Positions 1-64,000 of a DNA stretch of 64,000 nt are shown in pieces. Origin of the DNA: Candidatus Omnitrophota bacterium (GTDB lineage: Bacteria; Omnitrophota; Gorgyraeia; Gygaellales; Profunditerraquicolaceae); contig JBAZJY010000005.1 in NCBI GenBank assembly GCA_041651115.1, positions 6,405 to 70,404 on the forward strand. Direction: 5' to 3'. The position numbers and the translations under genes are program-made. Position 1 is the first letter of the stretch. Each line of letters opens with the position of its first letter. A model generated the notes under the pieces. It had not been told where the DNA came from and did not search any database. It saw only the letters and a program-made list of their open reading frames with translations.

Positions 1-178
1 CTCCGGCATCTACCGGGGTGGAATTTACCAAGTAAGAATACAGCTACATAATCAGGCGGATATAGAGAGAGCTACGGGGTATTGGTCAAAAATTACCGGT
101 GTAAAAAGCGATCAGTTTACAAAAGCATATGTAAAAACAAGTCCCAACAAAAATCAAAGGTTGGATACAAGGTTTTAT

Positions 179-253
179 GGCGCTATCGTCTAGCCTGGTC
201 TAGGACATCAGCTTCTCAAGCTGAGTACACGAGTTCAAATCTCGTTAGCGCTA
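179..253 (+). tRNA. tRNA-Glu, anticodon CUC read from the fold
   Basis: Cloverleaf by eye: acceptor GGCGCTA/TAGCGCT (one G:U), D-arm GTCT..GGAC, anticodon stem TCAGC/GCTGA with loop TTCTCAA, T-arm ACGAG-TTCAAAT-CTCGT, discriminator A, no encoded CCA. The D-arm TCGTCTAG..CAGGAC resembles E. coli tRNA-Glu. Confidence 0.7.
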
Positions 254-337
254 TTTACTATTTTTAATCAGAAAAGAATTCACTTGATTTTTGTAAAGGA
301 TTGTGGTAAAAAGAGAACAAATAATGGAGAATAATTA

Positions 338-580
338 ATGCGGGAACATTTGGGATTTCTTAGGGTGTCCAGTGCGGTCGTGAAGATGGCTGCCTGGATT
401 TTTTTGTTGTTGGGCCTGAGCGGCGGGATCGCGATCTTTCTCGGTAAGGTCCCCGGATATCCGAGCTGGACCGGTGCAGTGATAATTGCGGTGTACGCGT
501 TCGTCTTTTTCTTCCTTTCTTTGATCGCGAAGATCGCTGATCTGCTGGGTAAGATCATTAACGAAATAAAAAAAGAATAA
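338..580 (+). CDS. small hypothetical membrane protein with two predicted TM helices
   Basis: 80-aa ORF with two hydrophobic stretches (AAWIFLLLGLSGGIAIFLG and AVIIAVYAFVFFFLSLIA). GGAG lies about 9 nt upstream of the ATG. No recognised family. Confidence 0.35.
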   Translation: MREHLGFLRVSSAVVKMAAWIFLLLGLSGGIAIFLGKVPGYPSWTGAVIIAVYAFVFFFLSLIAKIADLLGKIINEIKKE

Positions 581-638
581 ACGCACCCAAACCTAAAGGA
601 TGGTTTGGTGTGCACTTACTGTGCGAGGAGGTTTAAAA

Positions 639-1553
639 ATGAAACGCCTGATCTTATTTGTTGCGGCAGCGGGTTTTGTGTTTTGCGGCCTGACCGGCTG
701 CGACAAAATGAATTTTCTTAAGCCTAAAAAAGCCGAAGTTGTCAAGGAAAGCCCGGCGGCAGCCCCGGCAGTCGCCGTAAAGGGCCCGGTAGTCGCGAAA
801 GTAAATAATATGCCCATCGGGCTGGAAGACCTGAATCAGGAAGTGGAAAGTTATAATTCAATGGTGCCCGAAGAAAATCCGGAAATGAAGATTGTTACGC
901 GCGAGAAAAAACTGTCCTATCTAAAAGACGAAATGGTGCGCCGGATGCTGCTTTATCAGGCAGCTTTAGACCGCGGCCTTGACCGCAACGAAGACGTGGT
1001 AGACGCGCTGGCAAAGACCAAGATGGACCTCCTGGTAGTCTCTCTGGTCAAGCAGGAAGCCGATAAGATAAACGTGACCTCCAAAGATATCGAAGATTAT
1101 TATAATACTTATAAAGATCAGCTTAAAGAGCCGGAAGAAGTGAGCATCAGGGAAATAGTATTGGCCGGCGAGCCGGAAGCAAAAGACGTCCTGGTGCAGT
1201 TGCTCCAGGGTGGTGATTTTGCCACGCTGGCAAGAGAGCGCTCAAAAGGCAAGACCGCCAATAACGGCGGCGACCTGGGGTTTGTCGCGCTCGACGGTAT
1301 TTTTAAGGAAATGGCCAATGTTGCCGCTACTTTGGATGCCGGCCAGATCTCCAGCGTGTTCAAGGGCCCCGAGGGTTATTATATTATCAAGGTTGAGGCA
1401 AAGCGCGGCGGTAAGCAGAAAACACTCAATGAAATGTGGGATGATATCAAGCGCGGCCTGACTTTCTTAAAACAGCAGCAGCAGGTAGAAGATCTGATCG
1501 GTAAACTTTCCCGCCAGGCAAAGATAGAAGTTTACGAAGGAGAGATAAAGTAA
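639..1553 (+). CDS. parvulin-type peptidyl-prolyl cis-trans isomerase lipoprotein (PrsA/SurA-like)
   Basis: GAGGAGG RBS before the ATG at 639. Lipoprotein signal MKRLILFVAAAGFVFCGLTGC with an LTGC lipobox. C-terminal parvulin domain with a GGDLGFV motif and FKGPEGYYIIKV. Confidence 0.7.
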   Translation: MKRLILFVAAAGFVFCGLTGCDKMNFLKPKKAEVVKESPAAAPAVAVKGPVVAKVNNMPIGLEDLNQEVESYNSMVPEENPEMKIVTREKKLSYLKDEMVRRMLLYQAALDRGLDRNEDVVDALAKTKMDLLVVSLVKQEADKINVTSKDIEDYYNTYKDQLKEPEEVSIREIVLAGEPEAKDVLVQLLQGGDFATLARERSKGKTANNGGDLGFVALDGIFKEMANVAATLDAGQISSVFKGPEGYYIIKVEAKRGGKQKTLNEMWDDIKRGLTFLKQQQQVEDLIGKLSRQAKIEVYEGEIK

Positions 1554-2477
1554 ATGCGGAAAAAACTGCCTTTAATAATAGGTATAGTTTTGGCTTTAGT
1601 AGCCGCGTATCTGATAAAGGTTTATACTGACCAGCAGCGCCAGCTTATTATTGAGGACGCAAGAAAAAAGATAGAGAAGATAAGGACAGAACAGGTGCCG
1701 ATACTTATAGCGGCAAAGGACATCCCTAAAGGCGCGGTCATTGATAAAGAAAGCGTGGGCGTTGCCATTGCGCCTATACAGCATGTACAGCCCCAGGCGG
1801 CTACGTCATTGGACAGGGTTGCCGGTATGATCGCGGTTGTCCCTCTGTCAAAAGGCGAGCAGATCACCTTGAATAAATTAATGTCGTCCAAAGAAGCTGT
1901 GGGCACCGGCTCTCTGGCAATGACCACTCCTATAGGTAAAAGGGCGGTCACTATATCCGTAGATAATATTTCCGCAGTCGGAGGCATGATCTTACCGGGT
2001 GATTATATTGATGTATCGGTGATGATCAGCGTGCCGGTTACAAACCCGGACGGCAAACAGGTTTCGCAGCAAGCAGTTGTGCCTTTGTTTCAGAACATCC
2101 TCGTGCTTGCCGTAGGCCAGGAATTGGCTGCAATGCCTGAAGTGGCGGCAGAAGGCCGTTATGCCAAGAAAGGCAGCAAGCGGGAATTTTCTCCGGCAAT
2201 CACTTTGGCGCTTAGCCCCCAGGAAGCAAATGTCCTCGCTTTTGTCCAGGAGCAGGGAAAGATCCGCCTGTCCCTGCGTTCGCCTTCCGATGCCAAGATC
2301 GAATCAGTGCAACCGGCAAGCTGGGATAGCTTATTCCAGTATCTTATGCCGAAAGAAGAGTTGGAAGCGCAGGCAAGGCAGCGGCAGAAAAAACCCGAGG
2401 AGCCTGCCCCGGAACCGGAGTCATACGTGGAAGTATATAGAGGCTTAAATAAAGAAAAAGTTCCCCTGTTCAAGTGA
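1554..2477 (+). CDS. cpaB: Flp pilus assembly protein CpaB/RcpC
   Basis: N-terminal TM anchor (LPLIIGIVLALVAAYLI), an SAF-like domain (IAAKDIPKGAVIDKESV) and an RcpC-like region (NILVLAVGQ). First gene of a co-oriented Tad cluster. Confidence 0.7.
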   Translation: MRKKLPLIIGIVLALVAAYLIKVYTDQQRQLIIEDARKKIEKIRTEQVPILIAAKDIPKGAVIDKESVGVAIAPIQHVQPQAATSLDRVAGMIAVVPLSKGEQITLNKLMSSKEAVGTGSLAMTTPIGKRAVTISVDNISAVGGMILPGDYIDVSVMISVPVTNPDGKQVSQQAVVPLFQNILVLAVGQELAAMPEVAAEGRYAKKGSKREFSPAITLALSPQEANVLAFVQEQGKIRLSLRSPSDAKIESVQPASWDSLFQYLMPKEELEAQARQRQKKPEEPAPEPESYVEVYRGLNKEKVPLFK

Positions 2478-2487
2478 GGCCGATAAA

Positions 2488-4101
2488 ATGAGAAAGTCTT
2501 TCCTGTCAGTTATTTTGGTGCTTGCGGCAATAACGATGTTCCCTCTTCAGCAGTATGCTTCCGACAGCATAGACGAAGAAATAAAATTATATATGGGTGA
2601 ATTAAAAGTCATCCCGGTCAACGGTATTGCCCGCATTGCCATCGGTAATCCCGCAGTAGCCGACGTAGTTAACGTCGCTAAAACCGAAATAACCATTAGC
2701 CCCAAAGCCCCGGGAACAACCACTTTAGTTTACTGGGACCTTTACGGCGAGCAGTCGTATAAATTAAAAGTTTTTGCGGAAGATATCACAGAGGCAAAAC
2801 GCCGGGTGGATAATCTTTTATCAAAACTTGACCTGCCCGGAGTTTACGCCCAGGCAGAAGAAGACGAGGGAAAAGTATTATTGCTTGGCACGGTAAAGGA
2901 GCCCCAGGACCGCGAAAAGATCGCATTGGCATTAGGAACCTTAAAGGACAAGACAGTTGATCTTATTACCGTAAAGGAAGAAGAAACCGCAGTTGAGATA
3001 GACGTGCAGGTGTTAGAGTTGGATAAAGACGCTACCAAGACATTAGGCTTTACTAATCCTCTGCAGGGCACGACCAGCATTACCGAAGTCGGTTCAGATA
3101 GCCTGACTTCAGTTTGGTGGACCAGGATTTTCCGGGTGGCAAACGTTAAAAGAGATACGGCATTTAACTGGACCATTACGATGCTGGAGCAGGAAGGCAA
3201 AGCGCGCATACTTTCCCGTCCGCGGCTTGCCTGCCAGAGCGGTAAGGAAGCGGAATTGTCCATCGGCGGTGAAAAGCCGGTATTTACTACCGACGTTGCT
3301 TCCGCAGGCGGAGAAGGCACCAGCGTTGACTATAAAGAATTCGGGATCAAGCTAAAGATTAAGCCTACGGTAACCACGGATAACCGTATCAAAGTAGCGT
3401 TAAACGTGGAGATCAGCGAAGTCGGGGTAGCGGATACGATCGGCGCTGCTAACGCGCCCACGGCCAAGGCGTATCCCCTGACCAAGCGCACAGTATCTAC
3501 CGAGCTTTTCCTTGATGACGGCCAGACATTGGCAGTCGGAGGGTTGATCAAGCAAAAACAGGAAGAGAGCCTTACAAAAACCCCCTGGTTGGCAGACCTG
3601 CCGGTTGTGGGAGGGCTTTTCCGTAAAAGAAGCACGACAACAGGCGGCGGGTTCGGAGAAAAGGGCAATACCGAATTATTCATTACCCTTACGCCTAAGA
3701 TTGTCGGCAGGCAAATTGACGCTGCTTCCGGCCAAACAGAAAAAAGTGCGGCAGGTAAAAGCAGTATAACTTCTCCGGCGGCAGAATCTCTCATGGGTGA
3801 GAATGTGCCCGCCGAAATGAAAAGCTATGTCCGCATTATTCAGAAGCGCATCCTTGATAATATAAGCTATCCGGTTTCGGCAAAAGAAGCAGGTTTCCAG
3901 GGGACGGTAAAATTAAGCTTGCATTTGTCTTACCTTGGCCAGCTCATTGATGCTACGGTCAAACAGTCTTCGGGATACAAGATCCTCGACGACAATGCCG
4001 TTACCACGAGCCGCCAGTTGATTTCTTATCCGCCGTTTCCTCCCTCAATAGATAAGAAAGACCTGTGGATAGATATCCCGATACTATACCGCTTGGATTA
4101 A
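2488..4101 (+). CDS. cpaC: Tad secretin CpaC/RcpA with an extra C-terminal TonB_C-like domain
   Basis: Signal peptide. CpaC N-terminal domain (IPVNGIARIAIGNPAVADVVNV...TTLVYWD). Secretin domain (RPRLACQSGKEAELSIGGEKPV...LAVGGLIKQKQEE...TPWLADLPVVGGLFR...ELFITLTPKIV). The last ~90 aa (YPVSAKEAGFQGTVKLSLHLSYLGQLIDATVKQSSGYKILDDNAVTTSRQLISYPPFPP) fit the TonB C-terminal fold. Confidence 0.8.
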   Translation: MRKSFLSVILVLAAITMFPLQQYASDSIDEEIKLYMGELKVIPVNGIARIAIGNPAVADVVNVAKTEITISPKAPGTTTLVYWDLYGEQSYKLKVFAEDITEAKRRVDNLLSKLDLPGVYAQAEEDEGKVLLLGTVKEPQDREKIALALGTLKDKTVDLITVKEEETAVEIDVQVLELDKDATKTLGFTNPLQGTTSITEVGSDSLTSVWWTRIFRVANVKRDTAFNWTITMLEQEGKARILSRPRLACQSGKEAELSIGGEKPVFTTDVASAGGEGTSVDYKEFGIKLKIKPTVTTDNRIKVALNVEISEVGVADTIGAANAPTAKAYPLTKRTVSTELFLDDGQTLAVGGLIKQKQEESLTKTPWLADLPVVGGLFRKRSTTTGGGFGEKGNTELFITLTPKIVGRQIDAASGQTEKSAAGKSSITSPAAESLMGENVPAEMKSYVRIIQKRILDNISYPVSAKEAGFQGTVKLSLHLSYLGQLIDATVKQSSGYKILDDNAVTTSRQLISYPPFPPSIDKKDLWIDIPILYRLD

Positions 4102-4110
4102 AAACCGTAA

Positions 4111-6264
4111 ATGGCTAAGACAATAGTAGTATTCAGCACAAAAGGCGGCGTGGGTAAAACCCTGGTCGCCTCCAACCTTGCCGTATCATTGGCCAAGGAC
4201 CAGAACCAGCGGGTCTGCCTCCTGGATTTTGACCTCCAGGCGATCGGCGACATGTCGCGGATGCTCGGGCTTAACCCCGAAAGGTCGCTGGTAGATATGC
4301 TGGAGCCTTTGAAACAGCAAGGCGCTGATTTTAAAAAAGACCAGTTTTTCAACCGCAATGCTTTTGGAGTTGACTTCTTACCCGCAGTTTTAAAACCCCA
4401 GCATATCCCCAGCCTTAACCCCGAAGGAATAAGAAATGCCTTCAGCCTGCTGGATAAAGAGTACGATTATATCATCGTCGACGGCGGTAAAAGTTTTAAC
4501 GACGCTTTTATGGCGGCATTAAATCAAGCCAATCTTATCCTGTTGGTAATTACTCCGGATATTCTTTCCATATATCAAACTAAACTGGCATTTGATACGC
4601 TGCAGTTCCTGCATTTCCCGCTTTCAATGCTGCGCATCGTTTTAAACCGCGCTGAATCGCTGGCAAGCATCAGCTGGCAGGAGATCAGGGCAAATCTGCC
4701 CGTAGATATCGTTTCGCTTATTCCGTCGGAAGGCAGGGTCGTCGGCCAGGCAGTGAACCGCGGTATACCGGTTGTCGTTGATAATCCCCGCTCAAAGATT
4801 GGCCTGGCAATAAAGAAACTCGCCTTTGATGTTACTAAAGACAGCGGCCTGTTTATTGAGCGCCGTAATTTAGACGAGCTGCAGCTTAAGGAAGAGCCGT
4901 TTGAGAAGTCGGGCGACTTTTGGAAAAAACAGGGCCTCTCGGAAACAATCGCCGAATCCGCATATTCCGAAGAAAGGGATGAAATACAACTTTTAAAACG
5001 CAGGATCCATAACCGCTTGATTGATGAGCTTGATTTGAAACGGCTGGATCTGAAGGTCTTTTCCGACGCTAAGAAAAACAGAGAGATAAATGATAAAGCC
5101 GAGATCCTGGTTGCTAATCTTTTGGCGGATGAAGCCGGCAGCCTGATCTCTTCCCAGGAAGAGCGTAAGAAGATCGTCAAGGAAATCTTAAACGAAGCCT
5201 TGAGGCTCGGGCCCCTGGAAGATTTACTTGCTGACCCGGATGTCACCGACATCATGGTCAACAATAAGGATGAAGTTTACGTAGAACGCAGGGGAAGGAT
5301 TGAGCGGACTGATAAAAAATTCGTTTCCAATATTCAGGTAAAGACGGTTATTGAGCGTATTATTGCGCCCATCGGCAGGCGTATTGATGAAAGCGTTCCA
5401 ATGGTAGATGCCCGCCTGCCTGACGGTTCGCGCGTAAACGCGATCATCCCGCCGCTTTCGCTGACCGGCCCGGCGCTGACAATCAGAAAATTCCGCAAGG
5501 AAAGGTTTAAGATAGACGAGTTGATCGGGATGAACAGTTTAAATTCGGCAATGTCTATATTCTTACAGGCATGCGTAGCCTCGCGCAAAAATATCATTGT
5601 TTCAGGCGGCACAGGTTCCGGTAAAACTACGGTATTGAATGTCTTGTCCGGTTTTATTCCCGACCGGGAGCGCATTATCACCATTGAAGACGCGGCAGAA
5701 TTAAGGCTGCACCAGACCCATTGGATAAGGCTGGAATCACGGCCTCCGAATATTGAAGGAAAGGGCGCGGTGACCATCCGCGATCTTTTCCGTAATACCC
5801 TGCGTATGCGGCCGGACCGCATCATCATCGGCGAATGCCGCGGCATTGAGACATTAGACATGCTCCAGGCAATGAACACCGGCCACGACGGGTCTATGAC
5901 CACTATCCATGCCAATTCCACGTTTGATGCATTAACCAGGCTTGATTCAATGATCCTGATGTCCGGCGTGGACCTGCCGGTCAGGTCAATACGCGAGATG
6001 ATCGCTTCAGCGATTGATATGATTGTCCACACTGCGCGGCTTGCCGACGGCACGCGTAAGATTACCCAAGTAAGCGAGATCTCCGGTATGAAGGAAGACG
6101 GGCACATTGGGCTGCAGGATGTTTTTATGTTCAAGCAGACCGGCATTGACAAGCAACAGATGGCAATAGGTAATTTCTATGCTACCGGATATGTGCCATC
6201 GTTTATTGAAGAAATGAAAGTAAGAGGCATTGCCCTTCCCGAAGATCTCTTCAAAACCCCGTGA
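4111..6264 (+). CDS. fused CpaE/TadZ-like ParA-family ATPase (N-terminal) and CpaF/TadA secretion ATPase (C-terminal)
   Basis: N-terminal deviant Walker A KGGVGKT (MinD/ParA family, as in CpaE/TadZ). C-terminal half has Walker A GGTGSGKTT, RIITIEDAAEL, GHDGSMTTIHANS and a T2SSE-family His box. One continuous 717-aa ORF. Confidence 0.8.
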   Translation: MAKTIVVFSTKGGVGKTLVASNLAVSLAKDQNQRVCLLDFDLQAIGDMSRMLGLNPERSLVDMLEPLKQQGADFKKDQFFNRNAFGVDFLPAVLKPQHIPSLNPEGIRNAFSLLDKEYDYIIVDGGKSFNDAFMAALNQANLILLVITPDILSIYQTKLAFDTLQFLHFPLSMLRIVLNRAESLASISWQEIRANLPVDIVSLIPSEGRVVGQAVNRGIPVVVDNPRSKIGLAIKKLAFDVTKDSGLFIERRNLDELQLKEEPFEKSGDFWKKQGLSETIAESAYSEERDEIQLLKRRIHNRLIDELDLKRLDLKVFSDAKKNREINDKAEILVANLLADEAGSLISSQEERKKIVKEILNEALRLGPLEDLLADPDVTDIMVNNKDEVYVERRGRIERTDKKFVSNIQVKTVIERIIAPIGRRIDESVPMVDARLPDGSRVNAIIPPLSLTGPALTIRKFRKERFKIDELIGMNSLNSAMSIFLQACVASRKNIIVSGGTGSGKTTVLNVLSGFIPDRERIITIEDAAELRLHQTHWIRLESRPPNIEGKGAVTIRDLFRNTLRMRPDRIIIGECRGIETLDMLQAMNTGHDGSMTTIHANSTFDALTRLDSMILMSGVDLPVRSIREMIASAIDMIVHTARLADGTRKITQVSEISGMKEDGHIGLQDVFMFKQTGIDKQQMAIGNFYATGYVPSFIEEMKVRGIALPEDLFKTP

Positions 6265-6608
6265 AAATAATAAACATCACAAAAGGCACTGTCGTAGCAG
6301 ATAATGCCGTTATCGCTTCTACTTTTTTTAAGCGTCTCAAAGGCCTGCTTGGTAGAAAAAGCATTGAGAAGGGCGAAGCGCTTATAATACAATCCTGCAA
6401 TTCTATCCACAGTTTTTTTATGCGTTTTCCCATTGATGTCCTATTTGTTAATAAGACCGATAAAGTAGTTGCTGTCACAAATTCCTTTGCTCCTTTTCGT
6501 ATCAGCAAGATCTATTTTACCGCTTCTTATGTTATTGAGCTTCCCGCCGGCTCTATAAAAGCTACTTCTACCTCTGTGGGAGATAAGATAGAAATAACTG
6601 CTGGTTAA
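6261..6608 (+). CDS. DUF192 (COG1430) family protein
   Basis: 115 aa. GTG start overlaps the upstream TGA (GTGA), suggesting translational coupling. LKGLLGRK...GEALII..CNSIHSFFMRFPIDVLFV...VIELPAG matches the DUF192 pattern. Confidence 0.55.
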   Translation: MKIINITKGTVVADNAVIASTFFKRLKGLLGRKSIEKGEALIIQSCNSIHSFFMRFPIDVLFVNKTDKVVAVTNSFAPFRISKIYFTASYVIELPAGSIKATSTSVGDKIEITAG

Positions 6609-6725
6609 GGTATTGGGTTAGGGTTAAGATGCCAGTATGGTAGGTGGGTTAAGGTTAAGGATTAATGGCCTAACCTCAACCTCTAAACCATACCGGCTTC
6701 TTGACCGTAACCTTAACCATAGCCT
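6603..6725. repeat. ~120-bp palindromic hairpin repeat (GGTTAAGG / CCGGTATGGTA family), copy 1
   Basis: Left arm ggttaaggtattgggttagggttaag..ccagtatggta..ggttaaggttaagg, and right arm cctaacc..aaaccataccggcttc..ccttaaccatagcc is its reverse complement. The same architecture recurs at 19377, 20634/21199, 21364 and 29199. Confidence 0.8.
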
Positions 6726-6730
6726 ATCTA

Positions 6731-6795
6731 ATGTCCATTGACAATCCCTATCTTTAATGATATTCTGGCTTTATAAATGTCCAATCTGAGGAGAG
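6731..6795 (+). promoter_or_regulatory. pair of AATGTCCA(A/T)T boxes overlapping a candidate sigma70-like promoter and RBS for the 6797 gene
   Basis: Boxes at 6731-6741 (aatgtccattg) and 6775-6787 (aaatgtccaatct). TTGACA (6738-6743), 17 nt, then TATTCT. GAGGAG RBS 6788-6793 before the ATG at 6797. The same box recurs at 21313, 21343, 29131 and 29161. Confidence 0.4.
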
Positions 6796-6796
6796 C

Positions 6797-8323
6797 ATGG
6801 GGGTTGTCCATAAATTAACACCGGAAGTCAGGCAATTTGTCCTTGAAAAAAAGCAGCTTAACCCGGAATTAAGCTGCCGGAAGATCAGTTCATTGGTTCT
6901 GGACAAATTCCAGTTCAAGCTCTCCAAGTCCAGCGCCAATGCCATATTTAAGGAAGCAGGTTTAAGCTTAGCCGTAGGCAGGCGGCGCAGCCGCGCTCCG
7001 CTGCCTAAATCTAAACCGTTTATTTATTCCGGCCTTGCGCTTTTTAAAGCCGCGGACAGTATGTTCGGCGGCTCCTTTCATATCAGCGAAGCAATAAAGC
7101 GCGTTGCCGGCGACCCGGATGCCGCGTTAAAAACTGAAAGCCTGCTTGAAGCGCATATCCTGAAGTCCGCGTTAGGCCTGCCGGTGAGTTGGCCTCAATC
7201 TTTTGCCGGAAGTCTTAACCGCAATTCCGGCCTGCTTTCAGAGATCAGCCAGGTATTAAAAAATATCAGCCAGGTCGCCGGCGGTGTTAAAGCCGTTACC
7301 ACCGACGGAAAAGAATTCTATCTTGACGGCCAACTGCACACGCTTTGGCAATCCTCTCAAATCCCGTCTGCGCTTTCCTGCCCTGCCCATAATTTAGAGC
7401 AGCGTATCCTGCAGCAGGCCAAAGGAAAACTGCCGTTCGTACTTTTTTTTGCCCCGGGATTTCGTGAGCCAACGCAGATGTTTTTTGATTTTATCCGCGG
7501 CTTCTCCGATACAGAAAAAAAATTTTCCCACTTCGTTGCGTATAATTATAACCTTGAAGAGCTCAAAAGTATAAAGCTTCCGGAGCCTGCAGGAATAATT
7601 TTCGGCATCTGGCCGTGGCAATTCAAGGAATATATAAAAATAAACGCTGTCTCCGGAATTAAAAAATTTGAATTTGCTCCGCTTAAAAAAGAATTTTTTA
7701 TCTCCGCGGTGGATGTTGAGCTTAAGCAGCCAAAACTGGATGCGACTTTGCATTTTAACGGCTGCCTGCTGAAAGCAAACGCGGAAGAAAAAACCGGTTT
7801 AATTGTTTTAGGCAGCCCGCAGCCCGCAGCTAGTGATCCTGCGGCCCTGGCTAAGGCTTACCTGGAGCATTGGCCTGACCCAACAGGCTCTTTTCAAAGC
7901 TTTAGCCGCAAGGTTGAGGCATCAACCAAGCAAAAAGATACGCAAGACAACGGGGAAGAGACCACATTGTCATTGCGAAGTGCCGCAGGCGCTGAAGCAA
8001 TCCCAATCCCCGGCCTCGATTCCTTACTTGATAACTATCTGAAAACATTAGAGTTATATGTTAGAGATAACCTGCTGCCGGGTAAATATTCAACTGAAAG
8101 CGCGACAATAATAAAAGAGCGTTTTTACCTGTTTGAGTGCGGCCTGACAAAAACAAAAGATAATCTATTTATAAATTTTAAACTTTCCCATGAAGCCGAT
8201 TCTATAAAAGACATTACCTATATCTGCAATCAGGTTAATGAAAAAATAATAATTATGCCTGACAGCCGCAGGCTTTGGCTGGCAGTTTGCTTAGAAAACG
8301 CTTTCCCGGAGGCAGGCAAATGA
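6797..8323 (+). CDS. hypothetical protein with N-terminal helix-turn-helix-like domain
   Basis: 508 aa. The first ~60 aa (LTPEVRQFVLEKKQLNPELSCRKISSLVLDKFQFKLSKSSANAIFKEAGL) look like a homeodomain / transposase-N-type HTH. The rest has no recognised domain. Sits directly downstream of the box pair and hairpin repeat. Confidence 0.5.
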   Translation: MGVVHKLTPEVRQFVLEKKQLNPELSCRKISSLVLDKFQFKLSKSSANAIFKEAGLSLAVGRRRSRAPLPKSKPFIYSGLALFKAADSMFGGSFHISEAIKRVAGDPDAALKTESLLEAHILKSALGLPVSWPQSFAGSLNRNSGLLSEISQVLKNISQVAGGVKAVTTDGKEFYLDGQLHTLWQSSQIPSALSCPAHNLEQRILQQAKGKLPFVLFFAPGFREPTQMFFDFIRGFSDTEKKFSHFVAYNYNLEELKSIKLPEPAGIIFGIWPWQFKEYIKINAVSGIKKFEFAPLKKEFFISAVDVELKQPKLDATLHFNGCLLKANAEEKTGLIVLGSPQPAASDPAALAKAYLEHWPDPTGSFQSFSRKVEASTKQKDTQDNGEETTLSLRSAAGAEAIPIPGLDSLLDNYLKTLELYVRDNLLPGKYSTESATIIKERFYLFECGLTKTKDNLFINFKLSHEADSIKDITYICNQVNEKIIIMPDSRRLWLAVCLENAFPEAGK

Positions 8324-8468
8324 GATTGACGCTTGTTTGTGCGGATGTTATAGTTAGATTGCGATTATAAATATATATATAAGGTAGGATGGTCGGGGGG
8401 GCCGGCCAAGCAAAGCCACGGATGATGTATACTAATTGTCTTTTTATGATTTTGTGGCGTGAAAGCTT

Positions 8469-8500
8469 GCAGCCGGCAGTATTCTGCCGGCTTTTTATTT
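8469..8500 (+). terminator. Rho-independent terminator-like hairpin just upstream of the first pilin gene
   Basis: Perfect 9-bp stem agccggcag / ctgccggct with loop tatt, followed by TTTTTATTT. It lies 10 nt before the pilin RBS (gggag), so it could also act as a 5'-UTR attenuator. Confidence 0.6.
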
Positions 8501-8510
8501 GGGAGTAAAA

Positions 8511-8834
8511 ATGATTTTTAAAAAAGCATTAAGCCAGAGTACCATTGAATATGTGTTGCTGGTGGCAATCACTATAATCGCGCTGGTGGTAGGAGCGAAT
8601 TTTGTTGATCAGATCAAGGGCGGTGCGTTTCAGGCGCATTTTGATGCGGCAAAACCCTTTGTAGCCGGGGAAACAGTTATCTATACCGCGCAGCCTGAGG
8701 CTCCAAGTAACACAGGCAGTACGGGAAATGTTCCGGCGGGCTGTGAATCCTGCCCCAATGATTGCCAATTGTGGCGGACCCAGGTGGGGCCGGATATGCA
8801 GACTTATTGGCGGTGCCCGCCGAACAGAGGATGA
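8511..8834 (+). CDS. Flp-type pilin paralog P1 with a 4-Cys C-terminal extension
   Basis: GGGAG RBS. Class-III leader MIFKKALSQSTIEY followed by the hydrophobic helix VLLVAITIIALVVGA. C-terminus GCESCPNDC...WRCPP. Confidence 0.6.
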   Translation: MIFKKALSQSTIEYVLLVAITIIALVVGANFVDQIKGGAFQAHFDAAKPFVAGETVIYTAQPEAPSNTGSTGNVPAGCESCPNDCQLWRTQVGPDMQTYWRCPPNRG

Positions 8835-8835
8835 G

Positions 8836-9306
8836 ATGATAGATCTGTTAAAGACGACAAGAAAACTAGCCCAGAGCCTTATTGAATACGTGATGATCTT
8901 TGCGATCGTCGCTGCGGCGCTGGGGGTAACTTATAAATATGTTTACCGTTCAATGAACGCGCGTTTGGATGATATACAGGATGTGGTAACTCCTGACCGG
9001 CCTGACGGCGGCAATTGGGATCTGCCCGACGTTGATCCGCCGGATGATCCTGAGCCGCCGAATACGGATTTAGAGAGTTGCCTTGCCGGTAATGACGCGG
9101 AATGTAACCAGCGTTTACAAGAAGGCATAGAATATTGTTGCGTGGAGTGTTGCGGCGCTGTTATGGCTGCTTGTAATGCTAATCCAAGCGACAGCGGTAT
9201 TTGTAACCCGGGTGCTCCCAGTAATGGTTGCCGCTATCCAGAGATTACCAATTGTCAGCAAAGCGGTGAGGCCCAGAGGGATATTTGCTGCGAGAATAAA
9301 TATTAA
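8836..9306 (+). CDS. Flp-type pilin paralog P2 with a 12-Cys C-terminal domain
   Basis: ATG 1 nt after the P1 stop. Leader MIDLLKTTRKLAQSLIEY plus VMIFAIVAAALGV. Pro/Asp-rich linker, then 12 Cys including CC pairs (YCCVECCG, DICCENKY). Confidence 0.6.
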   Translation: MIDLLKTTRKLAQSLIEYVMIFAIVAAALGVTYKYVYRSMNARLDDIQDVVTPDRPDGGNWDLPDVDPPDDPEPPNTDLESCLAGNDAECNQRLQEGIEYCCVECCGAVMAACNANPSDSGICNPGAPSNGCRYPEITNCQQSGEAQRDICCENKY

Positions 9307-9322
9307 CGCGGGTAAAGAAAAG

Positions 9323-9841
9323 ATGAAGAGACCTTACAGATTAGCCCAGAGTCTTATTGAATACGTGATGATCTTTGTGATCGTCGCTGCGGCAGTAGGG
9401 GTAACTTATAAATATATTTATCGCGCAATAAACGCGCGCTTAAAAAACACGCAGGATGAGCTGAACTATAGCCGTTCTGTTGAGGGAGTGGAAGCAGATG
9501 AGTATAATGACGGCAGCGGAGATAAAATTGAGACTTCTGTCGGGAATACTCGTCCGGGCTGTGAGTCTTGCCCGGATAATTGTCGGTCGCGGGTAGTAGC
9601 AACAGGCCGCGGCGGACCTAGTGCGGGTAATTGGGGGGTTGAGTGGTATTGCGCACCGGCTACAGGCGGAAACACAGGTGGAGATACAGGCGGAAACACA
9701 GGTGGAGATACAGGCGGAAACACAGGTGGAGATACCGGCGGTGACACAGGTGGGAATACCGGTGGTTGTCCTGCCGGCTCGCATCGGGTTTGTCATCCAT
9801 GCGGCCGCGGGGATACTTGTTGTAATTGCGTAGGCAATTAA
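9323..9841 (+). CDS. Flp-type pilin paralog P3 with Gly-rich repeats and a 10-Cys C-terminal domain
   Basis: Leader MKRPYRLAQSLIEY plus VMIFVIVAAAVGV. GCESCPDNC motif shared with P1. (GGNTGGDTGG)n repeat encoded by a 30-nt DNA tandem repeat. C-terminal CPAGSHRVCHPCGRGDTCCNC. Confidence 0.6.
   Translation: MKRPYRLAQSLIEYVMIFVIVAAAVGVTYKYIYRAINARLKNTQDELNYSRSVEGVEADEYNDGSGDKIETSVGNTRPGCESCPDNCRSRVVATGRGGPSAGNWGVEWYCAPATGGNTGGDTGGNTGGDTGGNTGGDTGGDTGGNTGGCPAGSHRVCHPCGRGDTCCNCVGN
9655..9765 (+). repeat. 30-nt tandem repeat (about 3.5 copies) inside pilin P3, encoding (GGNTGGDTGG)n
   Basis: acaggcggaaacacaggtggagat acaggcggaaacacaggtggagat acaggcggaaacacaggtggagataccggcggtgacacaggtgggaat. Confidence 0.8.
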
Positions 9842-9897
9842 TGTTGAGCGATCTTAATATGAACAAAAAACAGCAAAACGAAGGAGGTGAAAGAGAA

Positions 9898-10095
9898 ATG
9901 AGAAAGATGAGAAGGGAAGGACAGAGTATTCTTGAATACACCCTGCTTTTGGGTGCGATAATTGCAGTAATCGTAGCGGTTTTATTAGGTGGCCAAAGCA
10001 GCATGAAAGGTAAGGTAGAGGATACGTACGATGCGTTTGGTAATGCAATAAGCAATACGGCAAACGATGCGGATATCGGCGTGCTTACTCCGTAA
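9898..10095 (+). CDS. canonical short Flp pilin P4 (66 aa)
   Basis: GGAGGTG RBS. MRKMRREGQSILEY with the G-XXXX-EY Flp prepilin motif, then LLLGAIIAVIVAVLLGG. Typical Flp size. Confidence 0.75.
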   Translation: MRKMRREGQSILEYTLLLGAIIAVIVAVLLGGQSSMKGKVEDTYDAFGNAISNTANDADIGVLTP

Positions 10096-10114
10096 CGGAT
10101 AAGGAGGTAGTAAA

Positions 10115-10507
10115 ATGTTTCTAAGGAAGAAAGGACAATCTACTGCCGAATACGCGATTGTCATCGGCTTAGTGATTGCCGTGGCAGCAGGCATACTTCA
10201 GGTTGCCTTAAAAGGCGGCATCCGGCAGAAGAATAAACAGGCTACGGATTATTTGGTTGGTGAGAATGACGGCACAGACGGCGGTGCAGGCGGCTACGCG
10301 GCAATGAACGCCCAGATCGCATTAGGTGATCCTGCTGAACTCTACACCCAGGAAATGCGCGATACTACGGTTTTAGGCGGAGATGCCAACTACGTAGATG
10401 AAAGCGTAATGCTTAAAGGCGGAGCAGAGGAAAGACGGCAGAAGCAGGTTACCGAGACAACAGCTGTCAGCGTAGAGGCTATTGAAGGCGTAACAACGGG
10501 GAATTAA
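10115..10507 (+). CDS. Flp-type pilin paralog P5
   Basis: AAGGAGGT RBS. MFLRKKGQSTAEY plus AIVIGLVIAVAAGILQ. Confidence 0.7.
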   Translation: MFLRKKGQSTAEYAIVIGLVIAVAAGILQVALKGGIRQKNKQATDYLVGENDGTDGGAGGYAAMNAQIALGDPAELYTQEMRDTTVLGGDANYVDESVMLKGGAEERRQKQVTETTAVSVEAIEGVTTGN

Positions 10508-10548
10508 ACCGTACCGTAGATCAAAAAGTCATAGGGAGGTGAGCAATA

Positions 10549-11004
10549 ATGTTAAGGCGCAATAGTGGTCAATCAATAGTGGAGTACGCTATTCTTTTAG
10601 GCGTAATCATCGCGGCCTTATTGATCATGCAGGCATTCATCAAAAGAGGCTATCAGGGCGGCCTGAAAGATTCCGCGGACAAGATGGGCGAGCAGTTTTC
10701 CGCAGGAAATACCACAATCAAACAGGCAAGGACAATGGCAGAGGATCAAACTATCAGGGAAGCAGTGGCAACTGATGATGAAATAGCGCTGTTTACCGGC
10801 GACGTAGGCATAGCAGACGTACCGCGTACGCTTGACGCAGGCGCTTATTCTTATAGCGAGCGCAGCCCGGTGGAAATAGCTTCTACCACGCACGTAGTAA
10901 CTGACAGCGCTGATCAGGAAGCAACAAGAAAAGACGCATACGCTAATGTGCAAGTGACCAACTTTCAGTTTGTCAGTCCTGATAGTGATTTTGAAAGGCC
11001 GTAA
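10549..11004 (+). CDS. Flp-type pilin paralog P6
   Basis: GGGAGGTG RBS. MLRRNSGQSIVEY plus AILLGVIIAALLIMQ. Confidence 0.7.
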   Translation: MLRRNSGQSIVEYAILLGVIIAALLIMQAFIKRGYQGGLKDSADKMGEQFSAGNTTIKQARTMAEDQTIREAVATDDEIALFTGDVGIADVPRTLDAGAYSYSERSPVEIASTTHVVTDSADQEATRKDAYANVQVTNFQFVSPDSDFERP

Positions 11005-11017
11005 TAAGGTGGAAAAA

Positions 11018-11209
11018 ATGAAAAGACCCCTTAAGAGAGGACAGAGTATTCTTGAATACGCCCTGCTTTTGGGCGCGATAATCGCAGTGATCGTCGCAGC
11101 TTTACTGGGCAGAGGCGGTATCCAGAGTAAGGTGAGGAATAGTTATGATACTTTCGGAGATGCGATTGAGAGCACGACAACTGATCTAACAAGCAGTGTA
11201 TTTAGATAA
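11018..11209 (+). CDS. canonical short Flp pilin P7 (paralog of P4)
   Basis: AAGGTGG RBS. MKRPLKRGQSILEY plus ALLLGAIIAVIVAALLG. 64 aa. Confidence 0.75.
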   Translation: MKRPLKRGQSILEYALLLGAIIAVIVAALLGRGGIQSKVRNSYDTFGDAIESTTTDLTSSVFR

Positions 11210-11221
11210 GGAGGTAGTAAA

Positions 11222-11581
11222 ATGTTTCTAAGGAAGAAAGGACAATCTACTGCCGAATACGCGATTGTCATCGGCTTAGTGATTGCCGTGGCAGCAGGCA
11301 TACTTCAGGTTGCCTTAAAAGGCGGCATCCGGCAGAAGAATAAAAAAGCAGTGGATTTCTTAGTCGGCGCAGGCAATGACGTTGCTGCCTTTAGCAATGC
11401 CGCGTCCACAGACATCCAACTCTACACCCAGGAAATGCGCGATACTACGGTTTTAGGCGGAGATGCCAACTACGTAGATGAAAGCGTAATGCTTAAAGGC
11501 GGAGCAGAGGAAAGACGGCAGAAGCAGGTTACCGAGACAACAGCTGTCAGCGTAGAAACAATTGACGCTGCAGGACAATAA
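11222..11581 (+). CDS. Flp-type pilin paralog P8 (duplicate of P5)
   Basis: RBS and first ~40 aa identical to P5, and the C-terminal ~45 aa are near-identical. The middle segment has diverged. Confidence 0.7.
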   Translation: MFLRKKGQSTAEYAIVIGLVIAVAAGILQVALKGGIRQKNKKAVDFLVGAGNDVAAFSNAASTDIQLYTQEMRDTTVLGGDANYVDESVMLKGGAEERRQKQVTETTAVSVETIDAAGQ

Positions 11582-11603
11582 AAAATTAGGGAGGTGAGCA
11601 ATA

Positions 11604-12059
11604 ATGTTAAGGCGCAATAGTGGTCAATCAATAGTGGAGTACGCTATTCTTTTAGGCGTAATCATCGCGGCCTTATTGATCATGCAGGCATTCATCAAAA
11701 GAGGCTATCAGGGCGGCCTGAAAGATTCCGCGGACAAGATGGGCGAGCAATATTCTGCCGGCGGAACAACGATCCATAAAAGGAACGCGTTAGGCGCGGG
11801 AGGCCAGCAGATCGTAGAAGAAGTAGCGACAGTAGACGGGTCATCGCCGCTTGCTACTCTTAGCGGGCTTACGCCGGTAGGCACAATCGGCGGCGGAAAG
11901 AGCGCCTATTCTCTGAATACCAGGACAGGCGATACGATGACCTCAACCACAAAAGTGGATACTGACGATGCCCGGCACGAAGCGACAAGAGTGGCGGATT
12001 ACGGCGATGTGTCCAGTTCGGGAGGTAATTTCGCGCTGAGCGATAACGTTGATTTTTAA
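11604..12059 (+). CDS. Flp-type pilin paralog P9 (duplicate of P6)
   Basis: RBS and first ~55 aa identical to P6. The C-terminal half has diverged. Confidence 0.7.
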   Translation: MLRRNSGQSIVEYAILLGVIIAALLIMQAFIKRGYQGGLKDSADKMGEQYSAGGTTIHKRNALGAGGQQIVEEVATVDGSSPLATLSGLTPVGTIGGGKSAYSLNTRTGDTMTSTTKVDTDDARHEATRVADYGDVSSSGGNFALSDNVDF

Positions 12060-12082
12060 GCAGCTAAAAACGGGACAGTGCA

Positions 12083-12409
12083 ATGTTTATAAAAAAGAAT
12101 GGCCAGAGCCTGATGGAATACGCGATACTCTTCAGCGTAGTCGCGGCAGCGCTGTTGATCATGCAGTTTTACGTCAAGCGCGCATACCAGGGCAGGATAA
12201 AGCAGGACGCCGATGAGGTTGGCCAGCAGTATTCTCCGGGCCACACTGCATCTTCGATTTATACCAATACGATGGCAACAAGCACGACCTGCATCGGCGG
12301 CAACTGCTTTGGCCAGGATATTCCCATGGGTATGACCGTGACGAGCGGCAGTACAAGCACGACAATGAGAAAACGGGAAGGGGTTGATTCCTTTGCTTCC
12401 GAGAGGTAG
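12083..12409 (+). CDS. Flp-type pilin paralog P10
   Basis: MFIKKNGQSLMEY plus AILFSVVAAALLIMQ. VKRAYQGRIKQDADEVGQQYSPG is paralogous to the matching segment of P6/P9. Confidence 0.65.
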   Translation: MFIKKNGQSLMEYAILFSVVAAALLIMQFYVKRAYQGRIKQDADEVGQQYSPGHTASSIYTNTMATSTTCIGGNCFGQDIPMGMTVTSGSTSTTMRKREGVDSFASER

Positions 12410-12764
12410 GGCATGCCGCAACAGCGGCTATAGCGTAGTGATGTGGGCAGCAATGTTTGCCGTAATGGTGGGCATGGTGCTTTTTTTCCGCACGCCGATA
12501 AAACGGGCGATGCAGGGGAAAATAAACGATATGGCTGATTATATGTTTTGGACCAAATGGGGCCAGGCGCGTGAGCAATATAAGGGCGATGACACCGGTT
12601 ATACCAAGACAGATACTACCACCATTTCAAGAACAGAACTGGCAGACCGGAGAGGATTTGTTACTTCGGCAATGGATATTTCCGTAGGCGACAGCACCTC
12701 AACTACCGGCGTGAATGACGGGGATCAGGACGCATTGAAAAGCATTGACCTTAACGCTATTTAG
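12384..12764 (+). CDS. degenerate pilin-like paralog, possible pseudogene
   Basis: RNSGYSVVMWAAMFAVMVGMVLFF aligns to RNSGQSIVEYAILLGVIIAALLIM of P6/P9 but the EY is lost, there is no in-frame ATG with an RBS (TTG/GTG only), and it overlaps the P10 stop. IKRAMQGKINDMADYM is conserved with paralogs. Confidence 0.3.
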   Translation: MIPLLPRGRACRNSGYSVVMWAAMFAVMVGMVLFFRTPIKRAMQGKINDMADYMFWTKWGQAREQYKGDDTGYTKTDTTTISRTELADRRGFVTSAMDISVGDSTSTTGVNDGDQDALKSIDLNAI

Positions 12765-12771
12765 CCATAAA

Positions 12772-13584
12772 ATGAAAAAGAATAGGCATAACGATCATAA
12801 AATAATGGGTCAGGCAGCAGTTGAGCTGGCTATTTTCGGCAGTCTGGTGGTATTGGCTTTTTCTGTCCTTATAATGTACGGCCAGCGTTTTGACAACCAG
12901 CAGGAAATAAAAATGGAAGCGTTCCGTCGTGCCCTGCAAAAAGCTTATGAGCGTAATTCAAGCGTAAGTTATACCTATAAAAAAGAAGGCCGTAACTTGA
13001 ACCTTTTCGGCGCGTTTGGCCGCGGCCAGCCCTCTACCGTAGTTTCCACGGCCAGCGTAATGTGGCAAAAAGGCGTATCCGGCGAGCAGGACAGCAGCGG
13101 AAAAGAAAACTTCGCTTATTACCGGATCAACGACTATATGGTAGGCGATGAGATGGGCCTTCCGCGTTATCCTAAACACGTAGAAAGCCTTAGCGGCAAA
13201 AAGGAAAGGGTCCGGGTGCCTGCCAGCGTTTATTCCGAGGAAACGGAAAGAACAGAGATTTACGGTTCCAGCGTAGGCAAGCGCGAGAGCGCTGCGAGCA
13301 TAATTAATACCGCGACTTCCGACTTGACCGATACCGTTTATACAAAATTGCATGTGCGCGTTGACCATTCATACGACGACAATCCTCATGACAATTCAGT
13401 GCCCTTACCGGACTATGCGTATGAAGATCACAGCTATGATAACGAAGGTTCGCAAACAGTCCAATCCGTGCCGGGGGTTTCTCTTGGCGCTTACTCTAAG
13501 GATGCTACCAATCGCGTGAGCTACCGCCAAGATCAGGTTGGCACAACCATTCACCGCGAAAGGACATGGCAAACTGATAATTAA
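12772..13584 (+). CDS. TadE/TadF-like pseudopilin
   Basis: N-terminus GQAAVELAIFGSLVVLAF matches the TadE-like signature (G-x-x-x-VE-F/L-A plus a hydrophobic helix). ~270 aa is typical of TadE/TadF. Confidence 0.55.
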   Translation: MKKNRHNDHKIMGQAAVELAIFGSLVVLAFSVLIMYGQRFDNQQEIKMEAFRRALQKAYERNSSVSYTYKKEGRNLNLFGAFGRGQPSTVVSTASVMWQKGVSGEQDSSGKENFAYYRINDYMVGDEMGLPRYPKHVESLSGKKERVRVPASVYSEETERTEIYGSSVGKRESAASIINTATSDLTDTVYTKLHVRVDHSYDDNPHDNSVPLPDYAYEDHSYDNEGSQTVQSVPGVSLGAYSKDATNRVSYRQDQVGTTIHRERTWQTDN

Positions 13585-13585
13585 T

Positions 13586-15082
13586 ATGAGATCTAAAAAG
13601 TCCCAGTCAATTTTTGATTACACACTTGCCTTTATTGCCTTGGCAGCGCTGGTAGTGGGCATTGTCCGCACCTGGGTCTGGTTCAACGCCAACTATGCCA
13701 AGCGCCAGATGGCTTATCAGACCAGTCGTATTGTTGCCGGCGGCCGCACCTGGCTTGAAGATACCCCAACGGCTTTTGATACTCCTTACGAGGTTCCTTA
13801 TGATATCGGCGCTACCCAGGAAAGCCCCAGCCGTATTTATCAACCCCTTCCTTTGAATAATAACTGGGTATTCGGCGGTCTGGCTTCAGGCAGCACAGGC
13901 GTTGCTGTTGTCGGCGGAGAAGACTGGGTCGGCGGTTTAGGCGCCTGCGGGGACCAATGCACCCAAGAGTGCATTGGTGACACAGCGTGTTATTCAGGAG
14001 TCGGAGATTTTAACACCCTTTGCAGCTGTTACCAGGCTTGTTTTTCAGAATGTAATTGTTTAAGGCAGATATCGCCCATGACCACTCTCTATGCGTCGCA
14101 AATAAGGGATATTTGCGGCCCGGATAACGATTGTAATGTTTCTACTTGCGTTTATTCCGATTGTGAAACTACTGCCGGCTGCGGTCTTGCCTGTAATATG
14201 CGCTGGAGCGCGCAGAGGATGCGGGATGCCGCAGAGCGCTGCGATGACTTTTGGGACGGGCCGTGCAACTGGTTTGGCGGCGGAAGGTCAGCCAGGCAGC
14301 TTAGAGCAGCGGCAAAAGAACTTATCAGGATGGCCTGGCAGCAGGAAATGGGAGCAAGGTTGTCAGGGCGTTCTTCCGTGCGTTTACAGCGTTGCTGTGA
14401 GATGCAGACTGATCTTTTAGCAGCGCAGTGCATGGAAACCGCGCAGAGTACAAATGAATGCGATGCCAATTGCCTGGAGGCCGCTATTGATGTTTTTTAT
14501 GCATGCGTAGAGCGGGGAGTTGATATGGGAATGGTTACCGTTCATCTTGACGGCCCTTGTTTTGTAGAAGCGGAAATCCATAATACTTTTTGCGCTGTTG
14601 CATGCATGACCGGGGAAAACGTACCTTGCGAGGACAAAGTAACGACGCACATTAACGGCTTAAATAGTCAGATAGATGCTTATGAACAGATTATTGAAGA
14701 TAATGAAGATCTTGTAGAAGAAATAGGGGATGTGCTTGCGCAGGCCGCAGCTGCTGCAAGCACAGCTTGTGCTTATAGCAATGATACTTCCTGTTATGCC
14801 GCGGCAAGAAACGATTACTGCATGAACAACTGTTGCCGGGGAGGGGCTTGGGGCAGGGCTTGCGATGAGCCTGCGGAAAACTGCGATAATTGCGCGGGAG
14901 ATGAGTCTTGTCCTGCGTGCGGGCTTTCCCAGCTTAGCGCCAATGTCCAGGCTCAAAATGAAAACTTTGAAGAGGCGATATTAGCGATGCAGGAGGCGAT
15001 CGCGGCTTTGCCGGCCTGCTGCGATGAAGCCGTTGCGATCGTGCAGGACAGGTGCATCAGTAATATAATCAATAACCTATAA
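13586..15082 (+). CDS. Flp/TadE-like prepilin N-terminus fused to a ~400-aa domain with about 40 cysteines
   Basis: MRSKKSQSIFDY plus TLAFIALAALVVGIV, then a domain dense in C-x-x-x-C and CC motifs (GACGDQCTQECIGDTACY, CSCYQACFSECNC, CMNNCCRGG, ENCDNCAGDESCPACG). Confidence 0.6.
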   Translation: MRSKKSQSIFDYTLAFIALAALVVGIVRTWVWFNANYAKRQMAYQTSRIVAGGRTWLEDTPTAFDTPYEVPYDIGATQESPSRIYQPLPLNNNWVFGGLASGSTGVAVVGGEDWVGGLGACGDQCTQECIGDTACYSGVGDFNTLCSCYQACFSECNCLRQISPMTTLYASQIRDICGPDNDCNVSTCVYSDCETTAGCGLACNMRWSAQRMRDAAERCDDFWDGPCNWFGGGRSARQLRAAAKELIRMAWQQEMGARLSGRSSVRLQRCCEMQTDLLAAQCMETAQSTNECDANCLEAAIDVFYACVERGVDMGMVTVHLDGPCFVEAEIHNTFCAVACMTGENVPCEDKVTTHINGLNSQIDAYEQIIEDNEDLVEEIGDVLAQAAAAASTACAYSNDTSCYAAARNDYCMNNCCRGGAWGRACDEPAENCDNCAGDESCPACGLSQLSANVQAQNENFEEAILAMQEAIAALPACCDEAVAIVQDRCISNIINNL

Positions 15083-15099
15083 TTAAAAGAGATGCTGCG

Positions 15100-16428
15100 A
15101 TGATCAAGATATCCCGGAATAAAGCGCGTTATGAAAAAGGCCAGATATTCCCGTTTCTTATTGCCGTATTGGTAGTCATTTTGATCGCAATAATGATTAC
15201 GGTCAACCTTGGCCAAGTCGGGATGCTTAAGGTTGATACATCCAATGCGGCAGATGCCGGAGCGCTTGCCGCGGCCAGCACTTTAAGCGGTTATTTGTTG
15301 GGTTTTGGCCTAAAAAGCGATTTTATGGAAGCGCATATGATCACTACCGAAATCTGGGCGGTGATTAACTTTCTGGTGCATTGCGGGGATGGGCCTTATG
15401 GCTGGATAGTCGGACTGGTCCTGGCGCTTATCACCCATATCGCCGGCATGATCAAGAACTTCATAGAATATTTTATCGCGCTCACCGAAGGTAAAATGGC
15501 TTGGGGCCAGGCGAAAAAAACTGCTTTTCAGTATGCTTTTCAAAACGCCGGGGTAGATGAGGTGCGGCCGACTTTCCGGCAGTTCCTGGAGGGCGTATAT
15601 GGGATTTCCGGCGATGAAATAAACGATGTTTCGCCGGCAGACATGGCGCATTACTACAATGTTTATTCCATTGGCGATGATCCCAATAACGCCGGCTTAA
15701 GAAGCCTGATAAAGCAATATACGCAAACCGGATTTAACAAATATATGGAAGAAGCCAGGTATTGGAGATGGGGAAAGATCGCGCCGTGGGAAGGGACTTT
15801 TCCGCCGCGCGTGACTTCCGGTTACGGGTGGAATGATGATGGCACAAACGTCTGTACGGGCAGTAATGATTGCAGGGTTAATGAAGGCGAAGCGTATAAA
15901 AATTACGAAAACTGGGTAGAAGTTGAAATAATGGGTAACATAATGTATCCCCTTGATATATACAGCCCGCTTGCCGAACTTTTTGAAGCGGCCAGGGACC
16001 GGATCCTTGATGCGATTGAAGATGCAGATATGTGGGGCTGGGTAGAAGATATAGCCGATTTCGTCGTCAATCTGATATTCGGAATTACTGCCGGATCTAC
16101 GCAATTTACTTTTCCCGCCGGCTTGGAAATGAGCCCCATAGTGCCCAATACAAGACAAAATCCCATGCATGTCTGGGTCAGGCGCTACAAGAAGAATAAA
16201 GATATTGGACTATGGAATTTTGATTATGGAACCAGCGAATCGTATGCCCAGGGACGCGCTTTTGGCGAAAGAGGAACTGAAGATATTACGCCTGCATTAA
16301 GCGGCCAGATATCGGGATTTATAACCCAATGGATTGACAGCGGAGATAAGCCGGAAGTAGATGACATGTATGACATGTTTGATACCAGTCAGCATTTGTT
16401 TGAAACCGAAATTTCATACGCGAGGTAG
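15100..16428 (+). CDS. TadG-like pilus assembly protein
   Basis: KGQIFPFLIAVLVVILIAIMITVNLGQVGMLKVDTSNAADAGALAAASTL matches the TadE/G-like N-terminal signature (hydrophobic helix, then VD...A.DAAALAAA). Confidence 0.6.
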   Translation: MIKISRNKARYEKGQIFPFLIAVLVVILIAIMITVNLGQVGMLKVDTSNAADAGALAAASTLSGYLLGFGLKSDFMEAHMITTEIWAVINFLVHCGDGPYGWIVGLVLALITHIAGMIKNFIEYFIALTEGKMAWGQAKKTAFQYAFQNAGVDEVRPTFRQFLEGVYGISGDEINDVSPADMAHYYNVYSIGDDPNNAGLRSLIKQYTQTGFNKYMEEARYWRWGKIAPWEGTFPPRVTSGYGWNDDGTNVCTGSNDCRVNEGEAYKNYENWVEVEIMGNIMYPLDIYSPLAELFEAARDRILDAIEDADMWGWVEDIADFVVNLIFGITAGSTQFTFPAGLEMSPIVPNTRQNPMHVWVRRYKKNKDIGLWNFDYGTSESYAQGRAFGERGTEDITPALSGQISGFITQWIDSGDKPEVDDMYDMFDTSQHLFETEISYAR

Positions 16429-16432
16429 AACT

Positions 16433-17284
16433 ATGCTTAGACAAAAGAATATCTTGATTGCGGCAGTTGTTTTAGCATTGATCACGGTATTTTGCCTGCC
16501 CGGTTTTGCGCAAGCCAATGTTGATTTTGAAGTGCCGGTGCCCGAAGGCAGTAGTTTAGTAGAAGATAGGGATATTGCTATGGGGGGCAGGCAGATAAAG
16601 ATAAAGGTTTATACTGCTCCCGTGAGCAGCGCAGCCATCCTGGGCTATTACCGGAGTTTTTTCAGCCAACAGGGGTTCCAGAAAATCCTGGATAAACCCG
16701 AACCGGAGTTAAACAAGCACCTCTTGCGTTTTAAGCAAGGTGATGCGGTAGTTGCCATCGGTGTCTTGAATAAGCCCGGGATAAACAAGATAGTGATTGC
16801 CCGTTATTTGCAGAAAGCCGGCCAGCTTCCTCCGGAAAAATCCGGCGTTTCTTTGACGGAGCTTTTTTCTATGGTGCCGAAAAAAGAGGCTGCAGGCAAG
16901 GATTTGGCAGCTGTGCCCCGCCCGGATAATAGTATCAGGGCGGCTTTTACGGAGCGCGGCGATCATACGCAGCTTTTGTATATCGCGCCGATGAACGCAG
17001 TATCCGTAGTTGATTTTTACAAGAAAGAAATGGAAGCCCAGGGATGGGAGTTAAAAAGGGAGGTTCTCGGCTCTGAAGGCCTGGGTGCTTACGGGATAGC
17101 TAAAGAAGACGCCTTTACCCCGGAAAATCCTATTCTTGAAAGGCCGGGCCATAAGCAGGTCATCCAGGAGATGTCTATACTTGAGTTCAGCGCTGATTTT
17201 GGCGACGCGGAAATAACTATTTTACCGGATCCCAGCCAGGCCCCTGCTGGTTCCGTAATTAAAATTGAGTACGATGAAAAATGA
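16433..17284 (+). CDS. secreted hypothetical protein with an internally duplicated ~110-aa domain
   Basis: GAGG RBS. Signal peptide MLRQKNILIAAVVLALITVFCLPGFAQA. Two similar halves (ILGYYRSFFSQQGFQKI and VVDFYKKEMEAQGWEL). No recognised family. Confidence 0.5.
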   Translation: MLRQKNILIAAVVLALITVFCLPGFAQANVDFEVPVPEGSSLVEDRDIAMGGRQIKIKVYTAPVSSAAILGYYRSFFSQQGFQKILDKPEPELNKHLLRFKQGDAVVAIGVLNKPGINKIVIARYLQKAGQLPPEKSGVSLTELFSMVPKKEAAGKDLAAVPRPDNSIRAAFTERGDHTQLLYIAPMNAVSVVDFYKKEMEAQGWELKREVLGSEGLGAYGIAKEDAFTPENPILERPGHKQVIQEMSILEFSADFGDAEITILPDPSQAPAGSVIKIEYDEK

Positions 17285-17601
17285 AAAAAAATAGCCAAAC
17301 AATATTGGATTATGTTATACTACTGCTGGTTGTGATTACTGCCTTGATGATCATGGGGCATTATGTGAGGAACAGCCTCTCCGGAAAAATGCGCGAAGGC
17401 GCAGATGTATTTTCGCAGGGAGAAGTTTACAGCAACGCGAATACGCACATAACGGAGAACACCATAACGAACGAGGGCGGGTCTATAGATATTGACCTTA
17501 GCGGCCTTGAAGGTCTTAATCTTACCGGCCTTGATTTCACTTGGCTCAACAACTGGACTTTATTTGATGTTGATTTTGGCGGCTGCCCGTTTTGTTGGTA
17601 A
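17281..17601 (+). CDS. Flp-type pilin paralog P13
   Basis: ATGA overlap with the upstream stop. MKKNSQTILDY plus VILLLVVITALMIMG. C-terminal GGCPFCW. Confidence 0.55.
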   Translation: MKKNSQTILDYVILLLVVITALMIMGHYVRNSLSGKMREGADVFSQGEVYSNANTHITENTITNEGGSIDIDLSGLEGLNLTGLDFTWLNNWTLFDVDFGGCPFCW

Positions 17602-17637
17602 GTAAGTCATAAGCCGGAAAATTAAAAAAACGGAATA

Positions 17638-18495
17638 ATGGTATTTGTCGGCATACTCATAGCTGTTTTTCTTGCCCTCTATATGCTTTCCGATTATTTT
17701 ATGGAAAGCGTCATCCCTTCCCTGACCGGTTATTACGGTGAAATTCAATTAAGGCGCACCGGTAAACTCAGGGGCCAACTTGAAGAATCATTTATTTTCT
17801 GGGAAAAAAAGCGGCTGATGTTGATTTCGCTTGCCCCGCTTATCTTCGGCGGTATATCTTTTCTTTTACTCCGCCACGTCCTTGCCGCGGCTGCCGGGTT
17901 TTTACTGGGGTTTGCTTTCCCGGGATTTATGGTCAAAATGGCGTATCAGGCAAGGATGAAAAAGTTCCAGGGCCAGCTGGTTGATTCGTTGATCATGCTT
18001 TCTTCGTCGCTGAAAGCGGGTTTGAGCTTTATCCAGGCAATAGAGGTTATGTGCGAAGAAATGCCCGCTCCCATATCACAGGAATTCAAGCTGGTTTTGA
18101 AAGAAAACCGCTGGGGCTTAAACCTTGAAGAATCCCTAAAAAGACTACGTAAGCGCGTGCCGCTTGAAGAGGTCAATCTCCTGGTCAGTTCTATCCTCAT
18201 TGCCCGTGAATCAGGCGGCGAGCTGCCCAAGGTCCTTATGCGGTTGACAACTACTATACGCGATAACATTAAATTAAAAGAAAAGATCGCCACTCTCACA
18301 TTGCAGGGAAGGCTGCAGGGCTTAATCATGATGTTTTTGCCTATCGGCTTTAGCTATTTTGTTTCCAAGCAGAACCCCGAGCATTTTGTGGTAATGTGGC
18401 AGAATGCCACGGGCAGGATGTTCATTATGATTGCCGTAGGGCTGCAGATCGTCGGCATGGTCTTGATAAAGAAGATAAGCACAATACGCATATGA
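17638..18495 (+). CDS. tadB: Tad pilus inner-membrane platform protein TadB (T2SS F-type domain)
   Basis: Polytopic. T2SSF-type domain (SLKAGLSFIQAIEVMCEE...VNLLVSSILIARESGGELPKVLMRL). Confidence 0.75.
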   Translation: MVFVGILIAVFLALYMLSDYFMESVIPSLTGYYGEIQLRRTGKLRGQLEESFIFWEKKRLMLISLAPLIFGGISFLLLRHVLAAAAGFLLGFAFPGFMVKMAYQARMKKFQGQLVDSLIMLSSSLKAGLSFIQAIEVMCEEMPAPISQEFKLVLKENRWGLNLEESLKRLRKRVPLEEVNLLVSSILIARESGGELPKVLMRLTTTIRDNIKLKEKIATLTLQGRLQGLIMMFLPIGFSYFVSKQNPEHFVVMWQNATGRMFIMIAVGLQIVGMVLIKKISTIRI

Positions 18496-19373
18496 TGCTC
18501 TATATAATTCTCGCCCTAATCGCAAGTTCAGTATTCCTAATTGTTTACGGAATTTTTGAAGCAAGGCAGGTGCCCCGGCTGCAGTTATTTAATAATATGC
18601 CGCGCCAGAAAAAAGGCGGCTTTGAAAGTATTAAAAAGTCAGCGGCTTACGGCCTGTTGTTGAGGCAAACCGGATTTATTACCCGGCCGTTATTAAAGCT
18701 GCCGTATTTTGTGAACTTGCAGGCGCAGGCAGACGTATTAAAGATAAACATTGACCTCCCCGCGTTTATTCTATTAAAGTTGATCGTGGGCGTCATTGTT
18801 TCTTTCTTAGTCTTTAGATTGCTGTCTCCGACCTATGCCATAATCGGCCTTTTGGTGGGGTTTTTCGTGCCGGATTTTTTTATGTGGAACAAAGTCAAAG
18901 AAAAGAAAGACGCCATTGTCAGGATCTTTCCGGAAACAGTTGACCTTTTGGACATGTGTATTAATGCCGGAGCGGATTTCCTTTCCGCTATTAAATGGGT
19001 GGTGGAAAAAAGCGACCCCAATCCATTTATTGAGCAGCTTTCTATTGTCTTAAGCGAGATCCAGGTTGGTAAAACCCGTTCGCAGGCGCTCAAGGACTTG
19101 GGCAACAGGCTCAAACTTCCCGATATCAGTAGTTTTGTGCGCACGATAATCCAATCGGAAAGAATGGGTACTTCCATTGAAGAGGCGTTCGGCAACATGT
19201 CCCAAGATACGCGCGAAAAGCGCTTCCAGTCCGGCGAGAGATATGCCATTAAGGCTTCGCTGAAGATCCTTTTCCCCTTGCTTTTTTGTATCCTGCCTGC
19301 TATATTAATCGTAGTTGCCGGCCCGGTTATTATTAAATTTACCTCGGGCGAGCTGATCCCCAAGAATTTCTAA
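18492..19373 (+). CDS. tadC: Tad pilus inner-membrane platform protein TadC (T2SS F-type domain)
   Basis: ATGA overlap with the tadB stop. T2SSF domain (TVDLLDMCINAGADFLSAIKWVV...SFVRTIIQSERMGTSIEEAF). TM helices at both ends. Confidence 0.75.
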   Translation: MMLYIILALIASSVFLIVYGIFEARQVPRLQLFNNMPRQKKGGFESIKKSAAYGLLLRQTGFITRPLLKLPYFVNLQAQADVLKINIDLPAFILLKLIVGVIVSFLVFRLLSPTYAIIGLLVGFFVPDFFMWNKVKEKKDAIVRIFPETVDLLDMCINAGADFLSAIKWVVEKSDPNPFIEQLSIVLSEIQVGKTRSQALKDLGNRLKLPDISSFVRTIIQSERMGTSIEEAFGNMSQDTREKRFQSGERYAIKASLKILFPLLFCILPAILIVVAGPVIIKFTSGELIPKNF

Positions 19374-19376
19374 TAT

Positions 19377-19473
19377 AGGTTAAGGTTAGGGTTATGAAGC
19401 CGGTATGGTAGTTAGGTTAGGGTTAAGTGTCAATAACCTAACCTTAACCACTAAACCATACCGGTATCCTTAC
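19377..19473. repeat. palindromic hairpin repeat, copy 2
   Basis: ggttaaggttagggttatgaagccggtatggtagttaggttagggttaag, loop, then aacctaaccttaaccactaaaccataccggtatccttaccctaacc. Sits between tadC and the lipoprotein gene. Confidence 0.8.
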
Positions 19474-19487
19474 CCTAACCATACACT

Positions 19488-20024
19488 ATGAGATACAAAC
19501 TATTTTTTCAAAAGTCATATAGTCTACTAGTACTGCTGCTTTGCCTTGCCGGGTGTACTTCAGAATGGACCCGCTACGTTAATAAAGAACATAAGCTATC
19601 CATACTCCTGCCTGCTTCGTGGGAAAAAGAAGAAGGGGCTTTTAAGACCGTGATTATTGCCTTAGCGCCCCTTGATACAACCAAGCCCAAGCTTTCCCGT
19701 GTCCGGACAAATATAAACGTTATTGCTTCCGAATTGCCTACACCCGTTGATGTAAGCACGCTTTTTGAATTGAATAAGACCGAGCTAGGCACTAAGCTGG
19801 CGAGGATGGATGAATTCCTTGAAGGTGATATATATGCGGGAACTCTGCGCGGTAAATGGCTGTCTTTTGAGGGGTTACTGCGCGAGGCGAGAGTGAAAAT
19901 AATCAGCGGCATCTGGGTAAAGGACAGGCGCGTTTATAGCGTTACTTGCACTGCCCGTACAGATGAGTTCGCGAAATACGATCCGTTATTCCAGAAGGTA
20001 CTGCGCAGCCTGCGCGTCAAATAA
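19488..20024 (+). CDS. lipoprotein, possibly PsbP/DUF1795-like (family assignment tentative)
   Basis: Lipobox LLCLAGC. ILLPASWEKEEG...NVIASELP...AGTLRGKWLSFEG...RVYSVTCT. Confidence 0.55.
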   Translation: MRYKLFFQKSYSLLVLLLCLAGCTSEWTRYVNKEHKLSILLPASWEKEEGAFKTVIIALAPLDTTKPKLSRVRTNINVIASELPTPVDVSTLFELNKTELGTKLARMDEFLEGDIYAGTLRGKWLSFEGLLREARVKIISGIWVKDRRVYSVTCTARTDEFAKYDPLFQKVLRSLRVK

Positions 20025-20070
20025 GTAGGGACAGAGACTACTTTTCTTCGGTTTTATCAAGTATCCTGCT

Positions 20071-20601
20071 ATGAAGCCTCGATTCTTTCCAAAATTATGT
20101 GTTTTACTGCTGTTGGTGCCTTTTCTATGCAGCTGTGAATTCGGCTGGAAACAGTATATTAACGAAGATAATGATTTTTCTATATTATTGCCTGCTTCAT
20201 GGGAAAAACAAGAAGATGTGTTTGATGCGGCATTGATTGTCTTGGCTCCCGTAAAAGGCAAAAATAAAAACCCGCCGGTCAGGGCGAATATGAATATCAT
20301 CGTCGCTGACTTGCCGGCAAGGGCGGACCTGGATATAGTTTTTGATTTTAACAGAACCGAGCTTTCCAGCAAACTGGCAAGAATAGACGATATCATTGCA
20401 GGCGATATCTATGCCGGTCCATTACTCGGCAGGCAGGTTTCATTTGCGGGCCTGCTTAGCGGATTCCAAGTGAAGATAATCAGCGCCAACTGGGTAAAAG
20501 GCAGGCGCGTTTATACCGTTACCTGCACCTCCGCCCTAAATGAATTCCCCAAATACGAGAAAACATTCAAAAAAATGTTCCGCACCCTGCGTATTAAGTA
20601 G
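20071..20601 (+). CDS. lipoprotein, tandem paralog of 19488-20024
   Basis: Lipobox FLCSC. ILLPASWEKQED...NIIVADLP...AGPLLGRQVSFAG...RVYTVTCT, collinear with the upstream paralog. Confidence 0.55.
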   Translation: MKPRFFPKLCVLLLLVPFLCSCEFGWKQYINEDNDFSILLPASWEKQEDVFDAALIVLAPVKGKNKNPPVRANMNIIVADLPARADLDIVFDFNRTELSSKLARIDDIIAGDIYAGPLLGRQVSFAGLLSGFQVKIISANWVKGRRVYTVTCTSALNEFPKYEKTFKKMFRTLRIK

Positions 20602-20633
20602 TTCTTCCAAGAGTAGTTAAATCTAAGTTGTAA

Positions 20634-21260
20634 TCGTTAGGTTTAGTAATTAGGTTATGGTAAGGAAGCCGGTATGGTAGTTAGGTTATGGTTAAGTATA
20701 AAACCCGGATCGTTTTTTGAATTTAGTCCAAGACATTGACAGCTTATATAATTGCCTGCCCGAGATATCATATGAAGTAATAAGCTCATCGCATAGTTGC
20801 ATATTTATGGCATAGGAATATATATCTTTACACTGATTTAGACTCACTACCGTTTCATTACATTCTCCCATAGCATCATCAAGGTATTTTTGAAACCCCA
20901 TTTTTTGGTGTCTCTTGGCATAGCCTTCAGCTATCAATCTTGGGATAGCCTTACATGATCTCGCCAGTTGGTCTTTTAAATCATATTTTTCGTTATCAGG
21001 TAATCTCGGGATAATTTTTGTCATTACCTCTATGGCAGCTTTATAAGTGTTTTGGTACACATTCAAATCACAAAAACTTCTAATTGGTTTTTTAATTTCC
21101 ATAATTTGGTCCTATTTCTTCAGCTAGACTTAGAATACGATCGCCTTCTGTAATAATAGACGAATAAACAGAATAAATCTAACTCAAAAACATGTCATTT
21201 TAACCTAACCTTAACCCTTTAAACTATACTGGTTTCTTTACCATAACCTTAAACATAACC
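20634..21260. mobile_element. IR-flanked cassette: arms of the hairpin-repeat family enclosing a four-helix-bundle gene
   Basis: Left arm 20634-20696 (..ggttatggtaaggaagccggtatggtagttaggttatggttaag). Right arm 21199-21260 (aacctaaccttaacc..aaactatactgg..ccataaccttaaacataacc) is its reverse complement. In copies 1, 2 and 5 the arms abut across a short loop. Here they are ~500 bp apart with a gene between. Confidence 0.5.
20692..21102 (-). CDS. four-helix-bundle protein (23S rRNA intervening-sequence / Avd-like family)
   Basis: SFCDLNVYQNTYKAAIEVMTKIIPRLPDNEKYDLKDQLARSCKAIPRLIAEGYAKRHQKMGFQKYLDDAMGECNETVVSL matches the conserved F-x-DL-x-VWQ / IAEG signature of this family. Only convincing minus-strand gene in the window. 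Confidence 0.7.
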   Translation of the reverse strand: MEIKKPIRSFCDLNVYQNTYKAAIEVMTKIIPRLPDNEKYDLKDQLARSCKAIPRLIAEGYAKRHQKMGFQKYLDDAMGECNETVVSLNQCKDIYSYAINMQLCDELITSYDISGRQLYKLSMSWTKFKKRSGFYT

Positions 21261-21281
21261 TGGGGAGTGTTATCAAGTACT

Positions 21282-21355
21282 TCAGTTTGGACATTAAAAA
21301 TAAACGTTTTTTAAATGTCCAATCTATTTTTAATCGTTAAATAATGTCCAAACTG
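21282..21355 (+). promoter_or_regulatory. three AATGTCCAA(T/A)CT boxes (one inverted, two direct) upstream of giant gene 1
   Basis: cagtttggacatt at 21283-21295 is the reverse complement of aatgtccaaactg at 21343-21355. A direct aaatgtccaatct sits at 21313-21325. The direct copies are 30 bp apart, as at 29131/29161. Confidence 0.45.
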
Positions 21356-21363
21356 GAATAAAT

Positions 21364-21437
21364 TGGTTAAGTCAGCTTATAACCTAACCTTAACCGCTAA
21401 ACTATACCGGTATCCTTGCCCTAACCTTAACCATAAC
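21364..21437. repeat. hairpin-repeat family, partial copy (short left arm ttggttaagtca plus full right arm)
   Basis: ttggttaagtcagcttataacctaaccttaaccgctaaactataccggtatccttgccctaaccttaaccataacc. Confidence 0.6.
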
Positions 21438-21561
21438 CAGGCTTATATACATAACTGAAGAAAGCGTTATCAATATCCGTATCTTTATACCTTGATAGAT
21501 ATATGCTTTGTGCTATACTTTTTGTGCTAATTATTTAAATATAAAAGTAATATAAATATAT

Positions 21562-24500
21562 ATGATGAATCCAACCTCATTACTTGAAAGAAGAAAAATG
21601 ACAAAGGCCGGATTTTTTACTTTCGGGTTTCTTAGAAAACAAAAATGGCTTAGCGTGATCCTGGCGCTGGCCTTTTTGCTTAATACTATTTCACCTGCTT
21701 TTGCGCGCGAGGGAAATTCCGGCAGACGGACTTCTCTTGAAATGTACGGCCTCGGCGCATTAGCCGGCTCCGCTTTAGGCGCCTCTATCCTTATCGGTTA
21801 TGAAACCGGCCAATGGTGGGGCGTTGCCGCTGCCGCAGCCGCAAATATGGCAAGCGACCTTACCGGCCTTGTGATGTATTACTATTTTTATGAGAGCTAC
21901 GGGGAAACCGCAACAGTATTCGGAAAAGAACTTAAATTCGGCAATGTAGAAATTAGCAAAGGAATGCTTTATTCAATGTATGCCGGAACGATCACCGGCG
22001 CGCTTGTTGGTATTGTGGGAGGCCTGGCCTCTGGTGCTTCCAGCGGCGCAAGTTCAAGCCTTGAAAGCGGCGCAAGTTCAGGCATTGAGAGTGCTGCTGC
22101 TAGCGCCGGGGAAGGTGCTGTGTCAGGCGCGGCTACCGGTGCTGCGTCAGGCGCGACATCTGGTGCTGTAGCAGGCGCAGCCAATAGCGTGATTACAGCT
22201 ATTGTGAATGCCGCAAAAGCCCTCTGGCAAGCTATCGTGAATGCAGCCAAAGCCATTTGGACAGCGCTTAAAAACGCTTGGCAAGCTATCGTGAAATTTT
22301 TTGATCGTCCTCTTAAGGAAATATTAAAGTCAGTCGGAAAAGCCCTTTGGGAGAACGTATTAAAGCCGATTTTAGAGCCTATCTGGAAGAATCTCATTAA
22401 GCCTATCTGGAACTTCATTACGCACCCCATTAGGACAATAAAGGATTTTTTTGCTAGAATCGCGAAAACTGCGGCAGACAACAATATTAATTGGTTAAGA
22501 GCAGCAATAAGAGTTGTGTATAAGCTTGATAAGCTTAAACCCGGCAGCGTTGCCAATCCTTATATCCGTTACGGAGCAGAACGCTCTTTTGGAGCTGCGT
22601 TTGCGCATTTAGTAGGCGACCTGGTTATTAATACGGCAAAGCTGTTTTTCAGAGAAACAATAAAGCAGAACCTTGAGAAAGGATTTGAGATCACGATTGG
22701 TAAAGGTAAGAATAAGAAAACGCTCATTGCAATTGACGAGCAAGATGAAACTATCGCCGAGATCGCTGCCGATATCGCAACCATATATTTTTCAGCATGT
22801 ATCACTCCGACAGTAAGGATACTTTTGGGCAACTTAATGCACGTGTATGGAGGCAAGGGCAAGTTTGTTCTTGATAACCAGGGCGGATACTTAAGTAAGG
22901 AAGGGGAAGGCTTTATTGATGAGGGCGTAACCTATGAAATTGACGCAGTAGAGATGAATTCTCAGGAAATCAACAGGCGCCTGGAAGCCAAGCAAATTAA
23001 GGGTGACGCAATGGTGAAAGTTACCCGTGACGGAAAAACCGAAGAGATAAAGGCTGAAGCGGTAGCCAATATGTTAAACGGCAAGAATTACACCGTTACC
23101 CTGCAAGCCGACGTAACTTTAAACGGCGAAACCGTGAAAGCCGGCACAAAGATAGCCGTTAATGCGACAGAGTTTACTAACCTTTGGCAGCAGGAAGGCG
23201 TGATCAACAAATCCGGTTCCGTAGATGTCACTAATACAGATGGAGTAACGCAGCAGATCAGCGCGGAGGCGGCATACGCAGGCGCAGTTAATATTTTGAG
23301 CGCCAGTTATACTGCCGGGATTACCATAGCCGCCCACGACTATTTCCAGATGCGGGAAAGTGAAACGATCAAAGAAGGCAGCACGCCTGTGCGCGTTACT
23401 TCTGCCGACAAAAAAAATCAGGTTGATACTACTGCCAAAGAATTAGACGGCGTTTTTAACGATACCTATGTGCAGCTGGAAATGGCCCGGCGGCTGGAAA
23501 ATAAAATCATTACTTTTCAAGACGCTGCCACCGGCGAACTGCATGAAATGAAAATGAGCGAGGTTGCCCGGGAAATAGCCCCGAATAAAGACGGCACAGT
23601 AGGCGTACAAAACGATAACGGCACTTATAGCGTAGTAATAAACGGCAAGGAAGTTATAGTTGACGCTGCCACATCTGCTCAACTGCACAGCAATCTTGTT
23701 GCCTACGCTACTATCATGGCAAGCAGTGCCCATCAGACCGCGCTCGCCTTAACCGGTGGACTCTTAAACGACATTCACGGCAATCCCGTAAGCAGTAAAC
23801 CGCTTAAGGCAGGCTTGCAGACCATGCGCAGCATCGGCCTGCATCCTCTTGTCGGCGCGGGAGTAAAAATACTTGCTTTGAAATTGATGAAGTACCGCAC
23901 GCATTACGGCGATGAAAGCGGCCGCGTTGCGGAAAACGCGAAAAAAATGGCAATTGCTGATTTCTTCGGCAATCTTGCTTCGTCAGCAGTGGCCAATTCC
24001 TCGCGTTTCAATACTTGGTATGCCGGCACAGATGAAAATCCATATGTGCAAAGGGGCGACTCCGGTGAATATTTAGGCAGGGAATATGCCCAGCGAATGG
24101 GCAAAGAATTTGTTACACAAACCGCCCTATTGGCCAATGAATTAGCTTGGGCAAATTATTGCAAGAAAAAAGACATTACTCCCGATGCGTTAGATGAAGT
24201 AAGGCATCTGGCAGCAGGTTCGCTTGTTAGCGGCTTGGTAGATGCAATTTACCGCCGCGATCCCGGCACCGTAGAGAAAAAAGACCAGGTGCTGGTAGAA
24301 ACCAGCGGTATGGCATCTGGCAACGGAGAGCTTATGTTTGTAGACCGCGACAGCCTTACCGAGAGCACATATGACAAAGATACCTTTTTATTCAAGGTTA
24401 ACGGCGAGGACCTAAGAGGTAAAATCAGAACACTTGATAATAAAGAAAAAGTATTCCTTAATGAAGATGACGTTCTCTTTGTCGGCGCCAAGGCGCCCGA

Positions 24501-27500
24501 CGACAACAAGAAGTGGTCTGCGGTAACATGGCAGACGAATAACGCTTCTGTAAAAACAGGCGGGCAGGTATCTTATAATGTTACATACGACGTGTCTTCC
24601 CGGCTTAATGATCCTCAATTCCAGAGCAGGCAGAATCTGACCGCTGGCAAGTTTGTAAAGAGCGTGGCGCAGGATTTCAATAACCATTTTATACAGGCGG
24701 CCGCGCGCAGCAGCCTGTATTTATCTCCGATGTTTACGCCCGGCACAGGCCCGGCAGGATTTTTGGCGCAGCAGCAGATGCAGGACCAGTGGATCCAGCA
24801 CATCCAAGGCATGGCGCAAGGCACTGGCCCGGGAATGCTGATGGCCAACCGCCTTGGCGGCAACATGCGCTATTATGCCAATATGAACGTTGCCGATTCG
24901 CTCGGCGCGGCAATCACCAATCGCTTTATGCGCCAGGAGCTGCGTTCTTATGCTACCTTCATGACTACGCAAGAAAAACTCCAGTATTTGCAGGTTACAG
25001 AAGAGAAAAATCTGAAACGGAAAGTAGAATTATTGGGTAGCCTGCGGGCTTTTAATAAAGAATATGGCGGTGACATTAATAAATTGAATGCAGACATAGA
25101 GCAGGCGAATATAGATCTGGCAACAGCGGAACAGGCCGGGCGCGTTGATGAGGTCAATACCATGCGCAAAGCGCTGGAGACGATGTACGGCATGGTAATA
25201 GCTGCAGATGAAGTTTTAAAGAAAGCTTACAGCCTGCAAATCGTCCGCGCTAACGAAGTTTATAGCCTTCCCGCAGAGGCGCAGTCAAGAATCTTTAATG
25301 ATTTAATGCCGGAAGTAATAGACGGCCTGCAAGCGGACGTAGATGCCTCTGCTTATAAGATTGGGGCCATGGAAAGGGCTAAGGGTTCGCTGGGCATACT
25401 CTCCAGCGTGCCTATCCTCGGCGCAATGATCCAGTCAGCCGTGCTTTCTAACCTGGCGACATCAACCGGCCAGGCGCAAGGCATAAATGATTTTATTATC
25501 GGCGGTATAGTTGATTATAATGTTGACCGCACTTTTGATATCTATGCGCCGATGAGCGGCTATACGGCAGGGGCGCTGGAAAGCACGGTAGATAACAGCG
25601 CGAAAACAACGCAGATGAGTGAAAAAGATAAACAGGCTTTCCGTTCGCTTTTAAAAGATCCCGAGCTCAGGAAGCGCAGCGAGCTTAGAAGCAATTATTC
25701 AATGTCGGTTGCCGGGGTTTATCAGGGCAGTGAAAGCTACGCCAATACTCCGCTTTTGAATGCAAGCGGCATCTCGCAGGAGGTAAGGTCAACAAGAATG
25801 GAGCTTAGGGAAGCCGAGACCGGCGGTAAGGCGCTGGTAGTAACAGATTCTACAAAAATAGATGCCATTAACGTGATTAAAGAAATGAGAAAAAATAACC
25901 CGAATGTTGAGGCATTTACTTATATACCGGAAGATAAGGATAAAACACCGGAGCAGGTTGAAACTGCGCTATATGAATTAAAGACCGGCAGGGTGTTGTT
26001 CTCCGATTATGGCCTGACCAGTCGCACCACAGTTGATCAGTTCGGCCGCGCCGTAGAAACCAGGCATTATGCCCCCGACTTTGTTTTTAGCGATATCGGG
26101 AGTGAATGGCAAACCGGCATAGAGCAGGATGTGATCACCCGGCATTATTACGGGCCGTTTGGCCACGCGGTTTCCATTACTACCGACTATACGCAGATAG
26201 GGGTTCCTGATGCGGATAACTGGCCGGGAGCAAAAGATTGGACTATCGGCATGGGCAAGGTATGGAATGATCTGGCCGCGGAATTCAAGGTTGTCGGCGT
26301 AACGCCCGAGCAGCTTGCCGGAAAATTAGGCATTGAACTCACTGGCCAGGAAAGCGCAGAAGAGCTGCAGGTTAAATTCACCAGCTTTCTGCAGGAAAAG
26401 CTCAAAGAAGGGCCTGATGCGATTGAGAAAATTGATGCAGATATTAAAACTTTTGCCGGTAGCTTAAATGTTGAGCCGAAGAATATCGGCGGCGATTTCA
26501 GCAATTATATTCCTAAGATCAAAAAATATGTTTATGCTACAGATCCCAAGACAGGAGAATACCGTACTGATAAATCCGGCCGCTTAATCCCTATCGGCAG
26601 CGTGCTTAACGCAAAGGCGGCGCAAACTCAGCGTTTCCTTGCTGCAGCGCAAAATTTAAGGGAGGGCAAACCTATAGAATATTCATACGCAGGTAAGGAG
26701 GATTATCAGGTAACCGCCCTCAAGGTTCCTCAAGAAGAAATTGATAAGAGCAGGGCTCTTGTGACCCAGGACATGCTTGAAGAATTTGCCGGCTTTGCAA
26801 CAGACGTATACGGTAAAAAGGTCAGGGCAAAGGATATCAACATGAATACGCCCTGGGGCGGCATCCTTGCGTATATGGCGGTTAACCCGCAGCCGGATGG
26901 CCGTAAATGGTCAGAGCTGACAACTGATGAAAAGCAGGACATCTTTGCGGGTGTAACTGCATGGAGGCTTCTAACCTACGGATTATACGCAGAGGATCCG
27001 AACGTAAAGCAAACCATTCCTAATAATCAAAGCACTTTGACCCTTTTCTTAGGCAGCGGCGCTGATCAGATCCGCGGCGCCAACTATTTATACGTGCCTG
27101 CGATCGCCGGGCAGAAAATGGAACCTTTGAAAACTACCCTAACCGGGCCCGAAGGCTATTATCAGCCGGTTTCTGTCGGCCCGAATTACAGCTACGATAT
27201 CAGTATTTATTCTACCGGAGAGGGCAAGACCCCGTATTCCGGGCCAAGCCACAGGGCCAGCGTCAGCGATATTAATTCCGGCCCCGCGCTCAATGCCGCT
27301 GCGCAGTACACGCTTCCGACAGATGCCGTTGAGCGGCAATTGCAGCAATTGGTTTATAACTTTGCAGCTACCGATTTTAAAGGCGCTGACCAGCGCGCAG
27401 AATTGATCGGCTTTATGAAAAATGAACTGGGTATAGACGAAGAAGATGCTATTGCAAAAGTAGATAGGTTAAATTCAAGAGAATATGGTAGAGAATTTTT

Positions 27501-29109
27501 GGAAGGCATACAGGAAAAAGTAGATGAATCCAGGATCAACCTTGATAAGATCACGCAGGCGCCGCTTACGCTTACTGCTACTACTGCGCAAACAGAAACT
27601 CCAAAACTAAAAACTCAGGCTCTTCCCAATATGTCTTTTCCGGATTTAGATAGAACTAAATGGGCAATGCAAAGGCTTGAGGGCCAGGATTTAGAAGTAT
27701 ATACCGCGGTGCAGAATAAACAACAGGAATTAAATAGCAATTTAAACCGCGACCTGTCTAATGTCAAACAAATGCAGTTCTTTGAATATAAGGATATTGG
27801 CGGCAGGACACTGATGCTTCCGACATGGGGCATGAGTATGGGTTCTGTTTTGCAGACGCGGGATGATGCTATGGCAGCTGCCATAAATCAGGAAGAATTA
27901 AGGTTCAGCAAGCTCATGGCCTATAATTATGACAGGCAAGGCATAGAAACTTCCATTGACAAAGGCTACAAGGAAGCGTTGGTTAGCGGCAATGATTTCC
28001 TTACTAACATGTTCAAAGAAACCAAGACCCTTCCCATAAACGGCCATAGCTTAGTAATGGAGCCTAATAATAATGGCATGTTGGGAGCTTTTTACGATCG
28101 TTCAACTACGGTTTATGTGCCGGGAGAATATGGCAGCTATGACGCCGCACTTCCCGAGGGTACCTACAAGTATGACGGAAGGGGTTCTGCGGATGTTATT
28201 CAGAGAAGCCAATTAAGGCTAAAAAATTCAGAAGAAGCAAAATTGGTCCCGTTAGACGGCAGGTCTACTTCTACGAACACGGCCGCGGCGCCGGTAATTA
28301 ATAATCCGCCGGTACAAACAGCGCCTGCGCCGGTTACAGGCCCTGACCTGCAGTCGCAGGAAGCAGAGCTTAAACCGCTTAAGCCTATCGTAAAACCTAT
28401 ACCAAACAATATTGATCAATCAATCCCGCTGTCCCGGGCATATCCGCAGCAGCAACCTGTAAGTGTTAATACAACCGTGCCTGAATTGACCGACGAGCCG
28501 GCAGTTGAAACAATAAAACAGGAAACTGTAACCGTACCCCAATATGACCTAAAAGATTACATCCAGCTTGAAACAGCTGTTTTGAATATGGCCCCTACCC
28601 TAGGCGTAGGCGACATCGGCTTCTTATCCCAATGCGCTCAATATGGAACAATCGATAGCGATAATATCAATAAGATCGTGCCTTTGTTTGCAGAAGCAAG
28701 AAAAAATGGCGCGATTGATGATATGGGGTTAGTATACCTAGAGCAGTTTATGTCTATTAAAAAGATACCAATAGTACCAGAGGGCTCTGTTCGAGAAGGT
28801 GACGTTACAGCACTTGCTTTGGCAGAAGAAGAAGCTCTCAAGCAAGGAAATGTAGTAGAGATCCCTCCTATCATAACTTCGGAAAATTCCGAGGCATTTT
28901 TTACCACAATAGGCAATCAAGATTTTGTCAATAGATTAGGGAGGAATAACGAAGCTATATATGGATTCTACTCGGCTTTGAATAAACTATCGGATAGCGG
29001 TAAGGTATCTCCAGACAATCTGTTGAAAGTCACGGATTATTTACGCGATCATCCAGACGAGATTGAGTATTCCCGCAGAACCGGTGAGCTAAGAGGTTTT
29101 GAGAAATAA
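21562..29109 (+). CDS. giant secreted/surface protein (2,515 aa), function unknown
   Basis: Uninterrupted ORF. N-terminal signal-like segment WLSVILALAFLLNTISPAFA. Gly/Ala/Ser-rich low-complexity block. Trp-containing amphipathic 11-mer repeats (AIVNAAKALWQAIVNAAKAIWTALKNAWQAIV...KPIWKNLIKPIWNF). Pro-rich segment near 28280-28400. No recognised catalytic motif. Confidence 0.7.
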   Translation: MMNPTSLLERRKMTKAGFFTFGFLRKQKWLSVILALAFLLNTISPAFAREGNSGRRTSLEMYGLGALAGSALGASILIGYETGQWWGVAAAAAANMASDLTGLVMYYYFYESYGETATVFGKELKFGNVEISKGMLYSMYAGTITGALVGIVGGLASGASSGASSSLESGASSGIESAAASAGEGAVSGAATGAASGATSGAVAGAANSVITAIVNAAKALWQAIVNAAKAIWTALKNAWQAIVKFFDRPLKEILKSVGKALWENVLKPILEPIWKNLIKPIWNFITHPIRTIKDFFARIAKTAADNNINWLRAAIRVVYKLDKLKPGSVANPYIRYGAERSFGAAFAHLVGDLVINTAKLFFRETIKQNLEKGFEITIGKGKNKKTLIAIDEQDETIAEIAADIATIYFSACITPTVRILLGNLMHVYGGKGKFVLDNQGGYLSKEGEGFIDEGVTYEIDAVEMNSQEINRRLEAKQIKGDAMVKVTRDGKTEEIKAEAVANMLNGKNYTVTLQADVTLNGETVKAGTKIAVNATEFTNLWQQEGVINKSGSVDVTNTDGVTQQISAEAAYAGAVNILSASYTAGITIAAHDYFQMRESETIKEGSTPVRVTSADKKNQVDTTAKELDGVFNDTYVQLEMARRLENKIITFQDAATGELHEMKMSEVAREIAPNKDGTVGVQNDNGTYSVVINGKEVIVDAATSAQLHSNLVAYATIMASSAHQTALALTGGLLNDIHGNPVSSKPLKAGLQTMRSIGLHPLVGAGVKILALKLMKYRTHYGDESGRVAENAKKMAIADFFGNLASSAVANSSRFNTWYAGTDENPYVQRGDSGEYLGREYAQRMGKEFVTQTALLANELAWANYCKKKDITPDALDEVRHLAAGSLVSGLVDAIYRRDPGTVEKKDQVLVETSGMASGNGELMFVDRDSLTESTYDKDTFLFKVNGEDLRGKIRTLDNKEKVFLNEDDVLFVGAKAPDDNKKWSAVTWQTNNASVKTGGQVSYNVTYDVSSRLNDPQFQSRQNLTAGKFVKSVAQDFNNHFIQAAARSSLYLSPMFTPGTGPAGFLAQQQMQDQWIQHIQGMAQGTGPGMLMANRLGGNMRYYANMNVADSLGAAITNRFMRQELRSYATFMTTQEKLQYLQVTEEKNLKRKVELLGSLRAFNKEYGGDINKLNADIEQANIDLATAEQAGRVDEVNTMRKALETMYGMVIAADEVLKKAYSLQIVRANEVYSLPAEAQSRIFNDLMPEVIDGLQADVDASAYKIGAMERAKGSLGILSSVPILGAMIQSAVLSNLATSTGQAQGINDFIIGGIVDYNVDRTFDIYAPMSGYTAGALESTVDNSAKTTQMSEKDKQAFRSLLKDPELRKRSELRSNYSMSVAGVYQGSESYANTPLLNASGISQEVRSTRMELREAETGGKALVVTDSTKIDAINVIKEMRKNNPNVEAFTYIPEDKDKTPEQVETALYELKTGRVLFSDYGLTSRTTVDQFGRAVETRHYAPDFVFSDIGSEWQTGIEQDVITRHYYGPFGHAVSITTDYTQIGVPDADNWPGAKDWTIGMGKVWNDLAAEFKVVGVTPEQLAGKLGIELTGQESAEELQVKFTSFLQEKLKEGPDAIEKIDADIKTFAGSLNVEPKNIGGDFSNYIPKIKKYVYATDPKTGEYRTDKSGRLIPIGSVLNAKAAQTQRFLAAAQNLREGKPIEYSYAGKEDYQVTALKVPQEEIDKSRALVTQDMLEEFAGFATDVYGKKVRAKDINMNTPWGGILAYMAVNPQPDGRKWSELTTDEKQDIFAGVTAWRLLTYGLYAEDPNVKQTIPNNQSTLTLFLGSGADQIRGANYLYVPAIAGQKMEPLKTTLTGPEGYYQPVSVGPNYSYDISIYSTGEGKTPYSGPSHRASVSDINSGPALNAAAQYTLPTDAVERQLQQLVYNFAATDFKGADQRAELIGFMKNELGIDEEDAIAKVDRLNSREYGREFLEGIQEKVDESRINLDKITQAPLTLTATTAQTETPKLKTQALPNMSFPDLDRTKWAMQRLEGQDLEVYTAVQNKQQELNSNLNRDLSNVKQMQFFEYKDIGGRTLMLPTWGMSMGSVLQTRDDAMAAAINQEELRFSKLMAYNYDRQGIETSIDKGYKEALVSGNDFLTNMFKETKTLPINGHSLVMEPNNNGMLGAFYDRSTTVYVPGEYGSYDAALPEGTYKYDGRGSADVIQRSQLRLKNSEEAKLVPLDGRSTSTNTAAAPVINNPPVQTAPAPVTGPDLQSQEAELKPLKPIVKPIPNNIDQSIPLSRAYPQQQPVSVNTTVPELTDEPAVETIKQETVTVPQYDLKDYIQLETAVLNMAPTLGVGDIGFLSQCAQYGTIDSDNINKIVPLFAEARKNGAIDDMGLVYLEQFMSIKKIPIVPEGSVREGDVTALALAEEEALKQGNVVEIPPIITSENSEAFFTTIGNQDFVNRLGRNNEAIYGFYSALNKLSDSGKVSPDNLLKVTDYLRDHPDEIEYSRRTGELRGFEK

Positions 29110-29130
29110 AACTAATAAAAATATTAAATT

Positions 29131-29172
29131 AATGTCCAATCTGAAATAAAATCGCTTATAAATGTCCAATCT
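29131..29172 (+). promoter_or_regulatory. two direct AATGTCCAATCT boxes, 30 bp apart, between the giant genes
   Basis: aatgtccaatctg at 29131 and aatgtccaatcta at 29161, followed by ttggttaagtca and hairpin repeat copy 5. Confidence 0.45.
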
Positions 29173-29198
29173 AAAATAAGAGTCTTAATTCCAATATT

Positions 29199-29321
29199 GG
29201 TTAAGTCATTAGGTTAAGGTTAAGAGGCCAGTATGGTAAATAGGTTATGGTTAAGTGCCAAATAACCTAACCTTAACCCCTAAACCATACCGGCTTCCTG
29301 ACCCTAACCTTAACCTAATTA
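29199..29321. repeat. palindromic hairpin repeat, copy 5
   Basis: ggttaagtcattaggttaaggttaagaggccagtatggtaaataggttatggttaag, loop, then aacctaaccttaacccctaaaccataccggcttcctgaccctaaccttaacc. Confidence 0.8.
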
Positions 29322-29527
29322 CCCTTTTATTACCAATAAGTTTTAGCTCTCCTTAAGAAGAAAACGCTACCAAAAATCACCGACAAAATTCTTGACAACT
29401 ACTATATATATGTTATATTTAGAGTGTCATTCCTGAACAATATTACCGAATAGAAAAATGAAGTTCGGTTTTTATATTGCTACTTAATAATGAGTTTTAA
29501 AAAGTACCGCTAAAACTCACAAAAAAA

Positions 29528-32500
29528 ATGGAAAACCCGGCTAACAAAGCTGAAAGAAAAATGGGGGAAAGGGGGAATTTGTCGGTTCCCCTTTTCTATT
29601 TAGGTACTAATAAGAAACAAGAAAATCTTTCAGCGGTCGTTGATGAGCCACAATTTAAATCCAAGTTCAAAACCTGGATCAGAGTTGTGGCTTTTATTGT
29701 GGTCGCGGTATTCCTGCCGGAGCAGGTAGCGCAGGCAGTAGAATATGATTGGCGCGTGCTCTGGCAGAAGCCGGCGGCAATGGGCAATGCGTTTGCGCCT
29801 GCGTATTTGGCGGACACAAAGAACCTTGATATCCCTATTGCCGTAAGAAACATCCTCAAAGACGTTGCCGGCAAACCGATCACATCAATAAAAATTTCTC
29901 CTACGCTTACAGTTGACCTGCCCAAGCCACTGAATATTTCCAAACAAAGAATTGAAGAGATCTTTAATTGGCTACAGGGCAGGCCTTGCGGTTCCAAGGC
30001 GCTGTATGATCTATTAAGTTATGGCGGCGCCAAGGCAACAGAGCAGGATATTGCCGTATTCGCCCTGACCGTGGATATCTTAAGCGGTACAGTCAAGCCA
30101 GAGGGTAACCCGGAAATAATCAAAAATTCCCTCTACGCCTTAGCTAAAGCTTCCGAATTTTTCGGCGTTAAACTTTATCCGGCCAAGGTTAATAACCAAA
30201 CACCTAACACCCAGCACCTAACACCTTTTATTGTCCACTTGAGCAATGATCACTATGTTCTCGTTACCAACATCACTCCGGAAAAAGTTTATTATATTTC
30301 AAACCACAAAGAAGAATTCATCCCCACGGAGAAATTTAATGCCAGATTCACCGGCTATTGTTTGGTATCTGAGATAAAAGGCAGCCTTGAAGCAATAAGC
30401 GAAGAAGAGGCCAAGAAAATAAAAGGCGCCAGCGATTGGGGCGATAATTATAGCTATGACGCCGGCACTTATGGCTCCAACAGCTATTACACCAACAATT
30501 ATAGCAACAACTACAATTACAATAATTATAATTCCGGCTATACCGGATTTGATTACCGCCGCAATAATGCTAATCTTAATCTTAACCCGTTCGGCGTTAA
30601 CTTGACGTTAAACAACGGCTCAAGGCAGCAAGCCATACAGCAGGTCTGGGGTTTTGAAACCCGCTATAACCAGCCCAACACAAAAAATTATGCCAGTTTT
30701 TATACTAGCCTTAATAAGCCGATAACCGGCTATTATAAAGATAGCGGCAAGGGCCTTGTCTTAGACAAAGGCAAATTTGGCAATACCTGGCTTACTCCGG
30801 GAGGCAGCTCCATTTCTACCCCGATCACCGGTATTAACAATTGGCAGATCGGCAGCAATAGCGGGGCGGTAGCGTATAAGACAGCGAGCAAGGATTTTGC
30901 TAAATTTGACGACCGGATGACGGTTTGGGTAGGCTCAACGCCAAGCGCAGTATTTGCCCAGAGTTTGAATTTAAATAAAGAATCGTTCTACAAGAGTAAT
31001 TTTGAGACCGGCACAAATCTGCCCGTATGGCATTTTACGCCGATGATGAATACTTTCTTTAACCCGGAAGAGATCGGCAAGGCAGGCGCAGGTTATACTC
31101 CGCCGATCGGCGCTCCTTCGCCCGTAGCTTCACAGTTTTCCATTAATCCCGTAAAAGCAAGTAACGGCAGCGCCATAGGCGTAAAAGACGGATTTTTTGC
31201 CATGGGCGGCCTGAAAGATAAGCCATTCCAGATCAACCTTACCAATGCCGGTGTAACTATCAGGCCGGGCAGCACCATCGGGGTGAGTACAGATTATAAA
31301 AGTGTAGCCGGAAGCACAGCCGCATTTAATAAATATTTTATTCCCGGTCAGCAATTCAATCTTGAGTCCGGCGTTGAATCCCAATTCCATTTCCAACCGC
31401 AAGTGCAGTCAGGCAGATCCTTGGTGTTACAGCCGGGTAAAGGCGTTTTAAGCATGGCCAATACCGGCCGCGATGACGTGCGCTTTGTCGGCACCGGATA
31501 TCTGCAGGGTTTTGATAAGACGTACAGCGCTGCCATATTTACCCGCGAATTAAAAAAGGATAATTGGAAAATTGATTTTAAAGATGAGATGCCGACTTTA
31601 AGCAGCTTGAATAAAGCGGCGAAATCAGCCGGAGAATTACGCAGCCGCACCAGTGAAGGCTTTGAAAGAATAGCCAAGATCCAGAATTGGCATGGTCAGG
31701 ATGATGTCATTACGGGTTTTAGGGCGCAGGGCGACTGGGTCAGGCCGATCACAACTTTGCCCGGAGCTGCTGGTGAAGATAATAAGCGCTATGACAGCTG
31801 GGTAGGCGGCACAGGCACGATCGGCAACCTTGGTAAGGAAACCTTAGAGTTGCATAAGGCCCAGTTCAATATGGGCGTTACCAAAGACGGCCTTGATTTT
31901 ACGCCTACACTCTGGGGTAAATGGAATATCCGCGATAACGCGGTAAAGATCCAGGGTTTGAATTTCCGCGGAGAAAAACTCTTCAATGCCAAAGACGGAT
32001 TTTATTCCGACAGAAAATTAGATGTAGATATTTACGAGATCCTTGACCGCGACAGCCATGGCATTATTACCCGTGCCCCGCTTGTATCCGCAGCGAAATT
32101 AGCCACCTTTACTCCGAAGAGCGGATGGAAAGAGCTGCCGCGTTCGTCTGATACGCAATTCAAGTCAATAACTCAATATACACAGTCTCCTGATACCGGC
32201 GAACTGCAAACAATTAACCGTGCCCTTGGAACCTTGACTAAAGATAATAAGATCCTTATTGATAAAATTGTTTATAGCGCAGTGGAAGTTCCGGAAGCGC
32301 AACTGGGCGCGGACAAGGCAAGCCAGGCTGGCCTGAACGAAAAGCACCGCATTGCAGCTTGGAACACGAGCCTGTTCGCAGACAAGAAATATACATATTT
32401 TTCAGAAAGCGGAGATACTAAACTTCAGCACGCGGCGAACTTAACCTTAAAAATGACTGCGGATAAAAAATATCTCCAGGGCACAGGCCTGGATTATTCG

Positions 32501-35500
32501 CCGATGTTCCATAATGTCAAGCATACCTTCACCGGCGAGATCAAGGAATTCGTCGGCCAGATAGATACAAAGGGCAACAAGTTCATTTCCGCGATCAGAG
32601 AAGACGGCAGGAAGCTCGCCAATAGCAAACAGGTCTATATTAATGCCAGCGGCATTGCTGATACAAAAGGCGTGATGTCAAGATATGAAGCGGCAGCGCC
32701 GGATAAGAAATTAAACATCCTGTTAACAGGGCTTACTAACAGGCCGGATGACCCCAAAAATCACGATGAAATTAATTTCTTGGTTCGCCTGCATTCAGTC
32801 AATATCAAGGATGGCGGCAAGACCCTTTCAGGCCTCAAGGGCCTGGACGCGCTTTCCTTTAAAAAGGATAAATGGACAAATGTAAGCGCAAGTATTGACA
32901 AGGATAATCCGGGCCTCCTGTCTGTTAAGGACATTAAGGGTCAGAAGTATATATTAGGCAATCAGGCATTGCCACATAACGACGCTGAATTTGAAAATAG
33001 TTTACGGGATCAGGCAAAGAAGGCTGGCATGGCTGACGCGGATAAAGCCGCAATGGCAGCGGTTGTGGAGCATATTAATAAGATTAACGAAGATTCTCCT
33101 GCTGCAAAAATAACCCAGGAACCGGTTCTTGTGCCGACCACCACAATCAGCAATAAGGGTATTGCCGATTCACAGAAGCTCCTCGTAAGCTTAAGTGGCG
33201 ATTTCCGCGGCGCGGCAGAACAGGATTTAAGAAATGCCGTGATCAAGAATGAATACGGCAAGGATTTTAACCTTGCAGCTGTCAAGGATCCTACCAAAGG
33301 CGAAATTCACGCTTATCTGGGCCTGAAATCCGGAACACAAAATAATCCCGCGATCATGCGTTTTAACGAGAGCGGCATCCAGGATTTTGTCAAGGGCACA
33401 GGCTACTATCAGGCAAGACAGGGCGATTATCATTATGTAGGCTTTACGAGCAATAATGCAGACCTGCCGGCTGTCGGTTTGCAGTTGAGCCGTATCGAAT
33501 TTACCACTCAGAAAAACAACGCAGGCGAATATGTCAGCAAGACTGTTGATATTACCCGTTTTACTCCAGATAAAAATGTACTCACCTCTACTTCCGGCGA
33601 TGTTGGTTTCAGTAAATTACTGCGTTCCCCGGATTCCGGCGCGTTAGCATTTAAGGACGTAAAAGGCATTGATTATTCTGCCACGGTAAACTATGGCTTG
33701 AACGGCTCAATGGCTATTCCGCAGCTCCAGGAAACCAGCAAAGAAAAAGAAAAGCAACCTTCCATGATGAAGCGGGAGGATTTATTCCTGCGTTTCGCTA
33801 ATTGGCTGAATAGATATGCCGCGAATAATAAAGAAGATAAAGCCTTAACTGAATTTGCCGAATCACTGAGGAGCCAGCACGCGGATTATGTGGATAAATC
33901 CAATAAGTTAAAATGGATAGAAGTAGGAGATCAATTAATCCTTCAGGTTAAGTTTGATGGGATTGAGGGTAAAATAAAAGCTATTTTTACTGTCGGTAAA
34001 AACGATGAGGATCTTTTGGTCGAGTTGGGGCGCGGTAATACCGAGGCTGTTAACAAGGCGTTAGGAGATGGCTATGAAGTAGAGCTGCGCCGGAACGGTG
34101 AGTTTAAAAATGTCTATAAATATGACAAAGATAAAAATAAGTATGAAGTATTGGGAAAATTCAAGGATCGTTTCGGAGAAAAACATAAATGGGCCAGGCA
34201 ACCCAATGTTGAGGACTATCTTGTAGTTAAACAGGTTGAGAATAAAGAGGGAAAGCAGGTCAAACGCAGCGCCTGGGGATTTTTAAGTAACGAGGGTGAG
34301 TTTTCTAATTCGCTCAGCCAAAAAATAGCAGATAACGCCGAGATATTCTCCACGGTTGATAAAAAAGGCAGCGTAACAAACACCGCTATTATTCATGCGG
34401 CCGCGGGCGACATATCGACTGAATATTTTGAATACAGTGATGGCGGTTACTTTGGGCTTCCCCTGCTTACCTTTACCGCCAACATATCGCCAACGATTAC
34501 CCATGGCACCAGTGTTTCCGAAACCTCCACGGAAGTCGAAGTTTCCAATAACCTAAAAATAGAAATTAATGAATTCGCTCCTGCCGATAACATTAATAGA
34601 GTCGTGACTACTATGTCCCCGGGTGAATTTGAGGCAGCTACTGCGCTTGAGAGCACAGCCTATGCCATCATCGGCGGCCAGGCGGTTCTCATTGATTCCG
34701 AAGCGGCTAAGAATGCCGGCAAGGCCCAGATCTTGAATCATCTCCGCAGTGAGGGCATAACAGCAGAAAATATCAACGAAAACAGTGTATCTATAACGTC
34801 CTACGGCTCACTCTCAAGGGCATCGTTTAAATTTGATGGCGAAGATCAACAGGGTATGGAATATGAGTTCTATGGGATCAAAAGAAATGAATCCGGAGAT
34901 GTCTTTATCAAGGTCAATAGATTCAACGCAGCTAATATTAATGACGGTGGATTCTGCATGATCACCAGAGAAGGCCAGGTCCTCAATAGCTACACAACTC
35001 CGGACGGGAGAGATTCCATCAGCATAGATCCTTCAACCGGAAATTTCCATTCGACATGGACCGGCCCCGACGGCAATAAATATAACTATGTTACTACTAT
35101 ATTAGGCCAGAATATCTACACTCTGGACAGGCCCGCGCAGGAGGCGCCGGACGCATTCTGGTTTAATCTAAGCAATTTCAGCCTGGCGGAGTATTTCAAT
35201 AAACAATATACGGAACAAGCAAGGTTTGACCGGCTGTATTTCACCGACGGAAAAGGAAATATGGTTGAACACGCCGAAGGTATGAAATCTTTAAGCAGGT
35301 ATTTATCTCAGGTGCAGTTAAGCGCTTTGAATTCCGGCAATAAAATGGATTTTGATAATACTATAGCTCTTTATCGCGTTCCCGGCCGTGGATTTTTCCA
35401 TAGTACCTGGGCATTTGCCAGTCCCTTAAAGAGGAGGCGCGGGATCATGGTAGAGGAAGAGGGCCAGGTAAAGGATATGAGCTTTAAGGACCTGGGCCTC

Positions 35501-38500
35501 AATAAAGAAGACCTCCGCAATATCAACAGCCTTTTTGTAGGACTAAAAGGTCGCATCAAAAACGGAACCTATATACATCAAGCGGAGTATTTAAATGCGT
35601 TGGCGTGTTCTCAAGCCAGGGCTTTTGAATACCTGCTTATTAATACTGACTTAGGCGCAAAAGGCATTATTCCTCTGGGTATCAGAGATAAGGCAGTTAC
35701 CGGAGGTAAAATAAATACTATCGCCACAGCCACGGTCTTGATTGCCGGCGGCACCGTTGCCAGCTTCTACAGCGCGGGCGCTGCCAGCCCCATAGCTGCT
35801 GCGGGCTTGACCATGCTTGCCGGAGCCCTCGGCGCTACCTCCTCGGAAGTTTTCAAATACGGCTTCAGAGGCGAACATCTTACGTTTAAAGAGGGAGCTA
35901 CTTCTTTTGTTTTTTCCGCGGCTCCCGGAGCATTAGGAAGATTAGGGGCCGGAGTTAAAGGCGCCGGAACGATAAAGACCATCGCCGATATCGCCGTTAA
36001 GGGAACCAGAAGCGGCTATGTTATTTATAATGCTTCTAACGCGCTGAATATCTACACTACAGGTAAACCGCTTAATTTTGCCCAAAGTGCAGGAGTTTTA
36101 GCGGCAAATTATCTTTTTACCGCGCCGTCTGCAATGGGAGGGATTTTCGGCAGCACCGGCAAAATAGCTACTAAGTATACCCAATTGATAACTAAGGTAG
36201 GTTTTGGTAGTCCCCGGCTTGGTAGGGTGATCGTTAACACGGCAACCAACCAGATTTTATTGCAAGGTACTTCGTTAGTAACCACGGGTAAATGGGCTGA
36301 CAGGAAGGTTACCTTGGGAGTTATTGGAGCCAGCATATTACCTTCAGTTTATATGCGCAGCAGCGGTATTGGCATTCTTCCGGGCATGGCGATTACCACT
36401 GCCGATACGGTTAAATATAAGATTACCCAAAAGAAAGACAAAGACGGTATTGGCCAGCACTTGACTTGGGGACAGATTAGTTTGATCGGCGGCGCGGCAA
36501 TGGTTCCGGGAATTTTAAAGAGAGGATTTACCGCATTAGAATCCAGACTTGGCACTATGACAGGAAAATTTGCCATACCCAAGATACCTGCCTTAGTAAC
36601 CGGGAAAACCGCGTCTTATGTTGCAAAGGCCGGGTTACATTCTCTTGCCGGCGCAGCGCTTTATCCTGCTTTTACTAAGGATAGATATACCGTAAAGAAT
36701 ATCGGTATTGGAGCGCTCGTAGGCTTAGGCGTTTGGGGCCTGCGTTTAGTCAATAACTGGGCAGGCAAAAAGCTTGAATCTTTGATCAGCCGCGCTACAA
36801 AAGCAAATGCCGAGCGCATAGATGTGGCAAATAGGCTGCTGAATAAGGTTGGCGTTCAGACAGCTGAAGAGGTAATTAAAGTACCGACAAACGCAAAAAG
36901 CTTTTTTGTAAATCAGGCTACATTCCTTACTACTTCTACTGTTTTTGCTTATTTAGAACAGAAAGACCCGCTCTACAATTCTTTTGGCACTGCCAGCGCA
37001 ATCAGCTCCGTACTTCTTAATCCGGGGAGAAATATACTTTCTACCATTTCCAACCTCGGCAGATATCTTGACAATAGAAAAGGCCTTGCCGATAAGGAAG
37101 AGGTAGAGGCGATCCTGGGCGATCGGTGGCAGGAATTCTTTAAAGAGGACAAAGATCTAGGAGGCAAATACGTCAGATTTAAAGAGAGCAGGTTTAAAGA
37201 CGCATTAAAAGATTATAATCTTGATTCCGACACTAAGCGTAAACTACGCACTCTTTGGACAAAGTCGGAAAGCGCATTATCTGCCCGGCTTGCATACATA
37301 CAAGGAAAAGAAAGAAACACTTTTAATGAACTTCTACGCAATGAAGTCGGCGGCATACCGTCGGCAATCCTTGCTTTTGGTTATTACGGTTTAGATACTT
37401 ATCTGCAGGCTTTTAGCGGCAGCTATACCATAAAGGCAGCAGCTAATTTCAAACAGACCGCGCAGGATTTCTTCTCTTTTGCCGATAAGACCAGAGAGGT
37501 GATTACCGAGATCCGGCAGACCTATGAGCTTCCCGACGATAAATGGGTGGAGGTTGGCATGCTTTTAGGAAGCGTGATGGGCGCAAAAAGAGGATATAGC
37601 GCCCTTGGCAATAAATTTAAAGGCATGGCAGCTGCTGATAAGAGCAAGTTCCTGCAGTTTGTTTCCAAGACCCATATTAATGCCGCTAATCTTACTTTTT
37701 TAAATACCGGTTTTGCCGTAGTTGCTCCTCTGTTGAATAAAGGCGCTGATTCAGAAGACTACTTAAGACAGATTTTTTACACTGCTTATGCTAAGGATTC
37801 GGTAATGGAGGGCGCAATGGGAGCAAGCTTGGTCTGGAATAGTTTTGCCGGCGCAGCGAATTTATTAACCAAGACCGGCGCAGGCAAGTCCATTAAAACT
37901 TATATGGATGGCCAGTATAAATTCAGGGTCATTGATACGCCTGTTACCGTCGGAAAGTCCACTACTCTCCTTAAGCCGGTGATCAAGGTTGGCGTCAAAT
38001 TTGGCACACCCGCGGCGCTAGTCGGCGTTGGCACAGGCACGTATCTTTTAGCCACAGAAAATAAATTTGTTGAAGAACGTCTTGATCCTACGGTACGCGC
38101 AGTGGTTGCTAATTTAGGCTTGATCACTGCTGCGGCAGGCTTAAGGCTTTTGACAAAAAGCATCAGCAATGTTAAGCAATTTAAGCAGTTAATGCGCGAA
38201 GGAAAGATTATGAGGCCTGAGAGGGTTGTATATAAACATAACGTTAAGGACTTATCGGCAATTAAATATAAACCCGGATCAGCTAACTGGTTTTTCGGCA
38301 CAGGCAATGAACATCTGCAAGGATGGAAAGCCTTCGGCCACCAGATGAAATATAACGCCATCTGGACCGGCGTAGGCACTGGCGCTGGTTTGGCGCTGCA
38401 TAGGATAAATGTTGCCCGCGGCAAAGCAGATAAGGATGACCGGCTGCTTTATATGGTATTGGGCGGATTATCAGGTATGGGTGCCAAGAATCTACCGGGC

Positions 38501-41500
38501 ATTACCCGTTTTGGCGCGCACGCCGCAGTTAATCTCGTGGATATAGCTGCTACCGGTGCTCTTGTTTACAGCGCTAAGAAACTTATCATTGACCCTGCCC
38601 TATCTAAGATAGAATCAAGATTTGATTATAATAATAAAGATTTTAGCTATGCAGAGATCGCCATGCCGCACGTTTTTGATAAACATTCCACCAATGAAAT
38701 TGAAACCGAGTTGGATAAGGATGCTTTAACAAGTGGCAACCTGCAGTCTAAGAAGAAAGAAGACCCCGCCGGCAAAGGCTATATTTACAAGAACGAACAG
38801 ACCAGCGATTGGGATTATATTTTACTTACCGGTTTGCTGGTTTCCTCTATATTTAAGGTAGGTAAAGTAGCTGCCAAGTCTTATAAAGGCCCTGACTTAA
38901 AAGATCCCAGAGGATGGAAGGGCATTTGGCAGGAAGGCTGGAACCAGGGCATCTTGCGCGCAGGTTTGGAAAAAGAAACCTTTAAAGCCAGCTTCTCCAA
39001 GTTCCAATTGTCCAATACTCTGGCTACCCCGGCGATTATGGCTGCCGGCGGCGGCGCTTTACTGATGGCAGGCAAGTCAAAAGAGATAGAAAAGACCCCC
39101 TGGGGTAAGTTGTTCAGGTACGCTGGTACAGGTTTATTAGCTTACGGCTCTTTAAAATTAGTGGACAGTTTAGGTGGTAACTTAAGCCCGCTTCAGATAC
39201 ACCGCTATGCTATGGAGAATTTAAGATTCGGCAAGCTTGGCGCAGTAGGCAAAGGCGCAGCTTCGGTGCTGGCCGCAGGCAAATGGGGAGTTTGGAACTT
39301 TGCCACCCGTGGCACTTTAGCAAACATGTTCACGGTAATCGCTCCTTTATACGGCGTGGTTGAGCTGGCTTCTTTGTTGACCAAACGGACAATAACTCCT
39401 TCCGCCTTTACCCAGACAGAAAAATCTTTCTGGAACGCCACCCTTGGCGCATTCTGGCGCGATGCCGAGTTCTATAGCACGGTTACCGGCGAGCGCGTGG
39501 GTTATGATCAAAGCGATAAGAGCTCGGTGATCCTCTTACCCGGCACCGGCAATGATTTAAAATACCGCAAGGTATTACTTGATGAAAAAGGCGAAAGTAA
39601 ATGGAAATCGCTTAACCTCTTCCAAAAGGCCGTGCTTTCCGGCAGGCTGGCAGAGATCTCTTATTGCACCGGTTTATTCGGCGTTGATCCGGAAACAGGC
39701 TTGCCCAAGATTGATTCTTTCCAGGATAGCCGCTTAAAGACTTTTAAGGGATTCTTTAAGGCAATTGATAAACAGAACCTGCAATTCTCCGCGATCTTAG
39801 CCGTGTTCCAGCCGATTGCCAATGCGATTTTCTCTAACATCAAGAACATTAACGCCATTGGCGTGAAGAACTTCGGCAGGAAATTCCAGGCTATTGGTAC
39901 GGGTATGGAAAATGTCTTTAGCGCCGATGTTGTCTTAGGTAAGTCTCCGCGTTTTGCCAAGTCAAACCCGCTTTCCGGAGGCCAGTTATTAAATATGGTA
40001 GTTACCGGCACAGTTGAAGAAACCATCACTGAACAGGGCATCCAGATGGGCTTAAGCCTGATTCCCTTTAATTTCTTAGGCCCGCGCACCGGCCCGTTAG
40101 TCAGCGAAGTATTGCAGGAAATCCTTTCACCTTTTGGCGCAGGTTCGCCCAATTATATGTATACTCGCAAAGAAGCGATCAATTTCAACAATCAGAAACT
40201 CGTGCAGTTTGCCGAGCAGATGCTTGGTAGCCAGATCTCTGACCAACAGCGCAAGCAGTTAAGCGATAGCATGGCTACCCTGCAGAATAAAAAATCAGAC
40301 AAGAAAGCGCAAAAAGCTGCAGCAGAAGCTATTGTTAAGGTAGGCGAGCAGACCGCCAGCCTGGGAGACGCCAGAAAGATCAAGGCTCATGCCAAGTCAT
40401 TGGGGCTCCTTCAGAATTTAAAATCAAACACCGCGGAGGCCGTGGGCGATTGCCTGCTGCCGGTTGCGGAGCAATACGGCAAAGAACTAAACCGCGAATT
40501 TGAAGGTAGGCTAAAGCTGGCTTTTGGCGATAAGATAAAGATAGCGCCGCTTAAGGCCATGGGTGTTAATAAACTAATTAATAAGCTAACCGGGTCTCCT
40601 ACTCCGGCGCAGTATAACCCGAACCCTAACGGTAAAGATTATATTACTTTTGATATCGGCCAGAATTTCCTCTTTACCACCGATGAAAAAGGCAACCACG
40701 AAATAAAGCCGAGCATCATTGCCGTTTATAACATCATCCACGAAAATATCCACGGTATAATTAATCATAACAAGGAGGACCTTGATACATTCAAGAATAG
40801 CGTAGAATTCAAGGAACGCATGGGCCAGATTGCTGACTTCTTAGGTTATAAAGGCGCGGATAAATTAAAGATGGTAGATCTGGATATCAGCGAATGGAAC
40901 CCCAATGAAATGCTTACCCAGTATTACAGCATGCTTATGCTCGCCAGTTATGTTATTGAAGGCAAGCAGAAATACGGCGAAGATTACGGTACCGAGAATA
41001 TGAAAGACCTGATTGAGCGTACCTTGAACAAACATTTTGACAGCTTTACCGACTCTATGCAGGCTTTATTTGATATGGGCGAGGCAGGTTACGTAAGAGA
41101 GGCCGATCCTTATATAGTTAACCCCGAGTTTATGTCTAATGTCATTGATTTTGTGCAGTGGACCAACGGTAACATTGCCGTGCCAAGGCCTTTGGTAGGC
41201 ATTCCTGATGATGACGAGGTGGATAAACAGATAATGGACCTGCTTAAGCTTTCAGCAGATAAGCAGGAAGAGTTGCGCAAGCTGGGCATTGAGCCCGGAG
41301 AGCGTATTACCAATGCCACATATAAGAAACTCCTTTCGCTGCCCGTTGAGTTCGCGGGTAGGGTTGATGCTATTTTTGAGAAAGGCACCGATCAATTAAA
41401 GGACTATTACCACAAACTGATCAAGAAGGACAACGCAGATACCCGTTTAAAGATCGTTTCCAGGCTTGCCCCGTTCTTTTTAATGCCGGCAGTGTACGGA

Positions 41501-44500
41501 GGTATAGAATTGTTTGCGGGCAATAAGAGCCCTGTGCATAAGGATGTGCTTTTAGGCAGGATGATCTTTGAGCTTGATGCCGAAAGCAACGCAGAAGTGA
41601 AAAAAGAATTGGAAAGCCTTTATGCTCAAGAAACCGGCTGGAATATTGAAAAATTACGCGTTGAACCTAATTACGAAGTAATGGCAGGGAAAGTTTCCGA
41701 AGAAATGAATAAGGTGTTTGAGGAAAAGGGCATCAATATAAAAATTCATCCTAAAGAGCAGATGGACGAAGTTACGCGGGCAAAGGGCGTATTTACTCCG
41801 GCTGCGGCAAACGTCAGCGAAGATTCAACCGAAGACGTAAGCATAGACTTTGCTGCTGAAAGTTTATTTGACGCGAAGATGTTCCTTAAGGCCTATCTGC
41901 ATGACGGCCACCATGCCCTGCTTACAAGGATGGGGTACAAATATGTGGTGGATAAAATACAGGCCTTTGATGCGCTTCTGCATAAGGTAGCTTCTGAAGC
42001 AAAAGACAAGGAATTAGAGAGTCTGCGTAAAGATATAATGAAGTACTTCAGCGGAGAAAAGGTCAAGAATGAGTTTACTGAAGAAAAAGAAAGCTATGAT
42101 CATACCGTTGACGCTTTCTATAAGAACAAGATTGCAGGAATTGAAAACGACGAGGCACAAAAGAAGGCTTATACGAATGAGGAATTCGCGAAAGACCTGA
42201 AGATATTGAAGAATCGCATTACTACCAGCCTGCACCTTACGAACAATGGGGTAGTCTTGCCTCAGAATAAGAAAATAATTAAGCAGCTAGAAAAAGCGAT
42301 CAACACCGCAGAGCAAACCCCGAGCCTTTCTTTTGAACAGATGGAGAAGATAACCAGAGATTTAAGGGCTATGCCTTTGCGTAAGTCAGATTTTGGTATT
42401 TCTATTGAGCAGCTTGGTCATTTGAGCGAAGAATTATATATGCGTTCAGCCGCCAGGTCTTCCTATAAATATACGCCGGCAGTGGTTAATTTGATGAAGA
42501 AAGTCAGGCAATACGGGCAGCTGGAAGAATTTTTAGTCAACTTGAACGCCGAGATCGGCATGCCCAAGATAGAAAATGTCATTTCCTCACCGCTTAAGCA
42601 GGCCGAACCCAAAGATATTGTCCTGGCAGGCGCAATTGCCGCAATGACCGGAGGTAAAGTTGTTGGTAGAGGCGCTAATATAGGTAAGGGTAACGGCTTT
42701 GGCGGCGATATTAAGGTAAGTGAGCCAATAAAGCCTGCAAATAAGAAGCAAGATAAGGAATCTTCGCCTCTTGAAAGGCAGCAGCCGGCCAATGTTCCTG
42801 TGGTACCGTTCAACCTGCCTATAGTCAACGTGGTCTTTGGCCAAAACAGCACTGGCTGGGGCGCTTTAGTCAGCTTCCTGGGCCGCAGCCAAACAAAGGC
42901 ATTTTCATCCAGCCCCATGGCATTATATGAGGCTGCACAAGTCAATATAGAAGACATATTACCCCTTAAGTCCCCAGTTTTACACCTTTCAACCGGCGTT
43001 GCCCCGCCTGTTGGCGCCTTCTTGGCTAAACTTTTTGCGCAAGCCTTAGCCAAGGTTGCAAATATAGGCGCAAATATAGTAGAATTTATAGCAGAAAGCA
43101 GCACAGTAGTAGAAGCAAATGGCAACATTTGGGGTTCTTGGAGTCTGTTCGCCGAGAATACCAGAGAAGCAGAAGGTGTAAGCGAAAAAACCAAATATGC
43201 CAGCAGTGCAGTTAATGATTCAACCATAGAAGACGCACTCCGCGCCACAAGCAACGGAGTTTTGCCTGTTTCCAGCCCGATTTTAGCTGATAAAACCTTA
43301 GAAACCAAAGCACGTATGGCCAGGCTTTTGATGATCCTGATGAAAGCTCAGCTTAAATACCGTAAATTAGGCACAAGCCTCTTTTCCAAAGACGAAACCC
43401 GCGATATCTTCTTGGAATCTGCCGGTATTATCAGCGATACCTTAATGTCCACTGCCAAGAATATCAATGGTAAGACCGTCAAAGAAGAAGCGGTTGAATC
43501 CCTGGATCAGTGGTTAGAAGAAACAATACAGACCCTTGGCCTGGACGCTAAAGATTTAGCTGAATTAGAACATGACATTGTGGATGAAAATCCTGATAAT
43601 AACAAGAGAGTTGGTTCCAGGATTTCTGATATGCGCAATGGCCTTGGTGATATGATTGAAACCGGTATTGATGTCCTTGGTACAGTAATAGGAGCTGATG
43701 AGGGGTTAAGAAGGGCCCTTGCCCTGGAAGGAACTGATCCGGGAACTAAGTATATATTGAGACAGATATTAGATGAGCAGAAGAAGATGTCTAAGAAGCT
43801 CACTGAAGTAGAAGAAAAAGCAGTGGAAGCTAATATCCAGGCAAAAGTAGCAGTTAAGGGCGTTGTAAAATATTTGAATACCGATAACCCCGTTGACTGC
43901 TTAATCTTTTCTATCTATGCCTTAGTAGACAGAAAAGCCGGTGAAAAACTGGAAAATCAGATCCGTATGTTAAGGGCAGAAGGTAAAGAGGTTTCCTTAG
44001 AGACTGCGATAGAGATAGCCCAGGGTATATTAGGTGCGTTTGCTTTCTCCGAGGAAGCTTTACGTCAGATGCCGGAAGAATTACTGAGCAGGCTTATATT
44101 AATGAAGAAAGTCGGAAATGGTAAATATCACGCCTTTAATGTCATGGGTAGAGAGTCTAATGGCGATTTGATTATTTCTGAAGATAATGCAGCTGCGCGT
44201 ACTGCAATAGGAAGAACCGTTTCTTTAAAAGATTTAGCTACATATAATGGAGATATCGTTGTGTTAGGCCTCAATACAGAAACGGAAGCATTAGAAAATG
44301 AAGGCGCAAGAAAATTAAGTGATAAAGAAGTAAAAGAAATTTCTAAAGAGATAAGAGATATACAGGGTGAAGGTAATGGCGCAGGCGCTGGCAACGGCAC
44401 AAGCGGCACCGGCACCACCGGTACAGATGCAGGCGGCGCTGGTTCTTCCCCTGCTGGCAATGGCGATGATGATAACGCAAGAGGCGCATTCGTCGGTGTA

Positions 44501-47500
44501 AATGGCTATACCAAGAGCACTGCCAAAAAGCAGGATCGTATATCAATCGCTCCTTTGAAGATTACCGGTCATATTGGCGTTAATTACGTCGGAAATAATA
44601 ATTATTTTGCATACGCCATTTATCACAATAGAGGGGCAAATGTTGTTTACACTATGGTTGATCCTAAAGATGCAAGCAGAGATCGCCAGTTAATTAATAA
44701 CTTTGGCAAAGTATTTAATGTGGCGTTAGTAATGTTGACGAATAGCAACAAAGATGCTGATACTCGCAGCAACGAAACAACGACTACAACTACAACAGCA
44801 ACCACCGTCAATAACAATAACCGCAATACTACCGGCAACGGATCAAACAACAACGAGATTGCTTCGCTCGCTATGCTCGCTGGCAATGACAAGATCAATA
44901 TCAATAGCACCGGCTTAATCAATCACAGCATTTATCCTTATACTAATATTACCTTAATTAACCTGTATGAAACCGCTCCTCCGGCAGGCAATGCTATATC
45001 CTCTCCTGCCGCAGAAAATACCACCGTTGAAAAGACCTCATCTTCTATTAGAAAATTCGATCTTGCTAAAACCTCAATTAATTTTGTTGTTTCCCTGATG
45101 TTCGGTAAGGAAGAAGGCCGCGACATATCAAATGAATGGGCAGCGGAAAGAGATGCGCGCAAAGCCACAGCTAAAGCAAAGAAAGAAGAAGTTTCCCATT
45201 CCCAGAGCCGCAGGAATTTCATTAAATTAGCAGTAGGGGTAAGCGCAGCTGCCGCTACGGTTGGCTTGATTGGTTTGTCTGGACAGGATAAAGAAGAGGC
45301 TGAAACTGCAGCCGAAACGCTGCGTTACGGATTGTTGACTGACATAGCTAAATTTGAATCCGGCAACACCATTACCGAAGGCGTAGTGGGGATCACCTCC
45401 GGCTACCTGGGCACAAACGAGATCCAGGCTAATCAGTGCGTTGTCGTCCTTACTTACGATAGCCGCAGTAATAAAGTGGTCCTGGCGCATATATTCTCCG
45501 GCGCCACGGATGAGATGGAATATAACTCCTATGTTTATAGCCCGGATGCGGCAAAAACCCAGGTCAGTAACCTCGCCGAAGTATTAAGACAGAACAATAT
45601 TGATCCTAAGGCGCTCGTAGCCAACGCGATTTATGCTTATCCGGTGCTTTATACCGAAGCCTATAATGAAATTGAGGCTGCTGTCCGCATGGCTGCTTTT
45701 AAAGATGCGGTTATTGAAGCCTTGAATAGAGAATTCGCTTCCGCAGCGGAATTCAATTATAACCAGAATACTATAAAGGTAGATGTGACCGCTGGAGAAT
45801 TAAGCGGCAGCGTGTACACCGGCACTTTAAACGACCTCGCCGAATTTGATATCGCCAAAGACAGCAGCCTGACAATGAAGCAGCCCGGCAACAGCCTTGC
45901 TATCCTGCTGGCCTTATTTGCCGGTTCAACATTCTTGATGGGCGGGTTAGTTTCATATGCATACAACAAGTTCTCCAAGAAGGCTGCCAATTCCAGCTCG
46001 CCGATCGTGCCGAACGCCGAAGAAATAATCATCAAAAAGATGATGGAGCGTTTTACGGATGGAAAGATTAACGGGATCAAGATTGATACTCTCATCTGGA
46101 ATGTCAGGACCTATAACGCAAGCCAGCAAGCCCCGGCGAAATTCGTGAGCCTGGCCAAGCCTGCCAGCTCGCCTATAGATAACCTGCCGGTTAATGGCAA
46201 GAATATGCCGGTTGGCTTACCTATTAATACGGCTGTCGCGGTTTCCGTAATTGCGGCTAACGGCACTGACGCAAATAATGATTTTGTTCAGCAGGCATTA
46301 GTTGCCGATGCAAAGAATTTAAAGACCAGCTCTTCTGCTGATGCGCTTACTGATAACTTAGCGGAATTATTCAAACTGAAAGCAATTATAACCAGCATCA
46401 AGGCGCAGGGTCCTCCTGCCTTTGTTGGTATTGTTTCTGCTGTTAGTGGGTCAGTAACAGAAACGCAAACCAACAAAGGAGGAAGCAATGGACGCAAGAT
46501 TGAGAAGAGTAAGATTAGACAGGTTTCAGGAGGAAATGAGGAGCTTAGAAACACAGTACGCCATACGGGAACTGGAACTACGCCGGGAAGAGAGAGAAAT
46601 ACCCGGAGAGTTTATTATTCCGGAAATGCCGGAAACCAGAAGGATTTTGAATTAATATCAGGCGTTAAATTCGTCTTCATCAAAGCGTTATTCAGCCGCT
46701 TAGGCGCTTTAGTTGCGTTGTTGTCGCGCAACGAAGCAGCATTTCATATTGATTCTACAGGCCCACCTTTAACTACCAAGAGAGAAAATCGGAGAAACCT
46801 TTTAACCAGGCTGCAAGCTATACCTTCCGTGGCAGGAAATATGGCTGCAGCCATTGTTGTATTCGGGAGCGCAGTGGCCCTCCTCCGGGGACTGACCCCC
46901 ACTGTTGCTCCCGTTACAACTATTCAAGGAGGTGTAACATGTGTAACATACGGTTTGAAGAACTTGAACTCGATCATATTGTCGAGTTCACAAAAGATTC
47001 AACGCTCTTTGTGGCAGCGCGCGAAAGCGTCAGCGGTTACCTTAGGCTCTTTCTTGTTCACAGCGTTACCGGAAACGTTTATACAAGAAATGGCCGTGTT
47101 GATTCGTGGGAACAACTCTTCGGATCAAATCGCGATGCAGTTCTCGCTCGCCTCGTCTCCGCTCGCAACGGAAAGCACATCCCTACCTATAAGATTAACG
47201 GCTCCCATAACAATTAATTCGGGGGCCGTTAGTTCCTCTCCTGTTAACTTAAAGGTTGCCGGGTTTATGGTTGGCGTGTTAATGGTATTAAGTGTCTTGG
47301 CAGCCAATGCGCAGAAGTTTCATATCGTACAGAAAGGTGAGACCATTTGGGGCATTACCGGCAATAATTGGCCGGTTATTTACGAAAAGAATCCCCAGAT
47401 ACAAAATAGGCCTGGTGAAAGAGTCTACCGTAGCCAGAGTGGGGATATTTATATTAAAGGCAGCAAGCGGGAAGCGCCCAATGATTACGACTTGGTTATT

Positions 47501-50500
47501 ATCTACCCGGGCGATACGATTGTCTTTGAGCCTAATGCGGCAGTAGCCACCACAGTTGCCCCCGAAAACAAGCCTGTTGCTCCGGCGGTTGATTCAGCTA
47601 AGATAGAGGCCCAGAATAAAGCCAAACTTGAAGCCCAGAAAAAAGCTGAAGCGGAGAAGGCTAAAATCGAGGCTGAGAAAAGGGCTGAAGAACTCAAGAA
47701 GCAGCAGGCTTTGAAAGAGCAGGCCAGGCAGGACAGCATAGCCAGAGCAGATAGTATAGCCAATGCAAAAGCCGCACAGCAAGAACTGCTTCAGGAAGAG
47801 AAGCCGGCCGCTGATTCAGTAAATATCGCAGATTCCCTTGCCAATGATACCGTTTTAACCACGGTTGCCCAGGAGCCGGTTGATACTGTTTTACCTGCCC
47901 CTGCCCAGCTTCAGGCCAAGGTTGACGCCGGCTTATCCGCCAAGATTGACCTGTATTTATCCTATATTTTATGGCTGGTGCCGGTACTTCTTTTATTGGC
48001 CATTGCAAAGAGGATATTCGGCAGACGTAATATAACCAAAGTTGATCCAACAGAAAAGAAGATAGGACCCGTAGAAGAATCAAAGGATGAGGAAGAAGCC
48101 GAATTAAAAGCCCAGCAAATAGATGATGCTTGGAAGAAATTTGAAAAAGACAATAAGAAAAAGCTCAATAAAACCGCCAAAGAAACCAAGACCTCAAAAG
48201 CAGGCGATATGGATAAGGCTTGGGAAGATAAGGCAAGGGCTGAAGCAGATGAAAAGAGTAAGCTTGAACAGGAAATAGATGATTATGAGAGCGCCTCCGG
48301 CGTTAAAGAAATATGGGAAATGTTTAATGAAGCCGCGCCTGAGGAAAAGCAGGTAATTAATACCGCCAAGGCAGAAGCCTTGAAACAAGTTGGAGCGGCA
48401 TTAGAGAGCGCGGCGCAGAAGCTTAATGATAAAAAGGTTGATGAGTGTATAGCAGAATTAGAAGAACTTAGGGACAATCTCAAGGATATGCCTTTTGAAG
48501 AAGAGAGAAAGGCGGAGTTTATAAATGGTATAAATAACTCTTTGGCTTTGATAAAAAGAGATTTCAAGAAAACAGAAACTATTTCTAATAAAGATAATGC
48601 TACCAGTAAGGACAACACCGTTAAGCAGAATAAAGAAACCGGTAAAAAGATATTAAAGATCTTTAAGAAATTATTCACTCTTGTTGCGGTCATTGGTCTT
48701 ATTCTCGGTGCTTTCTACGCTGCCTATAGCTTTTTCCAGAATAATCGTTCTGCATTAGCAGGAGTTCCTGCTAATTCCGGCGATGTAACCAATAAGGTCA
48801 TAACCGTAGATAGCATCCCCAGCGTAAGCCTTACCTCATTTGAAGGCCTTGGAACGTTCACGTTTTTACCTGAAGAAGAGCTCAAAACCGGATTTGCATC
48901 AGAAGGCGATCAGGAAGAATTCTGGGCATTAGTCAACGGCGAAGTCGGCAGATACAAAGCTTCTATGGAGCGCCATAAGCAGACCAACGTGATCAACCGC
49001 ACTTATGCCGGCCGCCTGCAAGACCATGAGGTACTCTTTAATAACGCATTCAATAACCTCATTCGCGATAATAGGGCAATCTTCATTGATATAGGCCCGG
49101 GCGTAGGTAATGCAGAGGGCCCGACCACTTCCCTGGAAATTGCCAAGGCATTCTCCGGTTATGACTTTACGGTTGTGGCGCTTGACCTGCTCGAATCTGT
49201 AACGATGTTTAACGATGAAGTCAGCCCGGCAGTGCAGGAAAAATATCTAAGCCAATCAAACCTCTTTATTATCAGCGGAGACGGCCTTGAGCCGCTTAAA
49301 CAGCAGATAAATAGTCGGATTCCGGCAGTAGGTACCGATGATGTTGTGATCATCCGCGCTGCCAACTCCATAGACGTATACTTTGAGCGGCCGGTAATTG
49401 AAAAATGGCTTAGCAGCGTTGCCGAAGATTTCAGGGAACAGAAAGTAGTGCTCTTATTCAACCGGGCGATCCTCGTCAAAGACAATAACAGCCTGCAGTG
49501 GAATTTTACCGGAAAGGTTTCTTCAAGAGGCTTCAATCATAACAGCCGGGCAATAACGCCTTATGGCGCAGGGTATCCGGCTGCTTATGTTATCTTAAAT
49601 ACTACAAGCTCAAGCCCCTTAAAGGCCAGGAGCAAATTTAACGAATATCTTAAATACGGCCTGCTCATTCTGGCTTATATGAGTTATACGGGCTTGGCCC
49701 TTACCCTTTACAATAGCCTGCTTGTGGAATATATCGCCAGCCATATCTTGAACCTCTTGATTGTAAATTCAATCGTCGCCCTGCCGGTCGGCCCCTTAAG
49801 CAGCTATATCAACCAGAGCTATAAAGTGAATATTAAAAAGGAAACGCCGCGCATTGACCGCAGTAAGGTATTAAGCGTGCTTAAGGTATTTCCTTACTTT
49901 GTATTGATCTGGGGCACTCTCTGGTACGGCATTCTTCTGCCCATAATCCCCGCGGCAGCCATGCTTATCATTCCTGCGGTTTTCCTGGGGATTTACATAA
50001 AGCATTCCCGTGTTGGCATCTTCTCTGTAAAGGCGCTTAAGGCGACGCTTATCGCTGCTGCCGTCGGAACTTCAATATATCTGCTTATGCCTTTCATCCC
50101 GCATTATATTGCTACGGCAATGATCAACGAGCTGATCTGGTCTCCTTTATTATCTTACAGGCTGGCTTCCCTGCTTTTTAACTACCATGTGGAGAAGCGC
50201 ACGCTTAAACAGAGCCTCAAGAACGCTAGTAGCATAGGATATAAGATATACATTGTCACTCTTATCCCCTGGATATCCGTAATGTCCTTCGGCGCGATGT
50301 TTGAGCCTGTGACGACCTTTGTCATTGTTGAAGTAGCCACCCTTATTGAGAGTGTCTTCATACTTAGATGGATAGACGCGAATGAGATTAAAATATTTGA
50401 TTCGGTGGCCGGAAAGCTAAAAGGCATTACCAGCCGCCGCGGCGCGGTCATGACGACCGTTACTACCAGCTCGCCGGTTGAAGCGGAGCAGTTATTTAAG

Positions 50501-53500
50501 ATAGCTGAAGCTGCTGTAGGCAAGGAGAATATGGCGATCATTGAAAAGGCCCAGGCGGTTGCCGCGGCAGTGCATGCTTCCAAAAAAGATAAAGCAGCTG
50601 TTCAGGAAAGCCTTGAACTGGCTGCTATATTGATTGAGATTTCAGGCAGTATTTTTGCCGCGGATGGAGATAAAAAGGCCTATGCTCAGCTTATTGCCGC
50701 ATCTCTGATGTTCGGCCTTCCTTCCCAGAGTATAGAGGCGTCATTCGGCAAACAGGGCAAGGATATCGCCAAATTAGTAAATAAAATAAAGTTTGCCGTC
50801 TCTACCACCGCCTACGAACATAACAGTAAAGATAATTACCATCTGAATAAGTTTAAAAATATGATCAAGGATATCCTTGATACCACCGAAGAAGTAATGC
50901 TTTACTTTGCAGTCAGGATGCTTGAGCTGAAAATTTCAGAAGATATCACCAGCCTCAAGAATGAGGAATTCATTTATGTGGTTGCCGCCATTGCCTACGA
51001 TTACCATCTCAAGGAATTGGGAAATGAAATCCGCAAGCAGTCGCTGATGAAATTCAGCCCGCAATCATGCACGGATATTTCCACGAAGATAGAAGAAGCA
51101 ACCGGGATGGATGAAGAGACCTCAAAGGTTTACATCGGTTATCTTATTGAGCAGCTCAAAAAGGAACTGGCAGCGCAGGGAGTAAACGTTGCCAAATTTG
51201 AGTTCTCCGGCAGGCGTAAGGATTTTGTGAGCACCCTTGAGAAGATAAATGATCGGGATTATGAGTTTGAAGCAATATCTGACCTTTTCGCCCTCAGAAT
51301 AGTTACGAGGGATGAAGACAGGTGTTGGGAGGCCTTCAGCAAATTAAGGGCTGCCCTGCAGGAAGAAGATTCGCTATTAGGGCAGGAAAATTCCGAGGAT
51401 TTTGATGATTATATCTCCAAGCCCAGAGGCGGCTATCAGGCCTTGCACGGCTCAATATGGCACCCTATCAATAAAACCCTTATCCCCGATACGTTAAAAG
51501 ATGCGATTTACGGAGAAGGCAATATTGTCGGAGTAGAAGTGCAGATCCGTACTGAAAAAATGGATAAAATTGCTAAAACCGTCCTTGCCGACCATGAACG
51601 CAAGGCAGAAAATAGCGGGCATAAGCATTATGATTATGCCTTTATGCGCGAGGCAGGAGAGAGTTTAGCCCAGAACATCGCTGCGGTCAAGGAGCAGATC
51701 TGGTTTGGCGACGAAGAGCATAAGTGGGGCAAATCGGTATTCGTGAATGTTTCCCGTAAGGGTAAAGAGGAGAGGATTTTTGTCATACCGGTGAGCGAAA
51801 ACGGGCCTACAGTTGTGGACGCGCTTAGCCACCGCCGTTCAGCGTTTGAGGCTATTCCGAATAACCTGCGTTTGAGCCTGGTATTACGCGACCGCGATAC
51901 GGAAACCGAAAAAACAGTAAAGATTATTGTAGACTCAAGCGGAAAAAACCTTGGCATTTCCTATTTGGGATATGTCTTGCGCAGCGGAGACCGCGTTAAT
52001 ATAGAATTTAGCGAACCTTATAAGAAGGGCCAGGGAGTTTCCAATCTACCTGCCAAATTCCTGCAGTATGCGACTACCTACCGGGCAAAGGTGCTTGCGG
52101 TTGCGGTAGATGAAAATAAGAGAAAAGACCTGATCAATAGCGGCCGGCAGATCCTGAATTCAAAGAAAAACGGGATATTCCTGTCTGATCCGAATATACG
52201 CAGCTACCTGGAGTTAATTACCCGCAATCTCTATCCCTTAAGAGCAGAGTCATGGTCTGATGAATTAAGCATTGCCATTGCCGCCGGTATTATTGATGTG
52301 GCAGAGGTAAAATCCATTATTGACCAGATGCAGGCAAAGATCAACGTTGTTTTTGACAGCGCGCGCAAAACTTCCAGCTCGCCGGTTTCCACTATTATTG
52401 ATATAGCTGTGGAATTATTAAGATTTGGTTCCGTGGATTTAATGGTGGGCCAGAGAAAATTATCAGTTAATCTGGCTTCAGAATCAAGTTTGGGCAACAT
52501 AGAGAAAATACTCTTGCAGTTGTATTCAGGCGCCGGACGCATCGGCTTCAGATATTTTACCGTTAACCCGAATACCAGAGAAGCCATTGCAGATGATACG
52601 CTGTATTGCGGAGAAGAAAAGGTCGGCATACAAATAATTCATAATGAACAGCATAGCGGATTGGCCTTATTCCTTACCAATCTTTCAAGGGCCATTGCTG
52701 CTTTAAAGAATTCCACAGTTTTTATCGTTAAGCGCGTTGACTACGAATACCACATCCATAACGCTTTTCAGTCAGTTAATACAAGAGAGGCCGGGCCGTT
52801 AGAGATGGTCCTTAGGAAAGCCGGCTTCGTTGCCTTAGAAGAAAAGGCAGAGACAGTATCCATACCGCGCCATCATTCTAGGGATACAAAGGCATTATCG
52901 CTTTCGATGGTGTGTAACCTTAAACAGCCCATTGTTGGCTCAACGATCAAGGTAGCTGAAACCTGGGGCGAAGGCAATATAGTCGCGAGGGAGTATTTGC
53001 CGGAAATTATCGGCCGTAACACCAGCTCGCCGCTTGAGGCAGTCAAATTCGGCGCGGTGGTGGCTGGTGGATTGATCGTATCTAGTCCGATAGAGATAAT
53101 TTTAATAAGCAAAGATGGTAAGCGAGAGGCGTTGGAGGTTAATTTCCCGGCCATCCCTTCTGATATGCCAACCCAAAAGCAGCTTATTAAGCGGGCATTA
53201 TTAGAAAACCATGGAACAATGCCGCGTTATTCCCGCCACTCATATATTCAGCCTGAGCCTATAAGGCGCCCTTTTGGGACCTACCGGAAAGTTTGTGGAA
53301 ATAGCAAGATAAATTCAGATGGTTCAATACTGGACGATATTCTTAGCGATAAGATGAAATCATTTTTCTCTTGGCTGGCGGGTATGGATACGCTTACCGC
53401 AGCCGCAATGTTGGTCCTTGTGCCTGCCATAAAGCTTGTGGATGGACTTTGCAGCCTGGGAGAAAAGATATTCTTTGCCATAGCCAATGCGCTTTACAAG

Positions 53501-56500
53501 CCTAGTGCCATGAAATACAGGGTTCAGCGCTTCTTTTCGGGATTGTCACACTTAGACGAACTGACCGCAGCCGCAATGCTGGTTCTTGTGCCTGCCATAA
53601 AGCTTGTGGATGGACTTTGCAGCCTGGGAGAAAAGATATTCTTTGCCATAGCCAACGCCTTTTACAAACCCAGCGCCCTGAAATACAAAATCCAGAATTT
53701 CTTCTCTAGCTTTAGCGGTATGGATGAGCTTACCGCAGCCGCAATGTTGGTCCTTGTGCCGTTTATATCATTATTAGATAAAATCGCAAATGCGGGCGAA
53801 AGGATATTAGATGTAATTGATATCCGCGGTAAAGTTAATGCATTTAAACTTAACACAGAACGTTTTCTTTTAGGCTTAGCAAATACAGATGTATTAACTG
53901 CGGTTGGAATGATTATCTTAGCGGTTCCTATGTATTTGATGAATAAACTATGGCTAAAGAGAGTTAGGTTGGCTGTTTTTGGTCTGACTTTTATGACTCT
54001 TGCTTCTTCATTCACGATCCCTTCAGAGGCAGCAATACTTGATAATAAAGTTGCGAAATTGAATACAATAAAGGCAAAAGCTTTTGAAGACGGTAAACTT
54101 GATTATAAAGAAGTTATTAAAATAGATGAAGCTTACGAAAATGTATTAGAAAAAGAAATAGCCGCGTTAGGATGGGAAGCAGGAGCCAGCGCGCGTAAAG
54201 AAAAGATAAAAGAGATTACCGGACAAATTAAGAATGAAAAAGACGCAAATAAGCTTACGGAACTTAAGAAAGAATTGCTCCAGCTTTATAAATTGCAGCT
54301 AATATATTATCAGGATAAGGTGGAATTGGAATCACGGAAGATGGCCGAGCTTAGCGAAAAGAACAAAAAGAAGCATAGCGACCGGATTGAAGAGAAAATC
54401 AATGAGAAGATAGACAATATTGCTGATGCGACAAAAGAGCTTAAGGATACCTATAATGAACAGTGGCCGATGTTAAAAGAAGTCATCGCTGAAGTAGAGC
54501 CTAATGTTAAAACAGCCGAAGATATAGCATTTTTACAGGATTTATATAGGATGGCCGTAGATAACCGCAGCTTTGTCTTAAAAAGCCTGGATGAATCGAG
54601 CAAAGAACAAGCCATAGTAAAACAAGAATTAGATTATTATTCCAGCAAGATCCCGGAATATAAAGAGAGCAGAGAAATTGCGGATAGCCAGGAAAAGTCC
54701 GAAGCTACAAATACACCTAATATGGCCGATACCCAAATAGCGGGAACAGAGAATAAGGCTTATAAGCCGGAAGGTAAAATTGAAGAAATTAATAAGGTTA
54801 TTGAAGCAATAAATGATAAAACATTAGAAATCGTAGCGGATATGGCCAAGAAAGAAACGGCTTTTGAAGGGTTGGAATATTATTGGCAGATTATTAAGGC
54901 GGCTGAAGAAAATAATGAAAATGGCAGATTTGATACCCAGATAGCCGAAATCAGGAAACTGTATGATCTTGCCCGCATTTTAGAAGGATATAACCGTAAG
55001 GATGCTGATATAAGCTATTCTACCCGTATCAATCTTATTGATTTTATGTTCCTTAACCGCGCAGCCGGCACTGAAGACACCTATTTGGATATGTTAAAGG
55101 GTACAGATACACTCTTGGCAGATGATATTAATGAAGCGGTTTTGGCAGTAGAGCTTAATGCAGTGCCCTTACTTAAAGATATACGGCTGTATGAAAACGC
55201 AACTGTTACGATTAACAAACAGATAAAAACTTCCAATGATGCACTAGCTAAGGCAGATGCTGATGCGAAAGATATTTATCAGAGCCTTATTGAAGAAAAT
55301 ACCAAGCTCGTAAATATATTTACCGATTTGACTAAAGTTTTAAGAGAAAGATTAAATCTTAGCGACAAGTATAAAACGATTCAAACCGGCAGCAAGGGAG
55401 AAAGGATTGTTGTTATTGCATTGCCCCCGGAAGAAGAGGATAAGCTTAATGATGCGGAAAATAAGTTTAAGCAAGAAATCAATGCCATAAGCGCAAAAGG
55501 TAAAGTTTTAGGAGAAGCTGCCAAATTATATCAGGAGCGTAAAGGTGAGAGAGACACGGATAAGATCAAGCTGATAGATTTGAAGATCAGTTTAGTTAGA
55601 AAACAATTGGCAGGCGCAGTTTTACTTGATAAAAACATCCAGGCTGCTTTACAGGAAGTCAACAATACGCCCAACAGAGAAAGGCCGGCGTTAATTGAAA
55701 AGAAGATTTCAGGGCTTAAGGGGCTGGATTTGGGGTATAAGAATGATTTTAGCGAGATGCTGAATATCAGCCGCCAGATCAGTGAGCAGGAGAAGAAAAT
55801 AGCTGATAAGCAGGGCTTAGAGGAAAAATTAGCTCAAGCCGGCGCAAATAATAAGGAGTCCGAAATTAACGCGGAAGCTGCCGATGAATCGACCAAGAAA
55901 TCAGCCAAGGCAGTAGTAAAACTTTTCTTGGAAAAATTAGGCGTTCCGGAATTAAACGATACAATTGATGCTAATGCTTGGGATAATCTTAACACGCTTG
56001 AACAGTGGCTCGCGGAAAACGTCTTTATCGGCACATTAAAGGATGCGGATGCTAACGAGCTCTTGGGAATTGCCCTTTCGGCAATATACCGGACAACAAT
56101 ATCTCTTAAAGAGATCAGGGGCCAGCCAATGGGCGCTATAGAGATAAAGTATGAGTATCGTCGGGAAGAGATAGCCGGCAAAAGCAGCACCGATAACAAT
56201 ATGTCTATTTTCTACTTTGTCGGCGGCATACGCGTGAGCGAAAAATCACTTTCTTTTGTCGGTGGCGTGAATTTGGGCGGGGAGCTGGATAATATTGGCC
56301 GTTCCATTGCGGAAATGTTCAAAAAGACAATTACTCGCAAAGACCTGATTTCTTTACAGGAAGAGATCGGCAATAAGATCACCAGCAAGATTGAAGAAAT
56401 AGAAAAAGCAAGAATTGATATCATTGCTGCGGCGCGGAAGGTGCAGTTGATTGACGCAAGAGAAAAGAACGGAGAGATTCTTCCTTACAGCCGCCAGGAA

Positions 56501-59500
56501 GCAGAGTTGGATTTACTTGCGGCGCAGGAAAATTACTATAAGGTTACTGAAAATTATTTTGGCAAAGACAAAGGCCAGTATGTAGCTATTGACCGTGGTA
56601 ATTGGACCATAAAGATTAAAGATATTAACATAGAAATTGACGATGATAAGGCTGTGAAAAAAGCATTAACAGACTTAATGAGAGAAGATTTGAATAATGT
56701 GCAGAAAGGCCTTGAGGATTATCTTAATAATAATTTAGCGCGCTACCGCGTGCCTAAGGCTCATGTAGGTTTCATCAGCCGCACCCTTTCCCATATTTTT
56801 GTTAATCTCGGCGCTACCTTTACCGGCGTAAGGATCCAGCAGGGTTTGGTTGTAAGCTGGACCTTATGGGATGGGGGACGCAAGTTTGAAGAAGCCCTGA
56901 AGCTATTGGAAGACGGAGGAAAAGTATTACAGATTGAGCAGGAAATCGCGGAGTTAGATGCTTTGATTATTGAGTTCAACGGTTTTTATGAGGCCGCAGG
57001 TGACAATGATATAGAAAAGAAATACTACAGCCTTTACGCCGCTATTACGTTGGAGGCTCATCGGGATATGCTTCGTGATGAACTGAAGCAGGACACTAAG
57101 GGCATGCTTAAAGCTCCCAGAGCTAAAAATCACACCAAGACCGATAAAAATATCCCAGCCACCACTAATTTTAGCACTGTTTCGGAGCCGGCAGATGATG
57201 ATATTCTCGTTGACTACGCGGAAGGGGTTATTGATGGATTTGTCGCTAAGAAGACCTTGTCCGTAGATTGCACCATTGTCGCTAATGATGCTCCGGCAGG
57301 CAGGATCAGCGAAGCTAATAGCACTAACTGGAGGCTTTATGAAAGAGGGAATATCGCAGATGAAGCTGGAAAGACTGCGGAAGAGAAGATCAAAGAAGCC
57401 GGAAATGAACTTTGGAAGAATGCCACGCAGAGTAGCAGGGTGATATCGGATAAGCAGGAATTATTTATTCTTGCTGAAAGTTTCAGCCGCTATACGATGG
57501 TTAATTTTGACGTAATCAAGGCCTGGTTTGAGGCTAAGGCCGATCAGTTATCAGCAGAAGAAAGCTGGATAAAGGCCAAAATAGAAGCTTTAGCTGAAAT
57601 GAGGCTGGAGCAGTTAGACTCAAGAAGGCAGAAATTATTAAAAGAGAAATTTGATCTTGCGGCAGAAGGAAAAGATATTACAGCGGTTGAAACCAAACTA
57701 GGGCTAATAGAAACAGAAGCAATGGCCATAAACGCTGGTTGGAAAACTAATGCGGATCAGGAAAAGGCAATAAAAGACGCCCTGACGGAGCAATTCAAGC
57801 AGAAGTGGGATGCCTGGTTTAGCCCGGCAAGCAAGAATGGCAAATTAGATAAGTTCAGTGATGAGTTAAAAAGAATAATCCAGCCGGAGCTGGATAAGTA
57901 TAGTAATATTTTTGATTTATTATCTGAAATAGTAACAACCGGTAAGCTCGCCGGAAAAGACGTCCGTCCAGAACTCATAAAGGAAGTTTACCGGTTGTTA
58001 AGCGCAGTATTGGTAGATCTTTCCGGAACAATAAGGTTGGTAGGTGCGGTTGAGGTGGAGATTAATGGCGTAAAGACAACCATTGACAACAGCATATTAA
58101 GCCAGAAGCAAGCGGACCTGCAGAAATCCTATTCTACAAGAGAAACTGATAGAATTAATGCGCTAAAGAAATATAACGATGAGAAAGACAAGCTCATAAC
58201 CGACATCCTCGTAAATACCAAAGACAGCAAGTCCAAGAAAAATACAAACCAGAAGTCTGCGGATATCTTAATTTCTGAATGGAATGATTTATTTAAAAAG
58301 AATGCTCAATACTTTAACTCAACAGATGGCGATTACGAGCTTCAGTTGATCAGTACCTATGAAGATATTTTTAGCAAGCAATTAAACGCCTCAAACCTGA
58401 AGAATAAATCTCCTCCGTCCGTAGATGATTTCAACGCCGCCGTTAATACATTCTATTCCGCGTATGACAAATTAAACGATGATAATAAATCCAAGATCAA
58501 TAGTATTTTAAGAGTATTTACCCACCCCAAGAATAACGCTCAGCTCGATCTCTCTGACGGTTTAAATGACGATGATCGTTATATACTTGGCTATAGAAGC
58601 GGCCTCATTTATGGTGACAATGGTAAAATCATAAACGATTTTGATATCCTCATGCAGTCATTTATTGCCGTCTACGATCATCTTAATAAAGGTGCCTTTA
58701 ACCATCCTTACGAAAGAATAGATTATCTGGAAGAGTTCATAGCTTCCGCATATCCTGCCTACAGTAGAAAAGTAACAGTTTCCTTAGTAAATGTCCTCGG
58801 CGTGCTGCAATACAGCGAAGGCAAAGAAGTATCACCCGAATATAGAGAATTTCTCCAAAATTCCGTTAAAGCGCTGGTAGTTTTAAGCGGAGATATTTTT
58901 GAAATAGATCTCACTAAAGATACCAAATTTGACCGCCAGCTTAGCCGCAGGCTTGAAGACATCAAGAAACGTTTTCAAACTTCTATAGATGAAGCCGCAC
59001 TTCCTTACAGCCTGATCCAGATAGAAAAAGCCATAAAAGTGGCAGCTGCTGATCCCAGCCTTGACCAGAGTTTTGTCCAAGAATTGGAAAGCCTGCGCCA
59101 GCAATATGTCAGCCAGTATATGAATTATGCCCTTGCTGCGCAGCGTTCTTATCTGAAATTCTTAGCCAATAATCCCCGCGCAATTAATGTAAGCATAGCT
59201 TCAGATTACACTATGTGCGCCATACTCTTGGCTTATTCCGGATTATCCATGGCCCTGCCGCAAAAGGATAATAAGCAGGAAATAAATGCCTATCTTAACG
59301 TCGTAAAGCAGACCGTTGAGAAGCTGATGCCGCCGAAAGCCACTCCTACTTCAGATGACCATCTTTATTACGATCATGAGGGATTATATATCAGGACCAT
59401 CGTAATAAGGAATGGCCAGCCCTTAGAGAAATATTTGACTCCTGATGAATACCTTGAACTGTTAATGAGGAACATAATTTATCAGGATAACAACTTTATC

Positions 59501-62500
59501 CTCGGGACCAATCAGGAAGGTTTTGACACCATCAATCACGATACATTTGCCAGCACAAACAATAATTATTCCTATTACGGCCGTGCCTTTAATCAGTTCA
59601 GCCTTGGAGAATTAAATGACGGCCAGATCAACCTGAACGCGGTTTATAGTTTCTGGTTGAACGCGGAAGATTCTAATTGGAAAGGCTTAAAAGATGCGTC
59701 AGAGGAAGGGATATTAAGAAAGCCTAACCAGCAGAGGATGAGCATTGATCTTGGCCATAATGGCAATAACAACCAGAGCATGCGCATAGATTACATTATC
59801 AGCGAAAGTTCTAATAAGAGGGAGTTGGATTCCCTGAACGGAGAGATCGCTTCTCTAGAAAATGAATTAAGCGTATTGGAAAATAAAGACCCGGCCCAAT
59901 TGACCCAGGAAGAATTAACTCGCATTAATCAATTGAACAATCAAATTACAGAAAAGAACGCCAACAAAGAAGAATTAAAGGGCAAGGATATGTATGATGA
60001 GAAAATGGTCCTGACTTTTAATCAGAACGGAGAACATGTCTCCTTTACCGTGGGCGCGGAAATAAAAGAAAATCAGGGCTATGGCGTTGAGGGTGCTGAA
60101 GATAAAGATAAGAAATATGATGCGCGAGTGCTTGCCGGAGTAAACGCATCTTATAACACAGATAAGAATTCCGATTACCGGGGTAATCTTGGGATATACT
60201 TGACTGAAGGAATGGTTTCTGTGAACTGGAATCAGGATCTTGGCGGATTCCAGCTTAGGTTTAATGCCAATAAAGATTACAACAGCAATAGCCAGGATGA
60301 ATATTCTTCCGATTATAAGAGCAGCCGCATTGGCCTTGAAGTAACCCGTGAATCATCTGTAAATAAACAGTTCATGACCGGTATAGGGTTTATGTCTTCT
60401 GAATATTCCGGCGATAACCTGCAGAAAAAAGAGGATATTGTTTATGTAGTGATGAAAGGCCCCGGGCTGCTTGGAGCGGATAATCTTGACTTGAGGATAG
60501 GCTATGATATGGAGAATGACAGGCCGGTATTGGATTTCAACATACAGGGCACTGCCGGCAAGTGGAATCCGCATTTTGGCATCAGCTCTTTTAGCGAAGA
60601 ATATTTTGAATTAACCGCAGGGGTAAAATATACCAATGATAGAGGAAGCTATATTGAAACCACCGCGAATGCCTCTGAAGATTACTTTGGCTGGGGCGTC
60701 AGGATGGGCAATCGTTGGGGCAATATCTTAGCCGGAGCCAACACCCGTTTTGCTACGGTCCAGGCCAGGGTTAATCCTTTTGCCTCTATCTTTAAGAGCA
60801 AGGCTGTGAATGCGGGAGATAAGAAAGATAATTTTGCCGCTCAAGGCGACATCATCTATGAGGAAGATCTTGAACAGCTAGCCAAAAACCTGCAGCAGGC
60901 ATTTAATGAAGTTCCCGGATCAAAAAAGAAGGTTTTCTCTTTTGTTGACCAATTAAAAGGCTTAGTTAAAGGCAAAAAGACGGTTTACAAATCATGGATA
61001 GATTTAGCGGAGAACTTAGGCGAAAATGTAACAGATATGAAGGATAACGAACTGGATAAGTTTAACAAGTTCTATCTGGTTGAGAAGTTCTTTAATAAGG
61101 AAAATAGAAAACACCCGACATTATTTAAGGATTTTGACGAATTATTTGAATATATACAAATAGCAGCAGAGCTGGAAACTGCCGAAGGTAAGAGCCTTAA
61201 GGATTATCTTTATCTGAATAATCCTTCCCAGCAGATAGACATCGCTGAAAATGAACTGGTTTTCTGGGAGGCAGTAACAACGGCAGGAATGATTAAGAAA
61301 TATGTAGATGAAGGATCAACCCTGGATGAGGCCAAGAGAAAAGTAACAGAAACATTATCCCGCTCAATTGAAATTGAAGAAGAGGTGGGAGGGCTTTTCG
61401 CCGGAAGATTCTTGCCCGGAGACGAAGAAAACCTGGCAGTCTTAAGGTTCTTCCGTTCTCTGGATACGAAAGATATCAAAAATACTGAAGATTTTCTGGT
61501 CGCCTTAAAAAATTACCTGCCGGCAATAAGCAAGATCTATAAGCAGGAGAATAATAAGGGATTGGACCTCTCCAGCAAGGAAGGAATGCAATACGTGCTG
61601 GATTGGATGGCGGTATTGAGCAACAACAAGGAAGATGATCAGCAGATGCTCAATAATGTCCTCTGGCTCTTAGAAGGTGGCGTCAAAATCGCCGATGCCA
61701 AGGCGCAAGCAAAGGATATTCACGGCGCAATGATTACCGCCGGTAACTACAAATACTCCAAGGAAACCGTGGATAACCTGATAATTATTAACCGGTTAAC
61801 CGGAGATTGGCAGTTGGCCGCGGAGATGATTAATCTCTTCCGCTATAGCGTGGTTGAGGATGTGCTGAAAAATGCGCTGGCTGAAGTAAATAAATATGGG
61901 GTCAAGAAGGACGATAATATCAAGTTCTACGGCAATCTGGTTTATAGAGAATATGTCACCCTGCAGAACAATGGCAAGCCCAGCGGTAATATTCCTTATA
62001 TCTTAGATGTTAGAAATGTTGCTCTGCGGGCTGGAGTAGAATTGAATGATTCTGCCAGCCACTATGACAGCTTAGTTTACTGGGCAGGAATTTTAAGGAT
62101 CCTTGAAGGCAAGCAAGATAAGGCGCAGGCATTGGAACGCTTAGAAACAGTTTTTGTGATTAATAGAGGCAGCTTTTCTTCCCGCTTAACCCATAATTCT
62201 AATTTGATAAAGTTTATTTTAGGCGAGCAGGCAATAGACAATGTCTCTATCAAGAACAAGGAAGAGTTAGGCGGTTCAGTTAGCGAGGCAAAGAAGTTCA
62301 TTGGCTTAGTCCTGAAAGAATCCGGGGCAGCTTCTCAAGACAAAAAATTGAACAGCCTGCAATTTAAGAGCTCCAACTTGATCAGGGAACCGGCTAATGA
62401 CGGAAACACAACCATATATCTGCCCGCAGGGTTATTCTCTAATAACAATGAGTTGACCAAGGCGATTATCCATGAGACTGGCGCCTTATTAGGCTTTGAG

Positions 62501-64000
62501 CACAGCAAAAACATTGCATTGGAAAATGCTTATGAAGATTGGAAGGGCGGAAAGCTTGCCCTTTCAGAAGATTTGAAATCATATATTAGAGGAAACGTTA
62601 ATAAAATCAGTATTGACCGTCATGCTGAACCGTTCCCGGATGGAAGCGACGATCCGTATGTTCAGATCGCCCATGAACTGTTACATAATGCTTCTTTCCT
62701 TGAGCTGTTTGGGGTAAATACCTACGATGATTGGAATCTTATCTATGGCGAGAATCAGGATGCGATAACCTTTGTGGCTGTACGCGCCTGGGATGCGGAT
62801 GTTAATTTCGGCGGCATGTATGCGTATATAAGCGCATTAGAGGAAAATCAGAATTTATCATACGAGTTAAACAATCTTGACAGCGATACGCAGCAGCTTT
62901 TCTATCAGGCTTACGGAACGATGCCGCAGCAATTGACCTGGCAGAGCGAAAATTATATGGCATTGTTATTCTCCATCACCATGAGCCCGGATTATCTGGG
63001 TGCTGACGCGGTGATCAGCAATTTGGCAGAAATGAATGGATTCTTCAGCAGCTGGCAGCACGAAGATTTATATTACCGTAATGAGATCAATAGCCGCATC
63101 TTAAGCAACTTTGGGATAAATCTAAACGACGGCGTACAGGCTTCGGATATTGCCGCGGTCAATAACCGCCAGTTTGGCATTCTTTATAATGAAGCTGGCC
63201 AGCCGCGCGATGTCTTCAGGGTAATTGAGTTTTATGAGTTGGCAATTAGATACGATGACGCTTTTCATAACGCTGATTATTCCAGCGAGATCAGCCAGCA
63301 GATACTTTCCTTATTCAATATGAACTTAGCTGATAATAATATTTCTATCAGCGACCTGCGGGGTTTTGGCGATCCTGATTTCGGCGTATTGTATAAAGAA
63401 AACGGCGTGGCGCGCGATGCCGATGAAGTGATGAGAGTCTTTGATTCCGTGATATACCTGACCAGGCTCTCTGGTTCCAGGATAGCGTTGCTTGGTGACA
63501 TATTCTCTGGCGAAGGTATAAATTTAAGCAACGGCATTAATTCCACCAATGAATTACAGGCAACCATTGATCGTATATCCTATGCCGCGGAATATGATAT
63601 CAACGGTAATCCTATAGATATTAACGGCAACGGCATTAGCGGGGAATATTTATATTACGACAGCGCAAGCCGCACCTTTGATTTCAGCTTATTGGAAGAA
63701 AATCTTGACGGTGTCAATGACCTTAGGGGAGTAGTTATCGGTAACGGACAGACGGATAATCTTAGAAGAATATTCGGGGTTGATTTTAATGATCTTGATG
63801 TAGAAGGGTTTATAGCCGCCATAGACATAATCCACGGCCATAAAGTCTATGACAACGGATATGTTTATGATTACACTGATGCCGAGACTTTCGTGGCGAA
63901 CTTAGAGAAGGTAGTTGCTTTATACAATGAGCTGGCTTCCAGGGGCCAGGTTGATAATTTTAACGCTATATTTAAAGCCGTGATCGGAGGCGATTTAAGC
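29528..64000 (+). CDS. giant multi-domain protein, more than 11,491 aa, 3' end beyond the window. Contains C39-like peptidase, methyltransferase-like fold, polytopic membrane block, RelA/SpoT-like (toxSAS-like) nucleotidyltransferase domain, LysM-like module, coiled coils, beta-barrel-like segment
   Basis: ATG at 29528 (alternative 29561) after an in-frame TAA at 29498. The frame (positions congruent 2 mod 3) was hand-checked at the start, around 46.9-47.3 kb and at the last codon 63998-64000. The ORF track lists no complete plus-strand ORF in this frame, consistent with one ORF open to the window edge. N-terminal TM anchor TWIRVVAFIVVAVFL. Confidence 0.75.
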   Translation, partial: MENPANKAERKMGERGNLSVPLFYLGTNKKQENLSAVVDEPQFKSKFKTWIRVVAFIVVAVFLPEQVAQAVEYDWRVLWQKPAAMGNAFAPAYLADTKNLDIPIAVRNILKDVAGKPITSIKISPTLTVDLPKPLNISKQRIEEIFNWLQGRPCGSKALYDLLSYGGAKATEQDIAVFALTVDILSGTVKPEGNPEIIKNSLYALAKASEFFGVKLYPAKVNNQTPNTQHLTPFIVHLSNDHYVLVTNITPEKVYYISNHKEEFIPTEKFNARFTGYCLVSEIKGSLEAISEEEAKKIKGASDWGDNYSYDAGTYGSNSYYTNNYSNNYNYNNYNSGYTGFDYRRNNANLNLNPFGVNLTLNNGSRQQAIQQVWGFETRYNQPNTKNYASFYTSLNKPITGYYKDSGKGLVLDKGKFGNTWLTPGGSSISTPITGINNWQIGSNSGAVAYKTASKDFAKFDDRMTVWVGSTPSAVFAQSLNLNKESFYKSNFETGTNLPVWHFTPMMNTFFNPEEIGKAGAGYTPPIGAPSPVASQFSINPVKASNGSAIGVKDGFFAMGGLKDKPFQINLTNAGVTIRPGSTIGVSTDYKSVAGSTAAFNKYFIPGQQFNLESGVESQFHFQPQVQSGRSLVLQPGKGVLSMANTGRDDVRFVGTGYLQGFDKTYSAAIFTRELKKDNWKIDFKDEMPTLSSLNKAAKSAGELRSRTSEGFERIAKIQNWHGQDDVITGFRAQGDWVRPITTLPGAAGEDNKRYDSWVGGTGTIGNLGKETLELHKAQFNMGVTKDGLDFTPTLWGKWNIRDNAVKIQGLNFRGEKLFNAKDGFYSDRKLDVDIYEILDRDSHGIITRAPLVSAAKLATFTPKSGWKELPRSSDTQFKSITQYTQSPDTGELQTINRALGTLTKDNKILIDKIVYSAVEVPEAQLGADKASQAGLNEKHRIAAWNTSLFADKKYTYFSESGDTKLQHAANLTLKMTADKKYLQGTGLDYSPMFHNVKHTFTGEIKEFVGQIDTKGNKFISAIREDGRKLANSKQVYINASGIADTKGVMSRYEAAAPDKKLNILLTGLTNRPDDPKNHDEINFLVRLHSVNIKDGGKTLSGLKGLDALSFKKDKWTNVSASIDKDNPGLLSVKDIKGQKYILGNQALPHNDAEFENSLRDQAKKAGMADADKAAMAAVVEHINKINEDSPAAKITQEPVLVPTTTISNKGIADSQKLLVSLSGDFRGAAEQDLRNAVIKNEYGKDFNLAAVKDPTKGEIHAYLGLKSGTQNNPAIMRFNESGIQDFVKGTGYYQARQGDYHYVGFTSNNADLPAVGLQLSRIEFTTQKNNAGEYVSKTVDITRFTPDKNVLTSTSGDVGFSKLLRSPDSGALAFKDVKGIDYSATVNYGLNGSMAIPQLQETSKEKEKQPSMMKREDLFLRFANWLNRYAANNKEDKALTEFAESLRSQHADYVDKSNKLKWIEVGDQLILQVKFDGIEGKIKAIFTVGKNDEDLLVELGRGNTEAVNKALGDGYEVELRRNGEFKNVYKYDKDKNKYEVLGKFKDRFGEKHKWARQPNVEDYLVVKQVENKEGKQVKRSAWGFLSNEGEFSNSLSQKIADNAEIFSTVDKKGSVTNTAIIHAAAGDISTEYFEYSDGGYFGLPLLTFTANISPTITHGTSVSETSTEVEVSNNLKIEINEFAPADNINRVVTTMSPGEFEAATALESTAYAIIGGQAVLIDSEAAKNAGKAQILNHLRSEGITAENINENSVSITSYGSLSRASFKFDGEDQQGMEYEFYGIKRNESGDVFIKVNRFNAANINDGGFCMITREGQVLNSYTTPDGRDSISIDPSTGNFHSTWTGPDGNKYNYVTTILGQNIYTLDRPAQEAPDAFWFNLSNFSLAEYFNKQYTEQARFDRLYFTDGKGNMVEHAEGMKSLSRYLSQVQLSALNSGNKMDFDNTIALYRVPGRGFFHSTWAFASPLKRRRGIMVEEEGQVKDMSFKDLGLNKEDLRNINSLFVGLKGRIKNGTYIHQAEYLNALACSQARAFEYLLINTDLGAKGIIPLGIRDKAVTGGKINTIATATVLIAGGTVASFYSAGAASPIAAAGLTMLAGALGATSSEVFKYGFRGEHLTFKEGATSFVFSAAPGALGRLGAGVKGAGTIKTIADIAVKGTRSGYVIYNASNALNIYTTGKPLNFAQSAGVLAANYLFTAPSAMGGIFGSTGKIATKYTQLITKVGFGSPRLGRVIVNTATNQILLQGTSLVTTGKWADRKVTLGVIGASILPSVYMRSSGIGILPGMAITTADTVKYKITQKKDKDGIGQHLTWGQISLIGGAAMVPGILKRGFTALESRLGTMTGKFAIPKIPALVTGKTASYVAKAGLHSLAGAALYPAFTKDRYTVKNIGIGALVGLGVWGLRLVNNWAGKKLESLISRATKANAERIDVANRLLNKVGVQTAEEVIKVPTNAKSFFVNQATFLTTSTVFAYLEQKDPLYNSFGTASAISSVLLNPGRNILSTISNLGRYLDNRKGLADKEEVEAILGDRWQEFFKEDKDLGGKYVRFKESRFKDALKDYNLDSDTKRKLRTLWTKSESALSARLAYIQGKERNTFNELLRNEVGGIPSAILAFGYYGLDTYLQAFSGSYTIKAAANFKQTAQDFFSFADKTREVITEIRQTYELPDDKWVEVGMLLGSVMGAKRGYSALGNKFKGMAAADKSKFLQFVSKTHINAANLTFLNTGFAVVAPLLNKGADSEDYLRQIFYTAYAKDSVMEGAMGASLVWNSFAGAANLLTKTGAGKSIKTYMDGQYKFRVIDTPVTVGKSTTLLKPVIKVGVKFGTPAALVGVGTGTYLLATENKFVEERLDPTVRAVVANLGLITAAAGLRLLTKSISNVKQFKQLMREGKIMRPERVVYKHNVKDLSAIKYKPGSANWFFGTGNEHLQGWKAFGHQMKYNAIWTGVGTGAGLALHRINVARGKADKDDRLLYMVLGGLSGMGAKNLPGITRFGAHAAVNLVDIAATGALVYSAKKLIIDPALSKIESRFDYNNKDFSYAEIAMPHVFDKHSTNEIETELDKDALTSGNLQSKKKEDPAGKGYIYKNEQTSDWDYILLTGLLVSSIFKVGKVAAKSYKGPDLKDPRGWKGIWQEGWNQGILRAGLEKETFKASFSKFQLSNTLATPAIMAAGGGALLMAGKSKEIEKTPWGKLFRYAGTGLLAYGSLKLVDSLGGNLSPLQIHRYAMENLRFGKLGAVGKGAASVLAAGKWGVWNFATRGTLANMFTVIAPLYGVVELASLLTKRTITPSAFTQTEKSFWNATLGAFWRDAEFYSTVTGERVGYDQSDKSSVILLPGTGNDLKYRKVLLDEKGESKWKSLNLFQKAVLSGRLAEISYCTGLFGVDPETGLPKIDSFQDSRLKTFKGFFKAIDKQNLQFSAILAVFQPIANAIFSNIKNINAIGVKNFGRKFQAIGTGMENVFSADVVLGKSPRFAKSNPLSGGQLLNMVVTGTVEETITEQGIQMGLSLIPFNFLGPRTGPLVSEVLQEILSPFGAGSPNYMYTRKEAINFNNQKLVQFAEQMLGSQISDQQRKQLSDSMATLQNKKSDKKAQKAAAEAIVKVGEQTASLGDARKIKAHAKSLGLLQNLKSNTAEAVGDCLLPVAEQYGKELNREFEGRLKLAFGDKIKIAPLKAMGVNKLINKLTGSPTPAQYNPNPNGKDYITFDIGQNFLFTTDEKGNHEIKPSIIAVYNIIHENIHGIINHNKEDLDTFKNSVEFKERMGQIADFLGYKGADKLKMVDLDISEWNPNEMLTQYYSMLMLASYVIEGKQKYGEDYGTENMKDLIERTLNKHFDSFTDSMQALFDMGEAGYVREADPYIVNPEFMSNVIDFVQWTNGNIAVPRPLVGIPDDDEVDKQIMDLLKLSADKQEELRKLGIEPGERITNATYKKLLSLPVEFAGRVDAIFEKGTDQLKDYYHKLIKKDNADTRLKIVSRLAPFFLMPAVYGGIELFAGNKSPVHKDVLLGRMIFELDAESNAEVKKELESLYAQETGWNIEKLRVEPNYEVMAGKVSEEMNKVFEEKGINIKIHPKEQMDEVTRAKGVFTPAAANVSEDSTEDVSIDFAAESLFDAKMFLKAYLHDGHHALLTRMGYKYVVDKIQAFDALLHKVASEAKDKELESLRKDIMKYFSGEKVKNEFTEEKESYDHTVDAFYKNKIAGIENDEAQKKAYTNEEFAKDLKILKNRITTSLHLTNNGVVLPQNKKIIKQLEKAINTAEQTPSLSFEQMEKITRDLRAMPLRKSDFGISIEQLGHLSEELYMRSAARSSYKYTPAVVNLMKKVRQYGQLEEFLVNLNAEIGMPKIENVISSPLKQAEPKDIVLAGAIAAMTGGKVVGRGANIGKGNGFGGDIKVSEPIKPANKKQDKESSPLERQQPANVPVVPFNLPIVNVVFGQNSTGWGALVSFLGRSQTKAFSSSPMALYEAAQVNIEDILPLKSPVLHLSTGVAPPVGAFLAKLFAQALAKVANIGANIVEFIAESSTVVEANGNIWGSWSLFAENTREAEGVSEKTKYASSAVNDSTIEDALRATSNGVLPVSSPILADKTLETKARMARLLMILMKAQLKYRKLGTSLFSKDETRDIFLESAGIISDTLMSTAKNINGKTVKEEAVESLDQWLEETIQTLGLDAKDLAELEHDIVDENPDNNKRVGSRISDMRNGLGDMIETGIDVLGTVIGADEGLRRALALEGTDPGTKYILRQILDEQKKMSKKLTEVEEKAVEANIQAKVAVKGVVKYLNTDNPVDCLIFSIYALVDRKAGEKLENQIRMLRAEGKEVSLETAIEIAQGILGAFAFSEEALRQMPEELLSRLILMKKVGNGKYHAFNVMGRESNGDLIISEDNAAARTAIGRTVSLKDLATYNGDIVVLGLNTETEALENEGARKLSDKEVKEISKEIRDIQGEGNGAGAGNGTSGTGTTGTDAGGAGSSPAGNGDDDNARGAFVGVNGYTKSTAKKQDRISIAPLKITGHIGVNYVGNNNYFAYAIYHNRGANVVYTMVDPKDASRDRQLINNFGKVFNVALVMLTNSNKDADTRSNETTTTTTTATTVNNNNRNTTGNGSNNNEIASLAMLAGNDKININSTGLINHSIYPYTNITLINLYETAPPAGNAISSPAAENTTVEKTSSSIRKFDLAKTSINFVVSLMFGKEEGRDISNEWAAERDARKATAKAKKEEVSHSQSRRNFIKLAVGVSAAAATVGLIGLSGQDKEEAETAAETLRYGLLTDIAKFESGNTITEGVVGITSGYLGTNEIQANQCVVVLTYDSRSNKVVLAHIFSGATDEMEYNSYVYSPDAAKTQVSNLAEVLRQNNIDPKALVANAIYAYPVLYTEAYNEIEAAVRMAAFKDAVIEALNREFASAAEFNYNQNTIKVDVTAGELSGSVYTGTLNDLAEFDIAKDSSLTMKQPGNSLAILLALFAGSTFLMGGLVSYAYNKFSKKAANSSSPIVPNAEEIIIKKMMERFTDGKINGIKIDTLIWNVRTYNASQQAPAKFVSLAKPASSPIDNLPVNGKNMPVGLPINTAVAVSVIAANGTDANNDFVQQALVADAKNLKTSSSADALTDNLAELFKLKAIITSIKAQGPPAFVGIVSAVSGSVTETQTNKGGSNGRKIEKSKIRQVSGGNEELRNTVRHTGTGTTPGRERNTRRVYYSGNAGNQKDFELISGVKFVFIKALFSRLGALVALLSRNEAAFHIDSTGPPLTTKRENRRNLLTRLQAIPSVAGNMAAAIVVFGSAVALLRGLTPTVAPVTTIQGGVTCVTYGLKNLNSIILSSSQKIQRSLWQRAKASAVTLGSFLFTALPETFIQEMAVLIRGNNSSDQIAMQFSLASSPLATESTSLPIRLTAPITINSGAVSSSPVNLKVAGFMVGVLMVLSVLAANAQKFHIVQKGETIWGITGNNWPVIYEKNPQIQNRPGERVYRSQSGDIYIKGSKREAPNDYDLVIIYPGDTIVFEPNAAVATTVAPENKPVAPAVDSAKIEAQNKAKLEAQKKAEAEKAKIEAEKRAEELKKQQALKEQARQDSIARADSIANAKAAQQELLQEEKPAADSVNIADSLANDTVLTTVAQEPVDTVLPAPAQLQAKVDAGLSAKIDLYLSYILWLVPVLLLLAIAKRIFGRRNITKVDPTEKKIGPVEESKDEEEAELKAQQIDDAWKKFEKDNKKKLNKTAKETKTSKAGDMDKAWEDKARAEADEKSKLEQEIDDYESASGVKEIWEMFNEAAPEEKQVINTAKAEALKQVGAALESAAQKLNDKKVDECIAELEELRDNLKDMPFEEERKAEFINGINNSLALIKRDFKKTETISNKDNATSKDNTVKQNKETGKKILKIFKKLFTLVAVIGLILGAFYAAYSFFQNNRSALAGVPANSGDVTNKVITVDSIPSVSLTSFEGLGTFTFLPEEELKTGFASEGDQEEFWALVNGEVGRYKASMERHKQTNVINRTYAGRLQDHEVLFNNAFNNLIRDNRAIFIDIGPGVGNAEGPTTSLEIAKAFSGYDFTVVALDLLESVTMFNDEVSPAVQEKYLSQSNLFIISGDGLEPLKQQINSRIPAVGTDDVVIIRAANSIDVYFERPVIEKWLSSVAEDFREQKVVLLFNRAILVKDNNSLQWNFTGKVSSRGFNHNSRAITPYGAGYPAAYVILNTTSSSPLKARSKFNEYLKYGLLILAYMSYTGLALTLYNSLLVEYIASHILNLLIVNSIVALPVGPLSSYINQSYKVNIKKETPRIDRSKVLSVLKVFPYFVLIWGTLWYGILLPIIPAAAMLIIPAVFLGIYIKHSRVGIFSVKALKATLIAAAVGTSIYLLMPFIPHYIATAMINELIWSPLLSYRLASLLFNYHVEKRTLKQSLKNASSIGYKIYIVTLIPWISVMSFGAMFEPVTTFVIVEVATLIESVFILRWIDANEIKIFDSVAGKLKGITSRRGAVMTTVTTSSPVEAEQLFKIAEAAVGKENMAIIEKAQAVAAAVHASKKDKAAVQESLELAAILIEISGSIFAADGDKKAYAQLIAASLMFGLPSQSIEASFGKQGKDIAKLVNKIKFAVSTTAYEHNSKDNYHLNKFKNMIKDILDTTEEVMLYFAVRMLELKISEDITSLKNEEFIYVVAAIAYDYHLKELGNEIRKQSLMKFSPQSCTDISTKIEEATGMDEETSKVYIGYLIEQLKKELAAQGVNVAKFEFSGRRKDFVSTLEKINDRDYEFEAISDLFALRIVTRDEDRCWEAFSKLRAALQEEDSLLGQENSEDFDDYISKPRGGYQALHGSIWHPINKTLIPDTLKDAIYGEGNIVGVEVQIRTEKMDKIAKTVLADHERKAENSGHKHYDYAFMREAGESLAQNIAAVKEQIWFGDEEHKWGKSVFVNVSRKGKEERIFVIPVSENGPTVVDALSHRRSAFEAIPNNLRLSLVLRDRDTETEKTVKIIVDSSGKNLGISYLGYVLRSGDRVNIEFSEPYKKGQGVSNLPAKFLQYATTYRAKVLAVAVDENKRKDLINSGRQILNSKKNGIFLSDPNIRSYLELITRNLYPLRAESWSDELSIAIAAGIIDVAEVKSIIDQMQAKINVVFDSARKTSSSPVSTIIDIAVELLRFGSVDLMVGQRKLSVNLASESSLGNIEKILLQLYSGAGRIGFRYFTVNPNTREAIADDTLYCGEEKVGIQIIHNEQHSGLALFLTNLSRAIAALKNSTVFIVKRVDYEYHIHNAFQSVNTREAGPLEMVLRKAGFVALEEKAETVSIPRHHSRDTKALSLSMVCNLKQPIVGSTIKVAETWGEGNIVAREYLPEIIGRNTSSPLEAVKFGAVVAGGLIVSSPIEIILISKDGKREALEVNFPAIPSDMPTQKQLIKRALLENHGTMPRYSRHSYIQPEPIRRPFGTYRKVCGNSKINSDGSILDDILSDKMKSFFSWLAGMDTLTAAAMLVLVPAIKLVDGLCSLGEKIFFAIANALYKPSAMKYRVQRFFSGLSHLDELTAAAMLVLVPAIKLVDGLCSLGEKIFFAIANAFYKPSALKYKIQNFFSSFSGMDELTAAAMLVLVPFISLLDKIANAGERILDVIDIRGKVNAFKLNTERFLLGLANTDVLTAVGMIILAVPMYLMNKLWLKRVRLAVFGLTFMTLASSFTIPSEAAILDNKVAKLNTIKAKAFEDGKLDYKEVIKIDEAYENVLEKEIAALGWEAGASARKEKIKEITGQIKNEKDANKLTELKKELLQLYKLQLIYYQDKVELESRKMAELSEKNKKKHSDRIEEKINEKIDNIADATKELKDTYNEQWPMLKEVIAEVEPNVKTAEDIAFLQDLYRMAVDNRSFVLKSLDESSKEQAIVKQELDYYSSKIPEYKESREIADSQEKSEATNTPNMADTQIAGTENKAYKPEGKIEEINKVIEAINDKTLEIVADMAKKETAFEGLEYYWQIIKAAEENNENGRFDTQIAEIRKLYDLARILEGYNRKDADISYSTRINLIDFMFLNRAAGTEDTYLDMLKGTDTLLADDINEAVLAVELNAVPLLKDIRLYENATVTINKQIKTSNDALAKADADAKDIYQSLIEENTKLVNIFTDLTKVLRERLNLSDKYKTIQTGSKGERIVVIALPPEEEDKLNDAENKFKQEINAISAKGKVLGEAAKLYQERKGERDTDKIKLIDLKISLVRKQLAGAVLLDKNIQAALQEVNNTPNRERPALIEKKISGLKGLDLGYKNDFSEMLNISRQISEQEKKIADKQGLEEKLAQAGANNKESEINAEAADESTKKSAKAVVKLFLEKLGVPELNDTIDANAWDNLNTLEQWLAENVFIGTLKDADANELLGIALSAIYRTTISLKEIRGQPMGAIEIKYEYRREEIAGKSSTDNNMSIFYFVGGIRVSEKSLSFVGGVNLGGELDNIGRSIAEMFKKTITRKDLISLQEEIGNKITSKIEEIEKARIDIIAAARKVQLIDAREKNGEILPYSRQEAELDLLAAQENYYKVTENYFGKDKGQYVAIDRGNWTIKIKDINIEIDDDKAVKKALTDLMREDLNNVQKGLEDYLNNNLARYRVPKAHVGFISRTLSHIFVNLGATFTGVRIQQGLVVSWTLWDGGRKFEEALKLLEDGGKVLQIEQEIAELDALIIEFNGFYEAAGDNDIEKKYYSLYAAITLEAHRDMLRDELKQDTKGMLKAPRAKNHTKTDKNIPATTNFSTVSEPADDDILVDYAEGVIDGFVAKKTLSVDCTIVANDAPAGRISEANSTNWRLYERGNIADEAGKTAEEKIKEAGNELWKNATQSSRVISDKQELFILAESFSRYTMVNFDVIKAWFEAKADQLSAEESWIKAKIEALAEMRLEQLDSRRQKLLKEKFDLAAEGKDITAVETKLGLIETEAMAINAGWKTNADQEKAIKDALTEQFKQKWDAWFSPASKNGKLDKFSDELKRIIQPELDKYSNIFDLLSEIVTTGKLAGKDVRPELIKEVYRLLSAVLVDLSGTIRLVGAVEVEINGVKTTIDNSILSQKQADLQKSYSTRETDRINALKKYNDEKDKLITDILVNTKDSKSKKNTNQKSADILISEWNDLFKKNAQYFNSTDGDYELQLISTYEDIFSKQLNASNLKNKSPPSVDDFNAAVNTFYSAYDKLNDDNKSKINSILRVFTHPKNNAQLDLSDGLNDDDRYILGYRSGLIYGDNGKIINDFDILMQSFIAVYDHLNKGAFNHPYERIDYLEEFIASAYPAYSRKVTVSLVNVLGVLQYSEGKEVSPEYREFLQNSVKALVVLSGDIFEIDLTKDTKFDRQLSRRLEDIKKRFQTSIDEAALPYSLIQIEKAIKVAAADPSLDQSFVQELESLRQQYVSQYMNYALAAQRSYLKFLANNPRAINVSIASDYTMCAILLAYSGLSMALPQKDNKQEINAYLNVVKQTVEKLMPPKATPTSDDHLYYDHEGLYIRTIVIRNGQPLEKYLTPDEYLELLMRNIIYQDNNFILGTNQEGFDTINHDTFASTNNNYSYYGRAFNQFSLGELNDGQINLNAVYSFWLNAEDSNWKGLKDASEEGILRKPNQQRMSIDLGHNGNNNQSMRIDYIISESSNKRELDSLNGEIASLENELSVLENKDPAQLTQEELTRINQLNNQITEKNANKEELKGKDMYDEKMVLTFNQNGEHVSFTVGAEIKENQGYGVEGAEDKDKKYDARVLAGVNASYNTDKNSDYRGNLGIYLTEGMVSVNWNQDLGGFQLRFNANKDYNSNSQDEYSSDYKSSRIGLEVTRESSVNKQFMTGIGFMSSEYSGDNLQKKEDIVYVVMKGPGLLGADNLDLRIGYDMENDRPVLDFNIQGTAGKWNPHFGISSFSEEYFELTAGVKYTNDRGSYIETTANASEDYFGWGVRMGNRWGNILAGANTRFATVQARVNPFASIFKSKAVNAGDKKDNFAAQGDIIYEEDLEQLAKNLQQAFNEVPGSKKKVFSFVDQLKGLVKGKKTVYKSWIDLAENLGENVTDMKDNELDKFNKFYLVEKFFNKENRKHPTLFKDFDELFEYIQIAAELETAEGKSLKDYLYLNNPSQQIDIAENELVFWEAVTTAGMIKKYVDEGSTLDEAKRKVTETLSRSIEIEEEVGGLFAGRFLPGDEENLAVLRFFRSLDTKDIKNTEDFLVALKNYLPAISKIYKQENNKGLDLSSKEGMQYVLDWMAVLSNNKEDDQQMLNNVLWLLEGGVKIADAKAQAKDIHGAMITAGNYKYSKETVDNLIIINRLTGDWQLAAEMINLFRYSVVEDVLKNALAEVNKYGVKKDDNIKFYGNLVYREYVTLQNNGKPSGNIPYILDVRNVALRAGVELNDSASHYDSLVYWAGILRILEGKQDKAQALERLETVFVINRGSFSSRLTHNSNLIKFILGEQAIDNVSIKNKEELGGSVSEAKKFIGLVLKESGAASQDKKLNSLQFKSSNLIREPANDGNTTIYLPAGLFSNNNELTKAIIHETGALLGFEHSKNIALENAYEDWKGGKLALSEDLKSYIRGNVNKISIDRHAEPFPDGSDDPYVQIAHELLHNASFLELFGVNTYDDWNLIYGENQDAITFVAVRAWDADVNFGGMYAYISALEENQNLSYELNNLDSDTQQLFYQAYGTMPQQLTWQSENYMALLFSITMSPDYLGADAVISNLAEMNGFFSSWQHEDLYYRNEINSRILSNFGINLNDGVQASDIAAVNNRQFGILYNEAGQPRDVFRVIEFYELAIRYDDAFHNADYSSEISQQILSLFNMNLADNNISISDLRGFGDPDFGVLYKENGVARDADEVMRVFDSVIYLTRLSGSRIALLGDIFSGEGINLSNGINSTNELQATIDRISYAAEYDINGNPIDINGNGISGEYLYYDSASRTFDFSLLEENLDGVNDLRGVVIGNGQTDNLRRIFGVDFNDLDVEGFIAAIDIIHGHKVYDNGYVYDYTDAETFVANLEKVVALYNELASRGQVDNFNAIFKAVIGGDLS
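53385..53790 (+). repeat. 168-bp intragenic tandem repeat, about 2.4 copies, inside giant gene 2
   Basis: accgcagccgcaatg recurs at 53396, 53564 and 53732 (period 168 nt). It encodes repeated LTAAAMLVLVPAIKLVDGLCSLGEKIFFAIANA(L/F)YKPSA(M/L)KY units. The third copy has diverged. Confidence 0.8.

Follow-up and report, generated by a model that had tools for sequence, protein, structure and literature searches.

The InsA protein of IS1 and the transposase/inhibitor of Tn5 bind transposon-end sequences that overlap the transposase promoter. Domesticated transposases are also known as DNA-binding regulators, represented in eukaryotes by FHY3/FAR1 and CENP-B and in bacteria by TldR, which is derived from TnpB. 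In RfaH/ops biology, the ops element is linked to unusually long transcription units. Earlier work has described both the giant genes of Omnitrophota and the Tad/type II-like secretion loci beside them, and Omnitrophota with giant genes are predatory bacteria. A 2026 preprint reports 176 complete Omnitrophota genomes. Two preprints on the giant genes say nothing about promoters, c-di-GMP, intergenic regions or sequence motifs. A literature search with four forms of the 12-mer described below returned unrelated matches only.

The window, the 64-kb stretch of DNA analysed here, is an Omnitrophota Tad-pilus/giant-gene locus. It contains 6 exact matches to the box AATGTCCAAWCT versus 0.02 expected, and 0/100 shuffles reached this number. 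The exact boxes are positioned at 6776, 21314, 21343, 29131 and 29161 on the forward strand and at 21284 on the reverse strand; all are intergenic and confined to three regions. A previous sequence-only reading counted seven copies in three intergenic regions. The three regions stand but the count does not, as the seventh is a partial copy with 9/12 matches. This copy, placed at 6731, is merely AATGTCCA followed by TTGACA at 6730-6741, and it is not recovered as a AATGTCCAAWCT box at up to 2 mismatches. Several of the coordinates were shifted by one position (the boxes given at 21283 and 21313 are at 21284 and 21314), and the spacings of 30 or 44 bp are corrected, start to start, to 46 (6730/6776), 30 (21284 reverse/21314 forward), 29 (21314/21343) and 30 (29131/29161). 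A logo of 75 copies defines a self-contained motif of ~14 nt, W-AATGTCCAAWCT-G, with no promoter hexamers at a fixed distance in the flanks. The box was rejected as a promoter element owing to this lack of a fixed -35/-10, with the giant-gene promoters lying 100-313 nt downstream.

The first region is the upstream sequence of the gene at 6797-8323, referred to here as the HTH gene. Its predicted sigma-70 promoter (6738-6766, forward) consists of TTGACA at 6738-6743, a 17-nt spacer and TATTCT at 6761-6766. The promoter-proximal box (6776-6787, forward) begins after a further 9 nt, with the Shine-Dalgarno sequence GAGGAG directly 3′ of it, and ends 9 nt before the ATG at 6797. The partial box AATGTCCATTGA (6730-6741, forward, 9/12) sits where relatives carry the promoter-distal operator, with the -35 TTGACA taking the place of its 3′ part. 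The overlap of a box with a TTGACA -35, as previously noted, is real in the form of this partial copy.

The same layout is found among relatives. A box is present at the gene's own promoter in 56/56 testable metagenomic homologues (27-57% identity to the 6797-8323 product), at ≤250 nt from the start in 55; in the 56th, the module has been displaced by an inserted gene cassette. The homologue loci L038 and L045-L049 likewise carry promoter boxes. Conserved across homologues is the order box, -35, N17, -10, box, Shine-Dalgarno sequence, ATG. Consensus prediction from sequence places a promoter of the TTGACA-N17-TATAnT type (10-12 of 12 matches) in 50/53 homologous upstream regions. Between the -10 and the proximal box there are 9-17 nt; a gap of 9 nt usually separates the end of this box from the start codon, and for exact boxes the gap is 8-10 nt in 32 homologous loci. 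Twenty-six homologous promoters have a full distal box, with 3-11 nt between its end and the -35, and in L047 a box lies inside the promoter spacer.

Exact boxes number 67 in 8.4 kb of upstream sequence versus 21 in 571 kb elsewhere, a 217-fold enrichment of the 150 nt upstream of family genes over the rest of the same loci. Of these 21 non-promoter boxes, fifteen are paired and precede giant genes, 9.6-10.6 kb farther downstream. Exact tandem pairs recur in ~25 Omnitrophota-type species-representative MAGs. In orientation, 84 boxes follow the direction of transcription and 4 oppose it. The box is over-represented, non-coding, conserved at the orthologue promoter and overlaps or abuts the predicted core promoter, as examined for an operator; the exceptions to its non-coding confinement are in-frame arrays inside parA and yidC of a few genomes. 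Judged from these upstream sequences, the conserved promoter boxes are the classic signature of an autoregulated DNA-binding protein.

The candidate cognate protein, encoded at 6797-8323 on the forward strand, has 508 aa, with an N-terminal HTH followed by a predicted Tn5-transposase-like core. The HTH is of the transposase type (residues ~9-53) with a basic GRR tail after it. Its N-terminal position had been recognised from the sequence alone and is supported by sub-threshold HTH_32/HTH_33 matches, by a match to the Pax paired domain and by the bundle of three helices that the models show. Pfam contains no family for the protein and gives only sub-threshold HTH_32, HTH_33 and HTH_Tnp_Tc3_2, the first two in 12-13 of 17 family members. 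Conservation within the protein is highest in the recognition helix, SKSS[IVA]N..K, and the GRR tail, and across this same range of relatives the core of the box does not vary; as both are nearly invariant, a covariation test between them is impossible. The family comprises 877 clusters at 50% identity, is unannotated and apparently Omnitrophota-specific, and carries a variable low-complexity linker of 0-350 residues after the HTH. No other DNA-binding protein could be recognised in the conserved locus, and in all loci examined the family gene lies between the DUF192 and pilin genes. This fixed place in the Tad-pilus/giant-gene locus points to a domesticated rather than a mobile transposase. 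An active insertion sequence was rejected due to the fixed position, the mostly direct repetition of the boxes and the absence of terminal inverted repeats.

Two independent AlphaFold models of the family (pLDDT 83 and 75) were compared with known structures. For both, the top six Foldseek matches are Tn5 transposase or inhibitor, at E-values of 1.7e-4 to 5e-2 and TM-scores of ~0.2. The best of these has an E-value of 1.7e-4 and a probability of 0.95, while the next non-Tn5 matches have E-values of 0.07-0.14. At the level of predicted structure, the Tn5 transposase/inhibitor is the sole credible PDB match of both models. A PDB sequence search with the protein gave no match, and hhalign of the family against an approximate Tn5 query gave no signal. 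Three acidic positions are conserved, D177 in 148/149 members, D/E223 in 130/149 and E363/E364, within the motif Y355-x2-R/H-W-P-N-L-E-E...K372, in most. They are candidate catalytic positions. The window protein has R223 and T363/G364 and is without two of these acidic residues.

The remaining boxes of the window are associated with large genes. In the middle region, the box at 21284-21295 (reverse) is co-oriented with the leftward PF05635 gene (20692-21102). The forward boxes at 21314-21325 and, 29 nt later, 21343-21354 are upstream of a large gene of 2515 aa (21562-29109, forward), 178 and 149 nt respectively before the -35 TTGATA at 21492 of its predicted promoter (TTGATA-16-TATACT, 21492-21519, forward). 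In the third region, the stop codon of the 2515-aa gene is followed after 21 nt by the box at 29131-29142 (forward). Another 30 nt on comes the box at 29161-29172 (forward), which is 231 nt before the -35 of the predicted giant-gene promoter (TTGACA-16-TATATT, 29392-29419, forward). The giant gene itself (29528-64000, forward) exceeds 11,400 codons and runs off the window; its N-terminus (..FKSKFKTWIRVVAFIVVAVFLPE) recurs in giant genes of other genomes that are likewise preceded by box pairs. A mini-ORF after three of the window boxes (MSNLK*, MSKLE*) was dismissed, as it is not conserved in other loci.

Every lineage with a giant gene has box pairs or triplets upstream of it. With 100-313 nt between them and the predicted giant-gene promoters (149-261 nt to the -35 at the two large genes of the window), they adjoin the stop codon of the preceding gene, the first distal box being located -24 to +29 nt from it at 25/26 sites with an identified upstream ORF. 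The earlier placing of boxes upstream of the large genes is therefore upheld as to position, but the boxes are not next to the large-gene promoters, which another motif adjoins. In L130 the giant gene and the distal boxes are both absent, and the single box of the 21-kb locus is at the protein's own promoter. An intrinsic terminator after the boxes is clear in L004, L012, L036, L042 and L090 and is not general, according to a crude scan.

The distances between boxes peak at 20-22, 29-31, 39-42 and 62-66 nt. The Rayleigh R is 0.48 at a period of 10, with a nominal p of ~4e-6 for loci that are phylogenetically non-independent. Spacings clustered at ~21, 30, 40 and 64 bp place the copies on one helix face, and the phasing proposed for the window is borne out by these peaks in related loci. 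The pattern fits recognition on one face of B-DNA and not RNA, and the box regions are without RNA structure (z ~0).

The boxes are probably double-stranded DNA sites of the 6797-8323 protein, which would be a domesticated transposase-like autoregulator tied to giant genes. The HTH protein had been suggested as the cognate regulator of the boxes, and the comparative evidence (56/56 promoters, geometry, 217-fold enrichment) strongly supports this. From the same evidence we infer both box binding by this protein and the sign of the regulation. The protein family would combine a transposase-type HTH with a Tn5/IS4-transposase-like core and have been domesticated. At its own gene, the proximal box closely follows the predicted start site, and the second often immediately precedes the -35. 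Since the boxes flank the promoter in a conserved geometry, their occupancy should hinder the binding or escape of RNA polymerase, which suggests negative autoregulation. The same protein would bind the two to three phased boxes at the 5′ edge of giant-gene regulatory regions, and giant genes would be tied to its concentration via these distal boxes. Candidate distal effects are a roadblock or insulator against read-through, looping, or tethering. Several observations sit uneasily with autoregulation by this protein. The L130 regulator, having no other target in its locus, would need sites elsewhere in the genome, and with 100-313 nt between them and a near-consensus promoter, the giant-gene boxes are too distant to act by simple occlusion. 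The 84:4 co-orientation and the fixed distance of 9 nt between box and start codon also suit a role at the RNA level, and the TM-scores of the Tn5 structural match are low (~0.2).

The assignment of the protein to the box is not unique, as a second motif, AGAAARCGYTTTCT, centred at ~-61, marks the pilin-operon and giant-gene promoters and is as conserved as the box. Its palindrome, AGAAAGCGCTTTCT, occurs exactly 22-23 nt before TTGAC at those promoters in 49 cases, and its window copies are at 8294, 21460 and 29360. With one visible DNA-binding protein in the locus, this protein could bind the palindrome instead of the boxes. Another factor, encoded elsewhere, would then bind the boxes and the 6797 protein would be one of its targets, itself binding AGAAAGCGCTTTCT to activate the pilin-operon and giant-gene promoters. 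Such an arrangement is rather unlikely, although the palindrome occupies a classical class I activator position just upstream of the promoter 3′ of the HTH gene, and L130 retains the HTH gene and the palindrome promoter without distal boxes. It requires an extra factor that always targets one gene, whereas autoregulation is the commoner reason for a motif at a DNA-binding protein's own promoter. The boxes, as asymmetric sites of varying number, spacing and orientation, resemble the monomer-bound end or subterminal sites of transposases and match the transposase-type HTH of the 6797 protein; the 14-bp palindrome needs a symmetric dimer. It is improbable that the box acts instead in RNA, at the Shine-Dalgarno sequence in the 5′ UTR of the HTH mRNA and after the stop codon in the 3′ UTR of the preceding operon, where a complementary RNA or an RNA-binding factor would recognise it and control translation or stability. 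The 9-nt distance from box end to start codon is fixed across clades while that from the -10 to the box differs (15 versus ~10), and both the co-orientation with transcription and the position of the first distal box at the upstream stop codon agree with such a role. However, promoter-distal copies lie upstream of the -35, and some within the spacer (L047), which keeps them out of the transcripts that this promoter starts. The spacings also follow the ~10-bp helical repeat of DNA, conserved RNA structure is absent, and the candidate binder is an HTH/transposase-like protein.

Very improbable is an ops-like non-template-strand element that loads a NusG/RfaH-type antiterminator for extremely long genes. 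The box does have 12 nt, is co-oriented with transcription, lies near very long genes and is sometimes in tandem. An ops element would be expected in the transcribed leader, but the giant-gene boxes are upstream of the predicted promoter and a polymerase that starts there never crosses them. The helical phasing points to duplex recognition, and no NusG paralogue was seen in the conserved locus. It is hardly credible that the box has no dedicated function and is instead a component of the REP-like hairpin, an uptake word, a DnaA box, a parS site or a repeat that arose by chance. The window boxes do adjoin copies of the GGTTAAGG hairpin repeat, but this link is specific to the lineage of the window. 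The pairing of boxes with each hairpin repeat, as first described, is incidental, since the hairpin at 19371-19490 has no box and boxes of other genomes have no hairpin; membership of a REP/MITE-type GGTTAAGG element was rejected for the same separate occurrence. Box arrays are found near the replication origin in five loci, where canonical parS and DnaA-box-like sites exist separately from the boxes. Likeness to a sigma-54 site, DnaA box, parS, CtsR site or Pho box was considered by eye and rejected. A DUS/USS-like uptake word was discarded because the density, counted in the window and the examined loci, is too low and the copies are clustered (6 in 64 kb; 21 in 571 kb outside the HTH promoters). 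The non-Omnitrophota matches of the genome scan are mostly true tandem repeats that plausibly arose by chance; enrichment and positional conservation exclude chance for the box itself. Matches in the Acidobacteria-type loci L010, L022, L033 and L037 and the Poribacteria loci L007 and L024 have extra shared flank. Rfam searches assigned no family to the boxes, and a cut-off as lax as E≤1 brought up no riboswitch anywhere in the window.

Beyond autoregulation by the 6797-8323 protein, a tentative proposal is that early Omnitrophota domesticated a Tn5/IS4-like DDE transposase whose end-binding specificity was transferred to chromosomal sites, with a role that exceeds repression. The sites set by this former end specificity would now be few, namely the promoter of the protein's gene, the arrays near the origin and the upstream edges of giant predation genes. 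As Tn5-type transposases pair two DNA ends and most members of the family keep candidate catalytic acids and long flexible linkers, the protein might bridge or loop distant boxes (10-22 kb apart, in the same orientation) or position the giant-gene locus. It might even nick or rearrange DNA there.

The box and its candidate binder family, the -61 motif and the c-di-GMP riboswitches in front of the pilin operon and giant gene together form a testable regulatory scheme for giant-gene loci. The box is a short marker for locating and annotating such loci in fragmented metagenomes. If the fold assignment is true, the protein would be a rare bacterial DDE transposase recruited as a sequence-specific chromosomal DNA-binding protein. 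If the bridging or rearranging role is true, genes of 30-250 kb would be subject to a novel layer of control.

Similar to the autoregulation of IS1 InsA and Tn5, the boxes are short sites near the -35 and past the predicted start, in phased copies and with a putative binder of the transposase type. Unlike those elements, the HTH gene is single-copy and syntenic in a conserved chromosomal operon, not mobile, and the boxes are mostly direct repeats, found also 10-22 kb away, without terminal inverted repeats. The apparent likeness to Tn5 (IS50, IS4 family) lies in an N-terminal DNA-binding domain, a predicted RNase H-like core with a beta-rich insertion and C-terminal helices, and the Y-x2-R/H-W...EE...K of the 6797 family resembles the IS4 'YREK' signature. 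The differences are the lack of detected sequence similarity, the TM-score of ~0.2, the immobile gene, an HTH that resembles the Pax/Tc1 type rather than the Tn5 N-domain, and the low-complexity linker of 0-350 residues after it.

As with FHY3/FAR1, CENP-B and TldR, the modelled family appears to join a transposase fold at a fixed location with conserved DNA recognition and an apparent regulatory role. It differs from them in its putative bacterial DDE Tn5/IS4-like ancestor with protein-based HTH recognition, and in the candidate acids (D177, D/E223, E363/364) that most members retain. What the boxes have in common with ops/RfaH is a 12-nt oriented element tied to unusually long transcription units. 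In contrast to ops, they would be phased duplex sites upstream of the giant-gene promoters, and their tightest link is to the promoter of the HTH gene.

The repeated 12-mer AATGTCCAAWCT, here termed the box, occurs as six exact copies in the window, at 6776 (+), 21284 (-), 21314 (+), 21343 (+), 29131 (+) and 29161 (+), where 0.02 copies on average are expected from dinucleotide-preserving shuffles. The sequence-only reading had counted a seventh copy at 6731. This is a partial AATGTCCA followed by TTGACA (6730-6741, 9/12), and is absent from a two-mismatch search. The accompanying statement that the boxes are confined to three intergenic regions is true of every window copy, and each is oriented like its next downstream gene. 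A logo of 75 copies from the window and related genomes describes a self-contained motif of approximately 14 nt, W-AATGTCCAAWCT-G, with no -35 or -10 at a fixed distance in its flanks.

The window is a Tad-pilus/giant-gene locus. Giant genes beside such secretion loci are already known in Omnitrophota (bioRxiv 10.1101/2023.11.21.568195; PMC10066038). The giant-gene preprints searched make no mention of promoters, c-di-GMP, intergenic regions or sequence motifs, and searches of the literature for 12-mer forms of the box gave unrelated matches only. Genes for a rotamase, RcpC, a secretin, a ParA-CpaF fusion ATPase and DUF192 (600-6608) are followed by that of a 508-aa protein without a Pfam family, the HTH gene (6797-8323), and by Flp-type pilins and TadB/C (8499-19373). 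Beyond these lie a PF05635 gene on the minus strand (20692-21102), a 2515-aa gene (21562-29109) and the giant gene, an open frame of >11,400 codons from 29528 to the window end. The pilin region contains a duplicated Flp-pilin module (9918-10507 and 11038-11581, blocks 88-98% identical, at a distance of approximately 1.1 kb) and, at 9637-9780, a coding tandem repeat with a 12-nt unit of the glycine-rich GGxGxT type. A REP-like hairpin repeat of approximately 120 nt (GGTTAAGGTTAAG..CCAGTATGGTA..; RNA MFE -52 to -62 kcal/mol, z approximately -7) is present in full at 6603-6725, 19371-19490 and 29199-29322, split at 20640-20697 and 21205-21262, and as a lone arm at 21383-21440. The arms of the split copy lie either side of the PF05635 gene, as if the gene were in the hairpin loop, a layout which recalls that of rRNA intervening sequences. 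PF05635 is the family of the 23S rRNA intervening-sequence protein, a four-helix bundle.

Conservation of the box system extends over many lineages of Omnitrophota. A profile search found the 508-aa family to comprise 877 clusters at 50% identity (E<=1e-3), 468 of these at E<=1e-30, and the source names given are Omnitrophota only; NCBI assigns a protein identical to that of the window to a Candidatus Omnitrophota MAG. In all loci examined, with identity down to 28%, the family gene is located between DUF192 and the pilin genes. A metagenome scan contributed 80 more loci, and the testable set consisted of 56 with at least 120 nt upstream. A box with no more than one mismatch is within 250 nt of the start codon in 55 of these; in the 56th (L073), the same box-promoter-box module is displaced upstream by an inserted gene cassette. 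The cassette, between this module and the HTH gene start, carries a GxxExxY-type gene. The 8,387 nt upstream of family genes contain 67 exact boxes, compared with 21 in the remaining 570,891 nt, so that their density differs 217-fold, and 15 of these 21 are pairs 9.6-10.6 kb downstream, before giant genes. Predicted promoters of the form TTGACA-N16-18-TATAnT (10-12 of 12 matches) are present in 50/53 upstream regions. The proximal box, between the -10 and the ATG, starts 9-17 nt past the -10 (modes 15 and 10); in 32 loci an exact proximal box ends 8-10 nt from the start codon, with GGAG directly after. A second box ends 3-11 nt 5′ of the -35 in 26 loci. The window promoter agrees with this plan: a partial box abuts TTGACA (6738-6743), followed by 17 nt, TATTCT (6761-6766), 9 nt, the box (6776-6787), 9 nt and the ATG at 6797. 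The repeats noticed from sequence alone are real, and their conservation at HTH-gene promoters supports the reading of the boxes as putative operators with the HTH protein as candidate regulator.

A separate scan, for two boxes 10-36 nt apart, covered 185,579 species-representative genomes (596 Gb) and gave 42 loci. Approximately 25 of them are in MAGs labelled Omnitrophota, or ‘Planctomycetales’ with the same gene content, and most of these pairs precede a giant gene with the window-type N-terminus (..FKSxFKxWIRVVAFxVVAVFLPE) or a very large gene of another type, beside rsmI. One locus (L038) reads TTGACA-N16-TATACT, 3 nt, box, 19 nt, box, 6 nt and the ATG of a 508-aa homologue. The other loci belong to unrelated phyla and are mostly true tandem repeats, for which a chance match to a 12-mer is feasible in 596 Gb. 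Four Acidobacteria-type MAGs of high G+C (L010, L022, L033, L037) share a common ‘AATGTCCAAWCTCCAG’ and a G+C-rich hairpin, while in Poribacteria (L007, L024) the 12-mer has an extra common flank, AATGTCCAAACTATAGT. Such 12-mers with flanks outside Omnitrophota seem too consistent for chance alone; no homologue of the HTH protein was found within these six 8-kb loci. Box arrays also lie in frame within essential origin-proximal genes. In parA of L006 (oriented coordinates 2569-2835), >10 boxes and box-like copies form a ParA insert of approximately 105 residues read as MSNL repeats. In yidC of L044 (4175-4306), the antisense reading gives RLDI repeats within the periplasmic domain of YidC, and in L005, L013 and L027 the boxes span the yidC stop (3′ end) and the jag start. 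None of the six reading frames of the box contains a stop codon, and canonical parS is separately present in these origin-proximal loci.

At the giant genes the boxes lie away from the promoter. The last box is followed, after 100-313 nt, by a near-consensus promoter (TTGACA-N16-18-TATACT) in 12 loci; the predicted window promoters are at 21492-21519 (2515-aa gene) and 29392-29419 (giant gene). Relative to the stop codon of the upstream gene (TadC, rsmI, large secreted proteins or a Y1 transposase), the start of the first distal box is at -24 to +29 nt in 25 of the 26 sites with an identified upstream ORF, so the boxes delimit a long regulatory region on its 5′ side. Distal boxes are absent from L130, a locus without a giant gene. 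FIST, HisKA and GGDEF response-regulator genes flank the locus in L130 and L001. Some genomes have a Y1 (IS200/RAYT-like, PF01797) transposase gene inserted after TadC and before the box cluster, or immediately 5′ of the boxes (L045/L046, 19906-20598; L030, 435-1115, minus strand). In L035, L041, L043, L062 and L018/L088, further short repeats, GGGACGTTTC and GGGACTGTCCCC among them, follow just after the distal boxes and before the giant-gene promoter.

In most related loci the giant gene is preceded by a c-di-GMP-I-GGC or c-di-GMP-I riboswitch which, where found by Rfam, starts approximately 25-35 nt past the -10; none is detectable by Rfam in the window. Loci with c-di-GMP riboswitches at the giant gene and/or pilin genes are L004, L009, L017, L019, L023, L028, L034-L036, L042, L045, L057, L062, L069, L070, L072 and L090, and in L057, L062, L069, L070 and L072 a second c-di-GMP-I riboswitch is located between the HTH gene and the pilin genes. 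Another motif, AGAAARCGYTTTCT, which is often palindromic over a perfect 14 bp, precedes TTGAC by 22-23 nt (counted from where its GAAARCGYT core ends) in 49 cases in 1.08 Mb. Its centre at approximately -61 from the predicted start is the position of a class I activator. It is found at the promoters of the pilin operon (just after the HTH gene), the 2515-aa gene and the giant gene, with window copies at 8294-8305, 21460-21471 and 29360-29371 and others at L045 20847, L057 2726 and 10961 and approximately 45 other loci; the promoter of the HTH gene itself lacks it. The window contains 4 matches to GAAARCGYTNYC versus 0.38 expected. The boxes would represent one of three putative regulatory layers around the giant genes, together with the -61 motif and the riboswitches. 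A protein bound to the distal boxes could serve as an insulator or roadblock, loop to promoter-bound copies 10-22 kb away, or have another role.

The candidate regulator is a member of a large family that lacks annotation and probably has a Tn5-like fold. Its N-terminal 60 residues are predicted to form a three-helix bundle, with sub-threshold matches to the transposase-associated families HTH_32 (13/17 members) and HTH_33 (12/17) and to HTH_Tnp_Tc3_2 (3/17), and a model-based match to the Pax5/Pax6 paired domain (prob 0.99). The best-conserved part of the protein is a helix, S-K-S-S-(I/V/A)-N...K, and the following G-R-R tail, after which comes a low-complexity linker of 0-350 residues. AlphaFold models were made of the window protein (pLDDT 83, pTM 0.78) and of another member, P0010 (33% identical, pLDDT 75). 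The top six PDB matches of both are Tn5 transposase or its inhibitor, with E-values from 1.8e-3 upward for the window model and from 1.7e-4 for P0010 (prob 0.95); the next matches are at E 0.07-0.14. As the TM-scores are low (approximately 0.2) and sequence methods give no signal, Tn5/IS4 ancestry is likely but not proven. The predicted core order beta-beta-beta-alpha-beta-alpha-beta fits an RNase H-like core, and the family motif Y-x2-(R/H)-W-P-N-L-E-E...K is reminiscent of the ‘YREK’ signature of IS4. Of 149 members, 148 retain D177, 130 have D or E at 223, and the majority have E363/E364; at the latter two sites the window protein carries R223 and T363/G364. The gene is not a mobile element, since its synteny is fixed and inverted terminal repeats are absent.

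Action of the box at the RNA level is a minor alternative, in keeping with its near-universal co-orientation with transcription (84:4) and its fixed distance of 9 nt to the start codon. However, promoter-distal boxes lie outside the transcript of that promoter, and no RNA structure is predicted in the box regions (z approximately 0). The starts of neighbouring same-strand boxes are clustered at 20-22, 29-31, 39-42 and 62-66 nt apart. For the 54 pairs below 60 nt, a Rayleigh peak is found at a period of 9.5-10.5 nt (R = 0.48), with a nominal p of approximately 4e-6 that is only indicative, the loci being phylogenetically dependent. This bears out the helical phasing proposed earlier: the period is expected for binding to one face of B-DNA, and is without meaning for RNA.

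It has also to be considered that the HTH protein binds the AGAAARCGYTTTCT palindrome and another factor the boxes, as the conserved locus has two motifs and a single recognisable DNA-binding protein. This assignment is unlikely, since a motif conserved at the promoter of a DNA-binding protein is most often its own site. The HTH protein is therefore favoured as the putative binder of the boxes, which, besides their conservation at its promoter, resemble the monomer-bound end sites of transposases in being asymmetric and variable in number and spacing.

Follow-up and report, generated by a model that had tools for sequence, protein, structure and literature searches.

The cluster at 8511-17601 of the 64-kb DNA stretch analysed here (the window) appears likely to be the pilin operon of a Tad-type (type IVc) pilus machine lying upstream of the Omnitrophota giant genes. 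It contains 14 pilin-like genes and one TadG-like gene (Table 1), and sequence comparison indicated that the pilin-like genes represent ten classes forming a fixed, ordered, clade-wide set. The window is an Omnitrophota MAG contig from an uncultured bacterium that is probably a predator, and all named relatives of the locus are Omnitrophota MAGs. The Tad assignment made in the initial annotation was confirmed by the presence of RcpC, an RcpA-type secretin carrying a T2SS-T3SS_pil_N domain, a TadZ-TadA fusion, TadB, TadC, and a TadG-like protein, which matched PF13400 (31.6 bits; cut-off 22.3). The 5′ leader closes with a terminator-like hairpin (8471-8492) immediately ahead of pilin A, and an ORF of 2515 aa and another of >11,500 aa adjoin the locus downstream. 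A search for prepilin peptidase genes gave none within the 64 kb and no tadV at the locus.

Table 1. Features of the Tad-type locus in window coordinates; arrows mark predicted leader cleavage.
Feature	Coordinates	Strand	Characteristics
RcpC/CpaB	1554..2477	+	
RcpA/CpaC-type secretin	2488..4101	+	TonB_C domain at C-terminus
TadZ-TadA fusion	4111..6264	+	TadZ (ParA/MinD-like) and TadA ATPase in one 717-aa protein
Predicted promoter and structured 5′ leader	8326..8498	+	TTGACG-17-TATAGT
Pilin class A	8511..8834	+	leader MIFKKALS↓QSTIEY; 99 aa mature, 4 Cys
Pilin class B, copy 1	8836..9306	+	leader ...RKLA↓QSLIEY; 144 aa mature, 12 Cys
Pilin class B, copy 2 (B′)	9323..9841	+	leader MKRPYRLA↓QSLIEY; 164 aa mature, 10 Cys
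Pilin class C, copy 1	9898..10095	+	leader MRKMRREG↓QSILEY; 57 aa mature; strongest Shine-Dalgarno
Pilin class D, copy 1	10115..10507	+	123 aa mature; first of mosaic pair D/D′
Pilin class E, copy 1	10549..11004	+	144 aa mature
Pilin class C, copy 2 (C′)	11018..11209	+	leader MKRPLKRG↓QSILEY; 55 aa mature
Pilin class D, copy 2 (D′)	11222..11581	+	112 aa mature
Pilin class E, copy 2 (E′)	11604..12059	+	144 aa mature
Pilin class F	12083..12409	+	leader MFIKKNG↓QSLMEY; 101 aa mature
Pilin-like class G	12384..12764	+	leader ...NSG↓YSVVMW; Tyr +1, Met +5
Pilin-like class H	12772..13584	+	leader ...KIMG↓QAAVEL; 257 aa mature; TadE-like by motif only
Pilin class I	13586..15082	+	leader MRSKKS↓QSIFDY; 492 aa mature, 40 Cys
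TadG-like protein (class J)	15100..16428	+	N-terminal PF13400 'Tad' domain
Conserved 283-aa protein	16433..17284	+	Sec-type signal peptide; between TadG-like gene and pilin K
Pilin class K	17281..17601	+	leader MKKNS↓QTILDY; 101 aa mature
TadB	17638..18495	+	one T2SSF domain
TadC	18492..19373	+	one T2SSF domain

A six-frame motif scan of the 64 kb recovered 12 intact plus-strand ORFs carrying [G/A/S]-Q-[S/T]-x-x-[E/D]-Y and then 18 hydrophobic residues, with −1 codons at 8532, 8869, 9344, 9919, 10133, 10567, 11039, 11240, 11622, 12101, 13601, and 17293, which agrees with the 12 clear paralogs with class-III leaders described initially. The same scan also picked up class H (G↓QAAVEL at 12808). 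All matches were on the plus strand, and none fell outside 8511-17601 in any of the six frames. Since even a looser pattern gave just three unrelated matches in the rest of the 64 kb, the clustering of the motif is not due to chance. The −1 residues, previously given as six Gly, two Ala, and four Ser, are in fact seven, two, and three. All 14 pilin-like products have a short basic leader of 5-15 aa, and their mature sizes span 55 to 492 aa. Every gene is intact; neighbours overlap by up to 26 nt or lie up to 56 nt apart, with Shine-Dalgarno sequences reading GGAGG at C, D, E, D′, and E′ and AAGGTGG at C′. The supposed degenerate copy is class G, whose orthologs at the same position read G↓YS[LF]VMW; it is a distinct conserved class and not a decayed gene. 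The TadE-like label for class H held at the level of the motif, while the Pfam TadE matches were below threshold and confined to distant orthologs. No copy matched Pfam Flp_Fap or reached the threshold of the Pfam/NCBIfam Flp, TadE, or class III signal families, and the designation as Flp-type paralogs suits classes C and C′ but not the other classes.

Every complete related locus, including the most distant at 56% TadB identity, had the pilin-like order A-B-C-D-E-F-G-H-I-K. The classes differ widely in size, yet their order is constant, which points to non-redundant parts of one machine. The repertoire is a clade-wide trait, not peculiar to this genome, and is much larger than that of the canonical Tad model, which a preprint draws with Flp, TadE/F, and TadG. 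Among 421 related N-termini, the −1 residue was Gly in 276, Ala in 113, and Ser in 30. It was class-specific and conserved in relatives, with Ala in 33 of 35 class B sequences and Ser or Ala in class I, while one related locus had Gly at none of 12 scanned N-termini. The suggested relaxed specificity of the prepilin peptidase is therefore plausible, given residues that vary but do so by class. A peptidase encoded elsewhere in the genome would cut the leader after this small residue (Gly, Ala, or Ser), and the predicted cleavage would expose Gln at +1, with Glu or Asp at +5, except in class G.

In the genome of the window, Cys-rich modules are fused onto A, B, and B′. Class A orthologs have 46-59 aa and at most one Cys, while the window's copy bears an extra C-terminal module, GCESCPNDC...WRCPP; class B orthologs have 43-47 aa and no Cys. 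The corresponding module of B′, GCESCPDNC...WYCAP, is also found in class A, and B′ contains a 12-nt tandem repeat, GGNTGGDT. Class K orthologs have 47-66 aa and always lie immediately ahead of tadB. The AF2 model of class E (pLDDT 76.5) consists of a helix at 6-51 followed by four beta strands, and classes E and F share the post-helix motif IMQ-x-x-x-KR-x-x-QG. Class I has about 30 invariant Cys and orthologs of 78 to 1052 aa; in its model, a low-confidence linker joins a helix at 7-50 to a Cys-rich head that is all-alpha.

Class C is the best candidate for the major (shaft) pilin and most likely polymerises into the shaft. It is named 'Flp family type IVb pilin' by NCBI and 'Flp pilus assembly pilin Flp' by JGI, and its mature form has 55-66 aa in most loci (55-57 aa in the window). 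In a PDB profile search, Caulobacter PilA/Flp was the only pilin among the top-ranked matches (all E > 0.2), colinear over 39 of 45 residues at a statistically non-significant E of about 0.5. Class C alone is Flp-sized in the window, and in relatives so are A, B, and K; class A, which opens the operon, could be the shaft instead. Most likely, A, B, and K would serve as low-copy accessory or adapter subunits, and D, E, F, G, H, the Cys-rich I, and the TadG-like protein would form a priming and tip complex, the latter after the model put forward for TadE/F/G and for the 'Tips' of Myxococcus Kil.

We regard as unlikely a type II secretion-like pseudopilus, in which a short periplasmic piston and cap would export or anchor the downstream giant proteins. 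Such a function would fit the position of the locus immediately upstream of the two giant ORFs, the secretion or pilus genes reported to flank 13 of 14 giant genes (2026 preprint), and the large minor pseudopilin set typical of type II secretion. However, each identifiable part is of the Tad type, including the TadZ-TadA fusion, the split TadB/TadC, RcpC, the N-domain of the RcpA-type secretin, and the TadG-like protein. No copy matched the N_methyl or GspG-K families, and the +1 residue is Gln, not Phe or Met. In addition, published work describes the giant proteins as membrane-embedded, with numerous transmembrane segments, a topology that does not fit type II secretion substrates. Pilus and secretion functions are not mutually exclusive.

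Within the Tad-type operon, the ten-class set was expanded to 14 genes by a doubled class B and a doubled C-D-E cassette. D′ matches D exactly in its N-terminal 41 aa and again in a C-terminal block of 45 aa, with the roughly 30 aa between them replaced. E′ and E are identical over the first 49 aa and in the DNA encoding them, while the remaining ~100 aa are 38% identical, a level no higher than that between E′ and the orthologs of other species (33-47%). The duplicated cassettes contain DNA runs of 140, 139, and 163 nt that are identical, compared with 53% identity outside them. Synonymous differences numbered 0 over the N-terminal 35 mature codons of D/D′ and 1 over 43 of E/E′, whereas the L003 orthologs encoded the same amino acid by a different codon at 18 (D) and 20-21 (E) codons. 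With identical 5′ but unrelated 3′ parts, D/D′ and E/E′ are a recombination mosaic, in which gene conversion or recombination has kept the ribosome-binding site, leader, and N-terminal helix identical. Independent expansions were found in L058, with three D and three E copies sharing their N-termini, and in L021, L035, and L054, with two C copies each.

These conserved 5′ ends and divergent 3′ parts of the duplicated C, D, and E, the separate D and E expansion in L058, and the B′ repeat, which differs in length between assemblies, would also suit a stock of major pilins that replace one another to give antigenic, phase, or host-range variation. As an account of the entire repertoire this is distinctly improbable, since no complete related locus departs from the order of the ten classes (about 45 to >1000 aa) or from their class-specific leaders, and only one to three classes vary. 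Moreover, the genes are packed closely in a single operon, have ribosome-binding sites of their own, and include no silent, promoterless, truncated copies. The earlier proposal of alternative or antigenic subunits accordingly fails for most of the repertoire, and only B′, C′, D′, and E′ look alternative. The shared 5′ parts and helix combined with unrelated exposed parts make it plausible that the extra copies are alternative surface or tip subunits, which would dock into a common helical core.

That the expansion is only apparent, a false tandem array made by collapsing strain variants or a set of pseudogenes in decay, is hardly credible: although megahit contigs end precisely at the identical blocks, indicating that the repeat confuses assemblers, the C-D-E duplication is not an assembly artefact because it is tiled by three contigs from an independent megahit assembly, one of which (L011) exactly matches window 10554-11727, covering the unique junction from the E 3′ end to the C′ 5′ end and D′ and reaching into E′. 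NCBI and JGI each list both E and E′, and C′ is additionally in ENA; consecutive locus tags place E, C′, and E′ on a single 71,867-bp contig of the NCBI record. The ORFs are all intact with ribosome-binding sites, and comparable duplications occur on unrelated contigs.

The locus shares TadA, TadB, TadC, TadZ, RcpA, and RcpC with the Flp/Tad systems of Caulobacter (CpaA-L/PilA) and Aggregatibacter (Flp1-TadA-G), together with a Flp-sized pilin, the x↓xxxxEY motif and hydrophobic helix, and TadE-like and TadG-like genes in the operon. Unlike canonical Tad, it has ten conserved pilin-like classes, 5-15-aa leaders, nearly invariant Gln at +1, Ala or Ser at −1 in about a third, a TadZ-TadA fusion, TonB_C on the secretin, no tadV at the locus, and no Flp_Fap match. 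Other parallels are Kil of Myxococcus xanthus, with shaft, adapter, and disulfide-rich tip pilins and interchangeable 'Tips' (Herrou et al. 2025, PMC12075869), and the Bdellovibrio Tad, with a TadZA fusion, several flp genes, and tad loci lacking TadV (preprint). TadB and TadC of Omnitrophota are reported to group with Bdellovibrionales. Kil and the Bdellovibrio Tad are machines of predators, as the present one probably is, and their single Flp shaft pilin is joined by further Flp-like 'adapter' pilins and by TadE/F/G-like minor pilins whose variable distal domains are rich in disulfides. The locus here would share this make-up, and a role in prey contact would be conceivable. In contrast to the four to five dispersed tip loci of Kil, which varies by whole KilLMN trios, all subunits here lie in a single operon that varies by in-locus C-D-E duplication, and the predicted all-alpha class I head has no detectable similarity to KilN.

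An origin of Tad systems from archaeal pili of the Epd-like kind has been proposed (PMC6668835), and archaeal Epd pilins with class III signal peptides (PF04021) likewise combine a short leader with conserved Gln (+1) and Glu (+5) residues (PMC4371748). Class A resembled PF04021 weakly and below threshold (13 bits vs 23.7), and some class E relatives are labelled 'UPF0333' by JGI. The present system differs in being that of a bacterial diderm with a secretin and Q-S-x-x-E-Y in place of the archaeal Q-x-S-x-E, and no EppA-like peptidase was seen here.

Earlier work placed a conserved locus, termed 'type II secretion-like', upstream of the giant genes in Omnitrophota (West-Roberts et al. 2023 preprint; Seymour et al. 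2023), and one sentence of West-Roberts et al. 2023 mentions "many small genes with class III signal peptides" at the cluster. In their searchable text, these two papers neither classify the pilin-like genes nor report the ten-class ordered set, class-specific −1 residues, cassette duplications, or recombination mosaic. The Omnitrophota Tad-like cluster was already known in outline, and the pilin classification, ordered set, duplications, and mosaic extend that outline.

Twelve plus-strand open reading frames (ORFs) between positions 8511 and 17601 were found by ORF listing and a six-frame motif scan to encode a short basic leader, a small residue followed by Q-[S/T]-x-x-[E/D]-Y, and at least 18 hydrophobic residues. 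The large repertoire of such leader genes, which the initial annotation had described as 12 Flp-type prepilins and one degenerate copy in a single Tad locus, is therefore real. The residue preceding the predicted cleavage site (position -1) was Gly in seven, Ala in two, and Ser in three of the 12 ORFs, which corrects the earlier tally of six, two, and four. The scan also returned a thirteenth ORF in the block with the sequence G↓QAAVEL (arrow, predicted cleavage). The strict pattern had no match outside the block in any of the six frames of the 64 kb, and a much looser pattern gave three unrelated matches there. The pilin-like genes encode leaders of 5-15 residues and mature proteins of 55-492 aa, with spacings ranging from a 26-nt overlap to a 56-nt gap. 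They number 14 in the window, since both class B and the C-D-E cassette are doubled (second copies are marked with primes). All of them are intact and carry ribosome-binding sites, GGAGG-type for the C, D, and E genes and AAGGTGG for C', which rules out the reading that most copies are pseudogenes.

Features of the Tad locus and its surroundings, with the typical mature size of each pilin-like class in related loci
Feature	Position	Annotation	Mature size (aa)
tRNA gene	179-253	Rfam, 60.3 bits; upstream of Tad locus	
Rotamase_2 PPIase		Surrounding gene; Pfam	
RcpC		Surrounding gene; Pfam	
Secretin	2488-4101	RcpA/CpaC-type N-domain, C-terminal TonB_C (52.5 bits); Pfam	
TadZ-TadA	4111-6264	TadZ (ParA/MinD-like) fused to TadA ATPase, single 717-aa protein; Pfam	
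DUF192 (COG1430) gene	6261-6608	Overlaps tadZA stop	
508-aa protein		Upstream of pilin block	
Candidate operator	8294-8305	Near-palindrome	
Promoter-like site and leader	8326-8498	Before pilin operon	
Terminator-like hairpin	8471-8492	Hairpin and T-run at leader end	
Class A	8511-8834		46-59
Class B			43-47
Class B'	9323-9841		
Tandem repeat in B'	9661-9768	12-nt unit	
C-D-E cassette	9898-11004		
C'-D'-E' cassette	11018-12059		
Class C			53-66, one copy of 78
Class D			106-138
Class E			134-162
Class F			93-110
Class G	12384-12764		98-129
Class H			226-352
Class I			78-1052
TadG-like protein	15100-16428	PF13400 above threshold	
Secreted 283-aa protein		Between TadG-like gene and last pilin	
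Class K	17281-17601		47-66
TadB, TadC		After last pilin; Pfam	
Small gene (minus strand)	20692-21102	23S_rRNA_IVP (four-helix-bundle) domain	
2515-aa ORF	21562-29109	Downstream of Tad locus	
ORF of >11,500 aa	29501-64000	Runs off window; downstream of 2515-aa ORF	

The window was compared with 8 reference-genome loci and 59 metagenomic loci, which were searched with a motif scan and then with BLAST against the mature proteins of the window. Every locus covering the whole region reads A-B-C-D-E-F-G-H-I-(TadG-like, secreted protein)-K, down to a TadB identity of 56%. In reference genomes, nearly every TadB relative carries the label Candidatus Omnitrophota, and the window proteins are on record as those of an NCBI Omnitrophota MAG. 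The gene that had been taken for a degenerate copy corresponds to class G in the related loci, where it has a conserved signature of its own, G↓YS[LF]VMW (Tyr at +1 and usually Met at +5), and it is therefore not a decayed gene. Independent expansions were found in three loci (L021, L035, and L054), each with two C copies, and in the distant relative L058, which has three D and three E copies and two class C matches in the BLAST census. The repertoire is thus mostly a fixed, clade-wide set of distinct parts, and only a few extra copies look like variants. The earlier idea of a modular pilus with many alternative or diversifying subunits remains plausible for these few copies and is not supported for the rest. 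The search of related genomes for the same expansion recovered the ten-class set in every fully covered locus; the extra B and C-D-E copies of the window are lineage-specific. Between positions 5000 and 13500 of L058, the D and E paralogs are separated by long repeated intergenic elements with hairpin potential.

The 12 ORFs fit the leader pattern of the Flp/Fap family PF04964 (final Gly, x-x-x-x-E-Y, and about 20 hydrophobic residues), except that only seven of them have the Gly, and the setting is that of a tad locus, with Pfam matches to T2SSE plus a ParA-like domain, T2SSF (twice), Secretin plus T2SS-T3SS_pil_N, and RcpC. The 10 proteins scanned against PF04964 (COG3847), covering nine classes, gave no match at E ≤ 1, and no NCBIfam pilin model matched the pilin-like proteins. 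Since their only Pfam and NCBIfam matches, to Class_IIIsignal, TadE, and DUF4244, were sub-threshold, family membership cannot be claimed from profiles. Class D scored 17.2 bits against TadE PF07811 (cut-off 22.9), the window's class H had no match to this model, and distant class H orthologs reached a sub-threshold 20.9 and 13.2 bits; the archaeal class III signal PF04021 was matched by class A only, below threshold (13 bits, cut-off 23.7, E = 0.1). The type IVa/T2SS pseudopilin signature G↓[FM]xxxE is absent, position +1 being Gln or Tyr, and there were no N_methyl or Gsp pseudopilin matches. The assignment of a TadG-like pseudopilin was upheld, as the N-terminus of this protein matched PF13400 ("Tad") with 31.6 bits, above the gathering score of 22.3 (E = 2.1e-7).

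The size expected of an Flp pilin (about 40-60 aa mature, no globular domain) was found in C (57 aa) and C' (55 aa), the other ten motif ORFs having 99-492 aa; relatives have Flp-sized versions of classes A, B, and K, but the window does not. Of all classes, C alone has the Flp size in every genome, and its 171 detectable relatives, as far as they are named, all come from Omnitrophota. NCBI names the window's class C "Flp family type IVb pilin," and many relatives are named "Flp pilus assembly pilin Flp" by JGI. When a class C profile was compared with PDB sequences, Caulobacter PilA and Flp took ranks 2-3 and were the only pilins among the top-ranked sequences, with a colinear alignment over 39/45 residues but an E value of only about 0.5. 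Because of its size in all genomes, its database names, and these profile ranks, class C is probably the shaft pilin. Single-chain models of E and I each showed a pilin-like helix plus a head. Class I has only three detectable homologs and about 30 invariant Cys; its low-confidence model (pLDDT 61.8) consists of a pilin helix, a disordered linker, and an all-alpha head, and had no structural match in a Foldseek search of the PDB. The class I protein of L058 has 1052 aa and 79 Cys.

Among 421 related N-termini, position -1 was Gly in 276, Ala in 113, and Ser in 30, position +1 was Gln in 374 and Tyr in 22 (mostly class G), and position +5 was Glu in 350, Asp in 38, and Met in 17. The residue at -1 is class-specific, with Ala in 33/35 class B and Ser or Ala in 30/31 class I sequences, and none of the 12 pilin-like N-termini found by scanning L058 has Gly there. 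This class-specific use across relatives supports a peptidase that would accept Gly, Ala, or Ser at -1, and the relaxed specificity suspected earlier thereby gains support from sequence. No prepilin peptidase was seen among the window ORFs that were read or, for part of them, scanned with Pfam. The locus resembles in this respect those of Bdellovibrio, where tad loci lack TadV and PilD processes Flp1. Gln at +1 and Glu at +5, here together with a short basic leader, are the signature of archaeal EppA-dependent pilins (PMC4371748), and a descent of Tad systems from archaeal pili of the Epd type has been proposed; the likeness is one of resemblance, not membership. A Tad lineage that routinely uses Ala or Ser at -1 and Gln at +1 is relevant to the specificity of prepilin peptidases and to the archaeal origin proposed for Tad pili.

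The two C-D-E cassettes have a mean column identity of 84%, and their similarity is bimodal, with identical runs of 140, 139, and 163 nt and 53% identity elsewhere. In D and E, the identical runs span the ribosome-binding site, leader, and N-terminal helix; in D, they also include a C-terminal block. In a synonymous-site comparison of N-terminal codons, which counted different codons for the same amino acid, E and E' differed at only one of 43 codons and D and D' at none of 35, and C and C' differed at seven of 23. Against the orthologs in the related locus L003, the corresponding counts were 20-21 of 43 for E or E' and 18 of 35 for D, and against those in L021 they were 17 of 43 for E and 8 of 35 for D. 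Over their last 100 residues, E and E' share 38% identity, which is no more than either shares with the orthologs of other species, and an E'-like allele with 73% identity is present elsewhere. Since 0-1 synonymous changes adjoin segments of 38% amino-acid identity, divergence of D and E by point mutation after a recent duplication is ruled out; the pattern requires either that the 5' parts underwent gene conversion or that the 3' parts were replaced by recombination. Because the three megahit contigs that tile the array break at repeats, an assembly artefact was also considered, but one of these independent contigs is identical to positions 10554-11727 and crosses the unique junctions, and the tandem array is therefore real.

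Further changes were found in A, B, and B', which have gained Cys-rich C-terminal modules absent from their orthologs. A comparison of the A/B' and B modules with class I revealed a clear shared module in A and B' only, GCESCP[ND][DN]C...W.C[AP]P. Pilin B' also contains a 12-nt tandem repeat encoding (GGNTGGDT)n, whose product is 8 aa shorter, or about two repeat units, in a contig of a separate assembly (L010); the difference could reflect population length variation or assembly collapse.

The pilin operon is preceded by a conserved promoter-like sequence, TTGACG-17-TATAGT, which is also present in ten related loci. Downstream of it lies a structured 5' leader, about 140 nt long and containing an invariant GCCACGG block, which ends in a terminator-like hairpin and T-run 7-19 nt before the class A start codon. 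The terminator stem shows three compensatory pairs in a seven-sequence alignment, and the leader matched no known RNA family in Rfam; it is a candidate for an attenuator or a riboswitch-like element. A candidate operator, the near-palindrome GAAAACGCTTTC (pattern GAAARCGNTTTC), is located some 20 nt before the -35 box, at the 3' end of the gene for the 508-aa protein (which has no Pfam match). The pattern occurs once in the window against 0.07 expected by chance, as a single site in 28 of the 29 fetched loci having it and as two sites in the remaining one, at the same relative position where checked.

The unusual TadZ-TadA fusion recently reported for the predatory Tad system of Bdellovibrio bacteriovorus is matched by this locus, as is the missing TadV, and TadB and TadC of Omnitrophota reportedly cluster with their Bdellovibrionales counterparts. 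The TonB_C fusion is unusual for a Tad secretin. At the position of the DUF192 gene, at least one related locus (L007) has a gene of similar size. Apart from the small 23S_rRNA_IVP gene, no minus-strand gene lies between the Tad locus and the giant ORFs. The open frame extending beyond the window belongs to the Omnitrophota giant genes and is located directly downstream of the Tad locus. Tad complexes were described in Velamenicoccia, with expression in V. archaeovorus (Seymour et al., 2023), and a conserved secretion locus was found upstream of Omnitrophota giant genes (West-Roberts et al., 2023). The locus is thus already in the literature and its many pilin-like genes are not new as such; their anatomy has not been worked out in the searchable literature on it, and the new detail is the ten-class architecture, the class-specific -1 residues, and the recombination mosaic.

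The best-fitting framework for the locus is the model proposed for the Myxococcus Kil pilus, which has an Flp shaft, Flp-like adapter pilins, and a tip of TadE/F/G-like pilins with disulfide-rich variable distal domains (PMC12075869). Under this model, class C would form the shaft, classes A, B, and K the adapters, and D to I plus the TadG-like protein the priming and tip complex, with the duplicated copies and the Cys-rich add-ons as possible alternative subunits; the suggested likeness to the Kil tip draws on that study and on the single-chain models of E and I. Less probably, the system may have a secretion-type role tied to the neighbouring giant proteins. It is conceivable, although we consider it unlikely, that the C-D-E cassette is a recombination-driven variation module, in which the 5' segments, invariant from the ribosome-binding site through the leader to the N-terminal helix, would serve to anchor gene conversion while unrelated exposed heads are swapped within and between Omnitrophota populations, the ten-subunit pilus and the adjacent giant protein acting jointly in prey attack. 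If so, the range of prey or hosts open to ultra-small predators or parasites would be set by interchangeable subunits at the surface or tip of the pilus.

The ultra-small bacteria of the Omnitrophota are abundant and uncultured; the sole enrichment-cultured member that has been studied is a predator of a methanogen. The main genomic clues to how these bacteria attack cells are the Tad locus and the adjoining giant genes. The fixed ten-subunit set, together with the lineage-specific mosaic copies, provides a parts list for modelling shaft, adapter, and tip and for comparison with the predatory pili of Myxococcus and Bdellovibrio. Since D, E, I, and the Cys-rich add-ons are the subunits that vary, they are candidates for prey recognition and the subunits of choice for testing it.

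Follow-up and report, generated by a model that had tools for sequence, protein, structure and literature searches.

The Tad (type IVc) pilus locus of a Candidatus Omnitrophota bacterium encodes P12, a 498-aa protein from a genuine family of about 60–100 clusters that carries no annotation. Most likely, P12 serves in the tip complex of the pilus as a modular minor pilin, and its module consists of helical hairpins stapled by disulfides instead of a cystine knot. The overall explanation that we favour, with moderate confidence, is an Omnitrophota Tad pilin array in which P12 is the TadF-slot tip minor pilin with a stapled helical head, while the Cys-rich tails of the short pilins P1–P3 and P13 are peculiar to the strain.

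The window, i.e., the whole 64-kb stretch analysed, is a contig from an Omnitrophota metagenome-assembled genome (MAG), and its Tad locus comprises at least 13 pilin-like genes. A domain search of the window found RcpC, Secretin, T2SSE, two T2SSF proteins, and a Tad domain, all around the pilin array. The machinery is arranged as follows:

1554–2477, + strand: RcpC/CpaB, start of the upstream Tad machinery block 1554–6264, domain match
2488–4101, + strand: secretin with a fused TonB_C domain, upstream Tad machinery, domain match
4111–6264, + strand: TadZ–TadA fusion ATPase, upstream Tad machinery, domain match
17638–19373, + strand: TadB-like and TadC-like platform proteins, T2SSF domains

The presence of RcpC, the secretin, the TadZ/TadA fusion, TadB, TadC, and a Tad-domain TadG bears out the Tad-locus setting that an earlier note on this DNA had assigned to these pilin-like proteins. 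No prepilin peptidase gene (TadV/CpaA; Peptidase_A24) was recognised within the window. In Omnitrophota, Tad systems have been linked with lifestyles of predation or parasitism (PMC10066038).

The N-termini of P1, P2, P3, and P12 consist of a short basic leader, a small residue, the sequence Q-S-x-x-(E/D)-Y, and approximately 20 hydrophobic residues, i.e., KKALS/QSTIEY in P1, RKLA/QSLIEY in P2, YRLA/QSLIEY in P3, and KKS/QSIFDY, with Asp at +5, in P12; the same start recurs in nine neighbouring genes, and the leaders are presumably cleaved by a prepilin peptidase. P1–P3 display all elements of the Flp-type motif (basic leader, small residue at −1, Glu at +5, Tyr/Phe at +6, and a hydrophobic stretch). 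Flp pilins measure about 40–60 mature residues without a globular domain, a length that P1, P2, P3, and P12 exceed at 107, 156, 172, and 498 aa, respectively, and that the orthologues of P1–P3 retain. Even with the cut-off relaxed to E ≤ 10, the Flp_Fap model (PF04964) does not match P1–P4, P7, P12, or P13, and none of P1–P3 and P12 reaches the Pfam thresholds of Flp_Fap, TadE, or Class_IIIsignal; the sole family matches, to Class_IIIsignal (E 0.07–0.1) and of P5 to TadE (E 0.0056), lie below threshold. The term "Flp-type", which the earlier note had used for these proteins, therefore denotes motif and Tad context, both of which support it, and not a Pfam profile match.

P12 is flanked by a TadE-like and a TadG-like gene:

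12772–13584, + strand: TadE-like minor pilin, 270 aa, N-terminus GQAAVELAIFGSL, labelled from motif and position since no Pfam match exceeds threshold
13586–15082, + strand: P12, 498 aa, with a pilin-like helix (aa 4–52), a linker (aa 53–112), and a Cys-rich all-alpha domain (aa 113–498; nt 13922–15079)
15100–16428, + strand: TadG-like protein, 442 aa, with Pfam Tad (PF13400) at its N-terminus

The TadE-like gene lies directly 5′ of P12 wherever it can be traced (12 of 13 loci, plus an additional locus, L021), and the TadG-like gene lies directly 3′ in all loci that reach that far. The order TadE-like, P12, TadG-like is kept among the 13 related loci where the locus extends, as well as in L021, and it applies to a 959-aa relative with 102 Cys. 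P12 itself is 100% identical to an NCBI protein of "Candidatus Omnitrophota bacterium". At a cut-off of E ≤ 1e-3, an exhaustive profile search for the family retrieved 175 cluster representatives, of which 62 remained at E ≤ 1e-30, and all ten of the P12-family genome loci derive from Omnitrophota-type MAGs, two of which are labelled "Planctomycetales". No Pfam or NCBIfam model covers the Cys-rich domain, and neither TadE (PF07811) nor Tad (PF13400) matches P12 or 48 of its relatives. With regard to the suggestion of an undescribed minor-pilin class, the P12 family is unannotated, conserved, and Omnitrophota-specific; however, modular Tad tip pilins have already been described (PMC12075869).

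Across 95 family members, position −1 is Ala, Ser, or Gly, +1 is Gln in 88, +5 is Asp in 61, Gly in 22, and Glu in 7, and +6 is Phe or Tyr; a Trp-rich juxtamembrane motif, RIWxWFNANY, is strongly conserved. Some of these features would also suit a protein that is not a pilus subunit but an uncleaved bitopic inner-membrane protein, its Cys-rich helical domain serving Tad assembly or alignment in the periplasm, for instance as a ruler or scaffold that spans the gap from the platform to the secretin. Asp or Gly takes the place of the pilin-packing Glu at +5, Gly occurs at −1 in just 25 of the 95 members, the Trp-rich motif resembles an interfacial anchor, a Pfam pilin match is missing, the long-helix architecture is like that of periplasmic spacers, and a domain of this size is bulky for transit through a secretin. 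We nevertheless consider this reading unlikely, as the leader, Gln at +1, acidic +5, and aromatic +6 follow the same pattern as in 12 neighbouring pilins, and the gene occupies exactly the tadE–tadF–tadG slot. The absence of Glu5 is also a classical trait of the minor pilins nearest the tip, such as GspK. Additionally, the family ranges from an 82-aa version without the module (L018) to a tripled module, and its Cys content from 0 to approximately 109; such variation is easier to reconcile with a changeable module on the surface than with a component of the machinery whose geometry is fixed.

In the AlphaFold2 model of P12, based on 49 sequences (pLDDT 84, pTM 0.63), an N-terminal helix of 49 residues (4–52) precedes an all-alpha domain spanning residues 113–498, for which the PDB has no match. 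The head predicted here is folded but all-alpha, unlike the beta-rich head of a pilin. In place of the Cys-knot-like extension envisaged in the earlier note, an all-alpha helical bundle is therefore predicted. The figure of about 40 Cys in ~400 aa is right for the cysteines, all of which fall within residues 121–490, and needs adjustment for the length, given that the full protein has 498 aa and the Cys-rich domain accounts for ~380 of these. Relative to a background of 30 Cys in 7508 residues (0.4%) from the 19 other genes of the window, the binomial tail for P12 is 1e-42.

Within the family, Cys conservation reaches ≥92% in 21 columns, to which C148 (82%) adds a twenty-second, and the conserved columns beyond the N-terminal segment are mostly Cys. 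Of 67 long members, 54 carry an even number of mature Cys (binomial p = 4.5e-7, a value inflated by shared ancestry), and accessory Cys are gained or lost in even sets, i.e., 121/152 (phi 0.93), 177/203 (1.0), 336/340 (1.0), and 296/336 (0.95), coefficients that are likewise inflated by kinship. The commonest Cys–Cys spacing is i+4, with lesser peaks at 7, 8, and 11 that reflect helical periodicity, and mirrored twin CXnC motifs number 721 compared with 221 ± 24 in shuffles. In P12, mirror-image triplets lie on consecutive predicted helices (121/125/129 with 148/152/156, and 292/296/307 with 325/336/340). Conservation, predicted fold, and the statistical signature of pairing all uphold the proposal of a conserved, predicted-folded, disulfide-type domain; the large helical head is probably held by ~20 disulfide bonds, although disulfide formation on such a scale is less obvious in that many Omnitrophota are anaerobes.

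The frequent anaerobiosis of Omnitrophota, some of which have predicted conductive pilins or metal-reducing cytochromes (PMC10066038), favours a reading in which the cysteines bind metal (Zn, Fe or Fe–S, Cu) rather than form disulfides, so that the pilus component would bind metal or be redox-active, as would suit an anaerobe. It could also draw on the CxxC-type motifs, i.e., GCESCP..C in P1 and P3, CHPC and CCNC in the P3 tail, and CPFC in P13, and on the finding that no Dsb (DsbA/DsbB) or VKOR thiol oxidase gene is present within the window. This reading is highly improbable in our assessment: the Cys counts are even yet often not multiples of four, many in the P12 family being 2 mod 4 (e.g., 42 and 50), and the dominant CX3C motifs on helix faces, with their mirrored pairs, correspond to stapled hairpins of the twin-CX3C/CX9C kind, not to metal knuckles. 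Conserved His residues are scarce in the P12 family, and no Pfam metal-binding domain was matched. Moreover, pilins are exported unfolded, which precludes the insertion of a cluster in the cytoplasm.

The remaining Cys-bearing proteins are short pilins with C-terminal tails:

8511–8834, + strand: P1, Flp-like pilin, 107 aa, with pilin N-terminus, Pro/Thr/Ser linker, and 4-Cys module
8739–8831, + strand: C-terminal 4-Cys module of P1, GCESCPNDC...WRCPP, Cys 78, 81, 85, and 102
8836–9306, + strand: P2, Flp-like pilin, 156 aa, with Asp/Pro-rich linker followed by a 12-Cys module (Cys 82–152; nt 9079–9291)
9323–9841, + strand: P3, Flp-like pilin, 172 aa, with N-terminus, GCESCPDNC module (nt 9557–9660), repeat linker, and 6-Cys tail (nt 9767–9838)
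9661–9765, + strand: 24-nt tandem repeat within P3, encoding the (TGGNTGGD)n linker
17281–17601, + strand: P13, Flp-like pilin, 106 aa, with a strain-specific extension of ~45 aa ending in GGCPFCW

Translation yields 4, 12, and 10 Cys for P1, P2, and P3, with the CC pairs of P2 at 101/102, 105/106, and 151/152, and the counts given earlier for these proteins and P12 are reproduced exactly. The range 8700–15082 proposed for the extended pilins proved too narrow, since P1 begins at 8511 and P13, a fourth such pilin that was missing from the list, lies beyond its end with a terminal CPFC. The motif GCESCPxxC is indeed common to P1 and P3, whose copies are the sole two C[ED]SC matches in the six-frame translation of the window, with no third copy, and the likeness runs on as S.GN...GCESCP..C...R..V..GP...W.C.P. 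The P3 module is the only homologue found for the P1 module, while P2 and P3 are paralogous across their N-terminal ~45 residues.

Among 5.8 billion proteins, P2 retrieved only itself and an N-terminal match to P3, and the extensions of P1–P3 and P13 have no homologue there beyond the strain itself; a metagenome DNA-pattern scan returned nothing related to the tails, and no curated Pfam or NCBIfam model of Cys-rich domains (cystine-knot, etc.) matched them. In 14 related Omnitrophota loci, the orthologues of P1–P3 have ~45–70 mature residues, no extension, and at most one Cys (those of P1 being precursors of 56–65 aa with 47–60 mature residues), and P13 orthologues are mostly precursors of 66–75 aa (95 aa in L021) that lack the terminal Cys pair. 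The earlier note had named homologues without the cysteines as a finding that would speak against its proposal, and for P1–P3 these loci contain precisely such homologues. A second assembly of the same strain carries the same tails, apart from a P3 tandem repeat that is one unit shorter; the two assemblies are not independent populations, since they show 0 mismatches over 10.6 kb.

The missing homologues, the orthologues that all end early, and the slippage-prone P3 linker, which varies in length between assemblies, would agree with tails of P1–P3 (and P13) that are young read-through or insertion sequences of little or no function, or assembly artefacts, leaving only P12 as meaningful. We regard this as somewhat unlikely. 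The enrichment of Cys over the background (6e-5 for P1, 3e-14 for P2, and 1e-10 for P3), the even counts in all four proteins, and the retention of GCESCPxxC in two genes despite four synonymous differences in nine codons argue against it, as do the linker-plus-module design, found in P1, P2, and P3 and consistent across all four, and the recurrence of the tails in the second assembly. Compared with their orthologues, the Cys tails of P1–P3 and P13 are strain-specific additions.

Between P3 and the TadE-like gene lie pilin genes with few or no Cys:

9898–12059, + strand: P4–P5–P6 and their tandem duplicate P7–P8–P9, Cys-free pilin genes
12083–12409, + strand: P10, pilin-like, 108 aa, with a C-x4-C pair (Cys 70 and 75)

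P4 and P7 (63–65 aa) are candidates for the major Flp-like pilin. The pair in P10 is either whole or entirely missing in the orthologues whose sequences were inspected.

In the favoured explanation, that of a Tad pilin array with a stapled tip pilin, P12 would be a phylum-specific minor pilin in the TadF slot, between the TadE-like and TadG-like genes. Its N-terminus would provide a pilin-type signal and the alpha-1 helix, with Asp or Gly replacing the usual Glu at +5, and its extracytoplasmic part would form a long-helix bundle of antiparallel hairpins stapled by disulfides, in which 22 conserved Cys would make up the core (11 bonds) and accessory sets would bring the total to 40 (20 bonds). 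By analogy with the TadE/F/G and KilL/M/N tip complexes, P12 and its two neighbours may assemble into a pilus-priming complex, and the rigid, oxidation-locked module may be shown at the pilus tip, where it could act as an adhesin in contact with a host or prey cell. The swings in module size between lineages are expected of such an adaptable tip. In this strain only, P1, P2, P3, and P13 would have acquired flexible linkers and small Cys-bearing modules, which might decorate the pilus as disulfide-stabilised knobs.

The closest known counterparts are TadE/TadF/TadG and KilL/KilM/KilN of Myxococcus, where TadE/F/G-like minor pilins form modular tip complexes that are predicted likewise in other bacteria (PMC12075869). 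Both systems involve three consecutive tad-locus genes with pilin-type N-terminal helices, at least one member with a large C-terminal module of unknown fold that varies by lineage, and a tie to predatory or host-dependent bacteria. However, the described minor pilins have beta-rich heads, KilN-type modules combining a beta-scaffold with helices (PMC12075869), whereas the P12 module is predicted to be all-alpha, contains 6–10% Cys and up to ~109 Cys, and has no Pfam TadE match. P1–P3 and their orthologues resemble Flp/Fap pilins (PF04964, e.g., Caulobacter PilA) in the basic leader, small −1 residue, Glu5–Tyr6, single hydrophobic helix, and tad locus, and the orthologues also in length (roughly 45–60 mature residues). 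They differ in lacking a Flp_Fap HMM match, in Gln at +1 within a QSxxEY motif nearer the archaeal class III signal, and, in this strain, in tails of 55–125 residues (linker plus Cys module).

Modular type IV pilins such as Streptococcus sanguinis PilB and PilC similarly join a pilin N-terminus to an extra functional module, and tip pseudopilins (GspK, PilX-type) parallel P12 as the largest minor pilin without Glu5, expected to enter first and sit at the tip; these belong to T4aP and T2SS subfamilies, and their vWA, lectin, or alpha-domain modules contain few cysteines. In the twin CX3C/CX9C hairpins of small Tims and COX17/CHCH proteins, as in the arrangement proposed for P12, one to three turns of helix separate the cysteines, and the two antiparallel helices carry them in mirror-image register. 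However, they are small eukaryotic mitochondrial proteins, whereas P12 concatenates many hairpins behind a pilin helix, and sequence similarity is not significant (COX17, E = 0.027–0.12). Proteins with multiple conserved Cys and proposed stabilising disulfides are also encoded in T4P loci of Thermoproteales (Makarova et al. 2016, PMC4858521), although these are archaeal and hyperthermophilic, with no detected homology and no single hyper-Cys-rich helical module. The modular Tad tip minor pilin is thus a known concept (PMC12075869), and what is new is the Omnitrophota-specific, Cys-rich, all-alpha P12 family, as a variant of that concept and not a new class of thing.

A complete Tad locus, for a type IVc pilus, lies on the + strand of the window and is followed by two giant open reading frames. 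The layout is:

600-1553, +, SurA-like PPIase
1554-2477, +, RcpC/CpaB
2488-4101, +, secretin with a fused C-terminal TonB_C domain
4111-6264, +, TadZ (ParA-like)-TadA (T2SSE) fusion, one 717-aa protein
6261-6608, +, DUF192 gene, about 115 aa, placed by correspondence with 6939-7286 of L004, a second assembly of the same strain
6797-8323, +, 508-aa protein with no family match, only partially conserved
8511-17601, +, pilin array of at least 13 pilin-like genes, including P1 (8511-8834), P2 (8836-9306), P3 (9323-9841) and P12 (13586-15082)
9661-9765, +, 24-nt tandem repeat, 3.9 copies, encoding the (TGGNTGGD)n linker of P3
9898-11004, +, pilin triplet P4-P5-P6
11018-12059, +, P7-P8-P9, its tandem duplicate
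15100-16428, +, Tad-domain TadG-like protein, inside the pilin array
17281-17601, +, P13, 106 aa, with an extension of about 45 aa ending in GGCPFCW, between the AF_1845-like gene and tadB
17638-19373, +, TadB and TadC
19488-20024 and 20071-20601, +, two paralogous predicted lipoproteins of about 177 aa with a weak PsbP-like match, after tadC
21562-29109, +, giant ORF of 2515 aa, directly downstream of the Tad locus
29501-64000, +, giant ORF of at least 11,500 aa, extending past the window edge

A secreted AF_1845-like protein is also encoded inside the pilin array. Both giant ORFs are very poor in cysteine (0.1-0.2%), in contrast to P12, and Tad loci beside giant ORFs are a known trait of the Omnitrophota (PMC10066038; bioRxiv 10.64898/2026.06.07.730766). 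Among related Omnitrophota loci, the secretin-TonB_C and TadZ-TadA fusions are both found again in L001, L004 and L021, and the DUF192 gene, whose start overlaps the end of the TadZ/TadA gene, is likewise kept in related loci. L021 and one further related contig have a homologue of the lipoproteins at this position. Between the triplets P4-P5-P6 and P7-P8-P9, the gene ends share 94-98% DNA identity while divergence is seen in the central parts of P5/P8 and P6/P9, which gives the duplication a mosaic character.

Four proteins of the array had been singled out as Flp-type pilins with cysteine-rich C-terminal domains, and their cysteine counts proved exact: 4 in P1 (107 aa), 12 in P2 (156 aa), 10 in P3 (172 aa) and 40 in P12 (498 aa), with three CC pairs confirmed in the translation of P2. 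With Cys at only 0.4% across 19 other window genes, this enrichment is far beyond chance (probabilities over background from 6e-5 for P1 to 1e-42 for P12). All cysteines of these proteins lie C-terminal to the hydrophobic N-terminal helix, and the N-termini are built as in the Cys-free neighbours, i.e., with a small residue after a basic leader, then Q-S-x-x-(E/D)-Y and a stretch of about 20 hydrophobic residues. Scanned against Pfam and NCBIfam, none of the pilin-like proteins had a match above threshold, to Flp_Fap and TadE included; the assignment as pilin-like is supported by the N-terminal motif and the locus, but the name Flp-type does not extend to membership of the Pfam Flp_Fap family.

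P12 is 100% identical to an NCBI protein of a 'Candidatus Omnitrophota bacterium' MAG and has no matching model in Pfam or NCBIfam. A word-indexed search yielded four relatives (34-49% identity, about 30 invariant Cys columns), and a profile run exhaustively against 1.84 billion cluster representatives yielded 175 matches at E<=1e-3 and 62 at E<=1e-30, mostly of 400-750 aa with 6-10% Cys and reaching 1233 aa with 109 Cys in the member P0081. When 49 relatives were compared with Pfam, scattered coiled-coil-type noise was the only result (DUF6381 in five, WXG100 in two). The P12 family is real, conserved and unannotated. All 10 P12 loci taken from species-representative genomes belong to Omnitrophota-type MAGs, two of which are labelled 'Planctomycetales'. 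The order TadZ/A, unknown protein, P1, P2/3, P4, P5, P6, P10, P11, TadE-like, P12, TadG-like, AF_1845-like, P13, TadB, TadC is kept in 13 related loci, and also around a distant member of 959 aa with 102 Cys (L021, 8001-10880). Because P12 consistently lies between the TadE-like and TadG-like genes, it takes the tadF slot of the canonical tadE-tadF-tadG arrangement.

Among 95 family members, position -1 of the putative leader cleavage site is A, S or G, and +1 is Q in 88; position +5 is most often D (61 members), less often G (22) or E (7), and +6 is either F or Y. This is the pattern of the neighbouring pilins, save for the weak or absent Glu5. The tip-most minor pilin of other type IV filaments characteristically lacks Glu5, as in the GspK-type pseudopilins. 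The P12 pattern fits a tip role, and a non-polymerising membrane anchor equally well; P12 could instead be an uncleaved, membrane-anchored periplasmic component. The cysteine module is both dispensable and expandable: the L018 version (4282-4527) has 82 aa and no Cys module, those of L012 and L019 have 8-12 Cys, and other members have more than 100. The conserved N-terminus QSILDF...RIWxWFNANY stands in the same gene slot in both L018 and L021.

The number of cysteines after the membrane helix is even in 54 of the 67 long family members (binomial p=4.5e-7), and several members with odd totals become even when a leader Cys is left out. The cysteines could also be metal-binding; the many counts that equal 2 modulo 4 (42, 50, 38) speak against Cys4 metal sites as the sole explanation. 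The alignment of 49 sequences has 21 Cys columns with a conservation of >=92% (22 with C148 at 82%), and outside the N-terminal segment the conserved columns are mostly these. The 18 accessory cysteines of P12 group in even-sized sets that are gained or lost jointly, e.g., 121/152 (phi 0.93), 177/203 (1.0), 336/340 (1.0) and 296/336 (0.95), correlations which are partly due to shared ancestry and indels. Across the family, the spacing from one Cys to the next is most frequently 4, with more peaks at 7, 8 and 11, which places the cysteines on one helix face. Furthermore, mirrored CXnC...CXnC pairs separated by a short loop occur 721 times, as against 221 +/- 24 in per-protein shuffles (3.3-fold). 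In P12, mirror-image triplets fall on consecutive predicted helices (121/125/129 with 148/152/156, and 292/296/307 with 325/336/340), the register that would be expected of antiparallel helical hairpins with two or three stapling disulfides each.

AlphaFold2 with 49 sequences gave a P12 model with a mean pLDDT of 84 and a pTM of 0.63 (an earlier run with 5 sequences was of low confidence, pLDDT 62), in which a 49-residue helix at the N-terminus (4-52) is joined through a partly ordered linker to an all-alpha domain at 113-498. Parity, column conservation, spacing, mirrored motifs and this predicted all-alpha domain together argue for disulfides in a folded helical domain of P12, and against the outcome that the earlier note had named as refuting its idea, a disordered domain with no regular cysteine pattern; its description of the extensions as Cys-knot-like does not agree with the predicted all-alpha fold. 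Foldseek searches with the confident model found nothing meaningful in the PDB (best E 0.43, TM<0.2) or in BFVD (best E 0.36). The P12 profile met only weak helical or coiled-coil matches among PDB sequences (Rop, designed coiled coils, HA2, COX17 at E 0.027), none of them significant, which may hint at the type of hairpin.

The tails of P1-P3 present a different case. The motif common to P1 (GCESCPNDC) and P3 (GCESCPDNC) was confirmed; it is embedded in a stretch of about 40 residues of mutual similarity and, as GCESCPxxC, occurs nowhere else in the six-frame translation of the window. Homologues lacking the cysteines were found in 14 related loci, where the P1 and P2/P3 orthologues are simple Flp-like pilins that have about 44-60 residues when mature, contain one Cys at the most and lack any extension. 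P2 and P3 are a duplication of a single orthologous gene. Searches of 5.8 billion proteins with P2, and with a P1+P3 profile from which the repeat linker had been taken out, returned own-strain proteins only. A degenerate DNA scan of JGI metagenome contigs for GCESCP(N/D)(D/N)C gave six matches, all judged to be chance: four encode GCERCP in Arg-rich, high-GC frames and two lie in short, non-pilin ORFs. A long P2 match in L017 was rejected as a tblastn artefact across two genes, the true orthologue having 55 aa. The second assembly, L004, has these genes too, shows 0 mismatches across 10.6 kb and supports the assembly, although it is not an independent lineage; its sole difference, a P3 linker repeat shorter by one 24-nt unit, reflects either a true difference in length or a repeat that collapsed in one of the assemblies.

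These tails could be young sequences of little function. That they are real is argued by their even Cys counts, by a uniform design of pilin, flexible linker (Pro/Asp-rich or (TGGNTGGD)n) and Cys module, and by P13, which too has gained a strain-specific tail; its orthologues are mostly precursors of 66-75 aa (95 aa in L021) without the terminal Cys pair. Additionally, GCESCPxxC is kept in P1 and P3 despite four synonymous differences in its nine codons, which suggests constraint rather than recent gene conversion. A reading of the tails as RiPP precursors was dropped since no maturase is encoded in the locus and the proteins start like pilins. The P3 tail has an RGD between cysteines (CGRGDTCC, residues 162-169, window 9806-9829) that is superficially disintegrin-like and probably due to chance. 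On present evidence, the P1-P3 tails are a single-strain curiosity, and they offer an example of fast remodelling of the pilus surface.

P12 is most likely a modular minor pilin in the TadF position that, with its TadE-like (12772-13584) and TadG-like neighbours, would form the complex at the tip of the pilus or that primes it, in which a rigid module of helical hairpins stapled by disulfides would be exposed. What has been shown for this is the locus context, the conservation of the family, the cysteine statistics and the predicted fold, whereas cleavage of the leader, oxidation of the cysteines, the place at the tip and adhesion are inferred. The Omnitrophota, uncultured nanobacteria, are thought to live by predation or parasitism, with Tad pili as their presumed means of attaching to other cells or preying on them; the pilus and the adjacent giant ORFs are the main genomic clues to host attachment (PMC10066038). 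In such a phylum a role of the P12 module in host contact is plausible, and its strongly varying size agrees with this. The module in the TadF slot, conserved yet hypervariable and putatively disulfide-rich, is a concrete candidate for the part of the pilus that touches the host, and its diversity a marker that could be mapped against host range. If the cysteines are oxidised, the question arises of how cells that are mostly anaerobic and have reduced genomes form 20-50 disulfides in each protein. A broader and doubtful reading, which we hold to be rather improbable in its entirety, is that the P12 family is an unrecognised fold class of concatenated disulfide-stapled helical hairpins on a pilin helix, forming the host-contacting Tad pilus tip of ultra-small, host-dependent Omnitrophota; the specificity for host or prey would be set by the expansion in individual lineages (0 to about 109 Cys) and by the Cys knobs that this strain has on P1-P3 and P13, and the whole would be an oxidation-hardened 'harpoon head' acting with the adjacent giant surface proteins.

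Literature searches found no published description of Cys-rich Tad pilins in Omnitrophota. Cys-bearing pilus proteins are already known in archaea (PMC4858521), and TadE/F/G complexes have been predicted in other bacteria, with large minor pilins that carry variable modules of unknown fold, as in KilL/M/N (PMC12075869). The proposal of an undescribed minor-pilin class is thereby narrowed: modular pilins and Tad tip complexes were known before, but P12 is conserved, phylum-specific and structurally unusual. New here are a candidate tip module, P12, and a group of Flp-like pilins with Cys tails seen in one strain. A parallel to the proposed P12 complex is found in the KilL/M/N tips of Myxococcus, in its Tad-like Kil pilus; P12 would carry the recent idea of Tad tips that adapt (PMC12075869) over to another phylum and to a new, predicted all-alpha and Cys-stapled architecture.
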